Below are positions 1 to 64,000 of a DNA stretch of 64,000 nt, one piece after another. The notes beneath the pieces are model-generated. The model was not told the origin of the DNA. It searched no databases and saw only the letters and a list, made by a program, of their open reading frames with translations. This DNA is from an uncultured Lentisphaeria bacterium (GTDB lineage: Bacteria > Fidelibacterota > UBA8477 > JABMPR01): the NCBI GenBank assembly GCA_964454335.1, contig CAYVVT010000014.1, positions 8,858 to 72,857 on the forward strand, written 5' to 3'. How positions within the stretch are numbered: position 1 is the stretch's first letter; each line of letters begins with the position of its first letter. The translations under genes were made by a program, and so were the position numbers.

Positions 1-929
1 TCTACATTTTGGATCTCGAGAACGGATCCGTGGAATGCATCATTGACAATCCTCAGGCCGATTTCATGCCCACCTGGTCTCCAGACGGAACGGTCCTGAC
101 CTTCGTTTCAGAAGCTGACGGAGATCGGGAGATCTATCATTATTTCAACGACGATTCCATTCAACAACTGACTGACAATGATGTCCTGGACGATCTACCG
201 GATTGGTCGCCGGATGGCTCCCAGATCCTTTTCTGTACTGATCGAACAGGTAGCACTGACATCTGGGTCATGGATGCCGATGGCGGAAATCCCGAGCCGG
301 TTACCAGTGGCAGCGTTGGCGATTTCATGCCCGACTGGTCTCCAGACGGATCGCTCATCGTCTTTGAACGGTATATCGGCCCCTTCCTGGAACTATTTAT
401 CATGGATGCGAATGGAGGCAATATCGAGCAGTTGACCTTCCAGCGTAATGATTGTCACGAACCGGAGTGGTCAGCAGACGGTGATCTGATCCTCTTCGTC
501 GCCCGTCCCCTGGGGAATTATGAGATCTTCACCATCGACCCGGACAATCCCTCTACATCCACTGTGAATCTCACCAACAATCCGGCCATGGACTGGGCCC
601 CTTCCTGGAGGAGTCCGGCGGCGGTGAATGTAGCTAAAGCCCATCAACCTGCGGGTCTGGAACTGATCCGGGCGTTTCCCAACCCCTTCAACATGGAACT
701 CACCATCCAGTTCAGGCTGGACCGCTCCACCCGATTGCGATTGAGTATCAGCGATATTTCTGGTCGGGAGGTACTCCTGTTGGGCGAACGATTTTTCAAC
801 GTGGGTGAGAATGAGTTGACCTGGTCCGGCCTCGGTAGCAGCGGGCACAGTGTTGATTCAGGTGTTTATTTCCTGCATCTGGCTGCTGATGATATGCGGC
901 TCGCGACCAAACTCATACTGATGAAATAG
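1..929 (+). CDS. TolB-like beta-propeller (PD40 repeat) protein with T9SS-type C-terminal sorting domain; 5' end lies outside the window
   Basis: The frame is open from base 3 (YILDLENGS...). There are four PD40/TolB-type blades (PTWSPDGTVLTF, PDWSPDGSQILF, PDWSPDGSLIVF, PEWSADGDLILF). The last ~85 aa (FPNPFNMELTIQF...GVYFLHL...KLILMK) fit the Por/T9SS C-terminal domain pattern. Confidence 0.8.
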   Translation, partial: YILDLENGSVECIIDNPQADFMPTWSPDGTVLTFVSEADGDREIYHYFNDDSIQQLTDNDVLDDLPDWSPDGSQILFCTDRTGSTDIWVMDADGGNPEPVTSGSVGDFMPDWSPDGSLIVFERYIGPFLELFIMDANGGNIEQLTFQRNDCHEPEWSADGDLILFVARPLGNYEIFTIDPDNPSTSTVNLTNNPAMDWAPSWRSPAAVNVAKAHQPAGLELIRAFPNPFNMELTIQFRLDRSTRLRLSISDISGREVLLLGERFFNVGENELTWSGLGSSGHSVDSGVYFLHLAADDMRLATKLILMK

Positions 930-982
930 ACAAGTTTTCCGCTTACCGGCTCTGACAGTGATCCCCTTTCTGATCCTGAAAG

Positions 983-3900
983 TTATTCAGACTGCAGCGG
1001 CGCAGTGATATCGCGTTTGAAGCTGGATCTCAAGGCCAGCGCTATCCAGAAGGAGCCGTTCACCAACATGACCCCTGCCAGGATCAGGACGAAGGTGAGG
1101 GCCTGCCCTGCATCCGCGTGAGTAAGCACCGGGAGGATCGAGATGATGGCGGCCAGCGAACCGATGAACAGCCCCGGTAGCAGGTTCAGCAACTGTTCGC
1201 TGTAGATGATCCACCCGACTCGTTTCCGGGTGTAACCGACGGCCTGGAGTAATGCCAGTTCCCAGCGGCTTTCCAGCAAGGTTCTCAGAACAACGGCACC
1301 CAGACCAAAGGTTCCGATGAGCAATCCAAGACTTCCCAGCATCAGGAATATGGAGAGATAGGTGTTCTGTACGGCGCCGAATACCACCAGCCGTTCTCCG
1401 GTGCCTCCGATGAGAGGTCCCAGATCATGCAGGGAGATCTCGAGCTGGCGTGTGACCGCTGCGGGATCCGGAGTGTCCGCTAGAAAGACGCTGTATCCGT
1501 TCCGCGATGGGAAGTAGCGCTCAAAATCACGCTCAGCGATGATCACATGTCCCTGGAAAACGGAATTTGCCAGTCCGCCCACCAGAACCATGGCCAGCCT
1601 GGCTCCTGCATCGTCCTCATAGAACAGGGTATCCCCCAGTCCCAGACCGAATCCCCACTGGATCACACTCATATCAGCTACGGCGGGAACAACACCATCT
1701 CCAAAATCCTGCTCCAGCACATCCCAACCGGAGGATCCAGGGAGATCCTCAAGCAGTCTGATAAAATTGAACCGGTCCTGAAGTAATGCCGGACTTACAC
1801 CCAGGATCTGGGGCTGCTGTACCATATTCAGGTTCAGACAACTGCCATCGTCTCCTGATCTCTTTCTGAATTTCACAATCTCTGGGTCCAGCGGCGAACT
1901 AGCGGAAGCGGATCCTTGTCCAGCACGCATGGTCTGATCATCGAGTACCGGCAGCGTCGTTTCAATGAAAAGGTCGAATCCACCCGTCCCGGATCGCCTG
2001 TCCTGACTGTCCCGGGTGGGATCCTGGTGGTTCAACCCCACGGAAACGACGATGAAGATCCCCAGAACCAGGAGACTGATGGTGGCCAGGTTCCGGCCGG
2101 ATCGTCTGCTCCAGTTCTGAAGAATGACAGATGATAGTCCGAAGCGGTCAACATTTGCCCTGTGCCTGATCTCATGCATGACAAATGTGCAGGCATACAG
2201 TCCCAGGAACAGCAACAGGATAGCAGCAGTGTAGAAAACGGCCAGACCTGCATGTCCATCTGCGTAGTGCTTCCACAGAAGGCTGAGGAGAGCAAGGGTG
2301 ACAAGGATGAGGACAGCAATGTGCTTCCCTCTGCGCCGGCCCCAGCCAGCAGGATCCCGGATACTGGCTGTCTCTGCCAGACTCAAATGCTGTCTGGACT
2401 GCCGGCGGATCACGATCCAGATGGTGACAAATGAGAGCAGAAATCCCGCAATCACGCCGATAGCGATGTTCGCTGCGTTGACCTGCAGGGTGAAATCTGA
2501 GAATCCCACCGCATCGCGCCAGAATGAACCCAGGCCATACAGGATGAAGCGGGAGTACTGGATGCCGATCACGGCTCCCAGCACGCCTCCCAGGAGAGAT
2601 AATGTGAGTCCCTCTGCCAGACGCAGGTTCCGGATCTGAGTGGGCAGAAAGCCCAGAGCCTGCAACTGTCCCGTTTCATCCCTGCGTTGATCAGTATTGA
2701 AGATAAACAGCAGGGTTGTGAGCAGGCCTGCTGCCACGATGATGAAGAAACTGAGCCCGATGAACAACTGGCCGAAATCGACGCTGGCCTCACTGGCTGA
2801 AACCGCGTTCTGCAGTACAGGTTCAAAAGTCAGCCCCCACGAGCCTTCTGTCAGAGCAGCATTGATCTCATCATGGAGCTGCGGCCAACGCGGCGCTGGA
2901 TCATTGAAGCGGATGGCAGTGAGTTCACCATACTTGTTGCTCCAGAGCTCCTGAGCGGTAGCCAGGGCGATGAATGCTTTGGGAGTCCCCCGGTATAGGT
3001 CCCAATAGGTCTCATCCTGATCCCGGATGGAAGCCAGATCGATGGGTATGCCGGGATGCCATTCCATACAGCTTTCAGCATCAGCCAGACCCGGAAAGGC
3101 AGGCATGAGGTGTGGATCAGCAGCAGCACCTGCAATTGGAACGATCTGTTTCAACAGAAAGGCGTGTTCACGCTGGACCAGTTCATTCCGAGCATCAAGC
3201 GCGTAATACGATAAGCGGACACTGTCCCCGGGAATGACCCGGAGCTCCTGCGCGGTCCAGTCGTTCAGAACGATCTCGTCACCTTCCAGGACAAGGGTGT
3301 CCAGCCTGGACATACCTGCAACGAATGAGTATGGGACTTTGAGGTCATGCCCGCTTATCTCATTGACAAAATAGCTCAAGACCTTTTCTGACACGCTGGA
3401 CACCTCGGACATAGCCCGTGAGATCCGGTGATTGAGAAAGATCTGGTCACTGATCAACTCAATACGCCCCAGTTCCGGGAGTTCTCTGAGTGAGAGGTTC
3501 AGATCTTCCGGTGCCAGGACCTCTTTCAGGCTTCTGTTCAATTGTTCGGTGGACAGCCCGTCCCGGGATTGACAGATGATCGTATTGATCCTGGCGGCAC
3601 TTCCAGTCTTTCCGGCCAGCAGCTCCCGGTCCATGAATATGTTGTTGGGTACAAACTGGTTCGATCGCAGGCTGAAGCGGCCCAGTTGATCATCCTCCAG
3701 TACCGCAGCCACCTCAACTGCCATCTGGATGGAACGGTTGGCCTTGCTTACCACCGGGGATTCCAGGGGCAGGATGGCGTTATTCTCAACACTGAGGATC
3801 AACTCATGGTCGATTTCAAGTTCAAGCAGATCAGCCACCCTGCGGCTTACAGCAATCCGATTACCGCTGATATCGGCAGGGAAACCAATTCCTGGGGCAA

Positions 3901-4252
3901 AGGAGTGAAAGTGCTCATCGATCCCCCAGACCTGGACCTGATTGAGCCGTTGCTGGGCGTGGGTCTGCAAGCTACCTGAAAGATGCAGCAGGCCTGAACT
4001 TGTAACAGAGCCGTTCCGGGCTACCAGGGTGGCCAGCTCAGAACGAAAGGTGCCATGATCCGATACAAGGGCATGGTGCGTTTTCCCAAGTCGTTTCATG
4101 GAAAGATTCAGAAGGCTGGTCCTCACGGAATCGCCTGCGATGAGGGCGCCTACCAATACCGCAGTGGCGATTACCGCACCGGTAATGACGCCCAGATTGG
4201 TCCGCCAGTAATGCCTGAGACTGCTGAGAAGGTATGGGAAGAAGCGTCCCAT
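983..4252 (-). CDS. ABC transporter permease, MacB/FtsX type with duplicated permease domain
   Basis: 1089-aa ORF. An N-terminal TM helix (LGVITGAVIATAVLVGALIAG) is followed by a large extracytoplasmic region. Two clusters of TM helices, one mid-protein and one C-terminal, match a duplicated FtsX architecture. The ORF starts 5 nt after the stop of a LolD/MacB-type ATPase gene. Confidence 0.8.
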   Translation of the reverse strand: MGRFFPYLLSSLRHYWRTNLGVITGAVIATAVLVGALIAGDSVRTSLLNLSMKRLGKTHHALVSDHGTFRSELATLVARNGSVTSSGLLHLSGSLQTHAQQRLNQVQVWGIDEHFHSFAPGIGFPADISGNRIAVSRRVADLLELEIDHELILSVENNAILPLESPVVSKANRSIQMAVEVAAVLEDDQLGRFSLRSNQFVPNNIFMDRELLAGKTGSAARINTIICQSRDGLSTEQLNRSLKEVLAPEDLNLSLRELPELGRIELISDQIFLNHRISRAMSEVSSVSEKVLSYFVNEISGHDLKVPYSFVAGMSRLDTLVLEGDEIVLNDWTAQELRVIPGDSVRLSYYALDARNELVQREHAFLLKQIVPIAGAAADPHLMPAFPGLADAESCMEWHPGIPIDLASIRDQDETYWDLYRGTPKAFIALATAQELWSNKYGELTAIRFNDPAPRWPQLHDEINAALTEGSWGLTFEPVLQNAVSASEASVDFGQLFIGLSFFIIVAAGLLTTLLFIFNTDQRRDETGQLQALGFLPTQIRNLRLAEGLTLSLLGGVLGAVIGIQYSRFILYGLGSFWRDAVGFSDFTLQVNAANIAIGVIAGFLLSFVTIWIVIRRQSRQHLSLAETASIRDPAGWGRRRGKHIAVLILVTLALLSLLWKHYADGHAGLAVFYTAAILLLFLGLYACTFVMHEIRHRANVDRFGLSSVILQNWSRRSGRNLATISLLVLGIFIVVSVGLNHQDPTRDSQDRRSGTGGFDLFIETTLPVLDDQTMRAGQGSASASSPLDPEIVKFRKRSGDDGSCLNLNMVQQPQILGVSPALLQDRFNFIRLLEDLPGSSGWDVLEQDFGDGVVPAVADMSVIQWGFGLGLGDTLFYEDDAGARLAMVLVGGLANSVFQGHVIIAERDFERYFPSRNGYSVFLADTPDPAAVTRQLEISLHDLGPLIGGTGERLVVFGAVQNTYLSIFLMLGSLGLLIGTFGLGAVVLRTLLESRWELALLQAVGYTRKRVGWIIYSEQLLNLLPGLFIGSLAAIISILPVLTHADAGQALTFVLILAGVMLVNGSFWIALALRSSFKRDITAPLQSE

Positions 4253-4257
4253 GAGGA

Positions 4258-4932
4258 TCAGATCCGATTCAGTCTTCCGTTTGTCAGGAGATGTTTGACC
4301 TTGATCTGTTCTGCCAGTTCTACTGAATGGGTAACCACGATCAAAGCCACGGCCTCCTCATGGTTCAGCTCCAGGAGTAAATCCATAAGGGCCCCTGCTG
4401 TTTTCTGATCAAGAGAGCCCGTGGGCTCATCCGCCAGCAGGAGTTTCGGAGTGTTGATCAGGGCCCTGACCACTGCAGCACGCTGACATTCGCCACCGGA
4501 CAACTGACCGGGACGATGATCCTTGCGCTGCAGAAGGTCAACACGGGTGAGCAGCTTGATGGCCCGTTCCCTCAATGCTGCGGCATGTTCCTTTTCATAA
4601 AATGCCAATGCAGGCATAAGGACGTTCTCCAGCAGGGTCAATTGGGGCAGCAGGAAATGCTGTTGAAAGACGAATCCGATCTCCTGGTTCCGGTAATAGG
4701 CCAGTTCCCGGGAGTTCAGATCATTGAGATCACGACCATTGAACAGGACCCTACCACTGTCCGCTTCCGTAAGGGCGCCCATAACATTCAGCAGGGTGCT
4801 CTTCCCGGAGCCTGAAGGTCCCATGATGGCGGCCACCTGGCCGTTATCTATCTCAAGATCCACTCCTTCAAGCACAGGTACCGGGACCTGTGTCGCATAT
4901 GTCTTACTGACATTCTCAAGTTGTAATAGCAT
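4258..4932 (-). CDS. ABC transporter ATP-binding protein (LolD/MacB-like)
   Basis: Walker A GPSGSGKSTLLN, ABC signature LSGGECQRAAVVRAL, Walker B LLLADEPTGSLD and H-loop VTHS are all present. Confidence 0.95.
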   Translation of the reverse strand: MLLQLENVSKTYATQVPVPVLEGVDLEIDNGQVAAIMGPSGSGKSTLLNVMGALTEADSGRVLFNGRDLNDLNSRELAYYRNQEIGFVFQQHFLLPQLTLLENVLMPALAFYEKEHAAALRERAIKLLTRVDLLQRKDHRPGQLSGGECQRAAVVRALINTPKLLLADEPTGSLDQKTAGALMDLLLELNHEEAVALIVVTHSVELAEQIKVKHLLTNGRLNRI

Positions 4933-6208
4933 CTTCGAACACCTTCAGGATACGATTGGCCATGCCTGTGCTGTTGAAATATGAAAATACCTTCTGTTGA
5001 CCCTGCTTGCCAAGCCTGTCGAGCTGGGCTGTGTCACTGAGCAGACCGGCCAGTGATTCTGCAAGCTGCTCGGGTGTGTTCGGCTCAAAACACAATCCCC
5101 CGCCGGTGAGCTCCACCACCTCAGGGAAGGCGCCGATCTTTGGCTGTACGATGGGAACGCCGTGGGCCAATGCTTCAAGGAGAAAGATACCAAAGGCTTC
5201 ATGCTTCTGCATGGGAACGCTGAGGACCGTGATGGACCTGAGGAATTCGATCCGGTTCTCGGCGTCAAAATCCTCCAGGAAATCCACCTGCCCTGCCAAT
5301 CCGCTTTTCTCCAGTTTGCGCTCGAGAGCCTGCATGAAACCCCTGTCATCACTGGTGACACCACCGATGGCCTTCAATCTGAGCTCACTGAATCGCGGAT
5401 CCTTGCGCAGAATAATGAATGCGTCAACCAGGGTACCCAGACCCAGGGACTCAGTCATTCTCGACAGATATCCAATGACCGGCGTGGCCGGCTTCGCTTC
5501 GTCTGCTTCAAATCCATCCAGGTCAATACCCAGGTGTACCGTGGAGAGTTTCTCTGGCGGGATGTGCATCAGCTTCTGGATCTTCCGATTGTAGTAATCA
5601 CTCACGGGGACGAAAGTGTCTACATAATCGGCATTCACCTCCATGATCTGCCAGATCTTCTCCAGAGCTCCCGGCTCCATGTCCTCCAGCCAGATGTCCT
5701 CATCCTCCAGAGCGCACACCACGGGCAGATCTAATTCCGTTTTCAGACTTTTGGCCAACCCCAGCAGCAGGGCATTGGCCAGGTAGATGACATCCGGTCT
5801 GATCTCATCCCGGATCCAATCCACCAGATGTCTGATCTCATGGGCTTGGTGCCCCTCTTCACCCCGGAGCATGGACAGTGTCATCTCCTCCAGGCCGGCA
5901 GCACGCGTGGAATCGGCCTTGTGGGCGGCAAACTTCAACAAAGGACGTGAATTTACCATACGGTTGATCCAGGTCGGGAGATAGGCGAAGGGTGGGAACT
6001 TCTCGATGAGATAGGTACTGATGGCCCCAAAGAACAGGGGGCTATGGCTGCCTACCTCACCCTCCGCAAATGACAGAGGCAGATAGAGCGGGATCATGGT
6101 TACCTCGTGCCCCAGTTGACGCAGTGCCCTTACAAGGCTGCCGTCGCGAACACAGTTCACGCAGTAGAAACTGCCGCCGGTGCCGGGTATGATCTGCGCG
6201 ATCTTCAT
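4916..6208 (-). CDS. Glycosyltransferase, GT4/GT-B fold
   Basis: 430 aa. The C-terminal half has the GT4-type E-x7-E region (EAFGIFLLEALAHGVPIVQPKIGAFPEVV). The N-terminal half resembles a glycosyltransferase 4-like domain. It overlaps the downstream ABC ATPase gene by 17 nt. Confidence 0.8.
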   Translation of the reverse strand: MKIAQIIPGTGGSFYCVNCVRDGSLVRALRQLGHEVTMIPLYLPLSFAEGEVGSHSPLFFGAISTYLIEKFPPFAYLPTWINRMVNSRPLLKFAAHKADSTRAAGLEEMTLSMLRGEEGHQAHEIRHLVDWIRDEIRPDVIYLANALLLGLAKSLKTELDLPVVCALEDEDIWLEDMEPGALEKIWQIMEVNADYVDTFVPVSDYYNRKIQKLMHIPPEKLSTVHLGIDLDGFEADEAKPATPVIGYLSRMTESLGLGTLVDAFIILRKDPRFSELRLKAIGGVTSDDRGFMQALERKLEKSGLAGQVDFLEDFDAENRIEFLRSITVLSVPMQKHEAFGIFLLEALAHGVPIVQPKIGAFPEVVELTGGGLCFEPNTPEQLAESLAGLLSDTAQLDRLGKQGQQKVFSYFNSTGMANRILKVFEDAITT

Positions 6209-6251
6209 CGCAGGGTCTCCGTACGGGATGAACCAACCTGCATATGAATCC

Positions 6252-7433
6252 CTAACCGTCAGCCCTGAAACAGTAGAGGATCCCAGCCTGGGAACCGATG
6301 AGGATCTTATCCGTCAACACCGCCGGTGATGAGCTCAGGGGGCTGCCGCAGTCATAGGACCAGAGCGGTTCTCCGGTGGCCGTATCCAGAATATACAGCG
6401 AGCCATCCATGGAGGCGATGAGCACCCGTCCGCCACTGACAACGGGTGAACTATCAAGGGGTCCCTGGCTCAGGAAGCGCCATACCAGGCGGCCTGTATT
6501 CTTGTTCAGGCAGTACAGGTGCCAATCCCGGGAACCGATGAAAAGTTTGGATGGGCCCATTGCTGGTGAGGAAACGATTGGAGCGGCATTTTCCTCGTAC
6601 TTGAAGTCCCACTTTACTTCCCCAGAGTTACTGTCGATGCAGTACACCTGGCCATCGTAATTCCCTACATAGATGCGATCATCCTCCAGCGCCGGTGAGC
6701 CGGCAATGTAGATCTCGAGATTGCAACTGCTGATCATATCGCTGCGGGTACCGGAGATGGTGTGCACGATGGCGTCACAGCCACCGAAGACGATCCTTTC
6801 ACCCGAAACCGCAGGTGTACCGTTGATATAATGGGTGGTCTCATAGCTCCACTGCTCTGCTCCATCAGCGCTGCTCAGGCAGTACAGTTTGTTGTCATAG
6901 CTGCCGAAGACGATCCTGGACCCGAGTGTTGACAGCAGATTGGCGGAACCAACGATCTTCCCCTCGGTGGCAAACTGCCATTTCAACTCGCCGGTCCCGG
7001 CGTCGATGGCGTACATGATCCCTTCCAGGGAGCCGATGAAAATCCGATCATCCTGGATCAGGGGTGATGCTTCGAAAGGATACTCGCTCTCAAAGATCCA
7101 GATGGATCCGCCGGTCTCGAGATCGAGGGCATGTAGTCGGCCATCGGTGACGGCCATAAACACTTTTCCTTCACTTACCACCGGAGAGGATCTGATATCT
7201 TCCTGGGCATTGAAGGTCCAGGCCAGAGAATAGCTTTCGGCCAGGGGATGTGCTGACCTACCGGTCAGCTGGGGATCACCACGATGGATTGGCCAGTCAC
7301 GCTTACCTTGCCCCATGGTGGCCGTTGCGGTCAACACCAGGCTGACTACAAATAAAACGACGCTGTTGACAGACCTCTTGTTCAACGGTTCAACCTTCAT
7401 CTTCGGTAGCGGTGTTCTTAAGGAACTCTTCAA
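6252..7433 (-). CDS. PQQ-like/BamB-like beta-propeller repeat protein, N-terminal signal/anchor
   Basis: Blade motifs repeat throughout: GRLHALDLETGGSIWIF, GIMYAIDAGTGELKWQF, NKLYCLSSADGAEQWSY, GQVYCIDSNSGEVKWDF, WHLYCLNKNTGRLVWRF, GSLYILDTATGEPLWSY. There is an N-terminal hydrophobic segment VVLFVVSLVLTATA. The start is uncertain (7433 or ATG 7400), and either overlaps the upstream gene. Confidence 0.8.
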   Translation of the reverse strand: MKSSLRTPLPKMKVEPLNKRSVNSVVLFVVSLVLTATATMGQGKRDWPIHRGDPQLTGRSAHPLAESYSLAWTFNAQEDIRSSPVVSEGKVFMAVTDGRLHALDLETGGSIWIFESEYPFEASPLIQDDRIFIGSLEGIMYAIDAGTGELKWQFATEGKIVGSANLLSTLGSRIVFGSYDNKLYCLSSADGAEQWSYETTHYINGTPAVSGERIVFGGCDAIVHTISGTRSDMISSCNLEIYIAGSPALEDDRIYVGNYDGQVYCIDSNSGEVKWDFKYEENAAPIVSSPAMGPSKLFIGSRDWHLYCLNKNTGRLVWRFLSQGPLDSSPVVSGGRVLIASMDGSLYILDTATGEPLWSYDCGSPLSSSPAVLTDKILIGSQAGILYCFRADG

Positions 7434-8997
7434 TGGGTCCCAGGTTCTCCTGGGTGGCCAAAGCCCCGCTGGGGCAGGCGTCCACGCATTCAGCAGCGCT
7501 TTTCTTCAATGCCGCCGTCAGGGATCCATTGTGGGGGATACCCACCCTGACATCAAAACCACGACCGACGAAAGTTAAACCAAGATCCTCGCCCCGGGCC
7601 CTGGTGATCTTCACACAGAGGCCGCATTTGATGCATTTCCCGGGTTCAAAGACCACCCAGGGATGTGATGTATCACGAACGATGGCCGCTCGCTGGGAGT
7701 ACTTGTATTTCTGCAGATCGGCCACATAGGTATCTGCCAGGGACCGCAATTGACAGCTGTCCGCTGAACGGCAGCCGCATTGCAGACATACGCTGCTCAG
7801 ACTGGTGGCTTCCTCCGCACTGAGCGTATCGGAATTTCCAATGTCGGTTTGTAGACCTCGCGGGGACGCTCCCCTGAGGAATTCGTCGATCTCCTCGCTC
7901 TCAACCTTCCCCAGACGGGAACGAACCCGTGGAGCGGTCTGGGTGACAGCACCGGTGGACAGATACTCATCGATGGATGCAGAAATATTCTTCCCGTCGG
8001 CGACTGAACGCACGGGGATCTGATCCGGCCGGACACATTGTCCCCCGGCGAATACACCGGGAATTTCGATTTCGTAAGTGACCGTATTGATCTTCAGCCC
8101 TCTTTTTGTTCTGGTCAGCCCCGCAAATTCATCGTCTGCTTCCAACGATCCTGCAGCTACCGCCACTGCATCAAAATCAGCACGGATTTCATCAAAATCG
8201 AGATCCTTGCCCACTTCCCGGTCCTGCACAAACTCCACCCCCATGTTGGCGATCACCTCCACCTCAGCCATGAGGACCTCTCGGGACAGGCCACCCGGAC
8301 CGATACTGTCGTGTAGTGAACCTCCCGCTTCGGGATTCCTGTCATACACGGTACATGAATGTCCTGACAACCGGGTATAGAAGGCGACTGCCAAGCCTGT
8401 TGCACCGGCTCCGATGATAGCAATCCGTTTACCGCTGAGGGGTTTCGCCGGTGGCAGCAGGTTATCGGTACGGGCCAGATCTTCCAGGGCCACGCTCTTC
8501 TTCAGCAGGCAGATGGAGGCCGACTCATCCACGAATCTACGGCGGCAGGCATTCTCGCAGGGAGCCGTACAGATATAACCCAGCACGGCCGGTAGAGCGA
8601 TGTCCTCACGGATGGTGACGATGGCGGCGTCCAGGTCATTGGCCTCGATCTGTTTCATCATCCGGGGAACCTGTAAATGAGCTGGACAGGCGAGTTCACA
8701 GGGCGCCACACATTCGCCCACGTGCTCACTGAACAGTAGTTCCAGGGTGGTCTTGCGGAAATCTTTCACTGCTTGATTATCAGTTTCGACGACCATGCCC
8801 TCTGCAGCCCGGGTGGAACAGGCCGGCAGCATTCCGTCATCCGCCTGTACCGTACAGATCATGCAGGAGGTCGTATGTTCGAATTCCGGCATATGACACA
8901 TGGTGGGAATGTGGATACTCAGCAGGCGAGCTGCCTGCAATATGGTGGAACCCGGCTGTACCTGAATGTCCCGGCTATCTATCTTGAGTTTGATCAC
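7390..8997 (-). CDS. Fe-S flavoprotein: N-terminal 2Fe-2S domain + GltD/NfnB-like NAD(P)H-binding domain + C-terminal Fe-S clusters (StnC/SfrB-like)
   Basis: The GTG start overlaps the upstream stop (GTGA). The N-terminus (MIKLKIDSRDIQVQPGSTILQAA...) resembles the NuoG/HydA-type 2Fe-2S domain. A Rossmann motif IAIIGAGATGLAVAF is present. C-terminal Cys clusters are CLQCGC...C, CIKCGLCVKI and CVDACPSGAL. Confidence 0.75.
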   Translation of the reverse strand: MIKLKIDSRDIQVQPGSTILQAARLLSIHIPTMCHMPEFEHTTSCMICTVQADDGMLPACSTRAAEGMVVETDNQAVKDFRKTTLELLFSEHVGECVAPCELACPAHLQVPRMMKQIEANDLDAAIVTIREDIALPAVLGYICTAPCENACRRRFVDESASICLLKKSVALEDLARTDNLLPPAKPLSGKRIAIIGAGATGLAVAFYTRLSGHSCTVYDRNPEAGGSLHDSIGPGGLSREVLMAEVEVIANMGVEFVQDREVGKDLDFDEIRADFDAVAVAAGSLEADDEFAGLTRTKRGLKINTVTYEIEIPGVFAGGQCVRPDQIPVRSVADGKNISASIDEYLSTGAVTQTAPRVRSRLGKVESEEIDEFLRGASPRGLQTDIGNSDTLSAEEATSLSSVCLQCGCRSADSCQLRSLADTYVADLQKYKYSQRAAIVRDTSHPWVVFEPGKCIKCGLCVKITRARGEDLGLTFVGRGFDVRVGIPHNGSLTAALKKSAAECVDACPSGALATQENLGPIEEFLKNTATEDEG

Positions 8998-11363
8998 AGG
9001 ATCTCCACCATATCCTCGGGACAGACATCCCGGCAGGTGTCACACTTGATACAGAGATCCTGGTCGATTTCGTGAACCTGGTAGGGTGATACCGGAATGG
9101 CGGCAACGGGACAATTCTGGGCGCAGATGGTACAGCCGACGCAGTCGTCCCTGATGTGGTAGCGGATCATGCCCGTACATTTTTTCGCAGGACAACGGCC
9201 CTGGATATGGGCTTCGTAATCATCCCGGAAATAGCGCAGTGTGGTCATCACCGGGTTGGGAGCGGTCCTTCCCAGACCGCAGATACTCCCCAGCTTCACA
9301 TCACCGGCAAGTTGTTCCAGCGTTTCAAGATCCTTCTCGACTCCTTCGCTGGAGCAGATCCGTTCAAGGATCTCCAACATGCGTTTGGTACCGATACGAC
9401 AAAAGGTGCATTTGCCACAGGATTGATCCTGGGTGAAGCTGAGGAAGTAGCGGGCCAGGTCCACCATGCAGTCGTGGTCATCCATCACCAGGAGACCACC
9501 GGAACCCATCATGGCCCCGGCATCACTCAGGGATTCGTAGTCCACTGGGACATCCGCCAGCTCTGCGGGTATGCAGCCACCGGAGGGACCGCCCACCTGC
9601 ACGGCTTTGAAGCTGCGGCCCTCCATGACGCCGCCGCCGATCTCCTCCACGATCTGACGGATGGTGATACCCATGGGCACCTCGATGAGACCACCGCGTT
9701 TGACCTTGCCAGCCAGAGCAAACACTTTGGTACCTGCGCTGGAATTTGTGCCCATGGCAGCGAATTTCTCCGGGCCGATATTCAGGATCCAGGGGATCAG
9801 TGCAAAGGTCTCGACATTGTTCACGGAAGTGGGTTTGTCCCAGAGCCCCTGCTCAGCTGGATAAGGCGGCCGGATGATTGGCATGCCGCGTTCGCCCTGG
9901 AGAGACTGGATCAAGGCAGTTTCCTCGCCACAGACAAAGCCGCCTGCTCCTTCACGGATGCTCAGGTCAAAATTGAATTCGCTATCCATGATATTGGCGC
10001 CGAGAATGCCACGTTGATAACACTGGCTCAGGGCCTGGGTGATGCGCTCAACCGCCAGGGGATATTCCGCCCGGATATACAGCACACCTCGTGATGCACC
10101 CACCGCGAAGGCTGAGATGACCATACCTTCGATGATGCGGAAAGGATAGGATTCCAGAAGCATACGGTCCATGAATGCACCAGGATCCCCCTCGTCCCCA
10201 TTGCAGATGACGTATTTCTGATCGCCTTGACTTGCGCGTACCCGGGCCATCTTCTTCCCCGTGGGAAAACCGGCCCCGCCCCTGCCTCGGAGACCACTGG
10301 CGGTGATCTTCTCGATCACCCGGTCGGGGGTCGAGTCCAGAAGACTGTTCCTCAAGGCCTGAAATCCTCCCAGCTGCTGATACTCCTCAAAGTCCAGCGG
10401 ACTCAGCTCACCTGAGAATTCCGTGGCGATGCGTACCTGGCGATTGAGGAAATCGCCTACCGGTCCTTCGCGGATGTCGATGGAATAGCGTTGCAGAAGA
10501 TCCCCTTGCGAAACAGCAAAGGGTGCTTCCAACAGGTTTTGTACAGAACGCAGAATACGATCCTTGAATCTTGCCGGTTTGAAATGCGAATGGACGATGG
10601 TCTCGGCGGCGTCAGTTGTCACATTGGCATAGAAGCGGGCTTCCTCACCCGGTTTGTTCACCTCCACCAGTGGGGTGTTGTGACACATGCCCACACAGCC
10701 GACATGCTTCACCGGTAAAGCCAGTCCGTCATGTTCCAGAGCGGCTTCCAGGGCCTGACGGACATTGTCACTACCGCCGGCGATACAGCAGGAACCCAGA
10801 CCTACCCGGATCTCACCCAGTTCAGTTCCTTCACCTATTGTTTTGCGTGCTGATCCGTTGGGTCCCAATTCTTTTTGGCTCTCCAGGAAGTCATCCAGCA
10901 TGTCGGGGACCTGCCCAGGCGTGACATGACCGTAGGTGAGCCCATCGATCTGTACCACTGGAGCCAGGGTACAGCAACCCAGGCAGGCGACCTGCTGAAC
11001 AGTGAAATTACCCGAGCGGTCCGTATCGCGCTCAGGCTTCAGATCCAGATGAGAGTTCAAGGTTTGCAGGACGCGGCCGGCACCCTTGACATGACAGGCC
11101 GTGCCGGTACAGACGCTGACAAAATGCTTCCCGGCAGGCTGCATCCTGAAATGGGTATAGAATGTAGCCACACCGATGACGCTGCTGGCCGAGATGTCCG
11201 TCTTCTCTGAAATGCGGCGCAGGGCTGGTTCCGGCAGGTAATTGTATTCTTTCTGAATGGCCAGCAGAATGGGGATCAGCATATCGTCCCGGCCACCCTT
11301 CGATTCGATGATGGTATCCACCTGCTGGAGGTCAAGATCGGAACCTGTAGCGCGGCTGCTCAA
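8994..11363 (-). CDS. Fused NuoE-like/NuoF-like NAD(P)H-binding FMN Fe-S flavoprotein (HydBC/HndBC/StnAB-like)
   Basis: NuoE 2Fe-2S motifs are VCTGTACHVKGA and ACLGCCTLAPV. A second thioredoxin-like 2Fe-2S domain has GLGSCCIAGG and VGCVGMCHNTPLV. The NuoF FMN site is GLRGRGGAGFPTGKKM, and the N3 cluster is SCGKCTFCRIG. Two ferredoxin motifs are CVGCTICAQNCP and CIKCDTCRDVCP. The ORF is open to 11468, but that would overlap the upstream gene by 104 nt. Plausible starts are TTG 11363 (one base after the upstream TGA stop) or ATG 11282. Confidence 0.85.
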   Translation of the reverse strand: MSSRATGSDLDLQQVDTIIESKGGRDDMLIPILLAIQKEYNYLPEPALRRISEKTDISASSVIGVATFYTHFRMQPAGKHFVSVCTGTACHVKGAGRVLQTLNSHLDLKPERDTDRSGNFTVQQVACLGCCTLAPVVQIDGLTYGHVTPGQVPDMLDDFLESQKELGPNGSARKTIGEGTELGEIRVGLGSCCIAGGSDNVRQALEAALEHDGLALPVKHVGCVGMCHNTPLVEVNKPGEEARFYANVTTDAAETIVHSHFKPARFKDRILRSVQNLLEAPFAVSQGDLLQRYSIDIREGPVGDFLNRQVRIATEFSGELSPLDFEEYQQLGGFQALRNSLLDSTPDRVIEKITASGLRGRGGAGFPTGKKMARVRASQGDQKYVICNGDEGDPGAFMDRMLLESYPFRIIEGMVISAFAVGASRGVLYIRAEYPLAVERITQALSQCYQRGILGANIMDSEFNFDLSIREGAGGFVCGEETALIQSLQGERGMPIIRPPYPAEQGLWDKPTSVNNVETFALIPWILNIGPEKFAAMGTNSSAGTKVFALAGKVKRGGLIEVPMGITIRQIVEEIGGGVMEGRSFKAVQVGGPSGGCIPAELADVPVDYESLSDAGAMMGSGGLLVMDDHDCMVDLARYFLSFTQDQSCGKCTFCRIGTKRMLEILERICSSEGVEKDLETLEQLAGDVKLGSICGLGRTAPNPVMTTLRYFRDDYEAHIQGRCPAKKCTGMIRYHIRDDCVGCTICAQNCPVAAIPVSPYQVHEIDQDLCIKCDTCRDVCPEDMVEIL

Positions 11364-11364
11364 A

Positions 11365-13080
11365 TCAGGATCCCGGCCGGGCAATGCAGTAAAGGTGCGT
11401 TTCCCCGCGTATATAGATGCGACCGGGCATGAATGCCGGTGTGCAGGAGGAGGCTTCCCCCAGCTCACAGACGTTTACCCGTTCATAGCTGTCGGCCAAT
11501 CGGAAGATCTGCATCTGACCCTTGAGGTCCATGAGATAGACATTTTCATCGACGATGATGGGCGACGAATAGAAGCCGCTGCCCAGATATTTATCCCAGA
11601 GGATCTCACCGGTGGCGGTATTCAGCATGGAAACGAGACCACCGCTAGTGGCCATGACCAGGTACTCGCCCCGGGCGACTGGACTGGAAGTATTCGGCAG
11701 GTTATCCTCCATCTGCCAGCGGATCTCCACAGCCGGTTCACTTCCAGGTGCGTGTATCTCAACCGCGCTGGCTTTGGCATATTCATTGGCTGTGAAAAGC
11801 GTGCCCTGGCTGTAGGCGGGTGACGGTCCCACCTCGCCTGAAAGGCATTCGACACGCCAGTGGTAATCACCACTTACCGGGTCATAGGAGCTCAAGCTCT
11901 TACTGTCAGTCAGGATCAACTCCGTACGCTCCCCGGTATCCACGATGATGGGAGAGGCCCAGGAGATGGTCCAGCGTTCGGCTTCCCACACTATGGCGCC
12001 CGTGGCGATACTCACCGCGATAAGCCGGGGTTCGTTGAAACTGTCATACTGCACCAGGCAGAGCCCCTCGTGCACGAGGAGAGAGGAGGAGTGGGCATAA
12101 TGATTGTCCAGCAGGCCGAGGTTCCGGCCCCAGGCGCGATCGCCTTCCATGGTATAGCATACCAGGTCGCCGGTGGCAAAGATGGCCAGCACACGTTTCC
12201 CATCAGTGGCCATGGTGGGCGCTGCGAAGCCGGTTCCGGGATCCACATAGTCGAAATCGAATTCACTGTCAGGGGGCAGCATGTTGGGAACGGTCTGTTG
12301 CCAGAGCAGCTCGCCGTTATCCGCTTTGTAGCAGAAGACCTCTCGAATATTGGCGTCACCACCGGTGATGAAGATGCGGTCGCTGATCACGATTGGAGAG
12401 CTGAAGCCTTCCCGGGGGACCACTGTCTTCCAGAGGATGTTCCGGCCGCTGGCCCCATCCCAGTCGGTGGGTACGTCGGTATGCACGGCATGGCCGATAC
12501 CTCCCGGACCACGAAATGAGGGCCACTGCTGGGACAGATCAACAGCTTCGTCCAGGGTGGCCAGGGATCCTTCTTCCAGATCAGCAGGGATCTGGCTGGT
12601 AGTGAGCAGTGAGATCACCAGGGCAGTCAGGAAGAAAACGCTGCCAGTGGCCAGGATCACATTCTGAACACCCCGGGAAAAGGTCAGGAAGTCCGGTGCG
12701 ATGCGGTAGGCCGTGGGATCGGGCAGCCGTCGTTTCACGGAATTGGTGATCTTCAGGGAAATGGCGAACAGTCCCAGACTGATGAGTATCAGGATGCCGC
12801 CGATACGGACCTGCCAGAGACTGTTGAAATAAGCTTTGCGGGCCATGAGATGCAGTGTGCGCACCTCCTGTCGCAGCAGATCGTCCCGGGGCTGTTCACG
12901 GAGTTCGGTATTCAACTGCGTCAGCGCCGTGGAATTCAGTGGATCTACCTTCAGACGCTGGAAATAATTGGCCAGCACCAGGGTGGAAACGACAACGGCG
13001 ACCAGCAGGGCGATGAGGATGAGTCCGCGGGTCAGCGCAAAAAGGATCTTGAGATCGTCTGTGTTATCCAATTGATTCAT
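11365..13080 (-). CDS. Membrane-anchored PQQ-like/BamB-like beta-propeller protein
   Basis: The start is taken as ATG 13080 (MNQLDNTDD...), which overlaps the upstream gene by 17 nt. There are three N-terminal TM segments. These are followed by WPSFRGPGG and propeller blades (REVFCYKADNGELLWQQ, PRLIAVSIATGAIVWEA, KSLSSYDPVSGDYHWRV, GGLVSMLNTATGEILWDK). Confidence 0.8.
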   Translation of the reverse strand: MNQLDNTDDLKILFALTRGLILIALLVAVVVSTLVLANYFQRLKVDPLNSTALTQLNTELREQPRDDLLRQEVRTLHLMARKAYFNSLWQVRIGGILILISLGLFAISLKITNSVKRRLPDPTAYRIAPDFLTFSRGVQNVILATGSVFFLTALVISLLTTSQIPADLEEGSLATLDEAVDLSQQWPSFRGPGGIGHAVHTDVPTDWDGASGRNILWKTVVPREGFSSPIVISDRIFITGGDANIREVFCYKADNGELLWQQTVPNMLPPDSEFDFDYVDPGTGFAAPTMATDGKRVLAIFATGDLVCYTMEGDRAWGRNLGLLDNHYAHSSSLLVHEGLCLVQYDSFNEPRLIAVSIATGAIVWEAERWTISWASPIIVDTGERTELILTDSKSLSSYDPVSGDYHWRVECLSGEVGPSPAYSQGTLFTANEYAKASAVEIHAPGSEPAVEIRWQMEDNLPNTSSPVARGEYLVMATSGGLVSMLNTATGEILWDKYLGSGFYSSPIIVDENVYLMDLKGQMQIFRLADSYERVNVCELGEASSCTPAFMPGRIYIRGETHLYCIARPGS

Positions 13081-14377
13081 ACAGATCCTTCTGGCGATCC
13101 AGCACCTTCTGGCGCTCATGTTCATCTGGACAGTAGGGGAAACAGCGTCCACAGCTGAAACAGTCCATACGATTGCTCTCGTAATCCACCTGGGTGCGTT
13201 TGAAAAAGGTTCCCATGGCCTTGGAGCCAATGACCAGGCCGATGAAGATCCCCAGGAGGATGCTGCCCAGCTTGAAATTATCCCGGACTGCGTGTGACTC
13301 CTCCAGCAACTCACTAACAAGTTTTCCGGATTCGTGAAAGATGCGGCTGGCCAGCGTGGTGCCCTCCACTAGCCCGTTCTTCTCCTGCATGACCCGTTCA
13401 GCCAGTTGGATGGTGGGATGCAGTTTCGAAAGGGTGACACTCAGCAGGGATCCGACACCGGCACCGATGAGCACCAGTACAACTGTGACAACGATGAGTT
13501 GACCCAGACGCCTGCCGGCTTTGGTCTGATCCGAACTCGACAGATCCGGTTCAGGTTTGTCGATGGCGTCAAAGGGGCAAGATTCCTCACAGAGCCGGCA
13601 CTGGGTGCAACGGTCAGGAGTTATGCGGTGATGCCATCTGGAAAACTTGGACGCCCAGCCCAGAAGCACACCATAGGGACAGAGAAAACGGCAGTAGGGA
13701 CGACCGTAGAAAAGACCCACGGCCAGGAAGGCCGCCCCGAAGAGGACCATGTTGAATTCTCCGCCGATACGGAAGAAGGCTACGAATGGATCCAGACGAC
13801 AGATGATGAATCCCGCCCCGGTGGCCACATAGAGAACGGCAGCACCGAGAAAGACATAGGGCAACAGTCCCAGGATGGCGGCCAGTCTGGGATTGACCTT
13901 CGTGGGTCGGACCAGCACCAGTTCCTGAGCTGCCCCCAGGGGACAGACGGCTGCACAGAAGGTACGGCCAAAGAACAGGGCAAAGACCAAGGGCAGGATG
14001 AAGAAGATCAGCACGCTCACCGGGATGAAGTAGCCGGGATCGAAGATGGCCAGTGAGACATTCTGGATGGATCCGATGGGACAGATACAGCCTTCCCGCC
14101 AGAATCCGAAATATCCGAGCGAGAACAATGAGAGCAGAAAGATCAGGTTCCGGGAGCGTCTGCGGAGGACCAGGTAGGTTGCCAGGCTGAGGGTCACAAG
14201 GAGAACGGCGACATCCAGGTATTCATACAGCGCATTCTGCGGCATGGGTGTGGTCATGAGTGGTTTCTGGTAATCGGATTCAAACTCCGGTCGTGGGAAA
14301 CGATCCTGGGCCGTGGCCCTGGCCACCAGCAGCGGAATGCCGTAAAGCAGTTGACGGATATTGGGAAGTCTCGACAT
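13064..14377 (-). CDS. NapH/MauN/NosH-like integral-membrane polyferredoxin
   Basis: Membrane-embedded CX3CP motifs are present (FCAAVCPLG, YCRFLCPYG, plus CICPIGS). Two 4Fe-4S motifs are CTQCRLCEESCP and CFSCGRCFPYCP. The ATG at 14377 overlaps the upstream stop (TGATG). The longer ORF to 14470 is rejected as an upstream extension. Confidence 0.8.
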   Translation of the reverse strand: MSRLPNIRQLLYGIPLLVARATAQDRFPRPEFESDYQKPLMTTPMPQNALYEYLDVAVLLVTLSLATYLVLRRRSRNLIFLLSLFSLGYFGFWREGCICPIGSIQNVSLAIFDPGYFIPVSVLIFFILPLVFALFFGRTFCAAVCPLGAAQELVLVRPTKVNPRLAAILGLLPYVFLGAAVLYVATGAGFIICRLDPFVAFFRIGGEFNMVLFGAAFLAVGLFYGRPYCRFLCPYGVLLGWASKFSRWHHRITPDRCTQCRLCEESCPFDAIDKPEPDLSSSDQTKAGRRLGQLIVVTVVLVLIGAGVGSLLSVTLSKLHPTIQLAERVMQEKNGLVEGTTLASRIFHESGKLVSELLEESHAVRDNFKLGSILLGIFIGLVIGSKAMGTFFKRTQVDYESNRMDCFSCGRCFPYCPDEHERQKVLDRQKDLYESIG

Positions 14378-14958
14378 CAGCTGCCCTGGCGCTCTCCCTT
14401 GAACAGATAGGGTTCCTCCGCCGGCCGGCGGGCGATGGCATCGGAGGGGCAGGAGCGTGAGATCGCGCATTCATTGCAGTTCACGCAGACGTCATGGCGG
14501 ACCTGCAGGAACAGGGAACCGTTGCCGAAGGCGCCACAGCCCTTCACGCATTTACCGCAGCCGATACAGAGAGATTCGTCGATGCTGTACTGGAAATAGG
14601 GGTCCTCGACGAAGGTGCGCTGGAGGGCGCCGGTGGGACAGAGCTGGTTCTCCGCACCGGTATCCAGTTTGGTGGCGTCCGGAGGGAAGTAGCCGCCACA
14701 GAGTTTGCAATAGCCGCACATCTCGTAGGCATGGACGCACTTCACCGCAGACTGGCTCAGAACGCATTCCGTAGCGCAGTTGCCGCATTGGACACAGATA
14801 TGCGGATCGATCTGCCAGATCATCTCCCGCTTATCACCCTTGAGAATGGCCATGCTGCCTACGCCGGCCAGGCAGACCCCGCCAACGATACGCATGCCAT
14901 CGTTCAGGAAGCGGCGGCGGCTGACGTTTTCAGGTCTATTCTCAGACATGCCGGGCAC
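14377..14958 (-). CDS. Tat-exported NapG/MauM/NosG-like 4x[4Fe-4S] ferredoxin
   Basis: A twin-arginine signal SRRRFLNDGMRIVGGVCLAGVG is present. Cys clusters are CVQCGNCATEC, CGYCKLC, CIGCGKCVKGC and CVNCNECAISRSCP. Confidence 0.85.
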   Translation of the reverse strand: MPGMSENRPENVSRRRFLNDGMRIVGGVCLAGVGSMAILKGDKREMIWQIDPHICVQCGNCATECVLSQSAVKCVHAYEMCGYCKLCGGYFPPDATKLDTGAENQLCPTGALQRTFVEDPYFQYSIDESLCIGCGKCVKGCGAFGNGSLFLQVRHDVCVNCNECAISRSCPSDAIARRPAEEPYLFKGERQGS

Positions 14959-14961
14959 CTC

Positions 14962-15219
14962 TCATTCGGAAAACTTTGTTGCGTTACGGTAGTTGACAGC
15001 GTCACTGCGCTCGCAGGCTGATAGCTGTCGGCAGGCTGCACAGGCATGCCGCCTCTGGTCCGGTTCCAACTCTGCCGCCTGGCAGGTATTGCGGCGGTAC
15101 AGGAATCCACCCAGGCCTCCCAGGACCAGGAGCATGGCCAGGCGTCCCGCATTTTGGAGAAAGGTCTTGCGATCCATATGCTCTTGAACACCGGTTTTGT
15201 CCTCTGCCGTGTACTGCAT
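14962..15219 (-). CDS. Small Cys-rich single-pass membrane protein (function unknown)
   Basis: 85 aa from ATG 15219. It has one TM helix (LAMLLVLGGLGGFLY) followed by four Cys (C-x12-C-x2-C-x5-C: TCQ...HACAACRQLSAC). It sits 3 nt upstream of the NapG-like gene and directly after the NHL gene. Coding status rests on position and frame only. Confidence 0.5.
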   Translation of the reverse strand: MQYTAEDKTGVQEHMDRKTFLQNAGRLAMLLVLGGLGGFLYRRNTCQAAELEPDQRRHACAACRQLSACERSDAVNYRNATKFSE

Positions 15220-15221
15220 GA

Positions 15222-16214
15222 TCAACTCCCGGTTTTGCGTTCGAATATCCTGATCATCTTCGAGGATGGATCAGCGACGATGATGCGCTGCTGCGAATCA
15301 ACCGCCAGGTCCAGACCTGTGGCCTGTTTCTTGAAATTGTCGGGACCGGAGACCACCGTTTCCAGTTGTCCTTCCTGATCATAGATCTTGATCCGCACCA
15401 GTCCCTTTTCGCTGGTGACAAATCCCGAACCTGGGATGAGGGCAAAATGGGATGGATTGCAGCAGCCGCAGAAGCCTTCGATCTCGGAGGAGGCTCTCCC
15501 CCATTCTGCAAGCAGGGCTCCGGCAAAATTGTAATTCTCAAAAGTGTGCAGCCCGGGATTCACCACCCACAGTCGATCATCCCCCGCCACTGCCAGATCA
15601 AAATAGGCGCTGGGTAAAACGAAGCCGGGACGACCTGGTTTCACGTCCCGACCGCCAATCTCATTGAGGAGCTCTCCGGCGAGATCATATCGAAGCACGA
15701 TATGCGCCCCGGCATCGGCAATGAACAGATCGTCCCCTGCCACAGCGATGGAGGTGATGATGGAACTGTCGCTCTGCGTAAACAGTTCCTGCTTCAATGC
15801 GCCATCGGCCCCATAGACCAGGACCTGCTCCCTGGTGGCAGCATAGATGTCCCCATTCTCAACGATATCCATGCTCCGTACGGGTAGAAGGGTTTCAAAG
15901 CTCAGCATCTCACTGCCGAAGGGATTGAACTTGACGATGCAGGAATCTGTCGAGGCATAGATAAAATCATGATCATCCACGGCGACACCGAAAAGTTTGC
16001 GACAGTCCACAGGTATCTGCTGGGTGATCGCATAGGTGATGAGGTCCGCATCGATCCTGTTGTAGGCTTCGAGATCCAGATCGAAGGGATTGTCGGCACT
16101 CCGCCTGTTCTCTGACATCACCACTACAATTACAATAACGATGACGACCAGGCCGGCGATGCCGAAGATAGTCGTGAGCCGGGATGGGCCGGAGCTTCCT
16201 GGTGTTGATGTCAT
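15222..16214 (-). CDS. Membrane-anchored NHL-repeat (6-bladed beta-propeller) protein
   Basis: An N-terminal TM is present (IFGIAGLVVIVIVIVVV). NHL-like blades repeat (DIYAATREQVLVYGADG, DLFIADAGAHIVLRYDLAG, RLWVVNPGLHTFENYNFAG, RIIVADPSSKMIRIFE). There is an unusual GFCGCCNPSHF motif. The ATGA start/stop overlaps the upstream gene. Confidence 0.7.
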   Translation of the reverse strand: MTSTPGSSGPSRLTTIFGIAGLVVIVIVIVVVMSENRRSADNPFDLDLEAYNRIDADLITYAITQQIPVDCRKLFGVAVDDHDFIYASTDSCIVKFNPFGSEMLSFETLLPVRSMDIVENGDIYAATREQVLVYGADGALKQELFTQSDSSIITSIAVAGDDLFIADAGAHIVLRYDLAGELLNEIGGRDVKPGRPGFVLPSAYFDLAVAGDDRLWVVNPGLHTFENYNFAGALLAEWGRASSEIEGFCGCCNPSHFALIPGSGFVTSEKGLVRIKIYDQEGQLETVVSGPDNFKKQATGLDLAVDSQQRIIVADPSSKMIRIFERKTGS

Positions 16215-17662
16215 ATGGTCTCCTCACTCCCCCTGATCTCCACACAAACGATGCGGCGCGCATCCCTGGCGATGAGTTTTCCATCCACGATGGCCAGTGG
16301 TCCCCAGGCATCCGGTCCTTCCAGGATCTTCACCCGAACCAGTGGAGAGAACTCCTTGGCCGATGCGTCGATGACGGTGAGTTCACCTTCATCATCCAGG
16401 ATGAAGAACTTGTTATCCGCCAGGATGTAGGGTCCCAGCCCGAAGCGATTGGTCTTGCCGCTGGACCAGATCAGCTCGGAGATGTCGTCCGCGGAGAAAC
16501 AGGCAAATTGCCCGTTCAGCGAGCCGCCATCCTTGGGCAGGATACCATAGATTTGTCCATTATGGTAGATGGCTGTCTGCTGCTCGCTGGCCATGCCGGT
16601 GTGCGGCAGGACCGACTGCAGGGAATCCACTGAAAAGCTATCCGAACCTTGACTGACCTGCAGCAGCATGCCACCGGCGCTGTAGCCTGCGCTGACGAAT
16701 ATCCGTCCCGATCCCAGATCAAGAGGTGCCGGTGCCACCACCTGGTGGGACCAGAGATCCGTTTTCCACAGCGTAGTGCCCTGGTCCTCCAGTTCTGCCG
16801 AGACGCCCACGACGCCGCCATTGGCGCAGTACACGTATTGACGTTTACCTTCGATCTCCATGAGCATGATGGAGGAATGCGACATCTTCCATTCATCCGG
16901 ATTGGGTGTCTCCCAGAGGATCTCACCGCTGGCGCAGTCCACACCTATCATCAGGCTGGTCCCACCGGTAGCGATCACAGCCGTGGATCCATCGATGAGA
17001 GGACATTGACCTGTGTACCACAGGGGTACCTCCACAGCATGATCACGTTCCAGGTCCAGACCCCACAGGAATTCGCCGGTCTCCCTTTCCACGCACATGA
17101 CATGACAACGTGGACCGATGGTCACGACGAAATCCTGGCTTACGGCAGGTACCGTGCGGGACATGCCGTGGTTGCGTTTGACTTTGACCGTATAGGATCG
17201 CCGCCAGAGTTCACGACCGTCAGCCAGGGCGAAGCAGCGCAGGGCGTCAGTCCTTCTATCCTCATCATAATCCAGGAGATATACTCGTCCATCGTAGACA
17301 GCCGGTCCGGCATGACCTTCCCCCAATTCATGAGACCAGAGGATGTTTGGTGCTGATCCAAGCTTGTCTGACATGCTGAGGGGCTGTTTGCTGATATTGC
17401 TGAAGTCGACTCCTCTGAAGCGGGGCCAGTTACCGGACGGCTCGACGGTACTGCTGTCAAAATACTCGAAGTGCTCCCCGATGACCACCCGCTCTTCCCG
17501 GGCAACTGCCCCACCCTGGGGCTCGTTGTCTGAGCCGGGCACCAGGATCTGGAAGTCGGCGCTGGGGTCAAATCCCATGTACCAGCCCAGTACCACGGTA
17601 GACACCAGCGCCAGGGTGCCGGCGCTGATGATGCTGAGATGGTTGTTGGTCACTGAGGCCAT
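16211..17662 (-). CDS. Membrane-anchored PQQ-like/BamB-like beta-propeller protein
   Basis: An N-terminal TM is present (LSIISAGTLALVSTVVLGWYM), then NWPRFRGVD and blades (DALRCFALADGRELWRR, CHVMCVERETGEFLWGL, SLMIGVDCASGEILWET). Confidence 0.8.
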   Translation of the reverse strand: MASVTNNHLSIISAGTLALVSTVVLGWYMGFDPSADFQILVPGSDNEPQGGAVAREERVVIGEHFEYFDSSTVEPSGNWPRFRGVDFSNISKQPLSMSDKLGSAPNILWSHELGEGHAGPAVYDGRVYLLDYDEDRRTDALRCFALADGRELWRRSYTVKVKRNHGMSRTVPAVSQDFVVTIGPRCHVMCVERETGEFLWGLDLERDHAVEVPLWYTGQCPLIDGSTAVIATGGTSLMIGVDCASGEILWETPNPDEWKMSHSSIMLMEIEGKRQYVYCANGGVVGVSAELEDQGTTLWKTDLWSHQVVAPAPLDLGSGRIFVSAGYSAGGMLLQVSQGSDSFSVDSLQSVLPHTGMASEQQTAIYHNGQIYGILPKDGGSLNGQFACFSADDISELIWSSGKTNRFGLGPYILADNKFFILDDEGELTVIDASAKEFSPLVRVKILEGPDAWGPLAIVDGKLIARDARRIVCVEIRGSEETI

Positions 17663-17706
17663 CGTATGTCGATTCTGCCGGATCGTGATTTACCCGGCAT
17701 GGTTGA

Positions 17707-18939
17707 TCAACTCCTGATATCGTAGGCCATCAACGTATCGCCATGGCGTACATAGAGGATACCATCCGAGATCACCAGATGGGCCCAGTGCTCGTTGGTG
17801 CCTCGATTGATCTTGAATGAGCTGATGAGTTCAAATCTGCGTGGATCGGGCTGGATGAGACCTACTTTGCCGTTCTGGCCATAGAAATAGATCAGACCAT
17901 CGGCAGTGATGACATTCCCTTTACCCAGGCCTGGATCTACGTACATCTCTTCACCGGTTCGCCATTCGATGCAGTGCCAGGCAGGTCTCTCATGGCTGGT
18001 ACCGTAGATGTAGCCATCAATGACAACGAAGCCGTCCATCTGAACATCCAGTGTTTCGTTGCGCCAGACCTCGCTGATGGATCTACCATCATCGGAAAGC
18101 GTCAATTGGACACCACCTGTACCGTAGCCGCTGACACAATAGATCTTCCCGTCCAGGTAGTAGGGTGTGTTGGGATTGATATCATACTCGGTCTCATGGG
18201 TGTGTGACCAGAATAATTCGCCATTTTCTGCGTTTACGCCGATGATGGATTCACCGGTCATGGTGACAATGATGCGGCTGCCGCCGTGTTCCACCACGAT
18301 CGGCGAACAATAAGCAGCACGATCACCAACACCTTTGCCAGACCAAACCAGTTCTCCGGTATGACGGTTCAGCGCGATGATGTTCGTTTTGGTCCCACCC
18401 GGTGTGCAAATGAGATTATCGCCATCGATAAGCAGGGATTCTGTCAAACCCCACTTGATCTCACGGGCTCCGTATTTCTTTTTAAGGTTGACGCGCCAGA
18501 CGATATCGCCGTTCTCAACGTTCATGCACACCACATCACCGCCGGTGCCTTCCACGTAGAGCAGACCGTCTAGAACGGTAGGTGTGGTACGGGTGCCCTC
18601 ATAGCTTTTCGTCCATTCAGAACCGTATTCGGTCTTCCATTTCAATTGACCCTGCTTGTCGATCCCAAAGACATAGCCTTTTTCATCGATCATCCCGGTA
18701 GTAAATACGCCCTCTGAAGTGACCGCCGCCGAGGCGTAGCCCATGCCGAGAACTGTTGTTGACCAGAGAAGATCCGGACCGCCCCGGGGCCACTTCTGCA
18801 GCAGGTCCTGTTCGTGATAAACACCATCCCGGTTCAGCCCCCGCCACTGTGAGAAGGATCCATTTCCAGTCTGAGCGATCAGTCCAAAAGACAAAACGGT
18901 CACCTGGAGTATGCTCAATGCAACTCTGAAGTTCGTCAT
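17707..18939 (-). CDS. Secreted PQQ-like/BamB-like beta-propeller protein
   Basis: The start is taken as ATG 18939, which gives a signal peptide MTNFRVALSILQVTVLSFGLIAQ. The motif FSQWRG is followed by blades (GYVFGIDKQGQLKWKT, GDVVCMNVENGDIVWRV, TNIIALNRHTGELVWSG, ESIIGVNAENGELFWSH). The 108-codon upstream extension of the ORF to 19263 has no protein-like features. Confidence 0.8.
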   Translation of the reverse strand: MTNFRVALSILQVTVLSFGLIAQTGNGSFSQWRGLNRDGVYHEQDLLQKWPRGGPDLLWSTTVLGMGYASAAVTSEGVFTTGMIDEKGYVFGIDKQGQLKWKTEYGSEWTKSYEGTRTTPTVLDGLLYVEGTGGDVVCMNVENGDIVWRVNLKKKYGAREIKWGLTESLLIDGDNLICTPGGTKTNIIALNRHTGELVWSGKGVGDRAAYCSPIVVEHGGSRIIVTMTGESIIGVNAENGELFWSHTHETEYDINPNTPYYLDGKIYCVSGYGTGGVQLTLSDDGRSISEVWRNETLDVQMDGFVVIDGYIYGTSHERPAWHCIEWRTGEEMYVDPGLGKGNVITADGLIYFYGQNGKVGLIQPDPRRFELISSFKINRGTNEHWAHLVISDGILYVRHGDTLMAYDIRS

Positions 18940-19081
18940 TCTGTGTTCCCCATGTTCTTTAAGTGTTGTTCTGCGTTTAATAAAATAGTCAACTTTCTGG
19001 AAATTACCTGATATGGAATTTGCACGGCTGACATATGCTCTCAGGAACCGATTACATGTAACATAGTTAATAATTGTGAAT

Positions 19082-19097
19082 AGCACAAATAGTGCCA
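19082..19097 (-). promoter_or_regulatory. Candidate sigma-54 (-24/-12) promoter for the propeller/NapGH-like operon
   Basis: The minus strand reads TGGCAC-tattt-GTGCT, with correct GG-N10-GC spacing against the consensus TGGCAC-N5-TTGCW. It lies 143-158 nt upstream of ATG 18939. A sigma-54-dependent activator is encoded in the window. Confidence 0.5.
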
Positions 19098-19347
19098 GCA
19101 GAGTTCGCTGATCCTTCTCTGACACTGGTCTGACCATCTCCAGGAATGTATGATCGTGACGATGGGGATCAGGACACCTGGTAGCAGATGGTGATATCAA
19201 TTGAGGTGTCTGATGCAGATAGTTATGGCGCTGAGTGTTGTGATAAACGGATATCAGGATCATGGGATTAACGTTGATCCAAACATTTCTGCCCGGTGAA
19301 CTGATGCGGTAGAGTATTCGCTTATTACTTCCGATTGGCCTGGCTTT

Positions 19348-19989
19348 TCACAAAACGGGATCGGAAAGGCGAGGCGTCTTCCTCTGCTCCAATCCCAGCC
19401 AAATCAGACCTGTCGCTTCGAGAACAACGCCGATGGTGCGTATTACGAATACAGGTCCGCCGATGGCGAACAGACAGGCGCCCAGGACGAACAGGATAAC
19501 GGGATACAGGGGGAAGAGTTTGACTTTCAGGAAGGCAATCCCCAGCAGGATCACGCCGAACATGAACAGGATGCCCATCATCAGATGGGTGGTTGAGAAG
19601 ACCACGTCCTTGAACAGGGGGCCCTGGATATCGATGAGAACAGGTGCATAAACGGCTATGACCGGCCAGACGATGGTTTCTTCGATCTGGATCCATACGT
19701 ACAGCAGCCAGCCCATGAAGCTGAGCAGAAATCCAATGAATCCGAATTTGCCAAGTTTCTCGAAGTATGGCATGTACAGGCCCACCAGGACCAGGACGAA
19801 GAGCATGGTGGCGAATGATCCAAGACTGTTGATCAGTACCCATGTGGGGTGGTTGACCATATCCAGGAGCAGGGTGGCTGAATCCGGTGCCGGCATTGGG
19901 ATCAACAGCAAAGCCCACCAGACGACGAATAGTGATGCGCTGAGGATGGAGATCAGACCAAAGATCTGATGCATGCTTTCACGGGTCAT
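19348..19989 (-). CDS. Hypothetical polytopic membrane protein (~6 TM)
   Basis: 213 aa, dominated by hydrophobic helices (IFGLISILSASLFVVWWALLLI, FATMLFVLVLVGLYM, FGFIGFLLSFMGWLLYVWI, etc.). I recognised no catalytic motif. Confidence 0.6.
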   Translation of the reverse strand: MTRESMHQIFGLISILSASLFVVWWALLLIPMPAPDSATLLLDMVNHPTWVLINSLGSFATMLFVLVLVGLYMPYFEKLGKFGFIGFLLSFMGWLLYVWIQIEETIVWPVIAVYAPVLIDIQGPLFKDVVFSTTHLMMGILFMFGVILLGIAFLKVKLFPLYPVILFVLGACLFAIGGPVFVIRTIGVVLEATGLIWLGLEQRKTPRLSDPVL

Positions 19990-20172
19990 GTTTTCTCCCT
20001 TCAGAATGGCAGTACGAACGAGTGTTCCACGGCCATTACTGGATATTCAGTTTCAAGCAGAGAGGTGGCGCTTGAATATAAGGATCACGGGGGTCCTGAG
20101 GCCTCAACATTCCTGGTCAGGATCCCACTCGATGCAAAGGCATGAAGAAAAACCAGCGTTACATCAGGATGA

Positions 20173-20649
20173 TCAGAAATGTTCCACATTCCTTTCAGAA
20201 ACCGTCTCATTTTCAGAGAGGGACTCAAAGAATTCCGGTTCCCAGAAATACACATTCAGCAATTCGTTCAGCTGAAGCAGGGTGTATGGTTTTGGTAGAT
20301 ATCCGTCAAAACCAATTTCCTGCAGAGCAGTCATTTTATCTTCGGAATAAGCAGTTACTGCTGCTATTGGAGTCTCCTTGTGCCGGGGATCCCGTTTGAC
20401 CCTGTAACCGAGTTCGAGACCTGAGATACCGTGACCCAGGGCAATATCCAGCAGCATCATATCCACGGTTCTCTGCTTCAAAAGGTTCAACGCTGCTTCG
20501 CCTGAGGCCACTGACAAGCATGTGACTCCCAGCTCTTTCAGCATATCGTTCAACAGCTTGCGTTCCTCAAGCACATCCTCTACGACCAGTACCGTGTACT
20601 CCTTTGAGTATTTCCTGATATCCGGGGTATCAACTTCTGCACGTTTCAT
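20173..20649 (-). CDS. Stand-alone response-regulator receiver (CheY-like) protein
   Basis: REC hallmarks are VLVVED, the phospho-acceptor context MMLLDIALG, T in AAVTAY and K in LPKPY. There is no output domain. Confidence 0.85.
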   Translation of the reverse strand: MKRAEVDTPDIRKYSKEYTVLVVEDVLEERKLLNDMLKELGVTCLSVASGEAALNLLKQRTVDMMLLDIALGHGISGLELGYRVKRDPRHKETPIAAVTAYSEDKMTALQEIGFDGYLPKPYTLLQLNELLNVYFWEPEFFESLSENETVSERNVEHF

Positions 20650-21359
20650 GATCCAGGCTCCCTTTCGATGGTTGGTTCCCTGTGTTCAGACCTGTACCGT
20701 AATGATTGATGGAGATTGAACTCCACCACCCTATGTACCAAACTTCATACCAAAAAGCGGTGAAGGTATCATAATTAACTGTTATTTCGTAACTTAGATA
20801 ACATCGATGGGATCAGTGGGTAGTTGGAATTAATACTCGAGTGTCATATATATACGACATTTTCACCATTTCGTGTCTGGCCGAAAAGACACCGGGTCAT
20901 ATCCACCACTAACTGTCCTAAATTTAAGACTGTTTTTTATTCTATCTTCATGGTGGAAGCAGAATGTATCCGCTGTTAGTTATTATTATATCTCAGTTTA
21001 TGGGGATGCTATCTCCAAATTTCTACCTAAGGAAGCAATAAACCGGAAAGTTGAATGCATCGGGGGATATGCCACACCATAAATACTATAATATCAATAA
21101 TATAACAATTTATCGGGACCAGATGATCTCTTCGTGCAGCCTTAGGGCAGAATGGAAAAATAGGTGGCCTGCCCAGTCGATCCTGAGACTCATTGAACCG
21201 AGACCTGGATTAAGAAGAGAATCTCTGATCACTGAACTAGTATCCTTTTTATAATAGTTGTCATTAAGCATATTATTTCTGTGAAATGAACTTATGTTCA
21301 TTATATTTTATTGGTGAAAATCACGAGTATTAGCATTGACAATTCCAAAAAGAGAGCAT

Positions 21360-21809
21360 ATGAGAAATCCATACCGACGACGTATCATTGATGAACCACC
21401 TAAGTATTATTTCTTCAAGCCTGCTGGAATTCCCACCCGCAAAATAGCCAAAATTGATATGTCCCTGGATGAATATGAGGCCCTCCGCCTGGCTGACTTT
21501 CAACAACTTGAACATCTTGAAGCATCAAAACAGATGGACATATCAAGACCGACTTTTACCCGTCTTATCAAAAAGGCAAGATACAAGGTTGCGCAGTCAC
21601 TCATAGAGGGGCATGCACTAAAAATCGTGGGAGGTAATGTGGATCTGATCAACACGCTGCATGCCTGCCAGGATTGCGGGGAATTTACCAGGCAACCGGT
21701 CGCTACTCCATTCAGTGAATGTCCGGACTGTGGATCTACCAATACCGAGGACCTGGCGAACAGACATGTAGCGATCCCCGGTCCTGATGAAGGCGGGGAA
21801 AATGAATGA
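21360..21809 (+). CDS. DUF134 (UPF0251) family putative DNA-binding protein with C-terminal zinc ribbon
   Basis: MRNPYRRRIIDEPPKYYFFKPAG...LDEYEALRLADFQQLEHLEASKQMDISRPTFTRLIKKARYKVA matches the DUF134 pattern (a sigma-70 region-4-like HTH). The C-terminus has CQDCGEF...CPDCGS. ATG 21360 is preferred over the TTG at 21336. Confidence 0.8.
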   Translation: MRNPYRRRIIDEPPKYYFFKPAGIPTRKIAKIDMSLDEYEALRLADFQQLEHLEASKQMDISRPTFTRLIKKARYKVAQSLIEGHALKIVGGNVDLINTLHACQDCGEFTRQPVATPFSECPDCGSTNTEDLANRHVAIPGPDEGGENE

Positions 21810-21844
21810 TCATCAGGTCGAACAATCAGACCGGGAGAGTGGTA

Positions 21845-22045
21845 ATGAGTAAAAGCAACCCTGATAGATTGGGTCCTGTTGGCAAATGTAAATGTCCCAG
21901 ATGCGGAACCAGAACAACCCACAAACGCGGAATACCCTGTCAGGAGGAGACCTGTCCCAAGTGTGGAGCTCTGCTGCTACGGGAGGGATCCAGTCATTAC
22001 CGAGCCTGGCAAAAGAGGAAGAAGCAACAGCAGGAGGTAACCTGA
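21845..22045 (+). CDS. Small zinc-ribbon protein (CxxC...CxxC)
   Basis: 66 aa from ATG 21845, preceded by GGGAGAG. The sequence is CKCPRCGTRTTHKRGIPCQEETCPKCG with a basic tail. It lies between the DUF134 and NifX-like genes. Confidence 0.5.
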   Translation: MSKSNPDRLGPVGKCKCPRCGTRTTHKRGIPCQEETCPKCGALLLREGSSHYRAWQKRKKQQQEVT

Positions 22046-22290
22046 TTGTCGGTAAGAAGCATATCGATTTCGGCAAGGTCAACAAGATCCACCAACACCA
22101 TTGACTCTGCCATTGGATGGACCGTCGGGATCATCGCCAGCCTGATTGGCTTGTATCTCTCAGCAGCAGTTGATTTTCCCACCGGGCAGCCAGCGTGTGC
22201 ACTCTCAGTCTGTTCGTTCCGGTAGCAGCTTTGATCAAAAGGTTCGTGCCACGCAGATCAGTATAACAACACTCGTAAGGGGAACAGAAT

Positions 22291-22677
22291 ATGAAAATAG
22301 CAGTAGCATCAGACGATGGGAAAGCCATCTCAGCTCACTTTGGCAGGACGCTGGGATTTGTCATTTGTGAGGTTGAAGGTGAAAGCATCAAAGGGAGTGA
22401 GTATCGGAAGAATACCTTCACCGGCCACGCTCGCGGATTGGAGGGTGCCGGTCATGCGGTAGATCGTCATGGACCAATCCTTCAAGCCCTGTCAGACTGC
22501 AAGGTTGTGATCTCACATGGAATGGGAAGAAGAATCTACAACGATCTCAAGACCGCCGGGATCGAGACATTTATCACCGACCAGACCCATGTTCAATCAG
22601 CAGTCCAGAGTTATTTGCAGGGAGAACTGCAAGATATCTCAGAAGCAGCCTGTGATCATTCACCGCCGGGTGTATAA
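22291..22677 (+). CDS. NifX/NifB-C-terminal-like (dinitrogenase FeMo-cofactor-binding fold) protein
   Basis: MKIAVASDDGKAISAHFGRTLGFVICEV...VVISHGMGRRIYNDLKTAGIETF is the typical Nitro_FeMo-Co domain pattern. This domain is commonly found next to DUF134 genes in anaerobes. Confidence 0.8.
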   Translation: MKIAVASDDGKAISAHFGRTLGFVICEVEGESIKGSEYRKNTFTGHARGLEGAGHAVDRHGPILQALSDCKVVISHGMGRRIYNDLKTAGIETFITDQTHVQSAVQSYLQGELQDISEAACDHSPPGV

Positions 22678-22852
22678 TTCTTAAACAACTGTTGAATGTT
22701 TATACATTCCCTCTGAATCCTTACGGAGTACGGGCTGCGCGCCATTCCCCGCGATACCTGTAGAATTATTCTACGGTCAGCTATACAACACTCCAATTTG
22801 TAACAGGTCATTACTGCTTGTAATTACTTGACTTAACCCGCTTCGTTCTTTC

Positions 22853-22867
22853 TGGCACCTCTTTTGG
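22853..22867 (+). promoter_or_regulatory. Candidate sigma-54 (-24/-12) promoter for the GcvH-like/NrfCD-like operon
   Basis: TGGCAC-ctctt-TTGG has a perfect -24 element and correct spacing. The -12 element reads TTGG instead of TTGC. It lies ~38 nt upstream of ATG 22905, which has a strong AAGGAGG Shine-Dalgarno sequence. Confidence 0.45.
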
Positions 22868-22904
22868 ATTAAGGAACATTGAATTGAAACCAAAGGAGGT
22901 TCTC

Positions 22905-23591
22905 ATGGTCTTCGCCATTGGCTTAATCTTCATTGCCGCCGTGATCGGGGTGGAACTGTACACCCGGTATCAGCGGCGTCAAACTGTCAGGGCCGCTCCC
23001 CTTGTTGCCAGGAGTTCCTACCAGATGAAGGCGGACCAGATCCGTTTACCGGGTGGGCTCTATTTCCATCCCGGCCACACCTGGAGCTATCTCGCCGAGA
23101 ACGGCCTCATCCAGACTGGCGTGGATGATTTCCTCATGCATATCACCGGACCGCCATCCAGATTGACACTGCCTGAAAAGAACACATCCATCAAGCAGGG
23201 TGAACCCTTCATGCAAATCCATCAGAACGGACATTCTCTTATGCTGAGATCGCCGGTCACCGGAAAGGTGTCAAGCATCAACGAATCAGTGCAGAGTGAT
23301 CCCTCTGTACTGGCCAAGAAGCCTTACGGGGGCAACTGGATCTGTGAGATCGAGGTGGACAACTGGCGGGAAAACACCTGGGGTCTCCTGCTGGGTCAGC
23401 GTGCAGGTAATTGGCTACATGCCGAGATGCAGCGCCTGCGCGATTTCTTCGCCGAGGTGGTTGCTGCCCGGGATCCTGAGCTGCCCGCCCTGACCCTGCA
23501 GGATGGCGGTGAGGTCGCGGAACAGGTGCTGTCATATCAGGACAAGGACGTCTGGGATGCCTTTCAGAGCGACTTCCTTGACGCTGTCTAA
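22905..23591 (+). CDS. Membrane-anchored glycine-cleavage-H-fold (GcvH-like) protein, paralog 1
   Basis: The ATG at 22905 follows AAGGAGG. There is an N-terminal TM (MVFAIGLIFIAAVIGVELY) followed by basic residues. GcvH-like core: HPGHTWSYLAENGLIQTGVDDFLMHITGPPSRLTLPEKNTSIKQGEPFMQIHQNGHSLMLRSPVTGKVSSINE...PYGGNWICEI. There is no Lys at the lipoylation position. Confidence 0.7.
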   Translation: MVFAIGLIFIAAVIGVELYTRYQRRQTVRAAPLVARSSYQMKADQIRLPGGLYFHPGHTWSYLAENGLIQTGVDDFLMHITGPPSRLTLPEKNTSIKQGEPFMQIHQNGHSLMLRSPVTGKVSSINESVQSDPSVLAKKPYGGNWICEIEVDNWRENTWGLLLGQRAGNWLHAEMQRLRDFFAEVVAARDPELPALTLQDGGEVAEQVLSYQDKDVWDAFQSDFLDAV

Positions 23592-23639
23592 ACAGTTCAG
23601 TCTGAAAATCATTGCTAAACCTGAATAGGAGACCAATCC

Positions 23640-24512
23640 ATGGGATTGAAAAGACGTGATTTCCTGAAAACGCTTGGAGTAGCCGGCGGTGGTCTGCTGG
23701 GTGCAGACGCCCTGGCGGCTCCCAAAGCCACAGCTGAGAAAAAGGAGATGTACTCCCTCCTCATCGACATCTCGCTCTGTGAGGGCTGTCAGTCCTGTGA
23801 GTACGCCTGCGCAGAGATCAACAATCTACCCGACCCTGAGGGATATCCCGAGGTGGGAGAGATCCGCAAACTGGATCCCGATCGGTTCACCGTACTCAAC
23901 GCCTTCGACACCTCGAAAGGCGAGTACTACGTCAAGAAACAGTGCATGCACTGCAATCAACCGGCCTGCGCCTCGGCATGTCTTACCAAAGCCATGTACA
24001 AGACCGAGGAAGGACCGGTGATCTGGCGTGGGGACAAATGTATGGGTTGCCGTTACTGCATGCTTTCCTGTCCATTCGATATCCCCACCTTTGAATACGA
24101 CAGTCCGAATCCGCGCATCGCCAAATGCCGCATGTGCTTCGAGCAACTGGCCGAAGGGGAATGGCCAGCCTGTGTGGATAATTGTCCCAATGAAGCTGTG
24201 ATCTTCGGCACCCGGCGTGAGATGCTGGCCGAAGCCCGACGTCGTATTGCCGTGAACCCGGGTGATTACGTGGATCAAATCTATGGCGAACATGAGGCTG
24301 GAGGAACCGGCGTTCTCTATATATCCCCGGTACCCTTCGAGGAACTGGGATTCGACACTGAGATCGAGAGGGAACCCTATCCTGAATACACCAAGGGATT
24401 CCTTTATGCAGTACCCTCGATCTTCGTTCTATGGCCTGCCATACTGCTGGGATTGCGTGAGTCCTCTGCCAGGAAAGAGCAGCCGGTAGAAGGAGAGGTC
24501 GATCATGAATGA
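23640..24512 (+). CDS. Tat-exported NrfC/HybA/DsrO-like 4x[4Fe-4S] protein with C-terminal membrane anchor
   Basis: Tat signal MGLKRRDFLKTLGVAGGGLLGADALAA is present. Cys clusters are CEGCQSCEYAC, CMHCNQPACASAC, CMGCRYCMLSCP and CRMC...CVDNCP. The C-terminal TM is FLYAVPSIFVLWPAILLGL. Confidence 0.9.
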   Translation: MGLKRRDFLKTLGVAGGGLLGADALAAPKATAEKKEMYSLLIDISLCEGCQSCEYACAEINNLPDPEGYPEVGEIRKLDPDRFTVLNAFDTSKGEYYVKKQCMHCNQPACASACLTKAMYKTEEGPVIWRGDKCMGCRYCMLSCPFDIPTFEYDSPNPRIAKCRMCFEQLAEGEWPACVDNCPNEAVIFGTRREMLAEARRRIAVNPGDYVDQIYGEHEAGGTGVLYISPVPFEELGFDTEIEREPYPEYTKGFLYAVPSIFVLWPAILLGLRESSARKEQPVEGEVDHE

Positions 24513-25734
24513 GACCAGTCTACGACCTACTGAAATACCGCAAAGCGGCAGTCGATGGAGATTTCTGCTGAATGAATTGAAGCCCAAGAGTCGATTTCTC
24601 ACACCCTTCAATATCATTTCTCTGCCCATCATGCTGCTGGGATTCATCATTATCGTGATCCGGTTCTGGAAAGGGCTGGGTTCCGTTACGAACCTCGATC
24701 AGATGACCCCCTGGGGACTGTGGATCGGTTTCGACGTGGTGACGGGCGTAGCCTTCGCCGGAGGTGCCTATGTGTTGACCTTCATGGTTTACATCCTGCG
24801 TATGGAAACCTACCGGCCCATCGTCAGGGTCACCGTCCTGAACGGTTTCCTGGCCTATCTCTTCTATGCCGGGGCACTGCTGTTGGATCTCGGCAGGCCC
24901 TGGAATGTCATCAATCCCATCATCGGGAACAGCTTTGGTACCAGCAGCGTCCTCTTCCTGGTAGCCTGGCACTTCCTGCTGTACATGCTGGCTGAGCTGG
25001 TGGAATTCTCACCGGCAATCGCAGAATGGCTCAATGCCAGGAAACTGCGCCGTGTGCTCGCCGGCCTGAGTGTCGGGGCGGTGATCTTCGGGATCACGCT
25101 GTCAACCCTGCACCAGTCAGGGCTGGGCGCCCTGTTTCTCATGGCCAAGGGCAAGATCCATCCGCTGTGGTATTCGGAGTTCATCCCCGTGCTCTTCTTT
25201 GTATCAAGCATCTTTGCGGGTCTGTCCATGGTCATCTTCGAGGGAACCATCACCAACAAGGTGTTCCGGCATCTGCTCGGCGAGAGCCATGAGGAACAGC
25301 ATCAGAAGATCATCCGGGGACTGTCGCGGGTATGTGCCATGGCCATGTTCGCCTATCTGTTCCTGAAAGTCCTGGATCTGATCCATGGCCAGCATCTGGC
25401 CGATCTGTTCACCGCTTGGGGGACCTGGTACCTGGTTGAAATACTGGGCTTCGTTGTCCTGCCCATGATCCTCTTCATCCAGGGTCTGAGGACTGACAAC
25501 AGCTGGTTGCTCAAGGCCGGCGCTGTGTTCACACTGGTAGGCATCATCCTCAATCGCCTGAACATTTCGGTGATCGCCTTTCGCTGGGATGCCGCAGTAC
25601 CCTATATCCCCACCTGGATGGAATTTGTGGTGACTCTGGCAGTGATCTTCACCGAGCTCTGGATATTCCGCTGGATCGTTCAGCGTATGCCGGTATTGAA
25701 GGATTCACCGCTGTTCGCCGGTGAGAAACACTAG
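24505..25734 (+). CDS. NrfD/PsrC/DsrP-family integral membrane (quinone-interacting) subunit
   Basis: 409 aa with ~10 predicted TM helices. It overlaps the NrfC-like gene by 8 nt, and its size and topology are typical of the NrfD family. I saw no haem-binding CXXCH motif. Confidence 0.8.
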   Translation: MNETSLRPTEIPQSGSRWRFLLNELKPKSRFLTPFNIISLPIMLLGFIIIVIRFWKGLGSVTNLDQMTPWGLWIGFDVVTGVAFAGGAYVLTFMVYILRMETYRPIVRVTVLNGFLAYLFYAGALLLDLGRPWNVINPIIGNSFGTSSVLFLVAWHFLLYMLAELVEFSPAIAEWLNARKLRRVLAGLSVGAVIFGITLSTLHQSGLGALFLMAKGKIHPLWYSEFIPVLFFVSSIFAGLSMVIFEGTITNKVFRHLLGESHEEQHQKIIRGLSRVCAMAMFAYLFLKVLDLIHGQHLADLFTAWGTWYLVEILGFVVLPMILFIQGLRTDNSWLLKAGAVFTLVGIILNRLNISVIAFRWDAAVPYIPTWMEFVVTLAVIFTELWIFRWIVQRMPVLKDSPLFAGEKH

Positions 25735-25743
25735 GAGTCTATA

Positions 25744-26418
25744 ATGAGTGAATACTATCTGGTCGATATGTTCGCCACCAAGGGGCCGGAATACCTGGTC
25801 GTCATCGTCTTCCTTGTGGCCGTTGTTCCATTCTGGAGACTTTTGAACAGCCGCGTGGTCAGACCACAAGCGGTGGCTGCCTTCGAGGCCGGACGCTATT
25901 TCGATCGCACACACACATGGAGTTTCCTTGATCCCGACGGGAACGTCAGGATCGGGATCGACACCTTTCTAGCCAATATCATGGGAGCGGCCAGGATCTC
26001 ATCCGATCATGCCGCCGGAGAATCTATACATCGAGGCGATCCTCTGCTTACGATCCAGCATGAAGGGAAACAGATTGCCATACCCAGTCCGGTGAACGGT
26101 GTCATCAAGCAGAGTAAGGCAGGCACGGTGATCAATAAACAGGATCCCCGCCAATGGCTTGTCTCACTGAAACCGAAACAGTGGGAGCAGGATCAGCAGC
26201 ACCTTATCGCCGGGTCCGGAACCACCGATTGGATCAGGCAGGAGACTGCGCGCTTACGTGATTTCATGGCTTTCACAAGCCGGAAGTACAACTACCAGAC
26301 AGAGCCCGTCACCCTGGCTGATGGTGGTGAACTGCGCAGCGGACTCTTCGAGGACCTGCCGGAGGATATCTGGAAGGAGTTCCAGAGCGAGTTCATCGAT
26401 GCGGTAATGGAGCTGTGA
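25744..26418 (+). CDS. Membrane-anchored GcvH-like protein, paralog 2
   Basis: An N-terminal TM is present (YLVVIVFLVAVVPFW). Core sequence: RTHTWSFLDPDGNVRIGIDTFLANIMGAARIS...GDPLLTIQHEGKQIAIPSPVNGVIKQ. The C-terminal extension ARLRDF...TLADGGE...WKEFQSEFIDAV is shared with paralog 1. Confidence 0.7.
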   Translation: MSEYYLVDMFATKGPEYLVVIVFLVAVVPFWRLLNSRVVRPQAVAAFEAGRYFDRTHTWSFLDPDGNVRIGIDTFLANIMGAARISSDHAAGESIHRGDPLLTIQHEGKQIAIPSPVNGVIKQSKAGTVINKQDPRQWLVSLKPKQWEQDQQHLIAGSGTTDWIRQETARLRDFMAFTSRKYNYQTEPVTLADGGELRSGLFEDLPEDIWKEFQSEFIDAVMEL

Positions 26419-26471
26419 GACAGAATGGATCTGACAGTGAGCTTCCCGTGTTCCAGTTTTAAGGAGTTATA

Positions 26472-27218
26472 ATGCCCCCTCCCACCGAGAACTGCATCTG
26501 GATGGAGGCAGGGGTGCTGGAGTACCAGCTGTGCCCCCTCCATTACAACTGTGACAACTGCGAGATCCACAGGAAGCTCACTGCCCACCTGAGCAGCGCT
26601 GAAGAACATCCGGACAAACCAGCAGCATACATCCCCCTGGGGATCCCCGATGATCCTCAAGGATCTTTCGAAGCCGGATACCAGTACCTGCCGTGTTATC
26701 TCTGGTTGAAGCATATCGCCAAGGATCGAGTGCAGGTTGGCCTACACCCCTTCATGTGGCAGTTCCTGCCTCCCCTGGAAAAGACCCTGTTAGCCAGGGA
26801 GGGCCGTCACATCCAACCAGGTGCCTGCATGTTCTGGTTACATTTCCAGGGTGGCATGATCTGCTGCCGATCACCCATCGAAGGAGCAGTGCTTGCACGG
26901 AACGAAGGTCTGGACGGTGCGATCCTGAATCCCCTGGCCCTGCAGTACGGGTCGGCCTATGAGAACTGGTTATTGACTTTGCAGACAGCGGATCTTGACC
27001 CTGAGAGATTGCAGGTCATGAGTCGAATAGAGACCCTGGAGAGGGTTCAACGTCATCGCAGGCTGTTGGTTCGGCTGGCTCGATCCCCGGAGTATAACCG
27101 CGCAATATCAGAGATAGCTGACCCCCATGGCTCGGTGCTGAAAAAATTAATAACCCCTAAACTCCAGTTCGCAAAATTGTTGAAAAAATTAACAGATCAG
27201 GTTGCATTTGTGTGTTAG
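26472..27218 (+). CDS. Soluble Cys-rich + GcvH-like protein, paralog 3
   Basis: The N-terminal motif is C-x12-C-x5-C-x2-C (CIWMEAGVLEYQLCPLHYNCDNCEIH). A GcvH-like core follows (YLWLKHIAKDRVQVGLHPFMWQFLPPLEKTLLAREGRHIQPGACMFWLHFQGGMICCRSPIEGAVLARNE). There is no TM segment. Confidence 0.6.
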   Translation: MPPPTENCIWMEAGVLEYQLCPLHYNCDNCEIHRKLTAHLSSAEEHPDKPAAYIPLGIPDDPQGSFEAGYQYLPCYLWLKHIAKDRVQVGLHPFMWQFLPPLEKTLLAREGRHIQPGACMFWLHFQGGMICCRSPIEGAVLARNEGLDGAILNPLALQYGSAYENWLLTLQTADLDPERLQVMSRIETLERVQRHRRLLVRLARSPEYNRAISEIADPHGSVLKKLITPKLQFAKLLKKLTDQVAFVC

Positions 27219-27219
27219 A

Positions 27220-27235
27220 TGGCAATAATTTTGCT
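27220..27235 (+). promoter_or_regulatory. Candidate sigma-54 promoter upstream of the sensor kinase, overlapping a perfect 16-bp palindrome
   Basis: TGGCAA-taatt-TTGCT has correct GG-N10-GC spacing. It starts 2 nt after the stop of the previous gene and lies ~35 nt before ATG 27270. The -12 element is the left arm of the palindrome TTGCTTTATAAAGCAA (27231-27246). Confidence 0.45.
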
Positions 27236-27269
27236 TTATAAAGCAATGGTCCATGCGAAGAAATAGGGA

Positions 27270-28913
27270 ATGAACATTCGGCTACCTGTATCATTTAGAC
27301 CTTCAACGCTGTATGGCAGGATCGTGCTGGTCCTGCTGAGTGTTTCGCTGATCTTTTTCAGTCTGGTGGCAGGGCTCCTCTATTTTATCACAACCCAATA
27401 CATGCAGGATATCATAAGCAAGTGCGGAAGTAGAGTGATCACAGTCGTCGAAACCGGCCTGCATCACAGCATGATCGCTGAGGATCATACCCTCATCCAC
27501 GAGGAGATCGCCGTCCTGGGAGCAATGCCCGGTCTGAATGGGATCCACCTGTACGATCAGAATGGGTTCAAACGCTATAGCAGCAGCCCCGCTATCAGTC
27601 CCGTGGATGACAAGGTGAACAGCGGACCCTGCAAGCGATGCCATCCCACGGACACACCCACCAGAATGGAAGCGCAGCACACCTGCATATACATCGACAA
27701 GAGCGGTGAGGCCCGCCAGTTGACCTTACTGGCCCCGGTTTTGAACGAACCAACGTGCAGCGACGCCAGCTGCCATGTCCATCCCGAATCACAGACCATG
27801 CTGGGTATCCTGGAGGTACAACTTTCCCTGGCTGATCTGGACATGGCCACCAGAAGAACATTGATGGATTACGGTTTGATCGTCATTGCCGTCATGCTGA
27901 TAACCACCATCTATGTCCTGTACTTCAGCAAATACCGGATCGCGGGACCACTCCGAAAGATCATCACCGCCAGCAGAGAGGTGAGTAAGGGAGATCTCGA
28001 TCTGCGTCTGGATCTCGAGAGTTCCGGTCTCACTGATATCCAGCAGGTGGAACGGACCTTCAATGAGATGCTGGATACCATCAAAAGCCGCGACAAAGAA
28101 CTGCGCAGATGGTCACGGGACCTTGAGCAGAAGGTCAGGGAGCGTACGGAGGATCTTCAGCGCACTCACCAGGAGCTCTATCACATCGAGCGGATGGCTT
28201 CCCTGGGCAAACTCTCCAGTTCAGTGGTACATGAGATCAATAATCCTCTGTCAGGTGTCGTTACCTATACAAAACTCGTAGCACGCCTGCTGCAGAAACT
28301 GGACCTGCCTGAGGATCGTACCGAGACCCTGCAAAAGCATCTCAGCATGATCGAATCTGAGACCAAACGGTGCGGCAACATCGTGAAGGGTCTTCTGGGC
28401 TTTTCCAGGGAGGGCCGGGGCAACCGCGAGATGGTACACCTGGATCCTGTTCTGCGGGAAGTTGAACAGCTCATGGACCACTCCTTCCACATGGCCGACG
28501 TGGTCCTGGAGACGGAGTTCTCCGCAACAGAGGATAAGCTGTCGGCGAACCCCGGCCAGATCAAGCAGGCCTGCATGGCAGTCCTGCTGAATGCCCTCGA
28601 GGCTGTAGAGCCCCACGAAGGCCTGGTGCTGTTCCGATCATTCAATACGGCGGACGGAGCCTACTGTATCCAGATCAGGGACAACGGCGCGGGGATCGAT
28701 CCTGAAGACCAGGAACATATATTCGAACCATTTTTCTCCACGAAGAAGGAGACCAGCGGGATCGGTCTTGGATTGGCTGTTACTTACGGGATCGTGAAAC
28801 GTCACGATGGTGAGATCAGTGTGGGGTGCATCCCTGGCAAGGCGACGACATTTACAATTAAACTCCCTGTGAATGCTCAGAAGGAGGGGGAAGAAGATGA
28901 CACCAGCACCTGA
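27270..28913 (+). CDS. Sensor histidine kinase (two TM, periplasmic Cys/His-motif domain, HAMP, HisKA, HATPase)
   Basis: TM1 is aa ~18-40 and TM2 is aa ~203-220. The periplasmic loop carries CKRCH (nt 27630-27644) and CSDASCH (nt 27756-27776). HAMP: IAGPLRKIITASREVSKGDLDLRL. H-box: SSVVHEINNPLSG. N-box: LLNALEAV. G1: IRDNGAGI. G2: GIGLGLAV. Confidence 0.9.
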   Translation: MNIRLPVSFRPSTLYGRIVLVLLSVSLIFFSLVAGLLYFITTQYMQDIISKCGSRVITVVETGLHHSMIAEDHTLIHEEIAVLGAMPGLNGIHLYDQNGFKRYSSSPAISPVDDKVNSGPCKRCHPTDTPTRMEAQHTCIYIDKSGEARQLTLLAPVLNEPTCSDASCHVHPESQTMLGILEVQLSLADLDMATRRTLMDYGLIVIAVMLITTIYVLYFSKYRIAGPLRKIITASREVSKGDLDLRLDLESSGLTDIQQVERTFNEMLDTIKSRDKELRRWSRDLEQKVRERTEDLQRTHQELYHIERMASLGKLSSSVVHEINNPLSGVVTYTKLVARLLQKLDLPEDRTETLQKHLSMIESETKRCGNIVKGLLGFSREGRGNREMVHLDPVLREVEQLMDHSFHMADVVLETEFSATEDKLSANPGQIKQACMAVLLNALEAVEPHEGLVLFRSFNTADGAYCIQIRDNGAGIDPEDQEHIFEPFFSTKKETSGIGLGLAVTYGIVKRHDGEISVGCIPGKATTFTIKLPVNAQKEGEEDDTST

Positions 28914-30249
28914 AGATCTGTCCATCCTGGTCGTTGATGATGAACTGGCCGTTCGCGACTCGCTGCAGAACTGGTTCATGGAGGACGGATATATTGTGGC
29001 CACCGCTGAGGATTCAAAGAGCGCTCTGGCCCAGATCAAGGAGCAACATTTCCACATCATCCTGATAGACATCAAGATGCCGGGTATGGACGGCCTGGAA
29101 CTTCACCGGCGCATCCGTCAGATCCACGCGGATGCCATTGTGATCATCATGACAGCCTTTGCTTCCGTCGATTCTGCCGTTGAGGCTCTCAAGGATGGAG
29201 CCTACGACTACGTGTGCAAACCATTCGATCCTGATGCCCTTTCACATATGATCCGCAATGCGGCCCGCCAGCTTGAACTGCAGGAAGAGAATATCAGCCT
29301 CAAGGAACGTATCAAGAACCTTGATAATATCGACGATATCATCGGTACCAGTGAACCAATGCTGCAGGTTCTCGAGAAGGTCCGAGTGGTGGCGGGGACT
29401 GAATCAACCGTGATCATCAGCGGCGAAAGTGGTACGGGCAAAGAATTGATCGCCAAGGCGATCCATATGAATTCAGCACGTCGATTCTTCCCCATGGTGA
29501 CGGTTCATTGTGGTGCCGTTCCGGAGAATCTCCTGGAAAGTGAACTTTTCGGACATGAACGTGGTGCTTTTACAGGGGCCCAATACGCCAGAAAAGGAAA
29601 ATTTGAGATGGCCGATGGGGCTACGATCTTCTTGGATGAGATCGCAACTATCAGCGCCAAGATGCAGGTGGAATTGCTGCGGATCTTGGAAACAAAGACC
29701 TTCACCCGTGTGGGTGGAAACCGCGAAATACGATCTGACTTCCGTATTATCTGCGCCACCAACCGGGATCTGAAGGAGATGGTGGACAAGGGTGAGTTCA
29801 GAGAGGACCTGTACTATCGTCTGAATGTGTTCGATATAAACATCCCACCCTTAAGGGAAAGGACTGATGACATCGAACCCCTTGCACATTATTTCATCGA
29901 GAAGTATGCGCAACAGATGAATCGGCCCACCAGCAAGATCGGCCGTGGTGCAATGAATGCACTGAACCAGTATACCTTCCCCGGGAATGTTCGCGAGTTG
30001 GAGAATATGATCGAGCGAGCCATCGTGGTGGGTGAAGGTGATACGATCCGGGCAAAGAACCTGCCCCTCCGGATCGACAGCACTGCCCCGGGAGTGGAAT
30101 CCATCCAGGACCTGGAGAAGATCCATATCCTGAAGATCCTGGAGAAGTATCACTGGAATGTCTCCAGGACTGCCAGGGCCCTGGAGATCGACAGAGTGAC
30201 CCTGTACAACAAGATGAAGAAGTACGCCATCCAGAAGCCCGGTGCCTGA
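28897..30249 (+). CDS. Sigma-54-dependent response regulator (NtrC family: REC + AAA+ + Fis-type HTH)
   Basis: REC: ILVVDDE, ILIDIKMPGMDG, CKPF. AAA+: GESGTGKELIA, and the GAFTGA loop in ESELFGHERGAFTGA. The C-terminal HTH is NVSRTARALEIDRVTLYNKMKKY. ATG 28897 overlaps the kinase stop. Confidence 0.95.
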   Translation: MTPAPEDLSILVVDDELAVRDSLQNWFMEDGYIVATAEDSKSALAQIKEQHFHIILIDIKMPGMDGLELHRRIRQIHADAIVIIMTAFASVDSAVEALKDGAYDYVCKPFDPDALSHMIRNAARQLELQEENISLKERIKNLDNIDDIIGTSEPMLQVLEKVRVVAGTESTVIISGESGTGKELIAKAIHMNSARRFFPMVTVHCGAVPENLLESELFGHERGAFTGAQYARKGKFEMADGATIFLDEIATISAKMQVELLRILETKTFTRVGGNREIRSDFRIICATNRDLKEMVDKGEFREDLYYRLNVFDINIPPLRERTDDIEPLAHYFIEKYAQQMNRPTSKIGRGAMNALNQYTFPGNVRELENMIERAIVVGEGDTIRAKNLPLRIDSTAPGVESIQDLEKIHILKILEKYHWNVSRTARALEIDRVTLYNKMKKYAIQKPGA

Positions 30250-30315
30250 TCCCAGCGAATGATCTGAAGGTAATGCTTCAATGCTATTCCCTGCATCACA
30301 GTCACCCGGAATATC

Positions 30316-30885
30316 ATGATGCCTGTGGCATCCACTGAGATCGTCCTGGTCTCCCTCCAGTTCGATCACGACCTGCTCATGGAGGAAATGCATCATGCCA
30401 TCCAGGGGGAAACAGGTATCAGGACCCGTATTGATGAATGCCATCATGATATCGCCCCCTTCTATGATGCCGGCCGTTCCCAGTACAATGCCGATCTGCT
30501 GCTGAAACATCTGGATGATTATTATCCCCGGGATGAAACCCGGGTGGTTGGAATAACAGGCGTCGATCTATTTACGCCGATCCTGTCATTCCTGTTCGGG
30601 CAGGCATACCTTGGCGGGAAATCCGCCATCGTTTCCGGATTCAGATTGAAGAATGAACGGTATGGGCTACCGCCAGATGAAGAATTATTTCAGCAGAGGC
30701 TGCTCAAGGGAGTCATGCATGAACTGGGTCATTCATTCGGCTTGAAACATTGTGTGAACCCGGATTGCGTCATGGTAGCCTCCACCTACGTAGAGGATGT
30801 GGACCACAAGAACAGTCACTACTGCAGTCGTTGTCGCGCCACACTGGTAGATCTAGATTGCATTCCCGGGCATGGTCGAGAATAG
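30316..30885 (+). CDS. Archaemetzincin-like zinc metalloprotease (peptidase M54)
   Basis: HELGHSFGLKHCVNPDCVMVAS...YCSRCRA fits the archaemetzincin signature HExxHxxGxxxCxxxxCxM...CxxC. Confidence 0.8.
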   Translation: MMPVASTEIVLVSLQFDHDLLMEEMHHAIQGETGIRTRIDECHHDIAPFYDAGRSQYNADLLLKHLDDYYPRDETRVVGITGVDLFTPILSFLFGQAYLGGKSAIVSGFRLKNERYGLPPDEELFQQRLLKGVMHELGHSFGLKHCVNPDCVMVASTYVEDVDHKNSHYCSRCRATLVDLDCIPGHGRE

Positions 30886-30904
30886 ACCAGCGAACAGGCC
30901 TGGC

Positions 30905-31303
30905 TCAGCCACTTAGATATTTATCCAGGATCTCCTTGAGTTGATCAAATTGGTATGGTTTTGAGATATATTCATTGAAACCGACGCGCTTGAAATCATT
31001 CAGATGATCTTTGGCGAAAGCAGTGATGGCGACTGCTGGTATCTCCGCAAAGCGTGGTAACTGCTTCAGTTGCTCACAGAGCGTAATGCCATCGATCCCC
31101 GGTCCCAGAGCAATATCCAGCAACAGGATATCAAGATTCTGATCCTCCACCATCGCCAGTGCACTCTCCCCACTCTCCGCAGCCACAAATTCCATGTCCA
31201 ATCTCTTCAGCATGAAGGTGAGGTACTGCCGGGAGGCGAAATCGTCCTCTACTACCAGAGCTTTCACTATGCTGTACTTGTTCACCGATAATCCCTCCTG
31301 CAT
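30905..31303 (-). CDS. Stand-alone response-regulator receiver protein
   Basis: ALVVEDD, ILLLDIALGPGIDG, AVAITAF and ISKPY are present. There is no output domain. Confidence 0.85.
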   Translation of the reverse strand: MQEGLSVNKYSIVKALVVEDDFASRQYLTFMLKRLDMEFVAAESGESALAMVEDQNLDILLLDIALGPGIDGITLCEQLKQLPRFAEIPAVAITAFAKDHLNDFKRVGFNEYISKPYQFDQLKEILDKYLSG

Positions 31304-31502
31304 CTTCCCGGTGTGAGAGACGATGACAGAAACTGTTTCCGTTGTGAATAATTTAATCCCCGGGATGCGGTTTTGACAGGGAATGCAAATTAACGTGACC
31401 CGTAGAGAATTGAGACAAAAAGTGGTGCCTGGTCCTGGTTTTCAGGATCAAACCCTTCGCTACTGTTGTGATCTGTAACACTTATCAGACTGCTTATTGA
31501 TC

Positions 31503-31536
31503 AAAATATATGGGGCCGGAAATCTCAATTCCGACC
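31503..31536 (-). terminator. Possible intrinsic terminator after the receiver gene 31615-31983
   Basis: The minus-strand hairpin GGTCGGAA-ttgagat-TTCCGGCC has 8 bp including one G-U pair. It is followed by CCATATATTTTGA, so the T-run is separated from the stem and the signal is weak. Confidence 0.3.
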
Positions 31537-31614
31537 ATGGAAGGTGAGCCAGCCTGTTTGGTGTATTCGATTGAGATGAGTGGTTGGGATAATTCCCAGG
31601 GAACGAATTCTTGC

Positions 31615-31983
31615 TCAGTACTGCTTCGTGTATTTCTCGATGGTCTGTTTCAGATCCGACAGGGAATAGGGTTTTTCAAGAAGATCACTGAATCCTTCGT
31701 CACCCATTTCCTTTATGGCATTACGGGGAAACGCAGTAACGGCTATTGCGGGAGTTTTGGCGTATTTTGCGTTTTGCTTAAGATGCTTGCACAGGTCAGC
31801 ACCATTCATCCCGGGTCCCAGGGCGATGTCGATGAGCATGAGATCAACGCTCTGGCCCTGGATCAGATCCTGGGCTTCTTCACTGTTATTGGCCGCCAGG
31901 GCACTTACATCCAGCTGCCGCAGAAGTTCCAACAGATACTGGCGACAGGCCATGTTGTCTTCGACAACTAATGATCTGATCAT
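31615..31983 (-). CDS. Stand-alone response-regulator receiver protein
   Basis: SLVVEDN, LMLIDIALGPGMNG, AIAVTAF and LEKPY are present. It is a close paralog of 30905-31303. Confidence 0.85.
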   Translation of the reverse strand: MIRSLVVEDNMACRQYLLELLRQLDVSALAANNSEEAQDLIQGQSVDLMLIDIALGPGMNGADLCKHLKQNAKYAKTPAIAVTAFPRNAIKEMGDEGFSDLLEKPYSLSDLKQTIEKYTKQY

Positions 31984-32210
31984 GAACTAGCGATCCATGT
32001 CCTTAATATAAAACCAAGCCGATGTCTCAAATTAATATGGGTTATATTAACAAACCAAATTGCGAACGCAAGGTTTTCGATCCCCTGTTCTCCCCCATCT
32101 CTGAATTCCTGCACCAGCAGCCCACTCCAGCTCAGCTTAATGGTCTTGTGAACAACCGTAAACCGCTTTGTTCAGACAAGGGGCAGGCGGACCGGGGGGA
32201 ATAGCATCTT

Positions 32211-32303
32211 GAACACAGAATGTAGAATCCCGCCAATGGCGGGGGATCAAGGAACACCGAATTAAGAAGAAAGCTGGACGATGGACTCAGGTGTTCTGAG
32301 ATT
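32211..32303. repeat. Intergenic repeat, copy A (with 34-nt net insertion carrying a CCCGCC-aat-GGCGGG hairpin)
   Basis: GAACACAGAAT...CGAATTAAGAAGAAAGCTGGACGATGGACTCAGGTGTTCTGAGATTGGG aligns with 36657-36718. Its terminal inverted segments are GAACAC(C)/(G)GTGTTC. Confidence 0.6.
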
Positions 32304-32313
32304 GGGCACCTGG

Positions 32314-34167
32314 CTAATCTTCCAGCTTAACCAATTCAGTATAAGAATGTATACCTGGTCGCTGGTAATAGGAGTCCATGGAACCGTCCTGAGTGATCTC
32401 ATAGGTGATCGTCTGCTTCCAGTCTGCTGCCTCGAGAACCAGCTTCCCATTCCTGAACGCCCCTTTAAACCGCTCCCAGCCCGGTTCATTGATGCCCCAT
32501 TGATAAGCCACACCCCAGGCGTAGATGGCATCCACCTCATGGCGGCTCCTGATGTTCTCAACCACCAGCAGATGATCAAGAATGCCATCGCTCACGCCAA
32601 ACCATTTCCCGGAATACCTGGCCAATGAAGCTGGTATTGCTTCTGAGGGCGGGACTACCTGTGTGTCATGGGGTAAGACAGCGGAGATCTCAAGCGTTTC
32701 CAGCATTTCCCCATAGCTGTTCCTGTATCTGAATTGATACCCTTGAGGATCACTTAACCAGCTCAATACCTCCCCGACAGGGTCGTTGGTATCCAGCCAG
32801 TAATCTGGAAGATATCCCACACACTCCTCCAGTCCCGGAATGAAGATGAGTTGACGCGGAAGTATGAGGATCAGTTTTGAATGGGGCAGGAAATAATCAC
32901 AGGTGCTTGAAAATTGAGCTGATCCACCCGTGTTCTCACCGATGGTGATCTGATCTGGAACGGATCGAGACGATCCAACCATATTCTCACCGGCAGACAG
33001 CACTCTTCTATTTGTCAGAAGGATCAATTTGCCCCTGTATTCACCCAGTATTTTTCGTTTATCAGTTCGACTGAAATCCCAACTTTTATGAGGAGTTCGC
33101 TTATAATCCACAGCCTTTCTGCTGTATCTGGCAACCAAATCGCGTAGAGCCGGAGAAACATCGGGTTCGTCATCCAGATCATATGCGGCATAATATGCGG
33201 TAATGGCGGGAGATGTAAGCTCAGCCCAATGGGTCTCCCACTGGACGCTCCCATTCAGATTCCTGATAAATGTCTGTGGAAAAACAGAGGAGCCGCCTCC
33301 ATTATTGAACAGATTGACGATGATGGTTTCCTCATCTCTCAGTATCTTCCCCGCTTCCATGAATTCCTGCATCTGGGGATAGAGGGCATCAGCAAAACTG
33401 GTGATCCTCAACACCGAGATTTTATTGAGACGGTCGATATAGAACGGTTTGGGATCATCAAAGCGGGCGAACATCAACCGGCTTTTGTGCAGTGGGATCG
33501 CGATCTCTTGAAGATCAAATTCAAATTTATGTGAATTCACCGTTCCAAAGGAAAAGACACCGATGAAATAATGTTTTTTATCGGGAGGAGAGAGTGTCTG
33601 GAACAGATAGGATTCCTTGTCCTCCTGGGTGAACAGTGCACCCGCTTCTATTTTCTCGTTCTTCGAATCAATGACCCGGTAGAGACCTTGATCTGTCTGC
33701 TCAACCAGGATATCACTGAAGAAAACCGATTTGTGTCTGTATGCCTGGTGATATCCAGAGCCAATGAAGGAAATATGACCATCGTAAAACTGGTCCAATA
33801 TTCTGGCGACTTCATTTTCGAAATCTGTTGTCCTGACATACTCTGTATTGGAGACAAAAGCTTTCAGGTGCTCGAAGTAGCTCTGGAAATTTACACCTTT
33901 ATATTGCCAATACTCAAAACCGGAATACGACGTACTGATCAAGTATTCCAGCATCTCAATATCTTCAAGCGCTTCGACTGTCGAAAGCGAATCGGGGATT
34001 TGATGCTTCATACCCCTATGGAATGGAAAGATCTCTCGATAGCTTGTTGGTGAGGATGACTGACTGATGAAATTGCTGAATTCATCCGGGATATTTTGTT
34101 GAGGATTTTCAACACTGCATGTGCTCAAGACGATCAAACACATCAAAATTGTACAGTTAGATCTCAT
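32314..34167 (-). CDS. S41-family (tail-specific/C-terminal processing-like) peptidase lipoprotein
   Basis: Lipobox: LIVLSTCS. S41-like motifs are IVNLFNNGGGSS and LILLTNRRVLSAGENMV (Ser in SAGE). There is an extra C-terminal ~150-aa domain. Confidence 0.65.
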   Translation of the reverse strand: MRSNCTILMCLIVLSTCSVENPQQNIPDEFSNFISQSSSPTSYREIFPFHRGMKHQIPDSLSTVEALEDIEMLEYLISTSYSGFEYWQYKGVNFQSYFEHLKAFVSNTEYVRTTDFENEVARILDQFYDGHISFIGSGYHQAYRHKSVFFSDILVEQTDQGLYRVIDSKNEKIEAGALFTQEDKESYLFQTLSPPDKKHYFIGVFSFGTVNSHKFEFDLQEIAIPLHKSRLMFARFDDPKPFYIDRLNKISVLRITSFADALYPQMQEFMEAGKILRDEETIIVNLFNNGGGSSVFPQTFIRNLNGSVQWETHWAELTSPAITAYYAAYDLDDEPDVSPALRDLVARYSRKAVDYKRTPHKSWDFSRTDKRKILGEYRGKLILLTNRRVLSAGENMVGSSRSVPDQITIGENTGGSAQFSSTCDYFLPHSKLILILPRQLIFIPGLEECVGYLPDYWLDTNDPVGEVLSWLSDPQGYQFRYRNSYGEMLETLEISAVLPHDTQVVPPSEAIPASLARYSGKWFGVSDGILDHLLVVENIRSRHEVDAIYAWGVAYQWGINEPGWERFKGAFRNGKLVLEAADWKQTITYEITQDGSMDSYYQRPGIHSYTELVKLED

Positions 34168-34381
34168 GAAAGCCCCGGACCAATGTTTCTGGATAAGAAT
34201 TTTGGCTGAAAATATGCCATATCAGGAATTATGAAAGACGGATTGATAGTCGCTGCTGCTGGCTCTGTTTTATTCCAGTGCCTCTCAGCCAGATGACGGG
34301 TAAGGCAGGAGAGCCTGGCCGATAATCTCTGACAATAAACAGCTATTTGTTCCCGAGATGCTCTGACTTCCTACACTGAGC

Positions 34382-35104
34382 TTAGTGCGTCCCTACCGCA
34401 CCCTTGATGAGATTCTCAAAATAGACCGGTACCTTCGTTGTGAAGGTCATCTCTTCTTTTGAATGGGGATGAACAATCGTCAGGGTGGCTGCATGCAGGG
34501 CCAGACGCCTGATACCATCGTCCTTTTTGCCATACTTCTTATCGCCGGCTACGGGAAATCCCCGATCAGCAAGGTGGACGCGGATCTGATGCTTTCTGCC
34601 TGTCAGCAGTTCAATTTCCAGAAGACTGTATTTGATGGATTCTTTCAATACCCTGTATCCGGTACGGGCCAGCTTTCCTTTTTTCGAGTCCATCACAGAA
34701 TACACTTTATGTGCGATGTTCTCTGCGAGATAGGAGCTAAGCTCCCCCTCCTTCTCCGGTAGAAATCCATGTACCAGGGCATAGTACTTTTTGTGGAACT
34801 CCGGCCACTTTGCCTGTAGAAAGCGTTTGGCCTTGGGATCCTTGGCAAAGACGATGATCCCCGATGTATCCTTATCCAGACGATGCACAATAAATACCCG
34901 GTTCCTGGATTTTGGATTTCCTTTGCGCACATAATCGGTCAAGCGATAGTAGGCCGTATGACTTCTGACTTTATCACTACTTACCGTCAACAGACCGCTA
35001 GCTTTATCCACAACCAGGATATCCCGGTCTTCATGTATGATCCTGAGTCCTCTCGGCTGATGTCTTTTTGAGGTCTTTTTAAAGTGTTCTTGAGGTTCAC
35101 GCAT
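34382..35104 (-). CDS. RluA-family pseudouridine synthase
   Basis: The catalytic motif is VHRLDKDTSGIIVFAK. The conserved C-terminal region is HQIRVHLA...G.PV.GD..YG. Confidence 0.9.
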   Translation of the reverse strand: MREPQEHFKKTSKRHQPRGLRIIHEDRDILVVDKASGLLTVSSDKVRSHTAYYRLTDYVRKGNPKSRNRVFIVHRLDKDTSGIIVFAKDPKAKRFLQAKWPEFHKKYYALVHGFLPEKEGELSSYLAENIAHKVYSVMDSKKGKLARTGYRVLKESIKYSLLEIELLTGRKHQIRVHLADRGFPVAGDKKYGKKDDGIRRLALHAATLTIVHPHSKEEMTFTTKVPVYFENLIKGAVGTH

Positions 35105-35221
35105 AGTGTATACGGCGGGTTTTAGGACGTATGTCCTTTACTCGTGTTTCGACTTCTGACCTCGGGCTCATGTGGTTCTCCATTCGAAGTGAAAAGGCAG
35201 CCCAAAGTCTCTCTTGAAAAC

Positions 35222-36379
35222 TCAACTCACGGTCGGATCGATAGGAGTGTGGGGATAGTCTGATTTACGTTTCTGAAATGATAAGATTTCAGATTTTTGA
35301 ACCACCCCGGCGTCAATGTTTACAGCTCGCTTTAAAGTCTCATTTTGTTGCCATCTCGCATGGCCTTCTATCACATCTGGTAAATGAACAACCAAGGCAG
35401 CAGAGATAGACCGTGAAGCACTTTGCCAGAGATAGCTCGGTGTATGATCGACAGCATAATAATCTACCGTTCCAACTTTGAACATTGGATCTCTGAATGT
35501 GGTTGGTTTGGCAAAGAAAAATCCCATTCCTTCATCGCAACTGACATCGATGATCAATAAACCTGGCTTCAGCGATGACCGCTCCTCTTCACTCACAAAG
35601 AGGATGGGATTATCTGGATCTTGAAAAGTACCATTCACAATGATATCTGATAGTCTGATCAGATCAATCAAGGGTTGGGCAGATCCATCGTGTTCCACCA
35701 CCATCATGCGAGCTTCACCTTCATTGCCATCCCGGATGCGCACATAGTGACAATCTAAAACTTCCTCACGAATTTCGTGGTCGGGACGCTGGATACAAAT
35801 GGTGATATCTCTATACCCACGTGCCTTAAGAGCGTAAATGGCTCCTCTACTAACTGCGCCAAAACTAAAGATAATTACCTTACGTTGCCTCCCGTAATGA
35901 CCGTCGATTCCCTTAAGCTGCAGCGCATGCAGCACTGCACAGTAGCCAGCCATTTCATTGCTTTTATAAAAGGTGTGACGACCAATGTGTCCACTGGGTC
36001 CCCATACGAACATATCCTCAAAAGCAATAAGCGTTTGTTTACGGTCTATTGCTACCTGAGTGAGAGATCTCTGTTGAACACAATGTGGCCAGCCCCACAA
36101 GATCCCACCTTCACGAAGCTCTTCAAGGTCGGCCACCACTGGTTTTGGAAGGATTACATTACCAATGTCGGTTAATAACTCATTGCGTGAAGCGATACCA
36201 CCTACTTGCTCAGCTAATTCTGCATCGTCCATTCCAAATCGTTTTCCATAGCCTTCTTCAAATATTAGCTGGCGGCGTACTTTCTCAGATAAACGCGACA
36301 AGTGCTCCAGATGAATTGGGACACGCCGCTCATCCATTTTTTTCGATGTGCCTATAATACCAAATTCTAATTTATCCAT
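35222..36379 (-). CDS. AlaDH/PNT-fold NAD(P)-dependent dehydrogenase (N5-(carboxyethyl)ornithine synthase / saccharopine dehydrogenase-like)
   Basis: The N-terminus (EFGIIGTSKKMDERRVPI) and the central Rossmann-like segment (VIIFSFGAVSRGAIYALKARGY) resemble the alanine dehydrogenase/PNT family. The family call is made from memory of this pattern only. Confidence 0.5.
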   Translation of the reverse strand: MDKLEFGIIGTSKKMDERRVPIHLEHLSRLSEKVRRQLIFEEGYGKRFGMDDAELAEQVGGIASRNELLTDIGNVILPKPVVADLEELREGGILWGWPHCVQQRSLTQVAIDRKQTLIAFEDMFVWGPSGHIGRHTFYKSNEMAGYCAVLHALQLKGIDGHYGRQRKVIIFSFGAVSRGAIYALKARGYRDITICIQRPDHEIREEVLDCHYVRIRDGNEGEARMMVVEHDGSAQPLIDLIRLSDIIVNGTFQDPDNPILFVSEEERSSLKPGLLIIDVSCDEGMGFFFAKPTTFRDPMFKVGTVDYYAVDHTPSYLWQSASRSISAALVVHLPDVIEGHARWQQNETLKRAVNIDAGVVQKSEILSFQKRKSDYPHTPIDPTVS

Positions 36380-36656
36380 ATCGTCACCTACTTGTTATTC
36401 AATGAGCATGATCCTTTTTTGAAAGCCCTGTTTACTTTCAAATTGGATTGATTGGTCCCTGAAAATAGGGCCAATTCTAGCTGTTAAGTGGCTTATTATC
36501 AAGTCCAGGTCACTTTTGCTCGATTAATTCTTGAGCGCCTGCCAGCCAAGTAACCTTTCCTCTCACCAAATCCCTTTTCTAATAATACTTAACAGTTCAG
36601 CGCAACAAACGGGTAGCCGGCATTTGGGTAGCCTGTTGGGGAGGATTAGCACCATG

Positions 36657-36718
36657 AACACAGAATATCGAATTAAGAAGAAACCCAGACGATGGACTTC
36701 GGTGTTCTGAAATCGAGA
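36657..36718. repeat. Intergenic repeat, copy B
   Basis: GAACACAGAATATCGAATTAAGAAGAAACCCAGACGATGGACTTCGGTGTTCTGAAATCGAG. See copy A at 32211-32303. Confidence 0.6.
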
Positions 36719-36826
36719 AACGCCCGGGGATCGGAGACTCGAATGAAGGCAGATACTAGCTGGTTTTATCTATCTATGATTACAACACTTAAGTCCTGTA
36801 TTTAAAATCGGTGTCCTGCCCAATGA

Positions 36827-38098
36827 CTAGGGAATGACGCCTACCCTGCAGGCCCCCTGCTCTCTCAGGTGGAGTATTTGAATAGCTTCCGCACCGATCA
36901 CAGATTCAATCATTAGCTTGAACTCATCAAAATCATCTTGATGGACATAAACCTGCATGGTACCAGCGAAGCCTCCGCCATGAACCCGGCCAACCCCTCT
37001 CCCCTTCATTTCGAAGAAAAGCTGAGACAGCCCGAGAGCGAAGGCTAATCCTTGTTCCACACCGTCCGAAAGTGGAGGTACAGTGTTCTGTAGAACATTC
37101 TGGGAGGATTGACCGCTGGCACTCACGATTGATAGGTACTCATCGAATGATCCACGGGAAAGTGTGGTGAGCATATTCTCGACTCGATCATTCTCATGAA
37201 AGAAATGAAATGCACGGAGAACTGCTCTGTCACCGTGCTTCTCTCGAAGTTCTTTGCTACGATTTATAAGATCAGTGATCGTACTATTCCTAAGATATTC
37301 TACGCCCAGATCTGCCGCGATCTTAGCCAGTTCTGTGGGAATTGAAGCGTAGGCATGGGTTAGATCATCATGGCTGCTCCCGGTGTTGACCGTAGCCAGG
37401 GTATACTCGGTTTTATCAAAATCAAAGTGCACATCCTTCAAGATCACATCGTCTGGATCTCTGAAGTCAATCAGTTGGATGCCGCCAAGCGCAGACGCCA
37501 TTTGGTCCATCAGTCCACAGGGCTTCCCGAAATACTCATTCTCTGCAAACTGACCAATTCGCGCAAGGTCAGGTGCCAGCACTCTGGAATCGTTGAAGAG
37601 TTCATTCAATATGGCAGCCAGCAAAACCTCAAAACTGGCTGATGATGACAGCCCTGACCCTATTCCAACCGTACTATGTACTACCGCATCAAATCCACCA
37701 CTGTCACCGCCCAGGTCATGCATTCCCTGGAGGACTCCTCTGAGCAGGGCCGAGCTGGTTTCTACCTCATCAGGGTGAGGATCAAGATCATCCAGTGAGA
37801 CTTCATAGCTTTCGTTAAGGTTCAGAGAATGAACTCTCGCAATCCTCTCCTCGATTTTACGTGCGAGTGCCAGACTATCCTGTTGGACGGCGGCGCACAA
37901 CACTTTCCCCCGGTTATGATCTGTATGATTGCCTCCAAGCTCAGTCCTGCCCGGGGCACTGATGAGTGTACCACCCTGCCTAAAGCTGGTTCTTAGCGAT
38001 TCTATCCTGGAAGAGATCTCTCGTCCTCCATCCAAGCCATACAGCTCTTTAAGGACACGGCCTTCGATATTGGGATCAATCATATTTAGTGCTTTCAT
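36827..38098 (-). CDS. galK: Galactokinase (GHMP kinase)
   Basis: GRTELGGNHTDHNRG matches the galactokinase signature region. The GHMP ATP motif GIGSGLSSSASFEVL is present. It is adjacent to galT. Confidence 0.85.
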   Translation of the reverse strand: MKALNMIDPNIEGRVLKELYGLDGGREISSRIESLRTSFRQGGTLISAPGRTELGGNHTDHNRGKVLCAAVQQDSLALARKIEERIARVHSLNLNESYEVSLDDLDPHPDEVETSSALLRGVLQGMHDLGGDSGGFDAVVHSTVGIGSGLSSSASFEVLLAAILNELFNDSRVLAPDLARIGQFAENEYFGKPCGLMDQMASALGGIQLIDFRDPDDVILKDVHFDFDKTEYTLATVNTGSSHDDLTHAYASIPTELAKIAADLGVEYLRNSTITDLINRSKELREKHGDRAVLRAFHFFHENDRVENMLTTLSRGSFDEYLSIVSASGQSSQNVLQNTVPPLSDGVEQGLAFALGLSQLFFEMKGRGVGRVHGGGFAGTMQVYVHQDDFDEFKLMIESVIGAEAIQILHLREQGACRVGVIP

Positions 38099-38109
38099 TT
38101 GATCGCCCG

Positions 38110-39132
38110 CTATTTGTTAATATCCTGAATGACGGATCGCAATCGTTCGGCGGCCGACTCAGGTGTCAAGTCTCTCTGCGCTTCCGCAAGCATCTCATAA
38201 CCTACCATGAACTTTCTCACTGTTGCCGATCTCAATAGAGGTGGATAGAAGTGGGCATGGAGTGTCCAAAACCCCTGTCCCTGCCGTGATCTGGGAACCT
38301 GGTGCCAACCCATGCTGAAGGGAAACTCTGTTGCGAAAAGATGATCATAACCGGACCAGAGTACTCTCAATGCTTCTTCCAGCTCGTCGATCTGCTGGTC
38401 ATCCAGATTCTCAAAGGTCTCAGTGTGTGCGCTAGGCAGGAGCAAGGTCTCAAAAGGCCAGACAGCCCAAAACGGCACCAGGATCACCCAGGAATCATTG
38501 CGATAAACAACCCTGTCAGCAGCCAGCAACTCGGAGTCCAGGTAAACCTGCAGAAGGGGCTTGGCATTGGAGCTGAAATACTCTGCCTGGTGCTTTACTT
38601 CCTTTTCGATCTCTGTCGGTTGGAAGTCACCCGCCCAGATCTGCCCATGTGGGTGTGGATTGGAAGCACCCATCAATGCGCCCCGGTTCTCAAACACCTG
38701 AACATACTCGTAGTCATTCAGTAAGCCCCTAGACTCCTGTTGCCAGGCAAGAATGACCTCTTTTCTCCCCTTGGGAGTAAGATTACCAAGTGAAAGGTCG
38801 TGTCTTGGTGAATAGCATATCACCCTTGACGTACCTGAAGCAGGCTGCCAGGTCAATACGCTATCTTCACCACTGATTTGACTGCCCTCCGGCAAAAGCG
38901 CGGGGAAGTCATTCGTGAACACGAATGTCTTGTCGTAATCAGGATTTGTGTCTCCATTCGCTCTCAGGTTGCCGGGACACAGGTAGCATTCTGGGTCATA
39001 TGCTTCAGCGGTTCCGGGAGCAACCTCATCCTGCTTTCCCTGCCATGGTCGTGCAGTTCGATGAGCGGAAACCAGCACCCATTCACCGGTTAAGGAGTTG
39101 TACCTTCGATGAGGTGTGTCCGGGATAGGCAT
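38110..39132 (-). CDS. galT: Galactose-1-phosphate uridylyltransferase
   Basis: The zinc site is CYLCPGN and the active-site HPH is in SNPHPHGQIW. The length is 340 aa. Confidence 0.9.
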   Translation of the reverse strand: MPIPDTPHRRYNSLTGEWVLVSAHRTARPWQGKQDEVAPGTAEAYDPECYLCPGNLRANGDTNPDYDKTFVFTNDFPALLPEGSQISGEDSVLTWQPASGTSRVICYSPRHDLSLGNLTPKGRKEVILAWQQESRGLLNDYEYVQVFENRGALMGASNPHPHGQIWAGDFQPTEIEKEVKHQAEYFSSNAKPLLQVYLDSELLAADRVVYRNDSWVILVPFWAVWPFETLLLPSAHTETFENLDDQQIDELEEALRVLWSGYDHLFATEFPFSMGWHQVPRSRQGQGFWTLHAHFYPPLLRSATVRKFMVGYEMLAEAQRDLTPESAAERLRSVIQDINK

Positions 39133-39150
39133 TTCCTGGCCGATGATGTT

Positions 39151-40785
39151 CTACCAGAAGATGGCATACAGCGCCACCAGGATTATGCTGATGATCACCG
39201 CGCTGATATTGAAAGCTGGTCCCGTTTTGAAATATTCCCGTGAAACGGGTATACCCTTTGGATCAGTATGACCTTTCCCTTCAATCTGGCTGATGATACC
39301 AATGATGACCATCGTCAGGATCCAGACGATCATCATCTGATGCATCCATGGCATCTCTGTTCCCAGTTTCAGGCCAAGTCCAATGGGGATCGATGATACA
39401 GCACCCCAGATAGCAGCATTGTTCGTCGATCGTTTATAGAACAGTCCCATCATAAATACCCCAAGAATACCAGGACTGACCAGCCCTGTGTACTCCTGGA
39501 TATACTGGAACATCTCTTTCACTGAACCGAGGGAGGGTGCAACGGCAACTGCGATCACCAGCGCTGCCAATACTGCGATCCGGCCAGTGGTCACTGTCTG
39601 CTTATCAGAAGCGTCCTTATTGATATAGGCTCGGTAGATATCCATTGTGAAGATTGTGGATGTGGAGTTCAACATGGAGGCCAAGGAGGATACAATCGCG
39701 GCTGATAGTGCTGCCAGAACCAGCCCTTTTAATCCCATCGGTACGAACTGGCTGATCAACCAGGGATATGCCTTGTCGTAGTTCACTCCACCCTCTCCTC
39801 TACTGAATGCCTCCGAGACGCCAGCAATTGGCGCAGTTCCATCAGGAGCCGTGAACATGACGTATGCGACAATTCCGGGAATGACTACGATCAGGGGTAT
39901 AATCAGCTTCAAGAAGGCGGCGAAGGCTATTCCCTTCTGTGATTCCTCAAGAGATTTGGCAGCAAAGGTCCGTTGAATAATGTATTGGTTGAATCCCCAG
40001 TAATACAGATTGGCAACCCACATACCCCCAACCAAAACAGCAATCCCAGGTAGATCCCCAAAGCTTGGATGCCCTTTCTTGAGGATCATATGAAAGTGTT
40101 CCCCCGCGGAATTGTAGATGTGGCTTAAACCATTCATCACACCACCATCCACCGTGACATGGTTCAGGGCGATCACGCTCGTGATCAACCCTCCTACGAT
40201 GAGCAGGATCACTTGGATCACATCAGTCCAGGCTACTGCAGAGAGCCCTCCCCAGATGGAATATGCAGCTGCAAAGAACGCAAGGGCCAGTATCCCGTGC
40301 ATGATGTATTCTCCGGTTCCAGTCCCCAGAATAGTGTCCAGAGCTTTGGCGCCGAGAAACAGGACTGAGGTAAGATTCACGAAAATGAAGAGACCGATCC
40401 AGAAAACCGCCAGGATGGTCTTCAGGTTCTTGCTATACCGGACCTCAACGAACTGTGGGATCGTGAATATCTTTTTCTCAATAAAGATGGGTAAGAAGTA
40501 CTTACCAACGATTATCAGGGTAAGGGCGGCCATCCACTCATAGGAGGCGATAGCCAGACCTAGAGAAAACCCTGATCCGGACATGCCAATGAATTGTTCA
40601 GCTGAGATATTCGCTGCAATAAGAGATGCACCGATGGCCCACCAGGGAAGCGACTTGCCTGCGAGGAAGTAGTCCTCAGCATTTTTCTGATGTCCCTCCT
40701 TGCTCCGGGATACCCAGAGTCCGACTGATACGATCGTGATGACATATGAGATAAAGACCACATAATCGAGTGCTGAAAATTGCAT
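39151..40785 (-). CDS. Sodium:solute symporter (SSS/SGLT family) sugar transporter
   Basis: 544 aa with ~13-14 TM. The N-terminal region DYFLAGKSLPWWAIGASLIAANISAEQFIGMSG is typical of the SSS family. It lies in the gal cluster. Confidence 0.85.
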   Translation of the reverse strand: MQFSALDYVVFISYVITIVSVGLWVSRSKEGHQKNAEDYFLAGKSLPWWAIGASLIAANISAEQFIGMSGSGFSLGLAIASYEWMAALTLIIVGKYFLPIFIEKKIFTIPQFVEVRYSKNLKTILAVFWIGLFIFVNLTSVLFLGAKALDTILGTGTGEYIMHGILALAFFAAAYSIWGGLSAVAWTDVIQVILLIVGGLITSVIALNHVTVDGGVMNGLSHIYNSAGEHFHMILKKGHPSFGDLPGIAVLVGGMWVANLYYWGFNQYIIQRTFAAKSLEESQKGIAFAAFLKLIIPLIVVIPGIVAYVMFTAPDGTAPIAGVSEAFSRGEGGVNYDKAYPWLISQFVPMGLKGLVLAALSAAIVSSLASMLNSTSTIFTMDIYRAYINKDASDKQTVTTGRIAVLAALVIAVAVAPSLGSVKEMFQYIQEYTGLVSPGILGVFMMGLFYKRSTNNAAIWGAVSSIPIGLGLKLGTEMPWMHQMMIVWILTMVIIGIISQIEGKGHTDPKGIPVSREYFKTGPAFNISAVIISIILVALYAIFW

Positions 40786-40794
40786 AAACGGTTC

Positions 40795-41082
40795 CTACTG
40801 TTCTATTCGTTCAAGGGGATTGTCTGCTGCCAGTGTTCCAAATCTATAGTTTATCCAGTGGACGTACTCCTCCCATGGGTTAAACCTCACTGAGGGAAAC
40901 GAGCCATGATTCGGAGCGTCGGGGTATTCTTGCAGTTCAAGACACACTACCTGTCTGGGGCTGAAGGTTCTCCCAAATTTTCCCGGTACCTCACCATTCA
41001 GAAAGTTGCTGGTATAAAGTTGTAGTCCCGGTGCTAAGTTATGAAATACGGTGGCCTCCTCTTGGGGAGCCTGCCTGCCCAA
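40795..41082 (-). pseudogene. galM: Aldose 1-epimerase (galM) C-terminal remnant
   Basis: Only ~95 codons are present (PGLQLYTSNFLNG...VCLELQEYPDAPNHGSFPSVRFNPWEEYVHWINYRFG). These match the last quarter of GalM-type mutarotases (~350 aa). The ORF begins at a TTG right after an in-frame stop. The 165 nt up to the next gene cannot encode the missing N-terminal ~250 aa. Confidence 0.6.
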
Positions 41083-41247
41083 GCGCCTTTGATCTTATCC
41101 AGCAGATCAGGCTTTTATAATTCAAGGATCTCGGAATTCGGGGGTTTGATCATGAGTACCAGCAGTATGATCCGGAAACATTCCATCGTGTCTCTACTCA
41201 TGGGATATCTCTCTTTCGAGTAGCGTAAAATGCTTGAATTTATGAGT

Positions 41248-42291
41248 TTAGTTTTCAGGCAGATGATAGATCTCCACAGACTGATAGAAATCACTCATAA
41301 TTGCATCTTTATCAAAATTTTCCCAAATAATGATCTTCCTGGGATTGTCAGGTTGATCAAGCCATGCACCTTCTACAAATTCTGGTGCAGGGATCTCCAC
41401 CCTATCCGCCCAGGTCGGATTCTTGATAATAGCCACAGCAGCCATGTCAAATAAGGGTCTGGAAGAATTCTCTTCTCTGAAATTCTTGAACAACGAGACT
41501 GAATAATCACCGAAGTTGTTGAAAGAGCCTCCGTGCCTTCCAATTACCTCACCAGCGATGTGCGGTCCTTTACCAGGCATGATCTCCCTTATATCTTTCA
41601 GGTATGCCTTGACTGCATCTGTACCAGTCTCTCTGTCATACCGTACCATGACCATCTCGAATTCGACATCGGATCCTAGAATCGGATCAATCGATGGGAT
41701 GTCGTTGTCAAAATTGTATTCGCCAGGTTCAGGGTAATTTGTGCCCAACCATACGATGCGCACCTTGGGGATAATTGTGGGATCTTTTGTGAGTGCCAGA
41801 GCAATGTTGGTCAGTTTACCCACCGGGACGAGCAGGAGTTTTCCCTCACGCTGTTCATGAGCCTGCTCTATAATAAAATCCACAGCTTCGGCACCATCGA
41901 ACGCTGGATTGTTTACACTGTCCTTGATCTCTTCATATGATGCGTTGGCACCCTTCAGGATCGGGACCTTTCCGGCCATACCACAGAGATTCACGACCCT
42001 GTCTGCTTCTTCCCAATGCTTCTGGATATCACCCCCGTTAAAGGTCTTGTTAACAGTGATACCCTTAACATCGAAGACGTGACTATTGAAAAGCATATAG
42101 GCGATGGCGTGCTGATCGTCCAATTCATTATTTGCATCTGTATCAAAAACCATTGGAATTCTGTCAGAGACAATGGTGGGTGGCATTTCCTCCGCGGATC
42201 TCGTAGCAGGGGTTTCAGGCGCTGAACCCGCACAGGATATAAGCGCAAAACAGATGATGACAGAGGTTAATAACCCTATGTTCTTTTTCAT
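41248..42291 (-). CDS. Nucleoside hydrolase (IUNH-fold) family lipoprotein
   Basis: Lipobox: FALISCAG. The N-terminal aspartate cluster is VFDTDANNELDDQHAIAYM, compared with the DxDxxxDD motif of inosine-uridine nucleoside N-ribohydrolases. Confidence 0.75.
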   Translation of the reverse strand: MKKNIGLLTSVIICFALISCAGSAPETPATRSAEEMPPTIVSDRIPMVFDTDANNELDDQHAIAYMLFNSHVFDVKGITVNKTFNGGDIQKHWEEADRVVNLCGMAGKVPILKGANASYEEIKDSVNNPAFDGAEAVDFIIEQAHEQREGKLLLVPVGKLTNIALALTKDPTIIPKVRIVWLGTNYPEPGEYNFDNDIPSIDPILGSDVEFEMVMVRYDRETGTDAVKAYLKDIREIMPGKGPHIAGEVIGRHGGSFNNFGDYSVSLFKNFREENSSRPLFDMAAVAIIKNPTWADRVEIPAPEFVEGAWLDQPDNPRKIIIWENFDKDAIMSDFYQSVEIYHLPEN

Positions 42292-42367
42292 GGTCAGTTG
42301 TCCTCATTTTTGCGTGTAAGCTGCATTCTACTATATCGAAGTACAGCGTTAGCGTTAATCCATCAGC

Positions 42368-43918
42368 TTAGTTTGAAACCAGTGGTTGTGAATCGTAGAT
42401 CAGAATATCGTACAGGTTCACATCGGCTGTGTCCGTCGGATTCTTCAATTTTAGCAGTACCGTATGATGTCCCTGGGGAAGTTGATATTCCCAGATCAGG
42501 TAGAAACGTCTTTCTTTAAAGCCCGTGGGGAGTTTTACCCTCTCGGAGAATTCACCATCGATAAAGACATCCACTTCAAACACGTAATTGTCCGTGCTGC
42601 CTACGTCAAGTTCCTCATCAGCCTTGTTCTTAGCCTCACCCATTACGACAAAGGCTATACCATCAAACTCGAACTCCAGAGTTTCACCCATGGCTTTGTC
42701 CAGAGGGATCTTTTCCTTGGGATAGTGTCCTTCGAAAGCGACTTCCAAGGGTACCGCTTCCGGTTGTTGCACTGCAATAGTCACTGAATTCTCATCAAAA
42801 GAACCACCATTTCGCTCGATCATCTCCAAGGCATGCCTAAAGGACATCTCGTAGGCATCATTCAGGCTGATGGTTGTGTATTTAAAGTCGATGGATTCTA
42901 CTTCAGCCAAACCCTGCTTCCAGTAGTCTGGAATACCATCATAACCTACGATGGTACCCAGCACACCACCGGCACTGGCGGGGTTGCAATCAGCGTCGTC
43001 CCCGCATCTGGTAGCGATCTCCAGGGTTTTACCGAAGTCACCGTCGCCATACAGGAGGCCCATGACAACCCAGGCAGCATTGATCTTCGCATCAATATTG
43101 AAAGGCGAGAAGACACCGTACGGTGAGCCTATTTCATCAGCCCATTTTGCATTCACCTTGGTCCAGTTGGCTGTCCAATCCGTAGGATCTTCTTTATGCC
43201 ACTTGATGACGTCAGATATGGTTTGAGCAAACGTACTCTTAGGCGGGATCGTCTTAAGGGCTTCTTCTACGATGAATTCGATGTCATCGTGAACAAAGGC
43301 CAGGGCATACAAAGCACCCACGTACACTCCACCGTACCAACCGTCACCATAATTCATGATGTGGCCGACACGATCGCTGATGGCGGATGCAGAATTCACC
43401 ATACCGGGATTCATGATACCGGCATAATCCGCTTCGATCTGGTAGTCGATATCATCCGCACAAGGATTATTCAACCAGTGCCCACTGGCTGGTGGTGCGA
43501 TACCATTGAGGATATTATTCCGGGCCTGCTGGTTTGCGAACCATAGATAATAATCGGCATTTGCAAAAGCATCGGCGAAAGATTGAGCAGGGGCATCCAT
43601 GCCCTCCTCATCCAGGACCTGGACAAAAGTCAGATCCATGTAGATATCATCATAGTAGCCCGGGGTATTGTCGTAGGTCTCTTTCAGGTAACCGTCATAC
43701 CAGGGGATCAGGGTGTCCGCAGGGATCATGGCACTGTTGAATTGGAACTCAACAGGACTTCCGTAGGTTACACCAATGGTCTGGGCTGCCCAGGCACCTT
43801 TGATCTTATCCTGCAAATCGACTTTGCTCAGCGTTACGGTCTCACCGTCGGGTTTTGCGGTGCAGGCAGCCAGAATTACAATAGTGAAGACTACTGGCAG
43901 AGAATTTGATACTTTCAT
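42368..43918 (-). CDS. ADP-ribosylglycohydrolase (ARH/DraG) family lipoprotein with C-terminal beta-sandwich-like domain (type A)
   Basis: The start is taken as ATG 43918 (MKVSNSLPVVFTIVILAACT, a lipobox). The ARH N-terminus is DKIKGAWAAQTIGVTYGSPVEF. The acidic metal motifs are YYDDIYMD and RCGDDADCNPASAGGVLG. Confidence 0.75.
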   Translation of the reverse strand: MKVSNSLPVVFTIVILAACTAKPDGETVTLSKVDLQDKIKGAWAAQTIGVTYGSPVEFQFNSAMIPADTLIPWYDGYLKETYDNTPGYYDDIYMDLTFVQVLDEEGMDAPAQSFADAFANADYYLWFANQQARNNILNGIAPPASGHWLNNPCADDIDYQIEADYAGIMNPGMVNSASAISDRVGHIMNYGDGWYGGVYVGALYALAFVHDDIEFIVEEALKTIPPKSTFAQTISDVIKWHKEDPTDWTANWTKVNAKWADEIGSPYGVFSPFNIDAKINAAWVVMGLLYGDGDFGKTLEIATRCGDDADCNPASAGGVLGTIVGYDGIPDYWKQGLAEVESIDFKYTTISLNDAYEMSFRHALEMIERNGGSFDENSVTIAVQQPEAVPLEVAFEGHYPKEKIPLDKAMGETLEFEFDGIAFVVMGEAKNKADEELDVGSTDNYVFEVDVFIDGEFSERVKLPTGFKERRFYLIWEYQLPQGHHTVLLKLKNPTDTADVNLYDILIYDSQPLVSN

Positions 43919-43967
43919 GCTGGGGAACCTTCTTATGTATGATTTATCATGTTTGTGGGTCTTGACA

Positions 43968-45992
43968 TCATCTTGGCAATGGTGCATGGACAGCTAACTC
44001 GGCAACAGAAGTGAAATGGGTGATCTTGCTGAACCAATGCTGCACTCCTGCAGCACCACCCCGAATGCGGATCGCCTTGGTAGTCACGGGCTCAAAGGTG
44101 ATCATGTGTCTTACAAAGTGCGGTTTATTGTAACGTTGTTCACCAGGAGTAAAGGGGGGTGTGATTTCTAATCCCTTGGCCTCTCGCCACATTCCATTCT
44201 TATCCTGGTATTCCACGAGCAGGGACGTGAACCAACCACCATTCTCTTCTACTGCTCCTGTGTGAAGATCCATCACACCAATATACTGGGGATTCTCCCA
44301 CCGGAAACCATAGTAGTCCTCTGTCTTAGTAGTGTCAGAGCCAATGCTGTAAAAACTGGAGCCCTCTCCCCGGACTTTCCCATCCCGGATCACCTCGACA
44401 TCATTCGCGTAAATGGAATGACCCACGGTAAGCCACATGGCATCCCGTCTCTCTTGATCCGTATGTGTAATTGTTGCCAGAACAGCACTTGCACTGGGGG
44501 CAAGGTTTGGTCCATTGACGACGATAGTGAATTGCCGATCTATATGTTTTTCCCCCTGACCTACCTGGATGTTAACGGGAAAGATCCCCGCTGATGTGGG
44601 CACCCCTTCAAGTCTGCCGTTCTTAAACTGCAAGCCCTTCGGCAGGTCACCGGAAAGAAGGTTCCAGGTAAATGGAGCCTGACCACCGGAAACCTGAATG
44701 GTGTAATCCACGTTTTTCCCGACCTCTGTTCGGGGCATAGGTGCACTCGGGAATTCCAGGGGTGCGATAAAAACAGCGTCGGGATTGATGAGATAGAATA
44801 CCTCTCCATTCTCAGTGAGCTTTCTACCACCGTGTAAAAGGATGATCTCCTCGGCATGCGCAGCCATGCGACCTGCCATATCCTTGATGCTGGCGTCGGG
44901 CATATCATACCGCGATACATTAATATATCGATCATTGAAAGGCTCATCCCATTCCAGATCCGGAAAGGGCCGCAGCAGATCATCGGGTAAATCATCAGTC
45001 CCCAGGATAACACCTAGAAGGCCGCTCATGGTAGCGGCCTGATTATCGGCATCAAAGCCCATGGCACAGGCAAGATCCAGGGTCTTTCGAAAGTCCCCTT
45101 TCCCGTATAGCAGCGCCAGGATCCCTGCAGCCCCGTTGAGATTTGCATTCCAGATGGTCTTTGTATCTGGGGATTCGTTATGGTAGAACTCATCTGACAT
45201 TTCAGATCGAGCCGCTTGCCAGTTGTCCGGATATTTATGATGCAGGAACTTCATTTTTTCTACTGTTCCACCGAAGCGACTGCCTGCTGGCAGCGCTGCA
45301 GTCCCGATATCGATGAGGGTGGGAATGTCAGACTCAAAAAATGCAGCTGCATACATGGCACCATAATGGATGGTGGGTTCAATACCCCAGTCATCATTCG
45401 TGATCCTGGCCGCCCAGGCAGATTTGCCGGCAGCATATTTCACCATCCCCGGAGAGGTCACCGCCCATACTTCGTTCACCAGTTGGGGATCGATCTGAAA
45501 CCAGTGAGGATTAATGTCCTTGAACCCCGTTACCGGAGGTGTGTAACCATAATGCATTGCTGAGACGGCAGCACGGTTTGCCAGCCAGACCCGGCTGCGT
45601 ACGTGGTGCAGCCAGCGCTGGGTCAGATCCCCATAGCTAGGCTCGGGACCTTTCTCGTCCATGGTAAGGAGATACATATACTCGATATCAGTATCATCAT
45701 CTGAAAAAGCTCCGTCGACCTCTTTCATATACCCTTTTGGACCACCCCGATAACCATAAGGAAAATCCTCAGGTCCTGGTTCATCTATATAGGCATTCTC
45801 ATGGGGTAGACCATAGATGTTACCGATGATCTGGGCCAACCAGGAGGAATAGATCTTATCTGAAAGTTCTGCCTGAGAAATTTTTAACAATTCAGGGCTT
45901 TGACATGCACTCAACCCAAGCAATACCACCATGGGAATACTCACCAGAACGAACAGTCTCACGAGTATTCCCATGTAGTTTTTTAGAGACAT
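43968..45992 (-). CDS. ADP-ribosylglycohydrolase family lipoprotein with Ig-like and discoidin/CBM-like C-terminal domains (type B)
   Basis: Lipobox: LLGLSACQ. ARH motifs are AFSDDDTDIEY and AMGFDADNQAATMSGLLG. A putative Ig domain is GGQAPFTWNLLSGDLPKGLQFKNGRLEGVPT. The C-terminal ~150 aa look like a sugar-binding beta-sandwich. Confidence 0.7.
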   Translation of the reverse strand: MSLKNYMGILVRLFVLVSIPMVVLLGLSACQSPELLKISQAELSDKIYSSWLAQIIGNIYGLPHENAYIDEPGPEDFPYGYRGGPKGYMKEVDGAFSDDDTDIEYMYLLTMDEKGPEPSYGDLTQRWLHHVRSRVWLANRAAVSAMHYGYTPPVTGFKDINPHWFQIDPQLVNEVWAVTSPGMVKYAAGKSAWAARITNDDWGIEPTIHYGAMYAAAFFESDIPTLIDIGTAALPAGSRFGGTVEKMKFLHHKYPDNWQAARSEMSDEFYHNESPDTKTIWNANLNGAAGILALLYGKGDFRKTLDLACAMGFDADNQAATMSGLLGVILGTDDLPDDLLRPFPDLEWDEPFNDRYINVSRYDMPDASIKDMAGRMAAHAEEIILLHGGRKLTENGEVFYLINPDAVFIAPLEFPSAPMPRTEVGKNVDYTIQVSGGQAPFTWNLLSGDLPKGLQFKNGRLEGVPTSAGIFPVNIQVGQGEKHIDRQFTIVVNGPNLAPSASAVLATITHTDQERRDAMWLTVGHSIYANDVEVIRDGKVRGEGSSFYSIGSDTTKTEDYYGFRWENPQYIGVMDLHTGAVEENGGWFTSLLVEYQDKNGMWREAKGLEITPPFTPGEQRYNKPHFVRHMITFEPVTTKAIRIRGGAAGVQHWFSKITHFTSVAELAVHAPLPR

Positions 45993-46151
45993 TAGATCCT
46001 AGCTTATGCTTCCTTTACGAATGGCATCATCCATCAATGGAGCCCCACGGGTTCGCCGCGGTCATCCTCTATGCGCGAAGGGCGACATCGCGCCGAAGCA
46101 GATGTCAAGACATTCCTCCCCGAGAAAACTCGGGGTTTCCTGTCCGCAAGC

Positions 46152-47084
46152 CTACGCAGTAGGCTCGCGGAGGCGGATGAATGCCTGAAGTTGTTCAAGC
46201 GTCGGCATCGAGGGCTGGGCACCCAGCTTTGTGGCCGACAGGGCACCTGTCATGTTGGCAAATTGGACAGCTTCCTGAATAACCATGCCGCTAGCTAAGG
46301 CATAGGCCAAGGCACCATTGAAGGCATCCCCTGCAGCGGTAGTATCCTGGGCTGTGATGGTCTTCGACGGTATCATCGTCGCAAGATCCTCTGATAACAG
46401 AAAAGCCCCCTGTGAACCCATGGTAACAATGACGGTTTCTACACCCCGCTCCTGAAGAACGCGTGCAGCCTGTTCCGCTGAAGCTGCATCTGTTACCGTG
46501 TGCCCGGTGAGGAGTTGAAGCTCCGTTTCATTAGGCGTGATAATAGAGATCGATCTTAACAGTTCATCACTCAGGTCCGCAGCGGGAGCAGGATTCAAAA
46601 TCACAGTTACATTGTTCTGGTCCGCGATTTCCGCCGCAGCCTGCACCGTCTCCAGGGGGATCTCCAGCTGCATGAGCAGGACCTTCGATGCGGCGATCTG
46701 ATCCCCAGCTTTTCCGACATCGGTGGGAGCTAGGTGGTTATTTGCACTCGAAGCAACAGCGATGCAATTTTCTCCGTTGTCATCAACGAAAATGAGTGCG
46801 ACGCCTGATGGATTGACCGGATCTACACTGACGTGTTCGACGTCAATTCCATCTTTGCGAAAATTCTCAATTGCTTCACTGCCAAAAATATCTGTACCCA
46901 CTCGAGCTACGAATGTGACCTCTCCCCCCAGCCGGGCAGCGGCCACGGCCTGATTAGCACCTTTACCGCCGGCGGCCTTTATGAAATCCCCACCCAACAA
47001 GGTTTCACCGGGCTTGGGGAGGCGTTGCATTTTGATTACCATGTCAGTGTTGGAGCTACCAATGACGACAATAGGTTCACTCAT
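46152..47084 (-). CDS. rbsK: Ribokinase (PfkB family)
   Basis: The motifs are GGKGANQAVAAARLG and DTTAAGDAFNGALAYAL (PfkB signature 2). Confidence 0.85.
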   Translation of the reverse strand: MSEPIVVIGSSNTDMVIKMQRLPKPGETLLGGDFIKAAGGKGANQAVAAARLGGEVTFVARVGTDIFGSEAIENFRKDGIDVEHVSVDPVNPSGVALIFVDDNGENCIAVASSANNHLAPTDVGKAGDQIAASKVLLMQLEIPLETVQAAAEIADQNNVTVILNPAPAADLSDELLRSISIITPNETELQLLTGHTVTDAASAEQAARVLQERGVETVIVTMGSQGAFLLSEDLATMIPSKTITAQDTTAAGDAFNGALAYALASGMVIQEAVQFANMTGALSATKLGAQPSMPTLEQLQAFIRLREPTA

Positions 47085-47117
47085 TTTACTTAGATCCTAG
47101 CTTCGGTTATGGATATG

Positions 47118-48119
47118 TCAGGCAATGCGTGCGTAGATGATCATTGCCAAGCCGATCAAATAGAACGCGAACATTGCGGCAAGCAATTTACCCGTGCCGG
47201 CGGGCGCCTCTTTGAACTCTTTCCATATAAACACACCCCAGAATGCTCCAACGAGCGTCGCCCCTTGACCCAGGCCATAAGAGATGGCAAATCCTGCAGC
47301 CCCGGCGGTGATGATGGAGAAAGCCATGCCCACGCCCCAGATGCCACCCCCCAGAATACCGATGGCATGCAGCTGTGGTGTACCCTGACTGAAGTAATCG
47401 CTATACTTAAGGGGTTCACCCGTCAACGGCTTTTTCATGAAGATGGTATTCCAGATGAAGTTGGAAAGCAGAACACCCACTGAAAAGACCACCAGGGCCG
47501 TGTAGGGGCTCAATTTCCCCGGTGCCAGATTGATGAAATCCGCGGACATGGATGCAGCGACAAATCGGTAAAAGAAACCCATGATGATACCGGCTGCGAT
47601 GGAAAGGACAATCCCCTGTTTGGTTGCCTTTTTTGCCCCGGGAAGTTTGCTATAAGCCCATGCATCCAAAAGAATTGCCAGCACTACGAATGCAACACCG
47701 ATGAAGAGGATCAGTGCATCACCTACCGGTGTCGCGACATAGTTCGTAACAACACCAATTACCAGAGCCAGACCTACTCCCACTGGAAAGGCCACAGCCA
47801 TTCCGGCGATATCAATGGCCGCAACCAGCAGGATGTTGGACAGGTTGAAGATGATCCCGCCCAGAAGCGCCAAACCAAGAGATTTGCCTGACGCCTGGCC
47901 GAGATCTGCAAAAAAGCTGCGTCCAGCGTCACCAATGCTACCCATGGTGAAGGCCAGCACCAGCGAAAGCAGCAACACGCCTATGGCATAATCCCAATAG
48001 TAGAGCTGAAATGCCCACTTCTTACTGGCCAGTTTTTGTGTATTGGCCCATGACCCCCAGCATAACATGGTGACAAAAAGCATCACGACGGCAAGGGTAT
48101 ACGATTCAACAACAAACAT
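47118..48119 (-). CDS. GRP-family (glucose/ribose uptake, DMT superfamily) sugar permease
   Basis: 333 aa, ~10 TM. The N-terminus is VVMLFVTMLCWGSWANTQKL. It is adjacent to ribokinase. Confidence 0.65.
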   Translation of the reverse strand: MFVVESYTLAVVMLFVTMLCWGSWANTQKLASKKWAFQLYYWDYAIGVLLLSLVLAFTMGSIGDAGRSFFADLGQASGKSLGLALLGGIIFNLSNILLVAAIDIAGMAVAFPVGVGLALVIGVVTNYVATPVGDALILFIGVAFVVLAILLDAWAYSKLPGAKKATKQGIVLSIAAGIIMGFFYRFVAASMSADFINLAPGKLSPYTALVVFSVGVLLSNFIWNTIFMKKPLTGEPLKYSDYFSQGTPQLHAIGILGGGIWGVGMAFSIITAGAAGFAISYGLGQGATLVGAFWGVFIWKEFKEAPAGTGKLLAAMFAFYLIGLAMIIYARIA

Positions 48120-48153
48120 AGAAATGTCCTCTCATATTTGGTTACATGATGTT

Positions 48154-49788
48154 CTAGTTCTGTTCAGCATCCTGGGTATACACAATGGCCCGGGAGACCA
48201 TTGTGGCACTACCTGTCGCCGCTTCATTCTTTTCATCACTGATGACCAGGCGTATGTGGTGCTCATCCTCTTCGAGCCCCATAACGTGGAATAGATGGGT
48301 GGAGTTCAACCAGCCTGAGCCAGCACCGTGGCCATCAACAAAGTAATAGTTGTCTATCTGCCGGGCAAACACATCATCAACATAAACATCAGCCTTGCCC
48401 CCATACTGGTCCCAATGACCCATGAGCAACGCTCCCGTCCCCGTGAATGTGAAGGTGAACTCCGAGCCCGGCTGTTCACTGTACATAAGCTCTTCAGAAC
48501 CGCCCCAGGGATCTTTGATCTCCTTCAGCTTCCAGTCTCCGTTCCAGGTCCACCCTTCTTCTTCAAAGATCGTACTGCGATAAGCGGCTTTGATACCGGG
48601 GAAGGATTGCTCCAGGGGGGGTGCGAGGGGTTGCTGGGTCTTGATGTAAAACATATCATTCTTCACACTACCACCATTCTTCAGTACGATCTCCTCGGCA
48701 TAATGGAGCGTCCTCTCGACAACTGAATTAAACGAATAATCCGTGTAAATGAATTTCTTGTCGGCAATTTCAGGAATGTGCTGTTTGAGCTCCGCAGGGA
48801 TCTTATCATAACCCAGGATGATCCCCAATACACCGGCGGCATTCGATGGATTGCAATCTGAATCCTGACCGCAGCGTGTACTATACTCCAGAGTCTTCAT
48901 GAAATCACCTTCGCCGTACAAGAGACCAATGACGATGTATGCCCCATTGACCTTTGCATCGATGTTGAAATCATCGAGAGCTCCGCAGATATCGTCTTCA
49001 CCCCAGCGGTCCTGAATGATCTGCCAAGTCGCCGTCCAGTCTTCCGGATTGGCCTTGTGTCCATCGATGACATCCTGAATGCACATGGCGTACTTGCTCT
49101 CTGCGGGGATCGACTGCAGAGCTTTCGCTATGATCGTGGGAATGTCATTTTCGAAATAGGATTCAGCATATAGGGCGGCAACAAACATACCGCCATAAAC
49201 GCCATCACCATAATTCATGACATGACCTACAACATCGCACATTTTGTTGGAATGTTGAGGCATCCCCGGATTCATGAAGCCGATATAATCCGCTTCGATC
49301 TGGAAGTCGATGTCATCAGCGTGCAGACTGTATTGGGGATTGCCGGCATCAGGCGGCATAATGCCATCCCAGAAATTTTTCCGGCCCTTTCGATTGGCAT
49401 GGAAAAGCATATAGCCGGCATTGGCAAATTCCTCAGCATATTGAGCGCCAGTCGCATCGAGCCCATACTTGTCCATGGCCATCATAAAACTCATCTGAAC
49501 ATATAGGTCATCCTGGCTGATGGCTTCTTTCAGAGAAGCGGGATCAAAGGGAATGTCATATTCGATTATTTCACCCTGACGGCTGAATTCCGTCCAACCA
49601 CCATAGCTGACGCCGATCATTTTACCTGCCCAGCCACCTGCGATCTTATCCCTGAGTACCGCGCGGGGGATCTGCTTTATATCTGACGCAGTCTCTTCAG
49701 TTGTGGAGCGAGGCTGGGAGCAGCTGTTCAACAAGAATAGCCCCAGGCATATCGTGGTAACGATGGTCAATAGGTTCTTATTCCTCAC
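48154..49788 (-). CDS. ADP-ribosylglycohydrolase family lipoprotein (type A paralog)
   Basis: Lipobox: LFLLNSCS. The N-terminus is DKIAGGWAGKMIGVSYGG. Motifs are SQDDLYVQM and RCGQDSDCNPSNAAGVLG. It is collinear with 42368-43918, at roughly 45-50% identity by eye. Confidence 0.75.
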   Translation of the reverse strand: MRNKNLLTIVTTICLGLFLLNSCSQPRSTTEETASDIKQIPRAVLRDKIAGGWAGKMIGVSYGGWTEFSRQGEIIEYDIPFDPASLKEAISQDDLYVQMSFMMAMDKYGLDATGAQYAEEFANAGYMLFHANRKGRKNFWDGIMPPDAGNPQYSLHADDIDFQIEADYIGFMNPGMPQHSNKMCDVVGHVMNYGDGVYGGMFVAALYAESYFENDIPTIIAKALQSIPAESKYAMCIQDVIDGHKANPEDWTATWQIIQDRWGEDDICGALDDFNIDAKVNGAYIVIGLLYGEGDFMKTLEYSTRCGQDSDCNPSNAAGVLGIILGYDKIPAELKQHIPEIADKKFIYTDYSFNSVVERTLHYAEEIVLKNGGSVKNDMFYIKTQQPLAPPLEQSFPGIKAAYRSTIFEEEGWTWNGDWKLKEIKDPWGGSEELMYSEQPGSEFTFTFTGTGALLMGHWDQYGGKADVYVDDVFARQIDNYYFVDGHGAGSGWLNSTHLFHVMGLEEDEHHIRLVISDEKNEAATGSATMVSRAIVYTQDAEQN

Positions 49789-49856
49789 TTGGGGGTACTC
49801 CTCACTTCAGGGTGCTTTCACTTCCTTCAAAGGACGGGCAGTTTGGTTGCGGGAGA

Positions 49857-50888
49857 CTAATTCATTCCAAGACCAATGGTGAACATGTGTACCAGACCCA
49901 GGCGTCCAAACGGAACCAGAGCATAATTTATGGCTGTTCCATATTTGCCTGTGGCCAGGTTTACCCCTCCACCAAAGCTTAGAGCTTCTTCAGCATAACC
50001 ATAGCGGTATCCAGCGCGGAGAACCGCTCGATCCCTGAAGCTGTACTCCAGACCCATGTTTAGTTTCTCTGGTCCATCGTTGGGATGTGATCCTTCGATG
50101 GAGATGCCAACAACATGAGGACTGCCTGCAGATTCCAGCAGGTTCATCGAGACTCCAATACGGAAGTCAATGGGCATGCGAATATCTACAGGTTCTGCCT
50201 GGATGGTTTCATCCCAGCCTGCCAGCTGTTGATCCCCACCAAGATTCCGGGCCACCATCGCCAGACGTAACGAACGATATCCCGTTTCATAGGTGGTACC
50301 AAAATCGATTGAGACATTACTCATACTTAGATCAGCCACAGTTTCTTCGATGTACCGGATATTACCACCAAGCGCGAGTCTATCGGTCACCTGCCGAGCA
50401 TATGATATACCAGCTGCGATATCGCCACCGGTATATGTTTCACCAGTAATAACCGCCTCTGTCACAGTTGTACCGGATATCCCCCGGTTGATCGTAACTG
50501 GAATATCGCCGATGTCCAACGATGCCACGCTCAATGCAAATACACCCCTGCGACCAAAACCTTTTGCCAGTGATAGGGTCTGATATCCAATATCGGCAAA
50601 CCAATTTACCTGCCCAAAAGAGACAGAGATGTTGGTTACATCGACCAAAGCCGATGGATTGCCAAAGACAGCTCCGGCATCCCCCTTGGAGTTCGCAATG
50701 AAAGAGCCACCTAGAGCAGCATGTTTCGCATTAGCTGTAATTTTGAGGAATTGCCACCCAGACAACCCGACACGTTCAAGATCATATGGTTCGAGACCAG
50801 GTTGTGCATTCACACCCGTAAGCATAACCAAGCCAACCAATAATGTATGACATGCAAGCTTGACGATTCTTTTAAACTGCATATCCAC
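49857..50888 (-). CDS. PorV/PorQ-like (FadL-like) outer-membrane beta-barrel protein
   Basis: It has a signal peptide. ANAKHAALGGSFIANSKGDAGAVFGNPSAL resembles the N-terminal motif of PorV/PorQ-family barrels. The amphipathic strands alternate, and the C-terminus is aromatic-rich (HMFTIGLGMN). Confidence 0.5.
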   Translation of the reverse strand: MDMQFKRIVKLACHTLLVGLVMLTGVNAQPGLEPYDLERVGLSGWQFLKITANAKHAALGGSFIANSKGDAGAVFGNPSALVDVTNISVSFGQVNWFADIGYQTLSLAKGFGRRGVFALSVASLDIGDIPVTINRGISGTTVTEAVITGETYTGGDIAAGISYARQVTDRLALGGNIRYIEETVADLSMSNVSIDFGTTYETGYRSLRLAMVARNLGGDQQLAGWDETIQAEPVDIRMPIDFRIGVSMNLLESAGSPHVVGISIEGSHPNDGPEKLNMGLEYSFRDRAVLRAGYRYGYAEEALSFGGGVNLATGKYGTAINYALVPFGRLGLVHMFTIGLGMN

Positions 50889-50940
50889 TTCCCTATAAAT
50901 GTTTAAGTGTTTTATTGAAATGGTCGTTCATAACAGTTTT

Positions 50941-52953
50941 CTACCTGATAATGGCGAATTTCCCAACGAAACTCTCCCCCTTTGATCCCTCGGCATGAGA
51001 TTCAACATGATAAACGTAGAACCCGGGGCTGATATACAGGTACCACTTATTCGTTTGATAATCGGCGTTCAGAATACTACCCCAGGATTCTGATCCACTG
51101 CCATCATCGTGCTCAATGGTCTGAACAAGGTCACCGGCGATGGTGTAGATCCTGATCGTACAAACTGATGGAACCCCTATGAATTCCATACGCAGGTCTT
51201 CATTGGAGCCGGTCAGACCGCTATGTTGGCGGAAGGGATTCGGGACAACATGAACACGTTCCCTTGGAAACTCCGTATTCGGTGATCGTATAGGGTATTC
51301 CGGATAGCGGTTTTCATTGACCAGTCCACTTTCATTACCATCGCTATCGTAACTGGTCACTCCGTAGTACAATCCTACACCGAATGGTTGCCCAGTATCC
51401 TGGTAAACAGCGTTTTCATCCTCAATGGTCAATTCATCAAGTGCAATATCACCGATTAACTCCCAGGGGCCGGTGGCAAAATAGGATGATCGATAAATTC
51501 TGTAGCCGGCCAGATCGTTGATCCCTAGATCAGGATCGGTATATGTATCAGGAATTGGCGGCCAGGCGATCTCCATGCCCCCGACTATGGGAGTAAGGAT
51601 CAGGGTATTCTCTTTATTGGTTGGTGTTGGAGGTGGGTCGACGGTCTCGTAGCCGTTGGCATATAGCTCACGAGCAGCTGCAACGTTTGCAAACAGTGAA
51701 TCGCGTGAGGCGGTTGCCAGGAGATTAACATTGTCCACGCCACCTTCCACGATGTTCGCACGATCCATCTCGCCAAGTACTTCAGCAAAGACCACTGTTT
51801 CCGACTCACCAGCAGCGATGCTTAGAGGTCCTACCGAGACGATGTACTCTGGATTCCGCTCATATTTGTTGCCACCTTCACCACCTGCCGCTCTGGCCTC
51901 ATCCCACGACATACGCGGTTGTTGATGGGTCATGGCCGTCTTGTATTCCTCTGGCTGACTTGTAGTTAGATATACAAATCTATCCTCGGCCGGCTCCTCC
52001 CAGGGAGAGGTACCCTGCCCCTGATTTGTGATGATGTTCATATAAACGTTGGCATCTGCCGAATCCAATACCATCAACGCATAGTATGCGGGTGCAAGCA
52101 GTTCATGGTTCTGGGCTCCCGACTCATACAGATCATTCGGATCACCAATATCCCCTGTTACAGGCCCCGGGCCATAGTTGAAGGTTACTTCAACTTCATC
52201 TTCCCAGCTGAAACTGCGATCATCATAGAAATAGAAAATGTTATGCTCGTCACTCCAGTCGTATTTATCGTCATTATCTTCACCAGGCCCTTGATAAATA
52301 CCTCTCATCGTATTCATGATACCGCGTCTTAAACCGAAATAAACCTCGGTCAAGGGAGTAGAGCCTGTATTTGTAATAGTGAACTCGTGGATGACGAAAT
52401 CATCATATTGGGGATAACTCCACACCATGGCCTTCTCTGCAACATCAACGTCCAAAGAAACAACGTGGTGAGCTCCCTCAACAATTTCCTCAGCTAACAA
52501 GCTGGGATCTTCCATGTTATAATTCTTCGTAAGAGAAGTGGTCACTGTCGGATACACATACTGCTGGGCGGTTGCGAACCTGCTAGTGATTGTATACGCT
52601 TCGGCGTTGCCCTCCCGTTCGCCATAGATAGCATATCCACCGGTATCGAGGTAGGATGGTTTATCACTGTTATCTACACCGGATGAGTGACCGGGATAAT
52701 CGAGTGTATAGAAAGGCCAGGGAATGTCAACCGGCCCAAGTGTACCCGCGTTGTTGATCGTCACCCATACTTTAGCTCTGGTCATACTCTTTTTTACCCA
52801 ATAGGCAGTCTGTCCGTAAAGACCCGACCCCATTCCGAAAAGCACAAGTCCGACTACGAACGTTTTAAGCAATCCAAGTCGCTGCATGCGGCTGGTATTC
52901 CGTAAACTCATATTCTTCCTCATAATTTTATAAAAGCTGACTTTGGTTGACAT
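50941..52953 (-). CDS. Large secreted hypothetical protein with T9SS/FlgD-Ig-like C-terminal domain
   Basis: An N-terminal hydrophobic signal region is present (LLKTFVVGLVLFGMGSGLYG). The C-terminus (VVPNPFRQ...CTIRIYTIAGDLVQTI...GFYVYHVE...GKFAIIR) resembles a T9SS sorting domain. The start codon is uncertain because there are several in-frame Met codons. Confidence 0.5.
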   Translation of the reverse strand: MSTKVSFYKIMRKNMSLRNTSRMQRLGLLKTFVVGLVLFGMGSGLYGQTAYWVKKSMTRAKVWVTINNAGTLGPVDIPWPFYTLDYPGHSSGVDNSDKPSYLDTGGYAIYGEREGNAEAYTITSRFATAQQYVYPTVTTSLTKNYNMEDPSLLAEEIVEGAHHVVSLDVDVAEKAMVWSYPQYDDFVIHEFTITNTGSTPLTEVYFGLRRGIMNTMRGIYQGPGEDNDDKYDWSDEHNIFYFYDDRSFSWEDEVEVTFNYGPGPVTGDIGDPNDLYESGAQNHELLAPAYYALMVLDSADANVYMNIITNQGQGTSPWEEPAEDRFVYLTTSQPEEYKTAMTHQQPRMSWDEARAAGGEGGNKYERNPEYIVSVGPLSIAAGESETVVFAEVLGEMDRANIVEGGVDNVNLLATASRDSLFANVAAARELYANGYETVDPPPTPTNKENTLILTPIVGGMEIAWPPIPDTYTDPDLGINDLAGYRIYRSSYFATGPWELIGDIALDELTIEDENAVYQDTGQPFGVGLYYGVTSYDSDGNESGLVNENRYPEYPIRSPNTEFPRERVHVVPNPFRQHSGLTGSNEDLRMEFIGVPSVCTIRIYTIAGDLVQTIEHDDGSGSESWGSILNADYQTNKWYLYISPGFYVYHVESHAEGSKGESFVGKFAIIR

Positions 52954-52983
52954 TTTTACTAATCCCTGGTTGGATCATTCATT

Positions 52984-55983
52984 CTAGATGTCAATCCTAA
53001 GTTGGAAGAAAAATTGTCGCGGTGGATTTGACCAATTACTATAAGAATTCCAGATATCAGGTTCACCAGAATACCAATGCTTTGGTAATCTGGCCTCTTC
53101 CAGGGTTAGACCTTCTTCAATATCCTGTTCCGATAGCTCAGTCGTTTCATGCCAGCGTACCAGATCATCATAACTCCAAGGGATATACAGATCCCTGTTG
53201 TTAAACAGATTCCTGACTTCTACGCTGAATTCGGTCTTTGCACCGAAGAAATTAAAACCTTTGGAAACTTTCAGATTAGTACTGTAATGAGGCATCCACC
53301 GGCGGTTATTCGGAGTTGTGGTTGTATCACCTGGTGGGTGGTAGGTGTACTCTTCACCATTTCTATGTTCGAAGTATAGATTCGTGTGGAAATTTTCGAG
53401 AGGATGAATACCGGCAATTGAAGGGCCCCAATCCTCGTAGAAATCAAGGTTGACCATCGCCTTCACCGAGTGATTGTCAACCCAATCCCGCCTCAACAGG
53501 CCATATCCTTTACGTTCCCCCGGCGATCCATCTTCCCACAATTCCTGGAACCCAAGAGCCCCGAAATTGGAATACGTTATGTCATATGCGATGTGAAAAT
53601 TCAACGGAAAATTAAAATTCGACGAAAGCGATGTCTCTATACCTCGCATATCGGCATATCCATTATTAACCGCCATCAGACCTTGGTCAGATTGATCTAC
53701 TAATGAATAAAGGTAAGTCCCTGGCGATATATCGTATCCACCTGCCTCTGTCTGTCGACTCGCATCTTTGTAGAATGCCGTTATGTCCAGACGGAAGGTA
53801 TTGGCGATGTTCTGGTCAAACCCGATCTCATACTGGATCGTCTTGGCATATCCCAGCAATGGATTGCCCTGATACCCCTGCCATTCGGACATCCATACTG
53901 GTTGACCACCCCAGGGATCATCGTCAGCAACATGCACAGTATCGCCATTCTCATCTACGAAATCGCCATGGTGAAAAAATGGGAATCCAAACATTTTATG
54001 CCATGAGGGACGTTGGTAAAAATGACCATACATGAAATGCAGTACGGTATTCTCACTGATTGGGTGCGAAAACCCCAATCGTGGGCCAATGGCATATTGC
54101 ACTTCCGTTGGCTTCGTTTCTGGAACGCCCGGTATACCAGGAGTTATGTTACCAGGTGTTGTTTCCTGTGCAGCCAGTGGGTCGAACATATTCGTGGCGG
54201 CTTCGCGGTTCTGGTGATAAAAGTTCAATCTCAGGCCTGCATTGATTACAAGACCCTCGAACTCAACTTTGTCCTGCACATATGCTGCGCCCTCGTAGGG
54301 TGTGCCTTCATAGACATTTCCCAGCCACCAATGATCACCACCCTCGATTGCGGACATCATATGATGATAATCCATGTCATATGACTTGAACTCGAAGCCT
54401 GCTTTGACCATGTTATTATTATTGACCTGGCTTGTGTAACTGGCACCGAGATTCAATACGGTACTGCTAAACTCATCAGTATAGTGTTTAGGGGAAATCA
54501 CATTGCCTTCCTCGTCGTATAGATCTACCGCGAAATAACGCAGCAACGGATCAGAATGCCAGGATCCCCAGTGATCGTCTGAAACATATCCCCATCGGTC
54601 AGTCCTATCCATCTTGTCCAGAAGCAGGTTGCCCCATACCTCATAGAATGATCTATTACTGAAAGCGTGTGTCAATTTCAGTGTGTGACTCCGAACCGTC
54701 CGGAGTTCAGGCCAACCTCCCCACGGATTTGATATCGGTGCATATTTTATATCGACATAAGGATCCGTGAGGTATGGCAGTTCCATCCATTCCATCTCTC
54801 TGGAATTTTCAAGTGAATTAAAGTTTGACTCAGATGCACCTGAGGTCTCATACCCGCCGAACAGTCCTGAGTAGTTGAATTTGATCCGGTCAGATAGTTT
54901 ATAGTCCAGGTTCAACTGAATATTATGCTCCGGATTATAGGCAAATTGCTGGGGGAAGATGTTGACACCCCGTTTATAGCGTCCCGAGATCAGGAATCCC
55001 AACTTATCAGTTAGCGAGCCATATATGGTCGCCTCCGTTTCATATTCGGCACGCTCAGCGTAATCTCCCTGAGCCGGATCGGGTGTGGTGATCTCCTGCC
55101 AAACGGCGAGCAATGAATCAGGATCCTTGCCTCTGAGTCTACTTGGGCCGGATTCAGACTGCTCTGTCCAGAAGTCGAGATCATGGTTGGTTATGTCCCA
55201 ATTTTCCTGGCTATAAAAATTGCGGCCCCAATGATACTTCCCTGCCGGCCGCATACGGGTAATAATGGTTGCATGGATCCCCGGGAGAGATTCTTTAGTA
55301 ATCACATTCACAATACCTGATTGGGCGCTACCGTATTCGGCGTTGTATCCACCCGTGAGCACAACGACCTCTTCGATCGTGGTCGTGTTGATGCCGGTAT
55401 AGTTATCGGAAAGAAGACCGCTATTGAGACTTATGTTGTTGAGCATATACACATTCTCAATGTGTGTACCACCTCTATAGTGGCCATCAGAAACTCCCGA
55501 TTGCGTTTCCATGATTTCTGGTAGTGATCTTGCCCAACTTTGGTCCAGCTCCTCGGATGTTACAACCTGCATACTGCCGGTAAGATCCTTATCCACCATG
55601 GGCCGTTCTGCCGTGATCGTAACCACAGACCCCTCAATAACTGTTGAGTTCATGGCAAAATCTACTTCTGTCGTTCGGTCAACGATTACCCTGACATTCG
55701 AGCTATTGATACCTTCATACCCGATGAATGAAGCTTGAACAGTATACGTACCAGGCGGCACATTGATTATGAAGTAGCTGCCATCTTGATCGGAAATTGC
55801 ACCAAGCTGAGTACCGTCAACAATAATGTTAGCGCCAGGTAATGCATTACCGGTCTCATTATCCGTAACGCGGCCCGCAATTTTACCGGTTGTACCAGCC
55901 CACAAACTGCTTGCTGCGAGTATGGTGGCTACCAGAATGGCAAATAAAGTATTGCCCTGCGATGATGATTTACGGAATTGCAT
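52984..55983 (-). CDS. TonB-dependent receptor with N-terminal carboxypeptidase-regulatory-like domain (SusC-like, no adjacent SusD)
   Basis: GKIAGRVTDNETGNALPGANIIVDGTQLGAISDQDGSYFIINVPPGTYTVQASFIGYE is a CarboxypepD_reg domain. A plug region and a ~800-aa barrel follow. The start is taken as ATG 55983, preceded by GAGGGAGCAGGAAAG. Confidence 0.85.
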   Translation of the reverse strand: MQFRKSSSQGNTLFAILVATILAASSLWAGTTGKIAGRVTDNETGNALPGANIIVDGTQLGAISDQDGSYFIINVPPGTYTVQASFIGYEGINSSNVRVIVDRTTEVDFAMNSTVIEGSVVTITAERPMVDKDLTGSMQVVTSEELDQSWARSLPEIMETQSGVSDGHYRGGTHIENVYMLNNISLNSGLLSDNYTGINTTTIEEVVVLTGGYNAEYGSAQSGIVNVITKESLPGIHATIITRMRPAGKYHWGRNFYSQENWDITNHDLDFWTEQSESGPSRLRGKDPDSLLAVWQEITTPDPAQGDYAERAEYETEATIYGSLTDKLGFLISGRYKRGVNIFPQQFAYNPEHNIQLNLDYKLSDRIKFNYSGLFGGYETSGASESNFNSLENSREMEWMELPYLTDPYVDIKYAPISNPWGGWPELRTVRSHTLKLTHAFSNRSFYEVWGNLLLDKMDRTDRWGYVSDDHWGSWHSDPLLRYFAVDLYDEEGNVISPKHYTDEFSSTVLNLGASYTSQVNNNNMVKAGFEFKSYDMDYHHMMSAIEGGDHWWLGNVYEGTPYEGAAYVQDKVEFEGLVINAGLRLNFYHQNREAATNMFDPLAAQETTPGNITPGIPGVPETKPTEVQYAIGPRLGFSHPISENTVLHFMYGHFYQRPSWHKMFGFPFFHHGDFVDENGDTVHVADDDPWGGQPVWMSEWQGYQGNPLLGYAKTIQYEIGFDQNIANTFRLDITAFYKDASRQTEAGGYDISPGTYLYSLVDQSDQGLMAVNNGYADMRGIETSLSSNFNFPLNFHIAYDITYSNFGALGFQELWEDGSPGERKGYGLLRRDWVDNHSVKAMVNLDFYEDWGPSIAGIHPLENFHTNLYFEHRNGEEYTYHPPGDTTTTPNNRRWMPHYSTNLKVSKGFNFFGAKTEFSVEVRNLFNNRDLYIPWSYDDLVRWHETTELSEQDIEEGLTLEEARLPKHWYSGEPDIWNSYSNWSNPPRQFFFQLRIDI

Positions 55984-56102
55984 CTTTCCTGCTCCCTCAT
56001 GGATATTCATGGATCATTTCACCAGCTATCCTGATGAAGTTATAGTTAACACAGCACATTATACCGGGTATCACCAGTATACTGCTAAATGAGATTTCGA
56101 GG

Positions 56103-56136
56103 AAAAAGCCTCCTGCGACAATTCAACACAGGAGGC
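56103..56136 (-). terminator. Rho-independent terminator after the CBM/T9SS-cargo gene
   Basis: The minus strand has a perfect 8-bp GC-rich stem GCCTCCTG-(13 nt)-CAGGAGGC followed directly by TTTTTCC. Confidence 0.65.
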
Positions 56137-56221
56137 TTTAATCAATCAGCATTACGCACATAGGATACAATTTTGCAGACAACACGATTTCGTGTTTTGA
56201 CTGAGCGCTCGTAAATCCGAC

Positions 56222-57064
56222 TTATTTCAGGAGCAGCATCTTCTTGGTAAGGGAAGTACCCCCTGCTGTCAGCCTGTAGAAATACAAACCTGTTGTAGCT
56301 TCATTGCCTGCATCATCACGGCCATTCCAGGTCACGGTATATACTCCGGAACTCATATTTTCATTCCTCAGAGTGCGAACCTTGTGACCTGCCAGATCAT
56401 ACACTGCCATTTCAACTGCACCTGCTGCTGGCAGAACGAATTCCATGGTCGTGGTAGGATTGAATGGATTAGGGTAGTTTTGACCAAGAGCATACTCTGC
56501 TGGCATGGCATCAGTAGCTTCTTCAACAGAAACTGTTGATTCCATGAGAGATATGTCGTCAACTCTGAACACTACACCCTCAGCCGCCGCCTCGGAACCA
56601 AGCCAGAACCAGTACTCACCTTCTGCAGCAAAAGATGTAAATGTGAGGGTCAGCTCTACCCACTCTTCACTATTTGCGTTCCAGTCCCACAGCTCAAAGC
56701 CATCATCAGCAATCTCATCCCAAAGGCCTAAAGTACCAGAATTTTCAATATCACCACCTTGTACCCATACTGATAGGATGTATTCTGTCTCAGGTATCAG
56801 GTAGATGGGACCCTGGCCAATACCCGTCCATTCATTGTTCCCAGTGATGGCTACGCAATTTGCACCTGTACGGGCGGTACCGGCATCAAGTTCAACAGTG
56901 ATAATAAGGCCGTCACCATCCTCATACCACATCTCGCCATCCAGAGTTTCAGCTGTCTGGAGCTCGAAACTGGGATCCATCATCATTTCTTCCTGTGCAT
57001 TCAATGCAGCAGGAATAAGCAACAGGACCGAAGTAATCGTCATTGCTAATAACCGTTGTAGCAT
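56222..57064 (-). CDS. Secreted carbohydrate-binding-module-like protein with T9SS C-terminal sorting domain
   Basis: The start is taken as ATG 57064, after AGGGAGGGAAAC, and a signal peptide follows. A CBM4/9/22-like region is DPSFELQ...ARTGANCVAITGNNEWTGIGQG...YILSVWVQG. The CTD is GQNYPNPFNPTTTMEFVL...GVYTVTWNGRDDAGN...GLYFYRL. Confidence 0.6.
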   Translation of the reverse strand: MLQRLLAMTITSVLLLIPAALNAQEEMMMDPSFELQTAETLDGEMWYEDGDGLIITVELDAGTARTGANCVAITGNNEWTGIGQGPIYLIPETEYILSVWVQGGDIENSGTLGLWDEIADDGFELWDWNANSEEWVELTLTFTSFAAEGEYWFWLGSEAAAEGVVFRVDDISLMESTVSVEEATDAMPAEYALGQNYPNPFNPTTTMEFVLPAAGAVEMAVYDLAGHKVRTLRNENMSSGVYTVTWNGRDDAGNEATTGLYFYRLTAGGTSLTKKMLLLK

Positions 57065-57226
57065 GTTTCCCTCCCTGTTCATTTTACTTCCATTCTATCA
57101 AAAGTCTTCTCGACTTTTTTGGGGCGGTTTATGGTGCGATCTAGAAGTTTCGTACCCCGATTCGCACCACCTACTTGTCTTATACATTCAGCACCAAAAA
57201 CCTACAGTAACTTTGCATCTTTGTTT

Positions 57227-58276
57227 TCACGCTGATTCATGCACTTCAATTGATTTAGGCACTCGAAGCGTTTTAACAGATTTCCGGTGTATCAATTTCG
57301 TTGGTAACACAACACCCTCCGATCGAGTTGGGGTGTCCTGATTTATTTTTGCCATCAATAGCTTTAGGATAATCTGCCCCATCTCATTGGTTTGTTGTGC
57401 CACAACCGTCATGGGGGTTGCCAGATACTCGGAATAGGGCTGGTCATCGAAAGAGATCATGGATATATCTTCGGGTATATTGAGCCCCTCCTCAAAGGTT
57501 GCACGCATTGCGCCCAAAGAGATGAGGTTGCTACATAGAAAGAAAGCTGTGGGACGAGTATTTCGACTAAGCAAAAGTTTCGCGTTTACATAACCATTGG
57601 CTTCCCCGAAACTATCACCCACAACAGTCTGGTCCGCTCCCGGGATGTTATACTGATCTAAGGCATCCCGATAACCTTTGACTCGATCATCACTCACTGT
57701 CGTACCTGGTCGTCCCTGAATACAGGCAATATTCGTATGATTTTGCTCAAGTAGGTGAGTTGTGGCTTCATATGCACCGCGATAATTATCAGAAATGACA
57801 AAAGGACATTTCAATTCTTTCGAATATCGGTCAGCAATAACCACAGGCGTTCCAGACTCAACCAGGGTAACTAAATGCTTCGAATCCTTACCAGCCGGGA
57901 AAATGATAAACCCATCCACTTTCCTGCTTTGGAGTAGTCTAATCGCCTCAATTTCTAATTGTGTTGTCTCTTGTGTGTCCGATAGGATTATGGCATACCC
58001 ACCCCTGCGTGCTTCTCGCTCGATACTTCTTGCCACAGTAGAGAAAAACGGATTGGAAATATCAGGTATTATGAGCCCAATCGTATCGGACTTTCTCATG
58101 CGCAAACCCTTAGCCACCTGATCAGGGATGTACCCTAATTCACTAGCGGTCTGACGTATCAATTTTTCAGTTGCAGGGCTGATACGATATTTTCGACTTT
58201 GCCCACTAAGAACTCGAGAAACTGTCGTGGTTGAAACACCAAGTTGCTTTGCGATACTTTGGAGAGTGATCTTCAT
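57227..58276 (-). CDS. LacI-family transcriptional regulator
   Basis: The HTH is MKITLQSIAKQLGVSTTTVSRVLSG. A periplasmic-binding-protein-like sugar-binding core follows. Confidence 0.9.
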   Translation of the reverse strand: MKITLQSIAKQLGVSTTTVSRVLSGQSRKYRISPATEKLIRQTASELGYIPDQVAKGLRMRKSDTIGLIIPDISNPFFSTVARSIEREARRGGYAIILSDTQETTQLEIEAIRLLQSRKVDGFIIFPAGKDSKHLVTLVESGTPVVIADRYSKELKCPFVISDNYRGAYEATTHLLEQNHTNIACIQGRPGTTVSDDRVKGYRDALDQYNIPGADQTVVGDSFGEANGYVNAKLLLSRNTRPTAFFLCSNLISLGAMRATFEEGLNIPEDISMISFDDQPYSEYLATPMTVVAQQTNEMGQIILKLLMAKINQDTPTRSEGVVLPTKLIHRKSVKTLRVPKSIEVHESA

Positions 58277-58721
58277 AAATTCCGAACTAGGTGAATGTAT
58301 CGGTTCTGAACAATCGTTTGTGCAACGAATATTGTACAGCTTTTTTGCTTAGTCAATAGTAATAGATGATACCTAGTATGAACTATATCAGGCTGATTCG
58401 GGGGGAGATCCAAACCATATCAAAGGGAGAATAATTCAGCTATGCGCAATTATTTGCGACTTATGTCTCTAATAATCAAGACATATTCACCACCGACTGA
58501 GGTACGATTGATTTCACCGGGAACTGTATGCAGGAAAAGGATTGTGGGTGGAATTGGTATGAACAGGATTATATGGTGAGTAGCGCTGTAATAGAAAAAA
58601 ATGCCTCTAATAACATGCACAAAGGATAAAATGTTGCGCAAATTGCGCTGTTTGCGCAACACTAAAAGACACCTTATCTGAAAAAGAAACCTCGAATCAT
58701 TTTCAAATTAAGTCATGGATT

Positions 58722-60752
58722 TCAGTTGTAGATCGACTTCATCTTCCATGCCGATATCTTGCTGATATGAACATCAGCATCTTTTGTGAATAGGCTGAAA
58801 TTTGGACTCTTACGGATGTAGTCATGCCTCCAGCAGGCCGCCTGACGATCATTGGCAAAAACTTCCACAAGGTCCTTATCAATAAATATGCGTAGCGTAA
58901 GATCCTCTCCATCCTCGAGTTCAAAGGGTGGTTCAATTGCACCAAAACTAAAGGTGTTTCGATCTGCACCAGCCCTAAGGGTCAATCCATTTTCGCCATT
59001 CTCATCGGCTAACATGCCTACACCAAACTCCTCAGACAGTGGTGTTGTGAATGTTATTGCCAGCTCAACAGCGTCACCTGTAATACCCTCCAGTTTGTAC
59101 TCAGTGCCACTGCTCACGGTAATGTCGCGCATGGTCACCTCATCATAGCGTAGTTTCTCGAGCTCCTTGAGTGGCTTGATGCGCAAAATGCCATCATCAG
59201 GAAGTTCCAGTTCGCGAGGTAATCCCTGAATTGCGGAGGGTGCTGCCCCATTGATGATCCAGGCCCACATCACCCGTCGGCCATCTTCGGCTATGATCGA
59301 TTCAGGGGCAAAATAGACAACATTTTCCCAGGTATTATCCTGGAAATTCATCATATGATGAGACTCGGGTAGATATTTTTCGTCCTTGAAGTCACCCAGA
59401 TAATAGCGGGCGCCAAGTTGGTGACTGATACACAACAGCATCCACTTATCACCGATTGGGAACATATTTGCGCACGATATGTCTTCACCCCTGTCGACAC
59501 CCAAATCAGCAGGATAGTCGTCATGGAGAAGTTCACCCATGTATTTCCAGTCTTTAAGATCTGCTGATGTCATGAGTTTCGGGTTTTTCCCACCAGTAAT
59601 AGAGTAGAACGTCTCCCCGTTTTTCCACAGGTCGGGATCCCAGTAACCAATACCCTTCATTAATTGCCCATCTTCATCCCTGGCCTGTACTGGCACCGGA
59701 TCTGACCATTCATCCAGATTGTCATCCGTGGCGTATGATATGAAGTTATTGTCGGCGCCTTCACCATGATAGATCATCGCGGGCTGGCCCTCATCAGTGA
59801 AAAATCCCGTACCGCTGAACATACCATGACCAGTGAGGGGCGGGATGAGAACAGTGGGGTGCCATTTCCAATGTACCATATCTGTACTCGAGACATGAGC
59901 ATAGGCGTATCCATACTGGTTGGCATATATATAGGTGAGATGATATCGCCCTTTATAGAACCAACCGGGATTTGGATCTCCTGGCATGCCTTCACCGGGA
60001 CCAGGGTGTGCCAAATGGTAGGTGAGCCAGTTATCAGGTGGATCTTGCGGCCACTCGGGTGTCTCAACAACATACTCCCGGGCAGTCGTCACACCACCTT
60101 CATTGTAAAGAACCAGTTTACCGTCCACCAACTTTACAACATATGGACTGCCGGTATTACTATATGTAAAGGTTCCGGTGCGGTCCATTATTTCGTCACC
60201 TTCAAAGTCCCACCAGGCGTATGGCTCACGACTCGAAGGCTCATTCGGCTTCAGTGCATTCAATTCATCAACTGTGAGGGCGTAACTGTAGATCCGTGCA
60301 TCCTCAAACCTGGCTGCAACAAAGTAGAAGTCACTCCAATCGCGCTTACCGAATGAAATAGAATTGGATTCATTGCTCAGCAGGTCGATGTTCTCCGCAG
60401 AGTGAGTTGTAACGAGTTCCCCGTTTATGTATAGCCGTATTTCCGGCCCCTCATATACCGCGGCAACTTGGGTCATGACCCCTGGTTGTGCCACCGGTGG
60501 TGGAGCTGAATCCTTTGCGTCGCTGGTCCGAAAATTATCCTCACTAATTACTCTCCACTTGAGTTTATCCTCACCAGATACCATGATACCGTCGTACTGC
60601 TTCTCATTCTGGATAGTGAACACAACACCACCCCACTTCTCCGGTTCATTGATTTCCACCCAGATGACAAGAGTTTTGTCGGTTGAAACGCTTGTAGCAC
60701 AGGCCATAAAGATCATAAATAATGCACATCCAGCGAAGAGTATCTTTTTCAT
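58722..60752 (-). CDS. GH32-family (fructan beta-fructosidase/levanase-like) lipoprotein with N-terminal LamG/ConA-like domain
   Basis: Lipobox: IFMACA. LamG-like region: IRLYINGELV...ARFEDARIYSYALTVDELNAL. GH32 N-terminal block: PGDPNPGWFYKGRYHLTYIY, compared with WMNDPNG..Y.G.YHLFYQ. RDP-like: GYWDPDLW. GH32 C-terminal sandwich: LRIFIDKDLVEVFANDRQA. The usual EC acid/base motif reads SCAN here. Confidence 0.7.
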   Translation of the reverse strand: MKKILFAGCALFMIFMACATSVSTDKTLVIWVEINEPEKWGGVVFTIQNEKQYDGIMVSGEDKLKWRVISEDNFRTSDAKDSAPPPVAQPGVMTQVAAVYEGPEIRLYINGELVTTHSAENIDLLSNESNSISFGKRDWSDFYFVAARFEDARIYSYALTVDELNALKPNEPSSREPYAWWDFEGDEIMDRTGTFTYSNTGSPYVVKLVDGKLVLYNEGGVTTAREYVVETPEWPQDPPDNWLTYHLAHPGPGEGMPGDPNPGWFYKGRYHLTYIYANQYGYAYAHVSSTDMVHWKWHPTVLIPPLTGHGMFSGTGFFTDEGQPAMIYHGEGADNNFISYATDDNLDEWSDPVPVQARDEDGQLMKGIGYWDPDLWKNGETFYSITGGKNPKLMTSADLKDWKYMGELLHDDYPADLGVDRGEDISCANMFPIGDKWMLLCISHQLGARYYLGDFKDEKYLPESHHMMNFQDNTWENVVYFAPESIIAEDGRRVMWAWIINGAAPSAIQGLPRELELPDDGILRIKPLKELEKLRYDEVTMRDITVSSGTEYKLEGITGDAVELAITFTTPLSEEFGVGMLADENGENGLTLRAGADRNTFSFGAIEPPFELEDGEDLTLRIFIDKDLVEVFANDRQAACWRHDYIRKSPNFSLFTKDADVHISKISAWKMKSIYN

Positions 60753-61077
60753 AGCATCCGCTCCGTGGGTTATGGAATGATTGATTGATCCAAATTATAG
60801 CGCATGTTACTCAAGCTGAGATCACTTTCAAATGATAATAAATGTCAGTGATCAGTAGCGATATCATAACACCGGTACATCTAGTGAATAATTGATTTTT
60901 GTTACGACGGGAGGACAGGGTCATTTACCCATTCCCCGCCACGGCTCATCAGCGAATTCAGGTGTCGCTATTCCATCCCACTATTTCAGCTCGACCCAGT
61001 GTTTCACAACACTTTCTCGGAATTACACCCAATACTCCTTAACTTCCTGATATCAATCGATACAGAAGGGACGTTCT

Positions 61078-62391
61078 ATGCTGTATACTCAACTTCGGAA
61101 TCAGCTGTTTTTGGGAATACAAATTCTATTCACGCTATGTTTTGCTATAAGTTGTGAATCATCGACAGATGGAGCAACCCACGACACTGATAGCACTGCT
61201 GGATCGACCTACTACATTGATGGCGCTGCAGGTTCTGATGATAATACCGGTTTGGTTGCAAGCAGTCCTTGGCAGACGCTTGCCCAGGTTTCGGGCACGA
61301 CCTTCCAGCCTGGCGATTCTATCTTGTTCAAGCGCGGTTCCAGCTATTCCGGATGCGTCACCTTTAACGGAGACGGAACTGCTGAAAATCCAATTACGAT
61401 ATCTGCTTACGGTACAGGGGATGCCCCCAGTTTCACAAATCCAGATGTCGATGACAGTAAGGGCAACGCAATGCGTATCAGGGGCGATTATCAGATTGTA
61501 GAAAATCTATATTTTCATCATACTGCCCCTGCCAAGGATAGAGTCGGTTTTGTGGAAGTTTGGGCTGTTGGAGCCCTCCACATCAGTCTCGGCAACGATC
61601 ATGTCATTATCAGAAACAATGAATTCGCCTATAATGCAAAGGCCATTCACTCCTACAGTGAGTACAGTCTCATAACCGAGAACAACATTCACGATGCTAA
61701 TCCCGACCAATCCGGCGGGTTTTTATCTGCACCTTATTGGGGACCAATAGGCATTCATATCGGCATAGGCAATCAGGAGATCTCCTACAATACAATCTCG
61801 AATATGTATGTGGACGGTGGAGAATGGGGCGGTGATGGTGGCGCCATCGAGTTGGATGACGGACGTAATCATAAGGATAATATCCATGTTCATCACAACA
61901 CGACCTTCCATAATATGGGTTTCATGGAAATCAGCTGGTGGGATGATATTGCCAAGGTTCCCACAGAAAATATTAATATCCACCACAACGTATGTCGTGA
62001 TTATCAAGGTTTTGTACTCTGGTGGGCACCGACTCAAAATAGTGCTATAGCAAACAATACCATTATTCGTACTGACAATGAATTCTCTGGTCCTTTTGAT
62101 GGTGTATTCTTTTTTGATGCACAGCCTGCAATCGTCACCATCACCAAAAACATTATTGTGTCAGATAACGATCTGACCAAAATGGTTTACGTTGAGGATT
62201 TCGATGGTGGTGTGAACGATCTAATCCATGAGAATAATTGTTATTGGGATATCGAGGACGGCGAGGTCGACCTTCATCTGGAATTGGGTCCCGGTGAGAT
62301 CATCGCGGATCCACTGTTCGTAGATTTCGAAGGGGGGGATTATCATCTGCTACCCAACAGTCCTGCCGCCGGCTGGGGGGCGATGGAGTGA
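61078..62391 (+). CDS. Right-handed parallel beta-helix repeat lipoprotein (pectate-lyase fold)
   Basis: Lipobox: FAISCE. The N-terminus (YYIDGAAGSDDNTGLVASSPWQTLAQVSGTTFQPGDSILFKRGSSYSG) is typical of beta-helix proteins. Repeated I-x-N-N/H-x-N coils are seen (IIRNNEF, ITENNIH, ISYNTIS, VHHNTTF, IHHNVCR, IANNTII). Confidence 0.7.
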   Translation: MLYTQLRNQLFLGIQILFTLCFAISCESSTDGATHDTDSTAGSTYYIDGAAGSDDNTGLVASSPWQTLAQVSGTTFQPGDSILFKRGSSYSGCVTFNGDGTAENPITISAYGTGDAPSFTNPDVDDSKGNAMRIRGDYQIVENLYFHHTAPAKDRVGFVEVWAVGALHISLGNDHVIIRNNEFAYNAKAIHSYSEYSLITENNIHDANPDQSGGFLSAPYWGPIGIHIGIGNQEISYNTISNMYVDGGEWGGDGGAIELDDGRNHKDNIHVHHNTTFHNMGFMEISWWDDIAKVPTENINIHHNVCRDYQGFVLWWAPTQNSAIANNTIIRTDNEFSGPFDGVFFFDAQPAIVTITKNIIVSDNDLTKMVYVEDFDGGVNDLIHENNCYWDIEDGEVDLHLELGPGEIIADPLFVDFEGGDYHLLPNSPAAGWGAME

Positions 62392-62696
62392 CTATGTCCA
62401 CGTCGAAGAGCAGCCCTTCAAGTGCCAGGGCAATGGGACATGGCGCGATAATTATGATCTAGATTGCTAAATCATCAATTTGATGGACACACAAAGTGTT
62501 AGGTAGGATCAGCAGTTGGACTTGCCATCGGGTGCAACAACAATATTGAATAAAACTGCTCAGATAATGCATAATTGGTTTTCTTCACGATAGCATGGAG
62601 TAGGGGCCAGCTAATTTGGGAGTGTCAGCAATCATGGTACATAATTCATGATTGGCCATTAATGATATACCATTGCATCTAAGTTTGATTGCATGT

Positions 62697-64000
62697 TCAG
62701 AAATCACAGTTGATGATATAGACAAGTTCCCCATAGATATCTTTATCCCAAATATCTCCCTGGACCTCACCTATGAATCTTATGTTTTCTCCATCGTAGA
62801 TACCCTTAAGTTGCTTTCCCGGGTATTCGACCAGTATTTGTTCTCCCTGCTGAACATACTCGGCATAAGCTTTTTCCTCGAGGCTGCCACCTGAAACTGC
62901 TGCCTTGTATTCCTCACCAAATTCCCAGGTGTACTCCGTTCCCTTATACACGGTCGTTAAGATTTTTCCACCAATTGAGGGCACATCACCCTGATAAAGT
63001 TCGATTCGGCCGCCATTTTCAAGGATTGCACGCTTGGCAATAGCCGCTATCCGCTCTTCAATTTCATTCAGAGGAGTAACTATTTGTACATCATCTCGAG
63101 TAAAGCAAACGTATTGATTGTTAAACTCCTCAACCAATTCCTCAGGAAGGCATTCTGTCCCTTGCAGCACACCTATTAGCCCGGCACATGTGGCGGCCTG
63201 GTTGTCGCAGTCATACCCCGCACTCACAGCTATACCAACCGTCTTCTCAAAATCTCCTCCTCCATAAAGGATTGCCATGATACCACATAATCCATTGTTG
63301 AGCGAGGACACCACGCTCACCGGGGCTTCATATGATCCTTTTCTGTACCGATAGTATTTATCATGGATCATTTTGCGGGTGTCACGCCAATCGCTGTTCT
63401 GCTTGTGCCATTTCACTACATCCCGCATACCTTCTGCAAATGGACCTTTATTGGGAACGGCTTTTATGGCCATCTGCACGAGTTTTTCGACGTCCTTTTC
63501 GAAAAATGCTGCGCTGATCATCACGCCATACGCAATAGTCGGGTGGGTGCCCCAGTCGTCATTGGTAATTCTTGCCCCCCACAACGCACGTTCACCTGCC
63601 ATTTCTGTCATACCTGGATAGAATGCGCTCCAGATCTCGTTTACCAACTGGGGATCGATCTGGAACCAGTTACTATTGTTTTCTTTGCGTCCGGTCTCAG
63701 GGGCAACGAGACCTTTATCCATGAGTGAACGAGCTGTGCGGTTCGCCACCCATATTCTCCGGTTAATATGCCTCTTCCACATCTCAGTGATCTCTGGATA
63801 TGTCAGATCGAGCCCGTATTTTTCCACGGCCTGTAGCGTAACAAATTCAATATCGGTATCATCGTCAGCAAAAGCACCTTCAACGGCATCCATGAATATC
63901 GGAATGTAGCCTCTCCAGTCTTCGCGGTTGATATCGAGGGATGGGTTGTCAGCATGAGTATATACCCTATCTACAAGAAAGGGTATGGGCTCGTCGATAT
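62697..64000 (-). CDS. ADP-ribosylglycohydrolase family protein (type B paralog); 5' end lies outside the window
   Basis: The frame stays open upstream of Met 63893 to the window edge (...IDEPIPFLVDRVYTHADNPSLDINREDWRGYIPIFMDAVEGAFADDDTDIEF). It is collinear with 43968-45992. The ARH motifs are ADDDTDIE and SAGYDCDNQAATCAGLIG. Confidence 0.75.
   Translation of the reverse strand, partial: IDEPIPFLVDRVYTHADNPSLDINREDWRGYIPIFMDAVEGAFADDDTDIEFVTLQAVEKYGLDLTYPEITEMWKRHINRRIWVANRTARSLMDKGLVAPETGRKENNSNWFQIDPQLVNEIWSAFYPGMTEMAGERALWGARITNDDWGTHPTIAYGVMISAAFFEKDVEKLVQMAIKAVPNKGPFAEGMRDVVKWHKQNSDWRDTRKMIHDKYYRYRKGSYEAPVSVVSSLNNGLCGIMAILYGGGDFEKTVGIAVSAGYDCDNQAATCAGLIGVLQGTECLPEELVEEFNNQYVCFTRDDVQIVTPLNEIEERIAAIAKRAILENGGRIELYQGDVPSIGGKILTTVYKGTEYTWEFGEEYKAAVSGGSLEEKAYAEYVQQGEQILVEYPGKQLKGIYDGENIRFIGEVQGDIWDKDIYGELVYIINCDF

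Follow-up and report, generated by a model that had tools for sequence, protein, structure and literature searches.

The window analysed here, a 64,000-nucleotide stretch of DNA, carries 13 minus-strand ORFs between positions 983 and 18939, numbered G1 to G13 (Table 1). An earlier note, made from the letters of the DNA, had read them as one coupled operon, and we recovered all ORFs and junctions at the same positions. Intergenic gaps calculated from the ORF coordinates do not exceed 44 nt, the widest being those between G1 and G2 (44 nt) and between G10 and G11 (43 nt). Start and stop codons are shared or overlap at the G2/G3 (ATGA, 16211-16214), G5/G6 (TGATG, 14375-14379) and G8/G9 (GTGA, 8994-8997) junctions, and the ORFs overlap by 17 nt at both G6/G7 (13064-13080) and G11/G12. 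A TTG at 11363 adjoins the G7 stop at 11365, and 5 nt separate G12 from G13. As judged from this layout, the 13 genes are translationally coupled and 983-18939 is a real 13-gene operon. Two starts are uncertain: G8 may begin at TTG 11363 or GTG 11468, and for G10 ATG 7400 is possible instead of TTG 7433. Upstream, a terminator-like hairpin (19111-19095, minus strand), the single such site in the scan, lies between the operon and the upstream gene. The scan found no sigma-70 consensus promoter in 18940-19111; the host belongs to the FCB group, whose promoter types lie outside the scan's coverage.

Table 1. Genes of the operon and the adjoining upstream region (positions refer to the window).
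Feature	Description	Position	Strand	Evidence
Upstream region	Non-coding, presumed promoter	18940-19111	-	Bounded by terminator-like hairpin
G1	Secreted PQQ_2-type beta-propeller, 410 aa	17707-18939	-	Pfam PQQ_2 3e-26
G2	8-bladed propeller, N-terminal TM anchor	16211-17662	-	Pfam PQQ_2
G3	6-bladed NHL propeller, TM-anchored	15222-16214	-	Weak Pfam NHL match, AF2 model
G4	Mini-protein, 85 aa	14962-15219	-	ATG start; in-frame TTG at 15225
G5	Tat-exported NapG-like ferredoxin, four [4Fe-4S] cluster motifs	14377-14958	-	Pfam Fer4 families, RRRFL motif
G6	NapH-like membrane polyferredoxin	13064-14377	-	Pfam Fer4_5 6e-17
G7	Three N-terminal TM segments, then PQQ_2 propeller, 571 aa	11365-13080	-	Pfam PQQ_2 2.6e-21, hydropathy scan
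G8	Fused BfuC (NuoE-like) and BfuB (NuoF-like) flavoprotein	8994-11363	-	Pfam domains, PDB profile scores
G9	BfuA/NfnA-like Fe-S and FAD subunit	7390-8997	-	Pfam Fer2_4, Fer4_20, Pyr_redox_2
G10	Exported PQQ_2/ACSF4-type propeller	6252-7433	-	Pfam Beta-prop_ACSF4 3e-64, PQQ_2 8e-45
G11	Cytoplasmic GT4 glycosyltransferase	4916-6208	-	Pfam Glycos_transf_1, Glyco_transf_4
G12	LolD-like ABC ATPase	4258-4932	-	Pfam ABC_tran
G13	Duplicated FtsX-type (type VII ABC) permease, 1089 aa	983-4252	-	Pfam FtsX, two stretches

Every domain call made earlier, from the propellers, the NapGH-like pair and the NuoEF-like fusion to GT4, ABC and FtsX, was matched by a Pfam family. Absences noted then also held: none of the 13 proteins contains a CXXCH motif or a molybdopterin or cupredoxin domain (Pfam). 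Full-text literature searches found no published account of the 13-gene cluster.

Conservation and spread of the gene set

We anchored the synteny analysis on the NHL gene G3 in 83 genome loci, scoring each neighbour in testable loci only. G5 (74/76) and G6 (70/72) were present almost throughout, as were G2 (70/75), G7 (64/67), G8 (55/58) and G9 (47/53); G1 lies upstream of G2 in 57 of 67 testable loci, in one to six copies per locus. With the FtsX gene G13 as anchor, the redox genes were linked in 40 of 55 testable metagenome loci, in two permuted arrangements. The permutation is circular, with G10-G13 either preceding G2-G9 or following G1-G9, and was seen in metagenome, Phycisphaerae and Nitrospiraceae loci. 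Linkage is kept through permutation and IS insertions. G10, the first gene of the accessory block, stays with G11-G13 under both arrangements, and G11 is linked in 22 genome loci and in most G13-centred loci. The earlier note had listed the GT4, ABC and FtsX genes in the gene order while missing that they are, on this linkage, an integral, co-inherited part of the module. Its proposal that NapGH-like, NuoEF-like and propeller genes belong together is borne out by their conservation across about ten phyla, and the start/stop overlaps and the linkage kept under permutation speak against the flavoprotein genes being a separate unit.

Across the loci compared, gene order is nearly invariant over about ten phyla, in anaerobic bacteria of sediments that number in the hundreds. 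Among the carrier groups are Bacteroidota, Marinimicrobia, Aminicenantes, Latescibacterota and KSB1 as well as Planctomycetota, Verrucomicrobiota, Spirochaetota and Nitrospirota. A chance arrangement is excluded because the synteny is conserved in more than 100 independent loci. No further gene family recurs in the flanks of 160 loci, and the set is therefore self-contained, without a known terminal reductase. The cluster is missing from many relatives. The carriers are mainly organoheterotrophic fermenters, mostly anaerobes, and the cultured members among the named carriers are of fermentative genera. One of these, Labilibaculum, includes strains that reduce Fe(III) and Mn(IV) fermentatively (PMC5760507).

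Proteins from cytoplasm to periplasm

The cytoplasmic flavoprotein, G8 and G9, closely resembles characterised proteins. G8, whose BfuB part has an N-terminal [2Fe-2S] and a C-terminal 2x[4Fe-4S] region, combines the Pfam domains 2Fe-2S_thioredx, Complex1_51K, NADH_4Fe-4S and Fer4 and scores 714 bits against NfnB (9bov_B), 707 against Stn (8oh5_B) and 697 against NfnB (9n5u_B); an alignment of 61 sequences conserves every cluster cysteine as well as the glycine motif for FMN. G9 aligned to NfnA residues 4-289 and about 424-674. Two NfnA regions have no counterpart in it: some 150 residues (290-437), which form the Rossmann subdomain that binds NADP(H), and the molybdopterin-like domain at the C-terminus (675-1178). 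G9 retains a single GxGxxG motif, its median length of about 522 aa is kept across the 52 aligned sequences (window plus 51 orthologues), and the NADP(H) subdomain is missing from all 52. By sequence, G8-G9 is a Bfu-type (NfnABC/Stn-like) core. With this subdomain gone from G9, the pair is not an ordinary transhydrogenase and cannot be a normal Nfn, its "third substrate" port would be free for a protein partner, and its inputs are likely NADH and ferredoxin rather than NADPH. Of the NAD(P)H or ferredoxin input proposed before, NADH and ferredoxin thus remain likely and NADPH does not.

Three proteins could form an Fe-S wire across the membrane. G5 has 17 conserved cysteines, with four CxxCxxCxxxC-type motifs, in 79 sequences. 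G6 and its relatives, 74 sequences in all, keep the full set of 16 motif cysteines (CxC, two CX3CP and two CxxCxxCxxxCP, plus C193). The score of G6 against the NapH/MauN model TIGR02163 is 41.8 bits for a cut-off of 213. A crude hydropathy scan gave six TM-like segments in G6 and inspection by eye a seventh (residues 79-95); two TM segments fall between its two ferredoxin motifs. G4 matched no Pfam or NCBIfam family; its sequence has a hydrophobic helix together with two motifs, R(R/K)xFL and C-x5-14-C-x2-C-x5-6-C. In most loci an equivalent ORF, again with RRxFL and four cysteines, sits between G3 and G5, and G4 has no conserved Trp for TTQ or CTQ. The Cys-rich mini-protein of the earlier note is accordingly a conserved Tat-type 4-Cys protein, a nature it had missed.

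Four of the propellers, G1, G2, G7 and G10, share Pfam PQQ_2. G1 carries a cleavable signal, and a lipobox is absent from all propellers. Scores against the BamB model TIGR03300 were 38-149 bits, far under its cut-off of 285, which together with the absent lipobox rules out BamB, a possibility raised earlier; those against the PQQ-dehydrogenase model TIGR03075 were 29-98 bits (cut-off 480). The best-conserved component is G2, with 55-68% identity between phyla and at least 6226 relatives. Its invariant residues are H165, H187, H262, C143, C186, C220, C388 and C473. In the G2 AF2 model (pLDDT 86), conserved motifs directly precede strand A in each of the eight blades and would line a His/Cys/Met-rich central pocket, placed from secondary-structure positions alone. 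Foldseek matched the model to BamB and tetrathionate hydrolase; a search of the PDB at the sequence level returned no relative. We consider G2 a candidate catalytic subunit. The weak NHL match of G3 was confirmed by its AF2 model (pLDDT 86), whose top PDB matches are the TRIM2/Brat NHL domains, with PAL at rank 32. Aligned G3 sequences share the invariant motifs GF(C/S)GCCNPS, which includes GCCNP with its vicinal Cys-Cys, and VTSEKG; GCCNP and VTSEKG lie on the same propeller face in the model. Relatives occur in at least 582 species genomes, and with representatives taken at 50% identity, 1384 match G3 at E<=1e-30. None of the propellers showed a catalytic cofactor site that we could recognise, and they could be scaffolds rather than enzymes.

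In the accessory block, G11 has a conserved N-terminal FYCxNCxRD motif, including C16 and C19, and reached no NCBIfam equivalog cut-off. G12 scores 247 bits against the LolD model TIGR02211 (cut-off 308). The two large periplasmic domains of G13 carry the conserved Cys motifs DAENCxDW and SCLNLN; a PDB profile search found no relatives of these domains, its matches to YtrF, LolC, LolF and MacB being confined to the TM parts. With no obvious redox role, the GT4/ABC/FtsX block may point to a function in envelope biogenesis.

A putative electron outlet and its alternatives

We propose, with a probability of about 0.5, that the operon specifies a single redox machine, complete in itself and spanning the membrane, an electron outlet to periplasmic propeller reductases that is independent of quinones and cytochromes. 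The sequences themselves show which genes are present, their cofactor motifs and export signals, and how far they are conserved and linked. In this scheme, the G8-G9 flavoprotein would take electrons from NADH at the FMN, with reduced ferredoxin probably also donating at the C-terminal clusters of G8, and pass them to the cytoplasmic [4Fe-4S] clusters of G6. On the far side of the membrane they would reach G5, the Tat-exported ferredoxin with four clusters, and the Tat-type G4, and be delivered to the membrane-anchored periplasmic propellers. The likeliest catalytic acceptors would be G2, with its putative pocket, and G3, with its invariant vicinal Cys-Cys; G7, G1 and G10 may be further subunits or substrate-handling modules, and G10-G13 probably help on the periplasmic side with assembly or with the handling of cofactor or substrate. 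We infer this path from the domain set and the predicted locations, and likewise the subunit contacts, the outward direction, catalysis by G2 and G3, and the substrate. Fermentative reducing equivalents would be released onto a periplasmic acceptor. Given the weak tetrathionate hydrolase fold match (14% identity), the vicinal-Cys chemistry and the carriers' lifestyle, we guess at a species of sulfur or another chalcogen, or of a metal or metalloid. There is precedent for the wire, in that NapH-like proteins serve as modules combined with various periplasmic oxidoreductases (PMC8238504). The earlier idea of an export system serving propeller enzymes is supported overall, with direction and acceptor role as its conjectural parts. 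It counts against the scheme that moving electrons out from NADH would dissipate membrane potential and conserve no energy.

The direction of flow is not fixed, because Bfu enzymes are reversible, as characterised for HydABC, Nfn-Bfu and Fdh-Bfu (PMC9304861). A periplasmic propeller might instead oxidise a low-potential donor and feed G5/G6 and the Bfu core, which would bifurcate to NAD+ and ferredoxin in an energy-conserving redox loop. Many Bfu enzymes do reduce NAD+ and ferredoxin from a mid-potential third substrate (PMC9304861), and flavinylated NapH-like systems have been proposed for periplasmic oxidases (ExaA) as well as reductases (PMC8238504). However, electrons flowing inward would have to overcome the membrane potential and also be bifurcated to ferredoxin, which calls for a donor at about -400 mV or lower, yet hydrogenase, formate dehydrogenase, CO dehydrogenase and other known low-potential oxidase domains are absent from the 13 proteins and none recurs across the 160 loci. 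As the carriers are, moreover, mainly organoheterotrophic fermenters, we regard this direction as improbable. A machine for envelope biogenesis or repair is a shade less so. BamB-like propellers would act as scaffolds and the FtsX/LolD-like ABC unit would do mechanical work, with the Fe-S wire merely giving reducing power for maturation or repair (disulfides, oxidised residues) or for loading a cofactor or a GT4-made glycoconjugate. The top fold matches of G2 (BamB), the LolD-like G12, the resemblance of the G13 TM parts to LolC, LolF and MacB, the GT4 gene within the conserved set and the suitability of the G3 Cys-Cys and the periplasmic G13 cysteines for thiol chemistry all favour it. Against it stand the sub-threshold BamB scores of inner-membrane-anchored propellers without a lipobox, the conservation at the modelled G2 axis of polar, His and Cys residues, in a pattern like that of an enzyme, and the large outlay that a Bfu core and a four-cluster ferredoxin would mean for housekeeping repair; absence of the cluster from many relatives also implies that the function is not an essential envelope function.

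We hold it very unlikely that the operon encodes a quinoprotein-type dehydrogenase, with one or more propellers binding PQQ or a quinone formed from the protein itself (compare ExaA, MADH and QHNDH), G4 as the small Cys-rich cofactor subunit and G5/G6 in the MauM/MauN role. In its favour, a propeller subunit occurs in mau clusters next to a small Cys-rich subunit exported by Tat and the NapGH-like MauM/MauN. G1, G7 and G10 also give weak PQQ-family matches, and linkage of NapH-like genes to ExaA is on record for 172 genomes (PMC8238504). But the TIGR03075 scores, the lack of a conserved Trp in G4 and the mostly anaerobic carriers speak against it, as does the absence of MauG, radical-SAM QhpD, amicyanin and cytochrome from the 13 proteins and from any recurrent flanking genes, and of pqq genes from the 64-kb window. 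Hardly credible at all is that unrelated genes merely adjoin, with a NapGH-like pair and BamB-like genes beside an ordinary soluble transhydrogenase of the Nfn/Stn type. Strong similarity of G8 and G9 to structurally characterised NfnABC/Stn subunits would fit, but overlaps flank G8-G9 on both sides, G9 lacks the subdomain that defines Nfn function, and the synteny kept through rearrangement effectively refutes it.

Comparison with known systems

Like NapGH, NosGH and MauMN, the operon pairs a Tat-exported periplasmic ferredoxin with four [4Fe-4S] motifs (G5) with a membrane polyferredoxin bearing two CX3CP and two cytoplasmic [4Fe-4S] motifs (G6), and the clients of NosGH and MauMN are beta-propellers, as presumed here. 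It lacks NapAB, NosZ and MADH, however, and scores only 23 bits against NapG (cut-off 269) and 40-42 against NapH (213-234). G6 has a periplasmic RFPxPEF N-terminus, the CxC and two more TM helices between the ferredoxin motifs as extras over NapH, and the apparent donor is the cytoplasmic Bfu flavoprotein, not quinol. With NfnABC/Stn (PDB 9bov, 8oh5, 9n5u) the operon shares the full BfuBC core in G8 (NuoE-type [2Fe-2S], N-terminal [2Fe-2S], FMN/NADH site, N3-type [4Fe-4S] and C-terminal 2x[4Fe-4S]) and, in G9, the Fe-S domains and FAD Rossmann fold of NfnA. It differs in the fusion of BfuC and BfuB, in the loss of the NADP(H)-binding subdomain (~150 aa) and the ~500-aa C-terminal molybdopterin-like domain, and in its setting, since the flavoprotein genes lie among genes for membrane and periplasmic proteins, whereas NfnABC/Stn is a soluble unit of three genes.

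Flavinylated NapH-like systems (NosR, PceC, NapH-ExaA; Meheust et al., 2021, PMC8238504) likewise use a NapH-like modular transmembrane wire, in some cases linked to a PQQ-type propeller enzyme. In contrast to these, none of the 13 proteins has an FMN-binding domain, and the loci contain no recurrent gene for an FMN-binding protein or for ApbE. Here a poly-[4Fe-4S] ferredoxin is the periplasmic relay and a NuoEF/Bfu flavoprotein the cytoplasmic partner. The nos cluster (NosZ, NosR/NosGH, NosDFY/NosL) also unites a periplasmic propeller, a NapH-type donor and an ABC accessory in one operon, whereas here NosZ, cupredoxin, NosD and NosL are lacking and the ABC unit is LolD/FtsX (type VII), not NosFY. 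G2 shares the 8-bladed fold and the Pfam PQQ_2 clan with BamB and tetrathionate hydrolase (query-normalised TM-scores of 0.55 and 0.58), but at 14-19% identity. It has an inner-membrane anchor in place of a lipobox, unique conserved His/Cys/Met motifs and no association with Bam genes; tetrathionate hydrolase, a cofactor-less PQQ_2 propeller acting as an extracytoplasmic sulfur-compound enzyme, offers a precedent for G2. Finally, G12 and G13 resemble the type VII ABC systems LolCDE, MacB, FtsEX and YtrF in the LolD-like ATPase and in two FtsX TM modules with large periplasmic domains, but G13 fuses two permeases into one protein of 1089 aa with conserved Cys motifs in these domains, and it is linked to GT4, propeller and redox genes, the last in 40/55 testable metagenome loci.

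Layout and conservation of the gene cluster

The earlier note had read 13 genes of the window as a coupled operon that exports electrons from NAD(P)H or ferredoxin to propeller enzymes. These genes, numbered G1 to G13 in the order of transcription, are consecutive minus-strand ORFs running from 18939 down to 983, and the ORF coordinates reproduced all of the gene junctions that had been claimed, the widest intergenic gaps being 44 nt (G1/G2) and 43 nt (G10/G11). A terminator-like hairpin separates G1 from the membrane-protein gene upstream of it, in keeping with an independent transcription unit. Scanning for sigma-70 promoters upstream of G1 gave no match, an absence that is expected in an FCB-group host and hence uninformative. 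The G+C content is 54.5-57.5% in the cluster region (window 1-19000) and 45-50% in the right half (32000-64000), with a dip to 44.7% at 20-22 kb; the cluster may have been acquired horizontally, or the contrast may stem from differing gene content.

Features of the window (nucleotide positions) and conserved motifs of the G2 propeller protein (residues)
Feature	Position	Strand	Remark
G2/G3 junction	16211-16214	-	common ATGA
G5/G6 junction	14375-14379	-	common TGATG
G6/G7 junction	13064-13080	-	17-nt overlap
G7/G8 junction	G7 stop 11365, TTG 11363	-	adjoining
G8/G9 junction	8994-8997	-	common GTGA
G11/G12 junction		-	17-nt overlap
G12/G13 junction		-	5-nt spacing
G4 mini-gene	14962-15219	-	ATG start, from sequence reading; corrects the earlier note
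G8 start	TTG 11363 or GTG 11468	-	from sequence reading
G10 possible start	ATG 7400	-	from sequence reading
Terminator-like hairpin	19111-19095	-	upstream of G1
PD40 beta-propeller gene	9-929	+	FCB-group marker
Second membrane redox module	22884-27218	+	regulators up to 30249
Carbohydrate-utilisation region	32314-62391
G2 GEGHA	residues 114-118		strand A from 121
G2 KRNHGMSRT	residues 162-170		strand A from 178
G2 WYTGQCP	residues 215-221		strand A from 222
G2 MSHSS	residues 260-264		strand A from 266
G2 VxAP	residues 308-311		strand A from 314
G2 ASEQQT	residues 358-363		strand A from 365
G2 RFGLGP	residues 406-411		strand A from 412
G2 DAWGP	residues 451-455		strand A from 457

Elsewhere in the window, the PD40 protein has a C-terminal sorting domain of the T9SS type (Por_Secre_tail). 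The second redox module encodes two TM-anchored GcvH-like proteins, a Tat (RRDFL) NrfC-like 4Fe-4S protein, an NrfD-like membrane protein and a Cys-rich protein of 248 aa, with a HAMP histidine kinase and a sigma-54 activator encoded next; it is unusual to find GcvH-like proteins paired with NrfCD. The carbohydrate-utilisation region contains a SusC-like TonB receptor, GH32, a galactokinase-like kinase and an SSF symporter, together with three paralogous ADP-ribosylglycohydrolase-family proteins of 539-674 aa, an odd triplication for a sugar locus.

Synteny outside the window had been named as the main test of the electron-export reading, and the gene order proved to be kept in more than 100 loci from many phyla. 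A sequence search with G3, the NHL propeller, returned at least 1402 relatives, nearly all unnamed or annotated as 'hypothetical', and a scan of one genome per species detected a relative in at least 582 genomes, with the closest match (57% identity) in a Candidatus Neomarinimicrobiota MAG, which makes Marinimicrobia the probable source of the window. Among the named carriers are Marinifilum fragile, M. flexuosum, M. caeruleilacunae, Labilibaculum sp. and Ancylomarina sp., and the MAG carriers include Prolixibacteraceae, Lentimicrobiaceae, Aminicenantes, Latescibacterota, KSB1, Calditrichota, Chlorobiota, Kiritimatiellae, Victivallales, Verrucomicrobiota, Pirellulales and Spirochaetota. The giant protein P0378 (4276 aa) was rejected as a G3 relative: it lacks the GCCNP motif and is a generic multi-NHL surface protein, in which about ten NHL propeller units alternate with Ig-like domains, and its high G3-profile score arises only from summed repeats. 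In a Candidatus Brocadiia MAG (L077, 9974-10912), a G3-like NHL gene is an orphan: it lies among secretin, PilM, RimK-like and FtsW genes with no other cluster member, and this pilus/cell-wall neighbourhood is uninformative on function.

Comparison of the 13 window proteins with 83 G3-anchored loci by tblastn revealed a near-invariant order, G1(x1-6)-G2-G3-(G4)-G5-G6-G7-G8-G9-G10-G11. Counting only loci long enough to be testable, G5 was found in 74 of 76, G6 in 70 of 72, G7 in 64 of 67, G8 in 55 of 58, G9 in 47 of 53, G2 in 70 of 75 and G1 in 57 of 67. Several seeming absences were clusters lengthened by IS200-like, PDDEXK or KilA-N insertions with their order kept. Such genes, encoding an IS200-like Y1 transposase, PDDEXK_3 and KilA-N proteins, lie between cluster genes in L001 (14918-15352) and L003 (8452-8865 and 11506-12345), one locus from KSB1 and one from Saprospiraceae, and the cluster order is intact in both.

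Because the 10-kb flanks of the first scan lost downstream genes, a second scan of metagenome contigs was anchored on G13, the FtsX permease. Redox genes adjoin G13 in 40 of the 55 testable metagenome loci, either as in the window, with G10-G11-G12-G13 following the block that ends in G6-G9, or in permuted form, with G10-G11-G12-G13 placed before G2-G3-G5-G6-G7-G8-G9. Thus G10-G13 shift as a unit relative to G2-G9 with their adjacency kept, and the module has two sub-blocks, G1-G9 and G10-G13. Complete sets also occur in one Nitrospiraceae MAG and one Phycisphaerae contig, and the top 120 homologues of G6 are all orthologues inside the same cluster. Clustering of all other ORFs in 163 loci yielded no added recurrent family except G4 variants and mobile-element genes. 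Given this result and the conserved linkage, the 13 families form one closed, co-inherited module.

Redox proteins from cytoplasm to periplasm

Pfam and NCBIfam upheld the domain assignment that had been proposed for each gene, and none of the 13 proteins reached an NCBIfam equivalog cut-off. G1, G2, G7 and G10 are PQQ_2-type propellers, and G3 has a weak NHL match. G5 is a poly-[4Fe-4S] protein, G6 a Fer4_5 (NapH/NosR-type) membrane polyferredoxin, G8 a fusion of NuoE, NuoF and a 2x[4Fe-4S] domain, and G9 a chain of 2Fe-2S, Fer4_20, FAD Rossmann and NuoG-like ferredoxin domains. G11 is a GT4 glycosyltransferase, G12 a LolD-like ATPase, and G13 a protein of 1089 aa with two FtsX modules. The absences listed in the earlier note likewise held, with the haem motif CXXCH in none of the 13 proteins and neither a molybdopterin nor a cupredoxin domain detected in them by Pfam and NCBIfam.

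The flavoprotein G8 matched solved B subunits of the electron-bifurcating Bfu family with 714 bits (9bov_B), 707 bits (Stn, 8oh5_B) and 697 bits (NfnB, 9n5u_B), and HydB chains were matched as well. Across 61 aligned sequences, G8 keeps its FMN glycine-rich motif and the cysteines of the NuoE-type [2Fe-2S], N-terminal [2Fe-2S], N3-type [4Fe-4S] and C-terminal 2x[4Fe-4S] clusters. The BfuBC core is the defining feature of the Bfu family (PMC9304861). Judged by its sequence, G8 is this core fused into a single polypeptide, with the FMN/NADH site and all clusters predicted.

G9 has the BfuA-type N-terminal Fe-S domain (Fer2_4 and Fer4_Nqo3), which aligns with the N-termini of NfnA, StnA and HydA. 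In comparison with NfnA and StnA, G9 residues 2-286 align to NfnA 4-289 and residues 287-516 to about 424-674, and the second Rossmann subdomain, that for NADPH (NfnA 290-437), has no counterpart in the alignment. G9 likewise lacks the C-terminal 500-residue molybdopterin-like domain of NfnA and StnA and ends at the equivalent of NfnA residue 674 of 1178. G9 contains one GxGxxG motif only, with the GG signature of an FAD fold, and its short form (median 522 aa) is common to all 52 aligned sequences. Since the NADP(H) subdomain is missing from G9, G8-G9 is not an ordinary Nfn transhydrogenase. The core is predicted to keep its NADH and ferredoxin sites, with a 'third-substrate' port in the A subunit that has no nucleotide site and is probably turned towards G6, its partner in the membrane. 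Schut et al. noted BfuB sequences of the Nfn type in Bacteroidetes without describing a membrane or periplasmic link (PMC9304861).

In 74 sequences, G6 conserves a CxC pair, two CX3CP motifs (C141/C145 and C229/C233) and two CxxCxxCxxxCP motifs (C257-C267 and C406-C416). A crude hydropathy scan gave six TM-like segments, to which visual reading of the sequence added a seventh (residues 79-95); the ferredoxin motifs are separated by two extra TM helices. Judged from the distribution of charges, the two ferredoxin motifs and the two CX3CP motifs would be on the cytoplasmic side, as they are in NapH, and the CxC pair would lie on the periplasmic side together with the conserved RFPxPEF N-terminus. 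No solved structure related to G6 was found by sequence comparison with the PDB. G5 combines a twin-arginine motif (RRRFL) with 17 Cys conserved in 79 sequences and arranged in four [4Fe-4S] motifs, and is only weakly similar to a polyferredoxin of the WOR-Bfu complex (9mqx_E). The mini-protein G4, conserved in its place between G3 and G5, has an RRxFL motif, a hydrophobic helix and the pattern C-x5-14-C-x2-C-x5-6-C. Its twin arginine is RK in both Marinimicrobia-type sequences, those of the window (DRKTFL) and of L004 (NRKAFL), and RR in most of the loci shown from other phyla. These features suggest that G4 is a second Tat-dependent, cofactor-bearing small protein. A TTQ/CTQ small subunit and a RiPP precursor were rejected as identities for G4, given the lack of a conserved Trp and of a radical-SAM or MauG gene, and the Tat-type motif.

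The propellers and the G10-G13 block

G2 is the most conserved component, with 55-68% identity between Marinimicrobia, Aminicenantes, Latescibacterota and KSB1, and has at least 6226 relatives, named merely 'PQQ-binding-like' or 'BamB'. Its invariant residues include H165, H187, H262, C143, C186, C220, C388 and C473, and H117 occurs in 97% of sequences. The AF2 model is an 8-bladed propeller (pLDDT 86) in which the best-conserved motif of each blade directly precedes the innermost strand A. The eight motifs would thus converge on a single central pocket, proximity having been judged in G2, as in G3, from strand and loop positions only. In PQQ dehydrogenases, NosZ and carotenoid oxygenases, the central propeller pocket is where the cofactor or metal sits. 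The two best-conserved G2 loops are the worst modelled (pLDDT about 60), which could result from ligand-dependent folding. G2 has no relative in the PDB at the sequence level; Foldseek matched its model to BamB (TMq 0.55), tetrathionate hydrolase (TMq 0.58, 14% identity) and PQQ dehydrogenases.

The G3 model is a 6-bladed NHL propeller (pLDDT 86) whose invariant residues share one face, being placed in A-B and C-D loops of blades 3-5. The invariant motifs are TS..ADA, PSxYFD, WVxNxGxHxxE, GF(C/S)GCCNPS and VTSEKGxxRxK. Vicinal Cys-Cys pairs are known from methanol dehydrogenase, MerA, MerT and ArsD, and the pair in G3 suggests, as a lead only, thiol/disulfide or soft-metal chemistry. Conservation is lower in G1, G7 and G10 (mean identity 38-42%). 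There are one to six tandem copies of G1 per locus, with six in L043 and L072, and one to three extra G7-like TM-propeller genes follow G13 in many metagenome loci (L089, L092, L098, L101 and others). This copy variation looks like a diversification of substrate-facing modules.

In the G10-G13 block, G12 scored 247 bits against the LolD model, below the equivalog cut-off of 308. The FtsX domain of G13 was matched by Pfam in two stretches, and its TM modules resemble LolC, LolF, YtrF and MacB. No relatives of the two large periplasmic domains of G13 were found, and these domains contain invariant Cys motifs; the GT4 protein G11 has a conserved FYCxNC motif. By analogy with NosDFY or with type VII ABC mechanotransmission, we propose that G10-G13 may serve in assembly or in cofactor or substrate handling.

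Proposed electron route, alternatives and known systems

For electrons from cytoplasmic NADH and ferredoxin, the routes to the periplasm usually considered are quinones, cytochromes, DsbD-type thiol relays and flavinylated proteins. Here, G8-G9 would oxidise NADH, and probably reduced ferredoxin too, and pass electrons through G6 to G5 and G4 and on to the propeller proteins G2 and G3, which would reduce a periplasmic acceptor. We assign a probability of about 0.5 to the reading that G1-G13 form a quinone- and cytochrome-independent electron outlet for fermenters onto such an acceptor. Labilibaculum, a cluster-carrying genus (L013 and L014), has strains that reduce Fe(III) and Mn(IV) while fermenting glucose, a 'fermentative type' of metal reduction to which no genes have been assigned (PMC5760507), and this lends circumstantial support to the electron-outlet reading. 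A bolder version is possible and much more tentative: with neither quinones nor cytochromes involved, NADH and reduced ferredoxin together might supply the periplasm with low-potential electrons (about -400 mV), and these would drive a novel class of 8-bladed and NHL propeller reductases with bound cofactors that could underlie 'fermentative-type' Fe(III), Mn(IV) or sulfur-like reduction in Bacteroidota, Marinimicrobia, Aminicenantes, Planctomycetota and other sediment phyla.

Several other explanations were weighed. An envelope-biogenesis or repair machine that draws reducing power from the wire would suit the LolD-like and FtsX-type proteins and the BamB-like fold of G2, an 8-bladed PQQ_2-type propeller with TMt 0.70-0.75 to BamB chains. 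The earlier note had held that its reading would fail if the propellers belonged to a characterised family with an unrelated role, such as BamB. Against the BamB models (TIGR03300, cut-off 285 bits; NF008351, cut-off 423), G1 scored 54, G2 38, G7 44 and G10 149 bits, and none of the propeller N-termini read has the lipobox Cys of an outer-membrane lipoprotein, G2 and G7 carrying TM anchors. These low scores, the missing lipobox, inner-membrane anchoring and enzyme-like motif conservation led us to reject a BamB assignment; we consider the envelope explanation unlikely. The same wire could also be run inward, from a low-potential periplasmic donor, and we regard this as unlikely too. A quinoprotein-type system appears very improbable; a PQQ-dependent dehydrogenase was rejected, with scores of 29-98 bits well under the cut-off of 480 (TIGR03075/TIGR03074). 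Finally, chance adjacency of unrelated units is effectively refuted by linkage across phyla.

If the electron outlet is real, an all-Fe-S route with a Bfu flavoprotein as its input would be a new solution, the Bfu family would gain a membrane-coupled member whose A subunit lacks a nucleotide site, and the G2 and G3 families, now labelled 'BamB', 'PQQ-binding-like' or 'hypothetical', would become candidate new redox enzymes. Beyond the species-level genomes and confirmed loci counted here, related metagenome proteins number in the thousands; they come from anoxic sediments, digesters and water columns, and many belong to phyla in which few or no strains have been cultured. The presence of the cluster in cultured Marinifilum, Labilibaculum and Ancylomarina strains makes the question of how fermenters dump electrons externally directly testable. 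The interest of the system is high: it is widespread, its core families are misannotated, and cultured strains allow it to be tested.

Full-text literature searches on the combination of genes and domains found no paper describing the cluster, and the Labilibaculum and Marinifilum physiology papers retrieved do not mention it. Its relation to known systems is one of partial likeness. G5 shares with NapG the RR motif and four [4Fe-4S] motifs, and G6 is polytopic like NapH, with two CX3CP and two cytoplasmic-type [4Fe-4S] motifs; however, neither belongs to the NapG/NapH models (NF007012, NF007013 and TIGR02163), G5 scoring 23.2 bits against the NapG cut-off of 269, and G6 39.9 against 234 and 41.8 against 213. 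Linkage to napA or napB is likewise lacking, with no molybdopterin domain or CXXCH in the 13 proteins and no such family recurrent in 160 loci, and a NapAB, NosZ or MADH client was rejected, as none occurs in the cluster of the window and none recurs in those loci. G8 has the full BfuBC core and G9 the BfuA-type Fe-S N-terminus of the Bfu family, whereas the two domains missing from G9 set it apart from NfnABC and Stn. NapH-like proteins have been described as modular transmembrane wires, in clusters defined by FMN-binding domains and ApbE (Meheust et al., PMC8238504); both are missing here, as no FMN_bind or ApbE domain was found in the 13 proteins and no such family recurs in the loci. Unlike nos clusters, this one has no cupredoxin, NosD or NosL domains, and G12/G13 are of LolD/FtsX type, resembling the type VII ABC systems MacB, LolCDE and FtsEX in joining an FtsX-type permease with periplasmic domains to a LolD-like ATPase. 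The system therefore falls outside the NapGH, Nfn/Stn, BamB, PQQ dehydrogenase, flavinylated NapH-like and nos groups. Its parts are of known kinds, namely a Bfu core, a NapGH-like pair and a type VII ABC transporter, and together they make up a NapGH-type conduit to periplasmic propeller proteins with a new donor module, in which the propellers are candidates for the client enzymes.

Follow-up and report, generated by a model that had tools for sequence, protein, structure and literature searches.

A widely conserved bacterial operon combining an HmcBC/HybAB-like Fe-S/NrfD pair with GcvH-fold proteins that lack the canonical lipoyl-lysine

Extent and conservation of the gene block

Positions 22905-27218 of the window (the whole 64,000-nt stretch of DNA that was analysed) hold five co-directional plus-strand genes, g1 to g5, representing a real, very widely conserved and apparently undescribed bacterial operon. 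An ORF check of the window returned the same coordinates and gaps (48, -8, 9 and 53 nt) as an earlier sequence-only reading, which had assigned the five products to three GcvH-like proteins, a Tat-exported Fe-S protein and an NrfD subunit. The unit extends beyond g5, continuing with genes for a haem-c sensor kinase, a sigma54-dependent response regulator and an archaemetzincin, and is preceded by a sigma54-type promoter-like element (Table 1). This continuation was missing from the earlier reading, as were the likeness to HmcB, HmcC and HmcD, the PstS-like form of g1 and the cytochromes of related loci. There is about an even chance that the locus is one eight-gene operon with an upstream promoter element, encoding an inducible Nhc/Hmc-derived, menaquinone-interacting membrane complex. 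Translation of g1 could alternatively begin at a TTG at 22884.

Table 1. Features of the locus (positions in the window)
Feature	Position	Strand	Description	Evidence
sigma54-type -24/-12-like element TGGCACCTCTTTTGG	22853-22867	+	38 nt 5' of the g1 ATG	sequence reading
g1	22905-23591	+	N-out/C-in single-pass membrane protein; cytoplasmic GcvH-fold domain and family-specific C-terminal extension	Pfam GCV_H 2.1e-14, alignments
g2	23640-24512	+	Tat-exported periplasmic 4x[4Fe-4S] protein with C-terminal membrane anchor, HmcB/HybA-like	Fer4_11 6e-19, TAT_signal
g3	24505-25734	+	NrfD-family integral membrane quinone-interacting subunit, HmcC/HybB-like	Pfam NrfD 5e-14
g4	25744-26418	+	HmcD/NhcD-like transmembrane helix fused to cytoplasmic GcvH-fold domain; C-terminal extension as in g1	Pfam GCV_H 5.8e-6
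g5	26472-27218	+	soluble cytoplasmic paralogue of g1/g4, N-terminal CX12CX5CX2C motif	hhalign, orthologues, Cys motif
sensor histidine kinase	27270-28913	+	TM, periplasmic domain with CxxCH and CX4CH haem-c motifs, TM, HAMP, HisKA, HATPase	Pfam
sigma54-dependent response regulator	28873-30249	+	receiver, AAA+ sigma54-interaction domain, HTH_8	Pfam Sigma54_activat 7.7e-69
archaemetzincin-family Zn metalloprotease	30316-30885	+	cytoplasmic; HExxHxxGxxH and Cys4 site	Pfam Peptidase_M54 2.2e-24

The NrfD clade of g3 has at least 591 matches in species-representative genomes, and among the best 80 loci of these a GcvH-like gene adjoins the NrfD gene in 79, a linkage far beyond chance that is kept in hundreds of species. 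The carriers are mostly Bacteroidia, with others in Ignavibacteria, Gemmatimonadota and related phyla. The kinase is co-located in 63 of 67 loci, the sigma54 regulator in 54 of 57 and the archaemetzincin in 53 of 57. No conserved neighbour of the block was found besides these three, and no hydrogenase or molybdoenzyme lies nearby, indicating that the block is a self-contained unit. A search for a paper or curated family describing a GcvH-like/NrfD module returned none, in keeping with the earlier view that the module is undescribed.

The Fe-S/NrfD pair and its relatives

The g2 product belongs to the HmcB/HybA type of Fe-S proteins, with four clusters and Tat-dependent export to the periplasm. 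Its sequence has a twin-arginine motif (KRRDFLK), 16 Cys in four clusters and a hydrophobic C-terminal anchor, in line with the earlier assignment as an anchored, Tat-exported 4x[4Fe-4S] protein. The alignment of g2 with E. coli HybA covers the full length, Tat signal and anchor included (33% identity, E 4e-53); the closest solved structure to g2 is FdnH (1kqf_B, 2.4e-36). The g3 product lies above the Pfam NrfD threshold at 53 bits, consistent with its earlier assignment, and displays full-length homology to E. coli HybB (27% identity). HybB residues D58, Y99 and S129, to which roles in quinone reduction and cytoplasmic proton uptake have been assigned (PMC13059093), are invariant in the alignment, and g3 orthologues at about 70% identity were found across phyla. 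Judged by these alignments, g3 is an HmcC/HybB-type NrfD subunit that keeps the HybB residues for both functions. NrfD proteins are cofactor-less (PMC8076601).

The closest known systems are the Nhc/Hmc complexes (NhcABCD/HmcABCDEF) of sulfate reducers. In NCBIfam, g2 scores best with HmcB (311 bits, cutoff 420) and g3 with HmcC (387 bits, cutoff 550), ahead of HybA (223 bits) and HybB (249 bits), respectively, and residues 9-37 of g4 match HmcD (9.8e-5; 22 bits, cutoff 34), all of the Hmc scores being under the equivalog cutoffs. g4 is an HmcD/NhcD-type small helix subunit. The classical layout of multihaem cytochromes, Fe-S protein, NrfD and small helix is found in the related locus L072, where four multihaem cytochromes flank a pair of the g2/g3 clade (67% identity) and the pair is followed by a 44-aa ORF equivalent to the g4 helix alone, with no GcvH domain. 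Cytochrome c genes also occur in or beside the cluster in L001, L010, L015, L065, L068, L079, L086 and L091; they are tetrahaem except in L065 and L086, where they are eight-CxxCH ORFs. L072 and these cytochrome-bearing loci indicate that the Fe-S/NrfD clade is evolutionarily linked to cytochrome-type complexes. About 70 of the 80 loci have no cytochrome gene, and the window also encodes no periplasmic redox partner. The sequence-only reading had stressed the absence of catalytic and haem partners; this holds for the window, which encodes no molybdopterin, hydrogenase or multihaem subunit for the g2/g3 pair, but not for those relatives that encode multihaem cytochromes inside the cluster.

Several features set the present unit apart from Nhc/Hmc. 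An HmcA/NhcA multihaem cytochrome is missing from the window and most loci, and HmcE and HmcF are missing as well; in having no cytoplasmic redox subunit the unit resembles Nhc. A cytoplasmic GcvH-like domain of 190 residues is attached to the small helix, g1 supplies a second subunit of this kind, and genes for a haem-c kinase, a sigma54 regulator and an archaemetzincin are constant companions of the unit. Its carriers belong to the FCB group, Gemmatimonadota and others, not to Desulfovibrionia.

The full-length homology to HybA and HybB, with the same Tat signal and C-terminal anchor, raises the alternative that g2 and g3, as orthologues of HybA and HybB, anchor a periplasmic [NiFe] hydrogenase or a different catalytic enzyme whose genes lie elsewhere in the genome. 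HybA and HybB are the second-best NCBIfam matches, source databases label orthologues 'HybB-like', the functional HybB residues are conserved in g3, and in one relative, L007, a gene for a [NiFe] hydrogenase lies at a distance of about 9 kb. That gene, however, is cut by the locus end, lies on the opposite strand and matches HoxH (weakly) and NiFeSe_Hases, and a motif test of about 90 loci found no hydrogenase large-subunit-like ORF within about 8 kb. Genes for HybO/HybC and for hydrogenase maturation are also missing from the present unit, no GcvH-like protein accompanies HybAB, HmcB and HmcC outscore HybA and HybB, and the HmcD-like helix, like the relatives with cytochromes, favours the Hmc/Nhc lineage, making a hydrogenase-2-type anchor very unlikely.

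A possibly equivalent locus is the orphan NrfCD cluster of Melioribacter roseus (Mros_1571/1572), which has been read as a quinol:cytochrome c reductase (PMC3534657). It comprises an Fe-S/NrfD pair without a catalytic subunit in an Ignavibacteria-related host, and the present module occurs in two Ignavibacteria loci, L068 and L079; no GcvH-like, kinase or protease neighbours are mentioned in PMC3534657, however.

GcvH-fold proteins and the lipoyl site

g1, g4 and g5 are paralogous GcvH-fold proteins with cytoplasmic domains in which the canonical lipoyl-lysine is missing. Both g1 (53.9 bits) and g4 (26.7 bits) pass Pfam GCV_H (cutoff 22.2), and the AF2 model of g4 (pLDDT 69) matches solved H-proteins in Foldseek with a target TM-score of about 0.8. 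The g5 of the window has no match in Pfam or NCBIfam and a poor AF2 model (pLDDT 50); its homology to the g1/g4 family was revealed by hhalign (97.3%, E 2e-11), and 4 of 8 tested orthologues pass GCV_H directly. The CX12CX5CX2C motif is present at the N-terminus of 12/12 distinct g5 orthologues and may form a metal or Fe-S site, while a C-terminal Cys is confined to the window's sub-lineage. Only 8 of the 80 loci have g5, all outside Bacteroidia, the remaining 72 being without it. The shared C-terminal extension previously noticed in g1 and g4 (RLRDF...LQDGGE...W..FQ..F) proved genuine and family-wide in g1/g4 alignments.

In 146 family proteins the 15 residues that follow the helix contain about 4 K+R, compared with about 1 ahead of the helix. 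In Bacteroidia, g1 has an N-terminal signal peptide and a periplasmic PstS-like domain before the helix, which is the dominant form outside the window. The positive-inside rule, together with the signal peptide and PstS-like domain ahead of the helix, places the GcvH-like domains in the cytoplasm, opposite the Fe-S subunit, in agreement with the sequence-only reading. Two GcvH-like modules are fused on one helix in L086, suggesting that the paralogues act together.

The g1/g4 proteins share fold and sequence family with GcvH and LbpA and retain the HxW and PVSG motifs of H-proteins, but they score 22-85 bits against GcvH equivalog cutoffs of 116-117, and the present proteins are membrane-anchored or Cys4-tagged with an extension of about 70 residues. 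Where E. coli GcvH has its lipoyl-lysine, 128 of 158 aligned family members have Gly; the adjoining position holds K in 132, R in 19 and H in 2, the last including g1 of the window, whose His occupies this hairpin-tip basic position. Neither Arg nor His can be lipoylated. In about 84% of g1/g4 proteins a Lys does lie one residue away from the canonical site, and modification is possible in those species.

These residues bear on the earlier proposal of a cytoplasmic swinging arm, in which periplasmic Fe-S electron transfer would be coupled via quinone to lipoylated or thiol GcvH-like carriers, as in LbpA (sHdr) or DsrC. The fold is genuine, the domains are cytoplasmic, the displaced Lys is common and g5 has an invariant 4-Cys motif, plus the C-terminal Cys in the window's sub-lineage, all of which would suit a carrier. 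Against it, the adjoining basic residue is Arg or His in 21 of 158 proteins, g5 has no Lys at the hairpin position and is absent from most loci, and no Cys is invariant in g1 and g4. The unit also has no haem-b or other transmembrane electron-carrying subunit, nor a CCG-type HmcE/HmcF equivalent, to bring electrons to the cytoplasm. A scan of a subset of the window ORFs turned up no gene for lipoate ligase, LipA/LipB, an Hdr-like protein or a sulfur carrier, and no gcvT/gcvP or Hdr-like neighbours of the GcvH-like genes were found. With Gly in the lipoyl column, a neighbouring residue that varies between K, R and H, and no subunit able to pass electrons through the membrane, the swinging arm is unsupported and the carrier model highly unlikely; by sequence, the GcvH-like domains are probably not electron carriers. 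Of the quinone-linked device proposed earlier, the conserved membrane redox module is supported and the carrier mechanism is not.

Regulatory genes and proposed working of the complex

A TGGCAY-N5-TTG(A/G/C) element is located about 50-90 nt 5' of g1 in 52 of 66 related loci, compared with 5.9% of background windows; the TGGCAY-N5-TTG pattern in the window alone is not significant (2 found vs 1.8 expected), and TTGA/TTGG are commoner than the canonical TTGC in the -12 part. The haem-c motifs of the window kinase lie at residues 121 and 163, and orthologous kinases retain CxxCH in 71/72 and both motifs in 69/72. The response regulator matches AtoC/ZraR/NtrC-like proteins in NCBIfam. The archaemetzincin exceeds the NCBIfam archmetzin cutoff (160.6 bits, cutoff 145), and its catalytic motif is present in 65 of 66 orthologues.

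The best reading, to which we attach roughly equal chances of being right and wrong, is an inducible quinone:periplasmic-partner oxidoreductase of Nhc/Hmc descent whose cytoplasmic accessory domains are novel and cofactor-less. Electrons would be confined to the periplasmic side, moving between the menaquinone pool (at a site in g3), the four clusters of g2 and a periplasmic partner, while protons would be exchanged with the cytoplasm via g3. The partner may be a soluble multihaem cytochrome c, encoded within the cluster in some relatives, and in the window's organism could be encoded elsewhere or be the haem domain of the kinase. Rather than acting as redox carriers, the GcvH-like domains would form a hetero-oligomeric cytoplasmic cap tethered by two helices, and might stabilise or regulate the complex (e.g. 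at the cytoplasmic mouth of the proton path) or dock a cytoplasmic partner. The kinase could sense the periplasmic redox state or a haem ligand and switch the operon on via the sigma54 regulator. Several observations weigh against this reading: with no periplasmic redox partner encoded in the window and no cytochrome gene in about 70 of 80 loci, the central electron-transfer step is without a partner gene at the locus, and the constant presence of kinase, regulator and protease fits signalling equally well as operon regulation. The frequent Lys beside the canonical lipoyl site and the prevalence of TTGA/TTGG in the -12 part count against it as well.

Signalling is the core of an alternative that we consider unlikely, in which the Fe-S/NrfD pair would be mainly an electron wire equilibrating the kinase's two periplasmic c-haems with the menaquinone pool, the kinase output would convey quinone-pool state or proton-motive force, and the protease, g1 and g4 would serve as signalling accessories. 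Kinase, regulator and protease accompany the complex in nearly all loci, irrespective of the gene surroundings, the kinase is the sole c-haem protein of the unit in most loci, a catalytic subunit is absent, and the Bacteroidia g1 is receptor-like, with its periplasmic domain, helix and cytoplasmic domain. However, the element 5' of g1 suits an ordinary two-component system regulating its own structural operon, and the cross-phylum NrfD identity and the kept proton/quinone residues of HybB are typical of an energy-transducing enzyme. L072 and the cytochrome-bearing loci show the clade working with ordinary cytochrome partners, to which the kinase sensor domain displays no homology.

For the GcvH-like domains of the preferred oxidoreductase, the N-terminal barrel-sandwich-hybrid domains of NqrA and RnfC offer a functional analogy only, being cofactor-less lipoyl-like barrels on the cytoplasmic face of a redox complex but belonging to soluble peripheral subunits of unrelated complexes. 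Weak matches to NqrA/RnfC models were detected in a few g4 orthologues (3-4 of 46 members, E ~1e-3 to 1e-4).

A gene block with an Hmc-type redox core

The five ORFs of the block all lie on the plus strand at the positions assigned from sequence, and the gaps of 48, -8, 9 and 53 nt between them were confirmed. The operon proved to be longer than the sequence-only reading had noted, as genes for a histidine kinase, a response regulator and a metalloprotease come after g5. Scanning the window for Rfam families and tRNAs returned nothing.

Genes of the module in the window, with the matches or features that identify them
Gene	Position	Strand	Match or feature
g1	22905-23591	+	GCV_H match
g2	23640-24512	+	Fer4_11, twin-arginine motif
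g3	24505-25734	+	NrfD match
g4	25744-26418	+	GCV_H match
g5	26472-27218	+	related to g1/g4 by profile-profile comparison
histidine kinase	27270-28913	+	periplasmic domain with CxxCH and CX4CH
sigma54-dependent response regulator	28873-30249	+	
archaemetzincin-family metalloprotease	30316-30885	+	

The translation of g2 carries a KRRDFLK motif, four groups of the CxxCxxCxxxC type with 16 Cys in all, and a C-terminal membrane anchor, and it aligns with E. coli HybA end to end; the RR motif is kept in 71 of 81 orthologues. With g3 scoring 53 bits against Pfam NrfD (cutoff 25.8), the Fe-S/NrfD pair recognized by the sequence-only reading was borne out. The best NCBIfam match of g3 was HmcC (387 bits), followed by HybB, both below the equivalog cutoffs, while g2 gave 311 bits with HmcB (cutoff 420) and 223 bits with HybA (cutoff 263), so that by profile score both subunits rank HmcB/HmcC first and HybA/HybB second. 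No solved homologue of g3 was detectable by sequence. According to mutagenesis (PMC13059093), HybB residues D58, Y99 and S129 take part in the reduction of menaquinone and in proton uptake from the cytoplasm; all three are invariant in the alignment with g3. In Hmc and Nhc a small helix subunit follows the NrfD gene; here the N-terminal helix of g4 is weakly HmcD-like (9.8e-5, 22 bits against a cutoff of 34), and only 6 of 46 orthologues match HmcD.

The clearest evolutionary evidence came from L072, a related locus in a Neomarinimicrobiota SAG (L072:1-11900), in which a pair of the same Fe-S/NrfD clade (67% identity) lies between four multihaem cytochrome c ORFs with 9-13 CxxCH each. Its Fe-S/NrfD genes are followed by a 44-aa ORF (L072:9229-9363) corresponding to the g4 helix alone (DIFATKGIEY...VPFW), free of any GcvH domain, and by gene order this layout is classical Nhc/Hmc-like. 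Cytochrome c genes were also found in or beside the cluster in the related loci L001, L010, L015, L065, L068, L079, L086 and L091; they are tetrahaem (in Ignavibacteria, for instance, L068:4714-5244) or, in L065 and L086, ORFs with eight CxxCH. Taken together, the Hmc-type scores, the L072 layout and the in-cluster cytochromes identify the module as an Nhc/Hmc derivative, in which a GcvH-like domain on the cytoplasmic side would have been joined to the small helix subunit and another subunit of this kind added. A CcsA-like gene is seen downstream in L072. At L001:1744-2523, immediately 5' of a short homologue of g1, eight CxxCH are spread over three overlapping frames, probably a single multihaem cytochrome gene split by frameshifts in a long-read assembly.

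The module differs from Hmc (HmcABCDEF) in that its conserved block holds no HmcA multihaem cytochrome, HmcE cytochrome b or HmcF CCG protein, and from Nhc (NhcABCD) in that the periplasmic multihaem cytochrome gene is absent from the window, where no ORF with several CxxCH was found, and is present in only a minority of relatives. It differs from hydrogenase-2 (HybOABC) in having no [NiFe] small or large subunit genes in the window. The likeness of g2 and g3 to HybA and HybB raises the alternative that they anchor, in the manner of hydrogenase-2, an enzyme whose genes lie elsewhere, but no hydrogenase or molybdoenzyme ORF was detected in any locus by motif test, nor any ORF with the [NiFe] large-subunit motif in ~90 loci, and we consider this alternative highly improbable. 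The same results agree with the earlier claim that the module has no catalytic subunit.

Conservation and gene linkage

Word-indexed protein searches returned 6 relatives of g1 and 3 of g5. The impression of rarity was false, because a protein search with the NrfD subunit g3 found thousands of relatives at ~70% identity, a genome scan with the same subunit (one genome per GTDB species) gave at least 591 matches, and an exhaustive HMMER run with the GcvH-like profile yielded 478 clusters (50% identity) at E < 1e-30. The best 80 of the at least 591 loci were annotated with purpose-built HMMs, each gene being counted only where the contig reaches; these are the loci closest to the query, and the linkage figures hold for them. 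Gene calls in related loci are longest ORFs, so lengths are approximate.

At least one GcvH-like gene adjoins NrfD in 79 of these 80 loci, and the linkage on which the sequence-only reading relied is thus conserved in other genomes. A GcvH-like gene lies upstream of NrfD in 65 of 69 loci and downstream in 73 of 75, and the kinase (63/67), the regulator (54/57) and the protease (53/57) are co-located. When further conserved neighbours were sought across related loci, only shadow ORFs emerged, and therefore the unit is self-contained, with variable surroundings.

Most carriers in the genome scan were Bacteroidia, among them the isolate Maribellus mangrovi and MAGs classified as Draconibacterium orientale and Tangfeifania diversioriginum, and the module is common in sediment and anaerobic members of the class (Prolixibacteraceae, Draconibacterium, Maribellus, Lentimicrobium). 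Other carriers belong to Ignavibacteria/Chlorobiota, Gemmatimonadota, Eisenbacteria, Krumholzibacteriia and Acidobacteriota. An orphan NrfCD pair was described in the genome paper of Melioribacter roseus (PMC3534657) and may be the same locus.

GcvH-like subunits: fold, lipoyl site and topology

Both g1 and g4 pass Pfam GCV_H (53.9 and 26.7 bits, respectively), and the AF2 model of g4 (pLDDT 69), built like the others from a shallow alignment, reached a target TM-score of ~0.8 against solved H-proteins in Foldseek. The window copy of g5 matched nothing in Pfam or NCBIfam and its AF2 model was too poor for use; it was connected to the g1/g4 family by hhalign (97.3%, E 2e-11), and four of eight tested orthologues, from other lineages, pass GCV_H. 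The three flanking proteins are thus GcvH-like, as had been proposed. Their likeness to the H-protein extends to sequence family and fold; they differ from it in having no canonical lipoyl-lysine and in scoring below the equivalog cutoffs, with 46 (g1) and 16.5 bits (g4) for TIGR00527 (cutoff 115.85) and 53 and 22.5 bits for NF002270 (cutoff 117).

MAFFT and HMMER agreed on an ungapped alignment to the E. coli and Thermus H-proteins, in which 128 of 158 family members have Gly in the lipoyl-lysine column (E. coli K64, at the hairpin tip); g5 likewise has no Lys at this position. Of the 158 proteins, 132 have K in the following column, 19 have R, 2 have H and 5 have another residue; g1 of the window has His. 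Since Arg and His occur there, it is not a strictly required modification site, and the conserved feature is positive charge. No Cys is invariant in g1/g4. Among the part of the window ORFs that was scanned there were no gcvT/gcvP, lipoate-ligase or Hdr-like genes. The module also differs from sHdr-LbpA, as the Lys is not conserved here and Hdr-like genes are absent from the scanned window ORFs and from the conserved block.

The sequence-only reading had taken the arrangement for a quinone-linked device in which periplasmic Fe-S electron transfer is coupled to a swinging-arm or carrier-type protein in the cytoplasm. The H-protein fold is present, but the lipoyl column is Gly, its neighbour varies among K, R and H, and there is no electron path to the cytoplasm, because the unit has no haem-b or CCG-type subunit and NrfD proteins carry no cofactor (PMC8076601). 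The carrier mechanism is accordingly disfavoured, and we regard it as very unlikely.

The cytoplasmic location that the same reading gave to the GcvH-like domains of g1 and g4 is upheld by two lines of evidence. K+R residues number ~4 after the helix versus ~1 before it (146 proteins). Independently of this charge count, in the long g1 of Bacteroidia-type loci (~560 aa; g5 absent) a signal peptide precedes a degenerate periplasmic binding domain of PstS-like type, which is followed by the helix and then by the GcvH-like domain, a fusion which places the N-terminus outside and the GcvH-like domain inside. Window-type loci, with g1 of ~230 aa and g5 present, make up a minority, located outside Bacteroidia. 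The PstS-like call is based on PBP_like_2 matches in 20 of 26 members and on PDB PstS at 6e-9, and the domain contains a canonical EF-hand-like loop, D-K-N-G-N-G-x-L-D-Y-x-E (L010:5408-6400; ~54 Bacteroidia loci). Its ligand is probably not phosphate, since the SGT-type phosphate-binding motif of PstS seems to be absent. A fused multihaem cytochrome had been considered for the long g1, since ORFs rich in CxxCH precede g1 in L001; this idea was rejected, as the protein has no CxxCH and its N-terminal domain is PstS-like.

The g5 gene was found in 8 of the 80 best loci and is dispensable in most lineages. Its CX12CX5CX2C motif is invariant and could form a metal or Fe-S cluster site. The 'DGG' extension motif is kept by other g5 orthologues and lost in the sub-lineage of the window's g5 (with those of loci L004, L006 and L011), which has a conserved C-terminal Cys (...AF(V/A)C or ...AYMC). 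A Rosetta-stone type fusion occurs in the Gemmatimonadota locus L086 (L086:1323-2591), where one HmcD-like helix is followed by two tandem GcvH-like-plus-extension modules and the eight-CxxCH ORF comes after the fusion. This tandem fusion and the 'DGG' motif of g5 orthologues suggest that the three paralogues probably act together.

Regulation, possible roles and genomic surroundings

The promoter-like element TGGCACCTCTTTTGG lies 38 nt upstream of the g1 ATG, and its pattern is not significant in the window alone. In 52 of 66 related loci, however, TGGCAY-N5-TTG(A/G/C) precedes g1 by ~50-90 nt, whereas only 5.9% of background windows from the same loci contain it; the strict sigma54 pattern TGGCAC-N5-TTGC had almost no matches, and the relaxed -12 form was needed. 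We infer that the element is a sigma54-type promoter and that the two-component system 3' of g5 is the operon's own regulator. Palindromes are seen upstream of the element and prove nothing. The sensor domain of the kinase (window 27270-27900) carries the motifs CxxCH (residue 121) and CX4CH (residue 163), which occur together in 69 of 72 orthologues, and probably acts as a redox or gas sensor of dihaem, PAS/PDC-like type. It showed no homology to the in-cluster tetrahaem cytochrome. One kinase orthologue gave a weak CusS-sensor-domain match.

We propose, giving the proposal about an even chance, that the operon encodes an inducible oxidoreductase between quinone and a periplasmic partner. The four clusters of g2 would carry electrons between a menaquinone site in g3 and a c-type haem partner in the periplasm, with g3 exchanging protons with the cytoplasm; the cofactor-less GcvH-like domains would form a cytoplasmic cap, structural or regulatory, and the haem-c kinase and sigma54 regulator would turn the operon on. 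The kinase is, in most loci, the sole c-haem protein of the unit, and the complex cannot be separated from its two-component system, two findings that speak for a signalling device instead, in which the Hmc-type Fe-S/NrfD pair would serve as a wire between the menaquinone pool and the periplasmic c-haems of its dedicated kinase. The tethered, cofactor-less H-protein-like domains would then be cytoplasmic coupling or regulatory elements, possibly gating the proton path of NrfD or touching the kinase, regulator or protease. We judge the signalling device rather unlikely; if it were true, hundreds of FCB-group and related species would have a sigma54 regulon coupled to quinone-pool state or proton-motive force.

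None of the five proteins is claimed by an NCBIfam equivalog, no solved structure was found with an H-protein-like subunit in an NrfD complex, full-text literature searches found no paper joining NrfD-type modules and GcvH-like proteins, and the 2021 review of the NrfD family does not list such a complex. The Hmc/Nhc/Hyb-type core is recognizable and known; the novelty lies in the accessory subunits and in the fixed partners, regulatory genes and protease. The module exposes a gap in the catalogue of NrfD-type modules, spanning at least several hundred species with an NrfD subunit ~70% identical across phyla, and presents a new use of the H-protein fold, membrane-tethered and without the canonical lipoylation site. 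The name 'glycine cleavage system H lipoate-binding protein', under which source databases list these proteins, can mislead metabolic reconstruction of carrier MAGs. Cultured carriers such as Maribellus mangrovi FJH33, whose locus is NZ_JBBIXN010000001.1:314719-331930, make the proposals testable.

Directly upstream of the promoter-like element, genes for a DUF134 protein, a small Zn-ribbon protein and a NifX/NifB-C-terminal-like (Nitro_FeMo-Co) protein (21336-22677) probably form a separate unit, because they are absent from related loci. Three stand-alone receiver-domain response regulators at 20173-20649, 30905-31303 and 31615-31983 (-) lie on either side of the module, the first assigned by Pfam and the other two by receiver similarity to the operon regulator (phmmer); they are not conserved beside the module in other loci.

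At 7390-11468 (-), two large flavo-iron-sulfur genes lie side by side. They encode an 824-aa NuoE-like and NuoF-like fusion (2Fe-2S thioredoxin-like, Complex1_51K, NADH_4Fe-4S, Fer4) and a 535-aa Fer2_4/Fer4_20/Pyr_redox_2/Nqo3-ferredoxin-like protein, and by domain content resemble an oxidoreductase linked to NAD(P)H and possibly bifurcating. Three PQQ_2/BamB-like beta-propeller proteins are encoded within 13 kb (6252-7433, 16211-17662 and 17707-19263, (-)), with a Fer4_5/Fer4_7 membrane-type Fe-S protein (13064-14470) among them. Over ~32000-64000 the GC content falls from ~0.53-0.57 to ~0.45-0.50 and gene content turns to sugar utilisation, with a galactokinase (36827-38098), a TonB-dependent receptor with a CarboxypepD_reg domain (52984-56010), a GH32 enzyme (58722-60752) and, by eye, a putative SGLT-type transporter and a LacI-type regulator, which is consistent with an organism of the FCB group.

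Follow-up and report, generated by a model that had tools for sequence, protein, structure and literature searches.

Within the 64,000-nucleotide stretch of DNA analysed here (the window), a minus-strand operon runs from a TonB-dependent receptor gene through genes for a 670-aa protein, a PorV-like protein, ARH-A1, a permease, a ribokinase, ARH-B1 and ARH-A2 to an IUNH-like gene, with gaps of 30-159 bp along its length. ARH denotes here the ADP-ribosylglycohydrolase (ARH/DraG) family. The coordinates and gene calls of a first-pass annotation of this DNA have held, and the features of the operon and its surroundings are as follows.

52984..56010, minus strand: TonB-dependent outer-membrane receptor, first operon gene, N-terminal CarboxypepD_reg and Plug
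50941..52953, minus strand: secreted 670-aa protein, family-less (no Pfam or NCBIfam match)
49857..50888, minus strand: PorV/PorQ-family outer-membrane beta-barrel protein (NCBIfam NF033709)
48154..49788, minus strand: ARH-A1 lipoprotein (PF03747, lipobox LNSC)
47118..48119, minus strand: inner-membrane permease of the DMT superfamily, Ureide_permease/GRP-like (PF07168)
46152..47084, minus strand: ribokinase (TIGR02152, NF008353)
43968..45992, minus strand: ARH-B1 lipoprotein (PF03747, He_PIG, lipobox LSAC)
42368..43918, minus strand: ARH-A2 lipoprotein, the second of type A (PF03747, lipobox LAAC)
41248..42291, minus strand: IUNH-fold N-ribohydrolase-like lipoprotein (PF01156, lipobox LISC)
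41070..41177, minus strand: relic of the 5' end of an additional ARH-A-type gene (tblastn)
36827..40785, minus strand: SSF sodium:solute symporter, galT and galK (Pfam SSF, GalP_UDP_transf, GHMP/GalKase)
56222..57082, minus strand: secreted protein carrying CBM4_9 and, at its C-terminus, a T9SS sorting domain (Pfam, TIGR04183)
57227..58276, minus strand: LacI-family regulator (Pfam LacI and Peripla_BP_1/3)
58722..60752, minus strand: LamG+GH32 lipoprotein (Pfam Laminin_G_3, GH32N, GH32C)
61078..62391, plus strand: right-handed beta-helix lipoprotein with a GH136-like N-terminus (lipobox AISC)
62697..64000, minus strand: ARH-B2, its N-terminus beyond the window edge (PF03747)

Operon borders and outer-membrane components

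Terminators were found before the operon. Upstream of the receptor gene, a hairpin and T-run follow the gene before it, and a TATAAT-like box precedes the start. At the other end, a 462-bp spacer separates the operon from SSF/galT/galK, an adjacent Leloir module that may be unrelated to the operon and that occurs in no lineage other than the window's own. The ARH-A-type relic sits in this spacer past the operon end; a tblastn search of the spacer alone gave 47% identity to residues 11-46 of ARH-A2, with an in-frame stop (E 1e-7).

The gene for the LacI-family regulator lies upstream of the operon, LacI genes immediately precede this gene set at several other loci (L083/L084, L092, L004, L006), and the protein probably regulates the operon; a search for a recurrent LacI operator found none. 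Between them, the CBM4_9 protein (CBM_4_9 29 bits, Por_Secre_tail 27.5 bits, TIGR04183 41 bits) is encoded by a gene with a hairpin terminator on its 3' side. The LamG+GH32 gene ends in a terminator of its own (13-bp hairpin and T-run at 58630-58663), and a 53%-identical LamG-GH32 gene adjoins the ARH::IUNH locus L001 but is absent from L083-85, L092 and L004. Its membership in the ribose system is uncertain.

The first-pass annotation had placed a TonB-dependent receptor with the ARH genes, and it is indeed in the same operon, with no SusD partner at the locus. The receptor matches CarboxypepD_reg (70.5 bits) and Plug (28 bits), while its match to the SusC/RagA model TIGR04056 (57 bits; cut-off 368) is confined to the N-terminus. 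The PorV-like protein scores 156 bits against NF033709 PorV_fam (cut-off 90). The 670-aa protein, the C-terminus of which weakly resembles a T9SS sorting domain, occupies a slot between receptor and PorV-like gene that is conserved in L083-L087; possibly it is anchored at the surface by T9SS and acts there together with the receptor.

ARH proteins and their operon partners

Against a Pfam ADP_ribosyl_GH (PF03747) cut-off of 26.2 bits, ARH-A2, ARH-A1, ARH-B1 and ARH-B2 (62697-63893) score 121.8, 101.7, 97.9 and 95.9 bits, respectively, which bears out the proposal of four ARH/DraG-family genes, two of type A and two of type B. The type A pair is 40% identical and the type B pair 39%; between the types identity falls to 27%, with an hhalign E of 4e-45. 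Alignments of 45-47 homologues from several phyla (50-77% identity) show the metal ligands and more than 60 other positions to be invariant. In ARH-A (45 homologues) the ligands are E67, D93-D94 and D309-x-D311-C312-N313, and in ARH-B they are E65, D98-D100/D102 and D314-x-D316-N317. The acidic metal-binding motifs are thus kept in all four proteins, as had been claimed, and, judged from sequence, ARH-A1, ARH-A2 and ARH-B1 have an intact di-metal site.

High-confidence AlphaFold models likewise have the ARH fold, their best Foldseek matches being ARH3, DraG, MJ1187 and Tri1. The ARH-A1 model (pLDDT 92, pTM 0.89) consists of a catalytic domain at ~37-370, matching ARH3 6g1q (E 4e-7, TM 0.67), and a C-terminal beta-sandwich at ~374-540 that resembles the C-domain of BT_2959 3nqh; CE2_N-like/beta-sandwich modules are found among the appended ARH domains. 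ARH-B1 (pLDDT 88.5) joins an ARH-fold domain matching Tri1/ARH3 to an Ig domain (He_PIG, 30 bits) and a CBM32/discoidin-like domain, and in Foldseek the region after the ARH domain aligns with CBM32 modules and with the Ig+CBM32 tandem of the M. viridifaciens sialidase (TM up to 0.77). Extra C-terminal domains had been ascribed to every ARH protein of the window; this stands for ARH-A1 and ARH-B1 but not for ARH-B2, which is 478-491 aa long on the parent contig (L093) and has a C-terminal extension of only ~95 aa, lacking Ig and discoidin domains.

Inspection of the translations themselves shows export signals on all four ARH proteins. The three with complete N-termini carry the predicted lipoprotein signals: LNSC in ARH-A1, LSAC in ARH-B1, and LAAC in ARH-A2 provided that translation starts at MKVSN (43918), since the ORF reaches 43987 and it is the start at 43918 that yields a signal peptide. 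ARH-B2 has a signal of the SPase-I type (MRYLRILTCTLFAMVLLTNTVYA/KE, the slash marking the cleavage site) on the parent contig, immediately outside the window. Among the 45 ARH-A homologues, conservation of the lipobox Cys is 90% or higher; a crude heuristic scored a hydrophobic N-terminus in ~90% of a set of 348 homologues and a lipobox in roughly half of them, and T9SS sorting domains or choline-binding repeats occur on ARH homologues elsewhere. The ARH proteins would work outside the cytoplasm, either in the periplasm or on the cell surface.

The ribokinase assignment is firm at the equivalog level (TIGR02152, 366 bits with a cut-off of 299.65; NF008353, 360 bits with a cut-off of 341), and the protein aligns with E. 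coli RbsK at 47% identity across 299 gap-free residues that include the GGKGANQAVAA and AAGD motifs. The neighboring permease had been assigned to the GRP family; it is a permease of the DMT superfamily, but it scores 25.5 bits against the GRP profile PF06800, just below the cut-off of 26.3, so that GRP membership is not established. Its significant Pfam match is PF07168 Ureide_permease (81 bits), and this best profile, of a ureide (nucleobase-type) permease family, counts against a ribose reading. From its context the permease would import ribose.

The exported IUNH-fold protein of the cluster is likewise present (PF01156 IU_nuc_hydro, 79 bits; lipobox LISC), and has an orthologue in the C-terminal half of an ARH::IUNH fusion, P0066. 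Residues D50, D52, D58, D59, N162, E191, N193 and D282 are invariant, and where RihB/RihC have their catalytic His, every one of the 26 locus-type IUNH homologues carries Phe (22) or Tyr (4). By these residues the protein has an intact Ca/ribose site and lacks the catalytic His.

Linkage and fusions in other genomes

Linkage was counted within 10 kb in 47 full-flank ARH-A loci of other species. Ribokinase is the most constant ARH-A neighbor, often immediately adjacent and in at least five phyla, being found at 37 loci (79%; about a fifth have none nearby), and the permease is near ARH-A at 33, with orthologues 55-67% identical. The expected gene set is thus recovered in other genomes, the same core occurring in Latescibacterota (L002), Neomarinimicrobiota (L092), KSB1 (L088), Acidobacteriota (L012) and Bacteroidota (L001, L004). 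Linkage to the nucleoside hydrolase fared less well, as this partner is at only 3 of the 47 loci, although ARH::IUNH fusions exist as single polypeptides (P0066 and P0072). ARH-B is also found alone (L089, L090). Other neighbors vary, including GH32 (window, L001), GH127 (L088), and sulfatase/FGE-sulfatase and esterases (L083, L088, L093, L004), and some family members may therefore cut non-ribose targets.

In L004 an ARH domain is fused to a GH136-like beta-helix, PKD and a T9SS tail, and elsewhere the ARH clade is fused to GH43, GH92, GH106, GH84 and esterase+CBM48. Such single polypeptides argue for functional coupling of ARH with IUNH and beta-helix proteins. The N-terminal ~85 aa of the window's beta-helix lipoprotein match the GH136 lacto-N-biosidases 7v6m and 5gqc (E 9e-14) and NF047897 LnbX, and homologues of this protein adjoin ARH-A in L001, L003, L004 and L006; it is a candidate glycan-cleaving partner of the ARH system.

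Proposed function and relation to rus loci

The favored explanation, to which we assign a probability of roughly 0.6, is a rus-type ribose-utilization, PUL-like operon in a non-Bacteroidota bacterium of the FCB group, most likely a member of the Marinimicrobia/Neomarinimicrobiota, with the ARH lipoproteins as ribosyl hydrolases. A ribose-containing oligomer or glycoconjugate would be captured at the cell surface, perhaps by the CBM4_9/T9SS protein or by the 670-aa protein with the PorV-like protein, and taken up via the TonB-dependent receptor, whose presence indicates that the substrate is bigger than free ribose. Membrane-anchored hydrolases (ARH-A1, ARH-A2, ARH-B1 and the IUNH-fold lipoprotein) would then trim it, whether in the periplasm or on the cell surface, acting as ribofuranoside hydrolases on non-phosphorylated ribose linkages, probably with help from ARH-B2 and the GH136-like beta-helix protein, both encoded nearby. 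The DMT permease would bring free ribose across the inner membrane and the ribokinase would convert it to ribose-5-phosphate, the operon presumably being the target of the LacI-family repressor that would control it. The extracytoplasmic, ribose-releasing, PUL-like reading of the first-pass annotation is thus supported by export signals, fold and conserved linkage to the ribose module, with ribose release by the ARH proteins suggested by context.

Classical members of the ARH family have 5''-phosphorylated ADP-ribose as their substrate, which counts against a ribose-linkage reading. The lipoproteins might keep that chemistry and cleave ADP-ribose conjugates from detritus (ADP-ribosylated proteins, poly(ADP-ribose), O-acetyl-ADP-ribose or alpha-NAD+), with enzymes encoded elsewhere taking ADP-ribose to ribose. 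Pfam membership, the ARH3/DraG/Tri1 fold, the conserved E...DD...DxD metal site and the rus-dependent use of ADP-ribose by B. thetaiotaomicron (10.1101/574913) speak for this explanation, to which we give a modest chance. Yet the last steps of the pathway, a sugar permease and a kinase, require free ribose as product, and Pfam/NCBIfam profile searches found no phosphatase, pyrophosphatase, Nudix or nucleotidase gene in the operon (nor do the related operons have a pyrophosphatase, phosphatase or nucleotidase), which argues for a non-phosphorylated substrate; the ADP-ribose polymers once suggested fit poorly for the same reasons. Moreover, the proteins share no more than 12-16% identity with enzymes that act on ADP-ribose, with profile matches (E 5e-4 to 0.08) confined to the DxD motif, and the CBM32-like/beta-sandwich modules and GH43, GH92, GH106 and GH84 fusions point to glycans. 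The substrate would accordingly be a glycan rather than an ADP-ribose conjugate.

Those same fusions, together with the GH32, GH127, sulfatase/FGE-sulfatase and esterase neighbors and the solitary ARH-B genes, would also suit removal of a non-ribose residue or decoration, possibly another furanoside, from a complex and possibly sulfated or esterified glycan, ribokinase and permease then handling one product only or serving ribose sensing. Such a role is unlikely given the constancy of ribokinase beside ARH-A and an operon that has no kinase or isomerase for another sugar. Scavenging of nucleosides or nucleic acids is quite unlikely: the IUNH-like and ARH-like proteins would cleave N-glycosidic bonds in the periplasm, ribose being imported and phosphorylated and the permease perhaps carrying the base, in keeping with IU_nuc_hydro membership, the intact Ca/ribose site, the Ureide_permease match and the label "nucleoside cleaving enzymes" that Glowacki et al. 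give to ADP-RGH and NH (10.1101/574913). However, the base-protonating His is replaced in every locus-type IUNH homologue, RusNH is a poor nucleosidase unneeded for growth on nucleosides, the conserved core is ARH, ribokinase and permease with IUNH rare, the locus has no nuclease or phosphatase, and glycan-binding modules and glycoside-hydrolase fusions are left unexplained. That the ARH-like lipoproteins merely bind glycans, as SGBP-like proteins retaining only the fold, would agree with their lipid anchors and carbohydrate-binding-type C-terminal domains, but is highly implausible when metal ligands and so many other positions are invariant, a pattern typical of a selected active site.

A ribose-releasing operon of the kind favored here has a precedent in the Bacteroidetes ribose-utilization (rus) PULs, which are ribose-induced, contain ribokinase, permease and LacI or RusR, and recurrently include ADP-ribosylglycohydrolases and nucleoside hydrolases (Glowacki et al., bioRxiv 10.1101/574913). 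Such a layout was thus on record for the Bacteroidetes: the system is not new in kind, and the proposed unconventional use of ARH proteins in a PUL-like locus, while supported, is not unprecedented. In B. thetaiotaomicron, RusNH and RusGH show only weak activity and are dispensable, which counts against the ribose-release reading. The window operon differs from the Bacteroidetes loci in its non-Bacteroidota host and in having no SusD; what is new is this SusD-less version outside the Bacteroidota, the scale of the family and its CAZyme-like fusions.

Gene layout and the exported ADP-ribosylhydrolase-fold proteins

Between about 60.7 and 36.8 kb all substantial genes lie on the minus strand, and they include three of the four genes of the ADP-ribosylhydrolase (ARH) fold, which fall into a type A (ARH-A1, ARH-A2) and a type B (ARH-B1, ARH-B2).

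Genes of the locus (window coordinates), in transcription order and then to either side
58722-60752, minus strand: LamG+GH32 lipoprotein, first in transcription order
57227-58276, minus strand: LacI-family regulator, second
56222-57082, minus strand: CBM4_9 protein with a T9SS sorting tail, third
52984-56010, minus strand: TonB-dependent receptor, opens the tightly packed run
50941-52953, minus strand: 670-aa secreted protein of no known family, packed run
49857-50888, minus strand: PorV/PorQ-family protein, packed run
48154-49788, minus strand: ARH-A1, packed run
47118-48119, minus strand: DMT-type permease, packed run
46152-47084, minus strand: ribokinase, packed run
43968-45992, minus strand: ARH-B1, packed run
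42368-43918, minus strand: ARH-A2, packed run
41248-42291, minus strand: IUNH-like protein (nucleoside-hydrolase-fold lipoprotein), last gene of the packed run
61078-62391, plus strand: beta-helix lipoprotein, right of the run
62697 to past the window edge: ARH-B2, right of the run
36827-40785, minus strand: SSF sodium:solute symporter, galT and galK, to the left beyond a 462-bp spacer

The run from receptor to IUNH-like gene looks like a single operon, because its intergenic gaps are only 30-159 bp and hairpin-plus-T-run terminators lie 3' of both the GH32 gene and the CBM/T9SS gene; scans for sigma-70 promoters and terminators were, overall, at chance level. A TTGCGCAA repeat following the GH32 gene was rejected as a separate element, since it represents the two arms of the terminator hairpin. 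The LacI-type palindrome TGAACAATCGTTTGTGCA occurs as a single copy at 58307-58324, some 30 bp ahead of the start codon of the LacI gene, where it may act in autoregulation as a LacI operator. A second copy was sought before the receptor operon and none was found, the palindrome count being at chance level. Placement of the LacI-family gene is kept in three of the comparison loci (L083, L092 and L004).

Within the spacer between the IUNH-like and symporter genes lies a minus-strand remnant (41070-41177) of an ARH-A-type signal peptide and first helix. Its translation, FRIILLVLMIKPPNSEILEL*KPDLLDKIKGAWAGR, is interrupted by an in-frame stop and is 47% identical to residues 11-46 of ARH-A2, which suggests the loss of a fifth ARH gene. 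G+C content is 0.55-0.57 over the leftmost 18 kb of the window and steps down to 0.45-0.50 over the remainder, and the left part (1-20000) encodes a NuoF-like fused Fe-S flavoprotein, Fe-S proteins and three PQQ/BamB-like beta-propeller proteins; bias between gene classes, horizontal acquisition of a region or a join made in assembly could each account for the step.

The first-pass annotation had described exported ARH-family proteins of two types with intact acidic metal-binding motifs, and this feature is real and was correctly read. All four genes pass Pfam PF03747 with 96-122 bits against a cut-off of 26.2. ARH-A1 and ARH-A2 are 40% identical and ARH-B1 and ARH-B2 39%; the profiles of the two types share 27% identity and align by hhalign with an E-value of 4e-45, whereas ARHs in the PDB reach 5e-4 or worse, and on these values the window proteins form a clade of their own. 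Both acidic motifs are invariant in 45 ARH-A and 47 ARH-B homologues, the invariant metal-site positions being E67, D93-D94 and D309-x-D311 in ARH-A and E65, D98-D100 and D314-x-D316 in ARH-B. The DxD of the second motif aligns with D314/D316 of ARH3, and ARH3 Thr317 is replaced by Cys (type A) or Asn (type B). Single-sequence phmmer searches of the PDB with ARH-A1 and ARH-B1 gave no match, but a profile search reached MJ1187 and ARH3, weakly. AlphaFold models (pLDDT 92 for ARH-A1, 88.5 for ARH-B1) have N-terminal domains whose best Foldseek matches are ARH3, DraG, MJ1187 and Tri1, with probability 1.00 and target-normalised TM-scores of 0.55-0.74. By Foldseek the C-terminal beta-sandwich of ARH-A resembles the C-domain of BT_2959, and the tail of ARH-B1 resembles Ig+CBM32 tandems. 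Such additional domains had been ascribed to all four proteins; ARH-B2 departs from this in having a short C-terminal extension only.

Lipoboxes, read by eye after hydrophobic N-terminal stretches, bear out the lipoprotein signals proposed earlier: LNSC in ARH-A1, LAAC in ARH-A2 (start at 43918), LSAC in ARH-B1 and LISC in the IUNH-like protein. The lipobox cysteine is at least 90% conserved among the 45 ARH-A homologues, and by a crude regular-expression count about half of the homologues have a lipobox. The N-terminus of ARH-B2, recovered from the parent contig of 79,666 bp, carries an SPase-I type signal peptide.

Uptake genes and conservation of the linkage

The ribokinase is assigned at equivalog level (TIGR02152, 366 bits against a cut-off of 299.65). 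Aligned with E. coli RbsK it shows 47% identity, and the GSxNxD, GGKGANQAVAA and AAGD motifs coincide. Only 33 bp separate it from the permease, and the two genes turn up together next to ARH-A in other phyla. The permease, described earlier as of the GRP family, is a borderline case for that family: PF06800 scores 25.5 bits, just under its cut-off of 26.3, and the significant Pfam match is PF07168 (Ureide_permease, 81 bits); TIGR00776 (RhaT/GlcU) is also matched weakly. The TonB-dependent receptor falls below the SusC/RagA cut-off of TIGR04056 (57 against 368 bits), and a search of the locus for a SusD_RagB domain found none. The triad of receptor, 670-aa protein (with a weakly T9SS-tail-like C-terminus) and PorV/PorQ-family protein at 49857-56010 is kept in comparison loci L083-L087, in the slot held by SusC/SusD in Bacteroidota loci, and this position makes it a possible capture module that works without SusD.

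Relatives of ARH-A number at least 8000 when clustered at 90% identity; an exhaustive profile search of 50% clusters returned 9847 at E<=1e-3, 4279 at 1e-10 and 1070 at 1e-30. Relatives with 50-63% identity occur in Neomarinimicrobiota, Latescibacterota, Bacteroidota and others, and the exported clade was found in Marinimicrobia, Latescibacterota, KSB1, Acidobacteriota and Bacteroidota. The best named homologues of the window proteins are from Marinimicrobia (75%, IUNH-like protein) and Neomarinimicrobiota (62% for ARH-A, 61-62% for ARH-B). The probable placement of the host in the Marinimicrobia rests on these homologues, no rRNA, tRNA or Rfam element being available for it. A scan of one genome per species identified at least 595 genomes with a relative. 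Eighty loci were retrieved, and neighbours were counted by tblastn of the window proteins against them, using the subset of 47 ARH-A loci of other species with complete flanks.

The linkage of ARH, ribokinase and nucleoside-hydrolase genes asserted in the first-pass annotation is conserved for the ribokinase, found within 10 kb of ARH-A in 37 of the 47 loci, and is rare for the IUNH-like gene, found in only 3 of 47. The permease occurs within the same distance in 33 of 47, mostly as an immediate neighbour. Detection of SusC/SusD by tblastn was too insensitive for a count across the loci. Annotated neighbourhoods bear out these counts: ARH, IUNH, permease and PfkB in a Latescibacterota region; LacI, permease, ARH, ribokinase, ARH-B and ARH in a Neomarinimicrobiota single-cell genome; four ARH genes with permease and PfkB in KSB1; and, in two Bacteroidota loci (L001, L004), the same ARH-A, permease and ribokinase orthologues behind SusC/SusD. 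A relative of the window at 76% identity has LacI, receptor, a 654-aa protein, a PorV-like protein, ARH-A, permease, ribokinase, ARH-B and ARH-A2, and lacks IUNH and GH32.

Domain fusions, the IUNH-like protein and the probable substrate

Type A ARH and IUNH-like domains are joined in single polypeptides (the homologues P0066, of 839 aa, and P0072), the C-terminal half of which is orthologous to the window IUNH-like gene. Marine Flammeovirgaceae encode a 1182-aa protein with ARH, beta-helix, PKD and T9SS-tail parts in that order, the beta-helix part being homologous to 61078-62391. These two independent Rosetta-stone fusions connect parts of the locus. In the clade's more remote members the ARH domain is fused to GH43, GH92, GH106, GH84, esterase+CBM48 or Peptidase_C26, and further appended modules include LamG, PKD and discoidin domains, T9SS tails and choline-binding repeats. 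Judged by domain composition, the pattern is that of CAZyme-module deployment, and it places the predicted proteins outside the cell in both Gram-negative and Gram-positive hosts. One protein of the ARH-A clade (P0405, 783 aa), with a fused Peptidase_C26/class-I glutamine amidotransferase-like domain, is a poor fit to a simple glycan reading. In L004, from marine Flammeovirgaceae, the gene at 11548-12957 encodes an IUNH-like domain with a SnoaL-like domain fused at its N-terminus; the last gene of the locus is a GDSL esterase.

The IUNH-like protein itself matches PF01156 at 79 bits (cut-off 34.2). Its Ca/ribose ligands (D50, D52, D58, D59, N162, E191, N193 and D282) are invariant, also in comparison with RihB and RihC, and the catalytic histidine that protonates the leaving base (H239 in RihB, H233 in RihC) is absent, the residue being Phe281 in the window and, among 26 locus-type homologues, Phe in 22 and Tyr in 4. 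Loss of the histidine fits the activity profile of exported RusNH of B. thetaiotaomicron, a component of the ribose-utilization (rus) PULs of Bacteroidetes, which is reported to be active on pNP-beta-D-ribofuranoside and to be a poor nucleosidase. The substitution hints that the substrate would be a non-nucleoside ribofuranoside; alternatively, the protein might use aromatic stacking, the mechanism of purine-specific hydrolases.

In the pathway that we propose, the TonB receptor and surface T9SS proteins would take an oligomeric substrate, since it is these components that point to an oligomer; the anchored hydrolases of ARH and IUNH fold would trim it, and the ribose released would be imported by the permease and then phosphorylated by the ribokinase. 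At its end such a pathway requires ribose whose 5-OH is free, and the locus encodes no phosphatase or pyrophosphatase, which argues for non-phosphorylated ribosyl linkages. These, and not ADP-ribose conjugates, are most likely what the ARH enzymes act upon.

Several neighbours bear on what else the substrate might contain. In L083-L085 and in the KSB1 locus L088 the ARH cluster has genes with FGE-sulfatase domains and esterase genes at its sides; on the parent contig, past the end of the window (L093, 13193-19666), the region upstream of ARH-B2 encodes a family-less 475-aa secreted protein, a sulfatase and a PorP/SprF protein and contains one more large gene. Sulfatase, FGE-sulfatase and esterase neighbours hint at a sulfated or esterified substrate. 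A LamG+GH32 lipoprotein lies beside the ARH locus both in the window (58722-60752) and, 53% identical, in the Bacteroidota MAG locus L001 (11094-16316), which also has a second GH32. The fructan target that GH32 would imply was set aside, the gene having its own terminator and being missing from most related loci. Galactose binders are the structural neighbours of the CBM32-like domain of ARH-B1, and the symporter-galT-galK genes are directly downstream of the run; a galactose link on these grounds is speculative and is seen in the window lineage only.

ARH-A and ARH-B could be unrecognised metal-dependent glycoside hydrolase families built on the ARH fold, that is, exported ribofuranosidases that remove non-phosphorylated ribose from glycans or glycoconjugates and are deployed like CAZymes (with CBMs, T9SS tails and GH43, GH92, GH106, GH84 and IUNH fusions) in many phyla. 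We place the probability of this reading somewhat short of even, at about 0.45. To our knowledge no CAZy family has the ARH fold. If the proposal is true, the glycoside hydrolases would gain a further fold, and a carbon source that carries ribose would be indicated for marine and sediment systems.

Comparison with known systems

DraG, ARH1, ARH3, Tri1, MJ1187 and the window ARHs have in common the all-helical fold, PF03747 and the Glu/Asp-Asp/Asp-x-Asp-(Thr/Cys/Asn) ligands. In contrast to the classical enzymes, to which they are 10-17% identical in Foldseek alignments, the window proteins are exported and lipid-anchored, bear C-terminal domains of carbohydrate-binding type, and are tied genetically to ribose uptake instead of to ADP-ribosyltransferases or nitrogenase. 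Our search of the literature on ribofuranosidases, Marinimicrobia ARHs and later rus or exported-ARH work found no characterised member of the clade. With RihA, RihB, RihC and RusNH the IUNH-like protein shares the PF01156 fold, the Asn, Glu and Asp ligands for ribose and Ca, and the N-terminal Asp cluster, which in the window version (DTDANNELDD) has a two-residue insert; it differs in being a lipoprotein, in having Phe/Tyr for His, and in that some genomes fuse it to ARH-A or SnoaL domains. The beta-helix lipoprotein at 61078-62391 matches GH136 (LnbX) structures over its N-terminal ~85 residues with an E-value of 9e-14, but this N-terminal cap alone aligns; the protein also has a faint Beta_helix match and weak Chondroitinase B and DUF5123 matches below their cut-offs.

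By gene composition the locus may be likened to E. coli yegTUV, which combines a nucleoside-type transporter, the ARH-family protein YegU and the PfkB kinase YegV, and so presents the same triad of transporter, ARH-family protein and PfkB kinase. YegU is cytoplasmic, however, and the yegTUV transporter and kinase belong to other families than those of the window. The abstract of a 2024 article (PMC10819704) still describes yegTUV function as undefined.

The closest parallel is with the ribose-induced rus PULs, which matter in gut colonisation and were defined in Bacteroidetes by Glowacki et al. (bioRxiv 10.1101/574913, subsequently in Cell Host Microbe 2020); BT2802-09 is the B. thetaiotaomicron example. 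These PULs occur in ~70 configurations of ribokinase(s), permease, SusC/D, RusR or LacI (the second most common regulator type) and variable enzymes, among which ADP-ribosylglycohydrolases and nucleoside hydrolases are explicitly named, the B. xylanisolvens ADP-RGH having served as a search query; their natural substrates are reported as unknown (10.1101/574913). The earlier idea of a PUL-like, ribose-releasing locus is thus correct, but it is not new, having already been in print for Bacteroidetes (10.1101/574913). Both systems have a ribokinase, a sugar permease, an outer-membrane TonB-dependent transporter, a regulator and variable exported enzymes, and the window has the adjacent ribokinase and permease and a regulator of RusR/LacI type. 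It differs in that no RusC/RusD pair is present: SusD is missing, and the 670-aa secreted and PorV/PorQ-like proteins follow the receptor. It differs also in its set of four ARH genes and a relic with one ribokinase, and in its host, which is probably a member of the Marinimicrobia and not of the Bacteroidota. What is new here is the SusD-less version in this probable Marinimicrobia host, the fourfold ARH expansion with its gene relic and, from the comparative work, how large and phyletically broad the exported ARH clades are and how CAZyme-like their modular make-up is.
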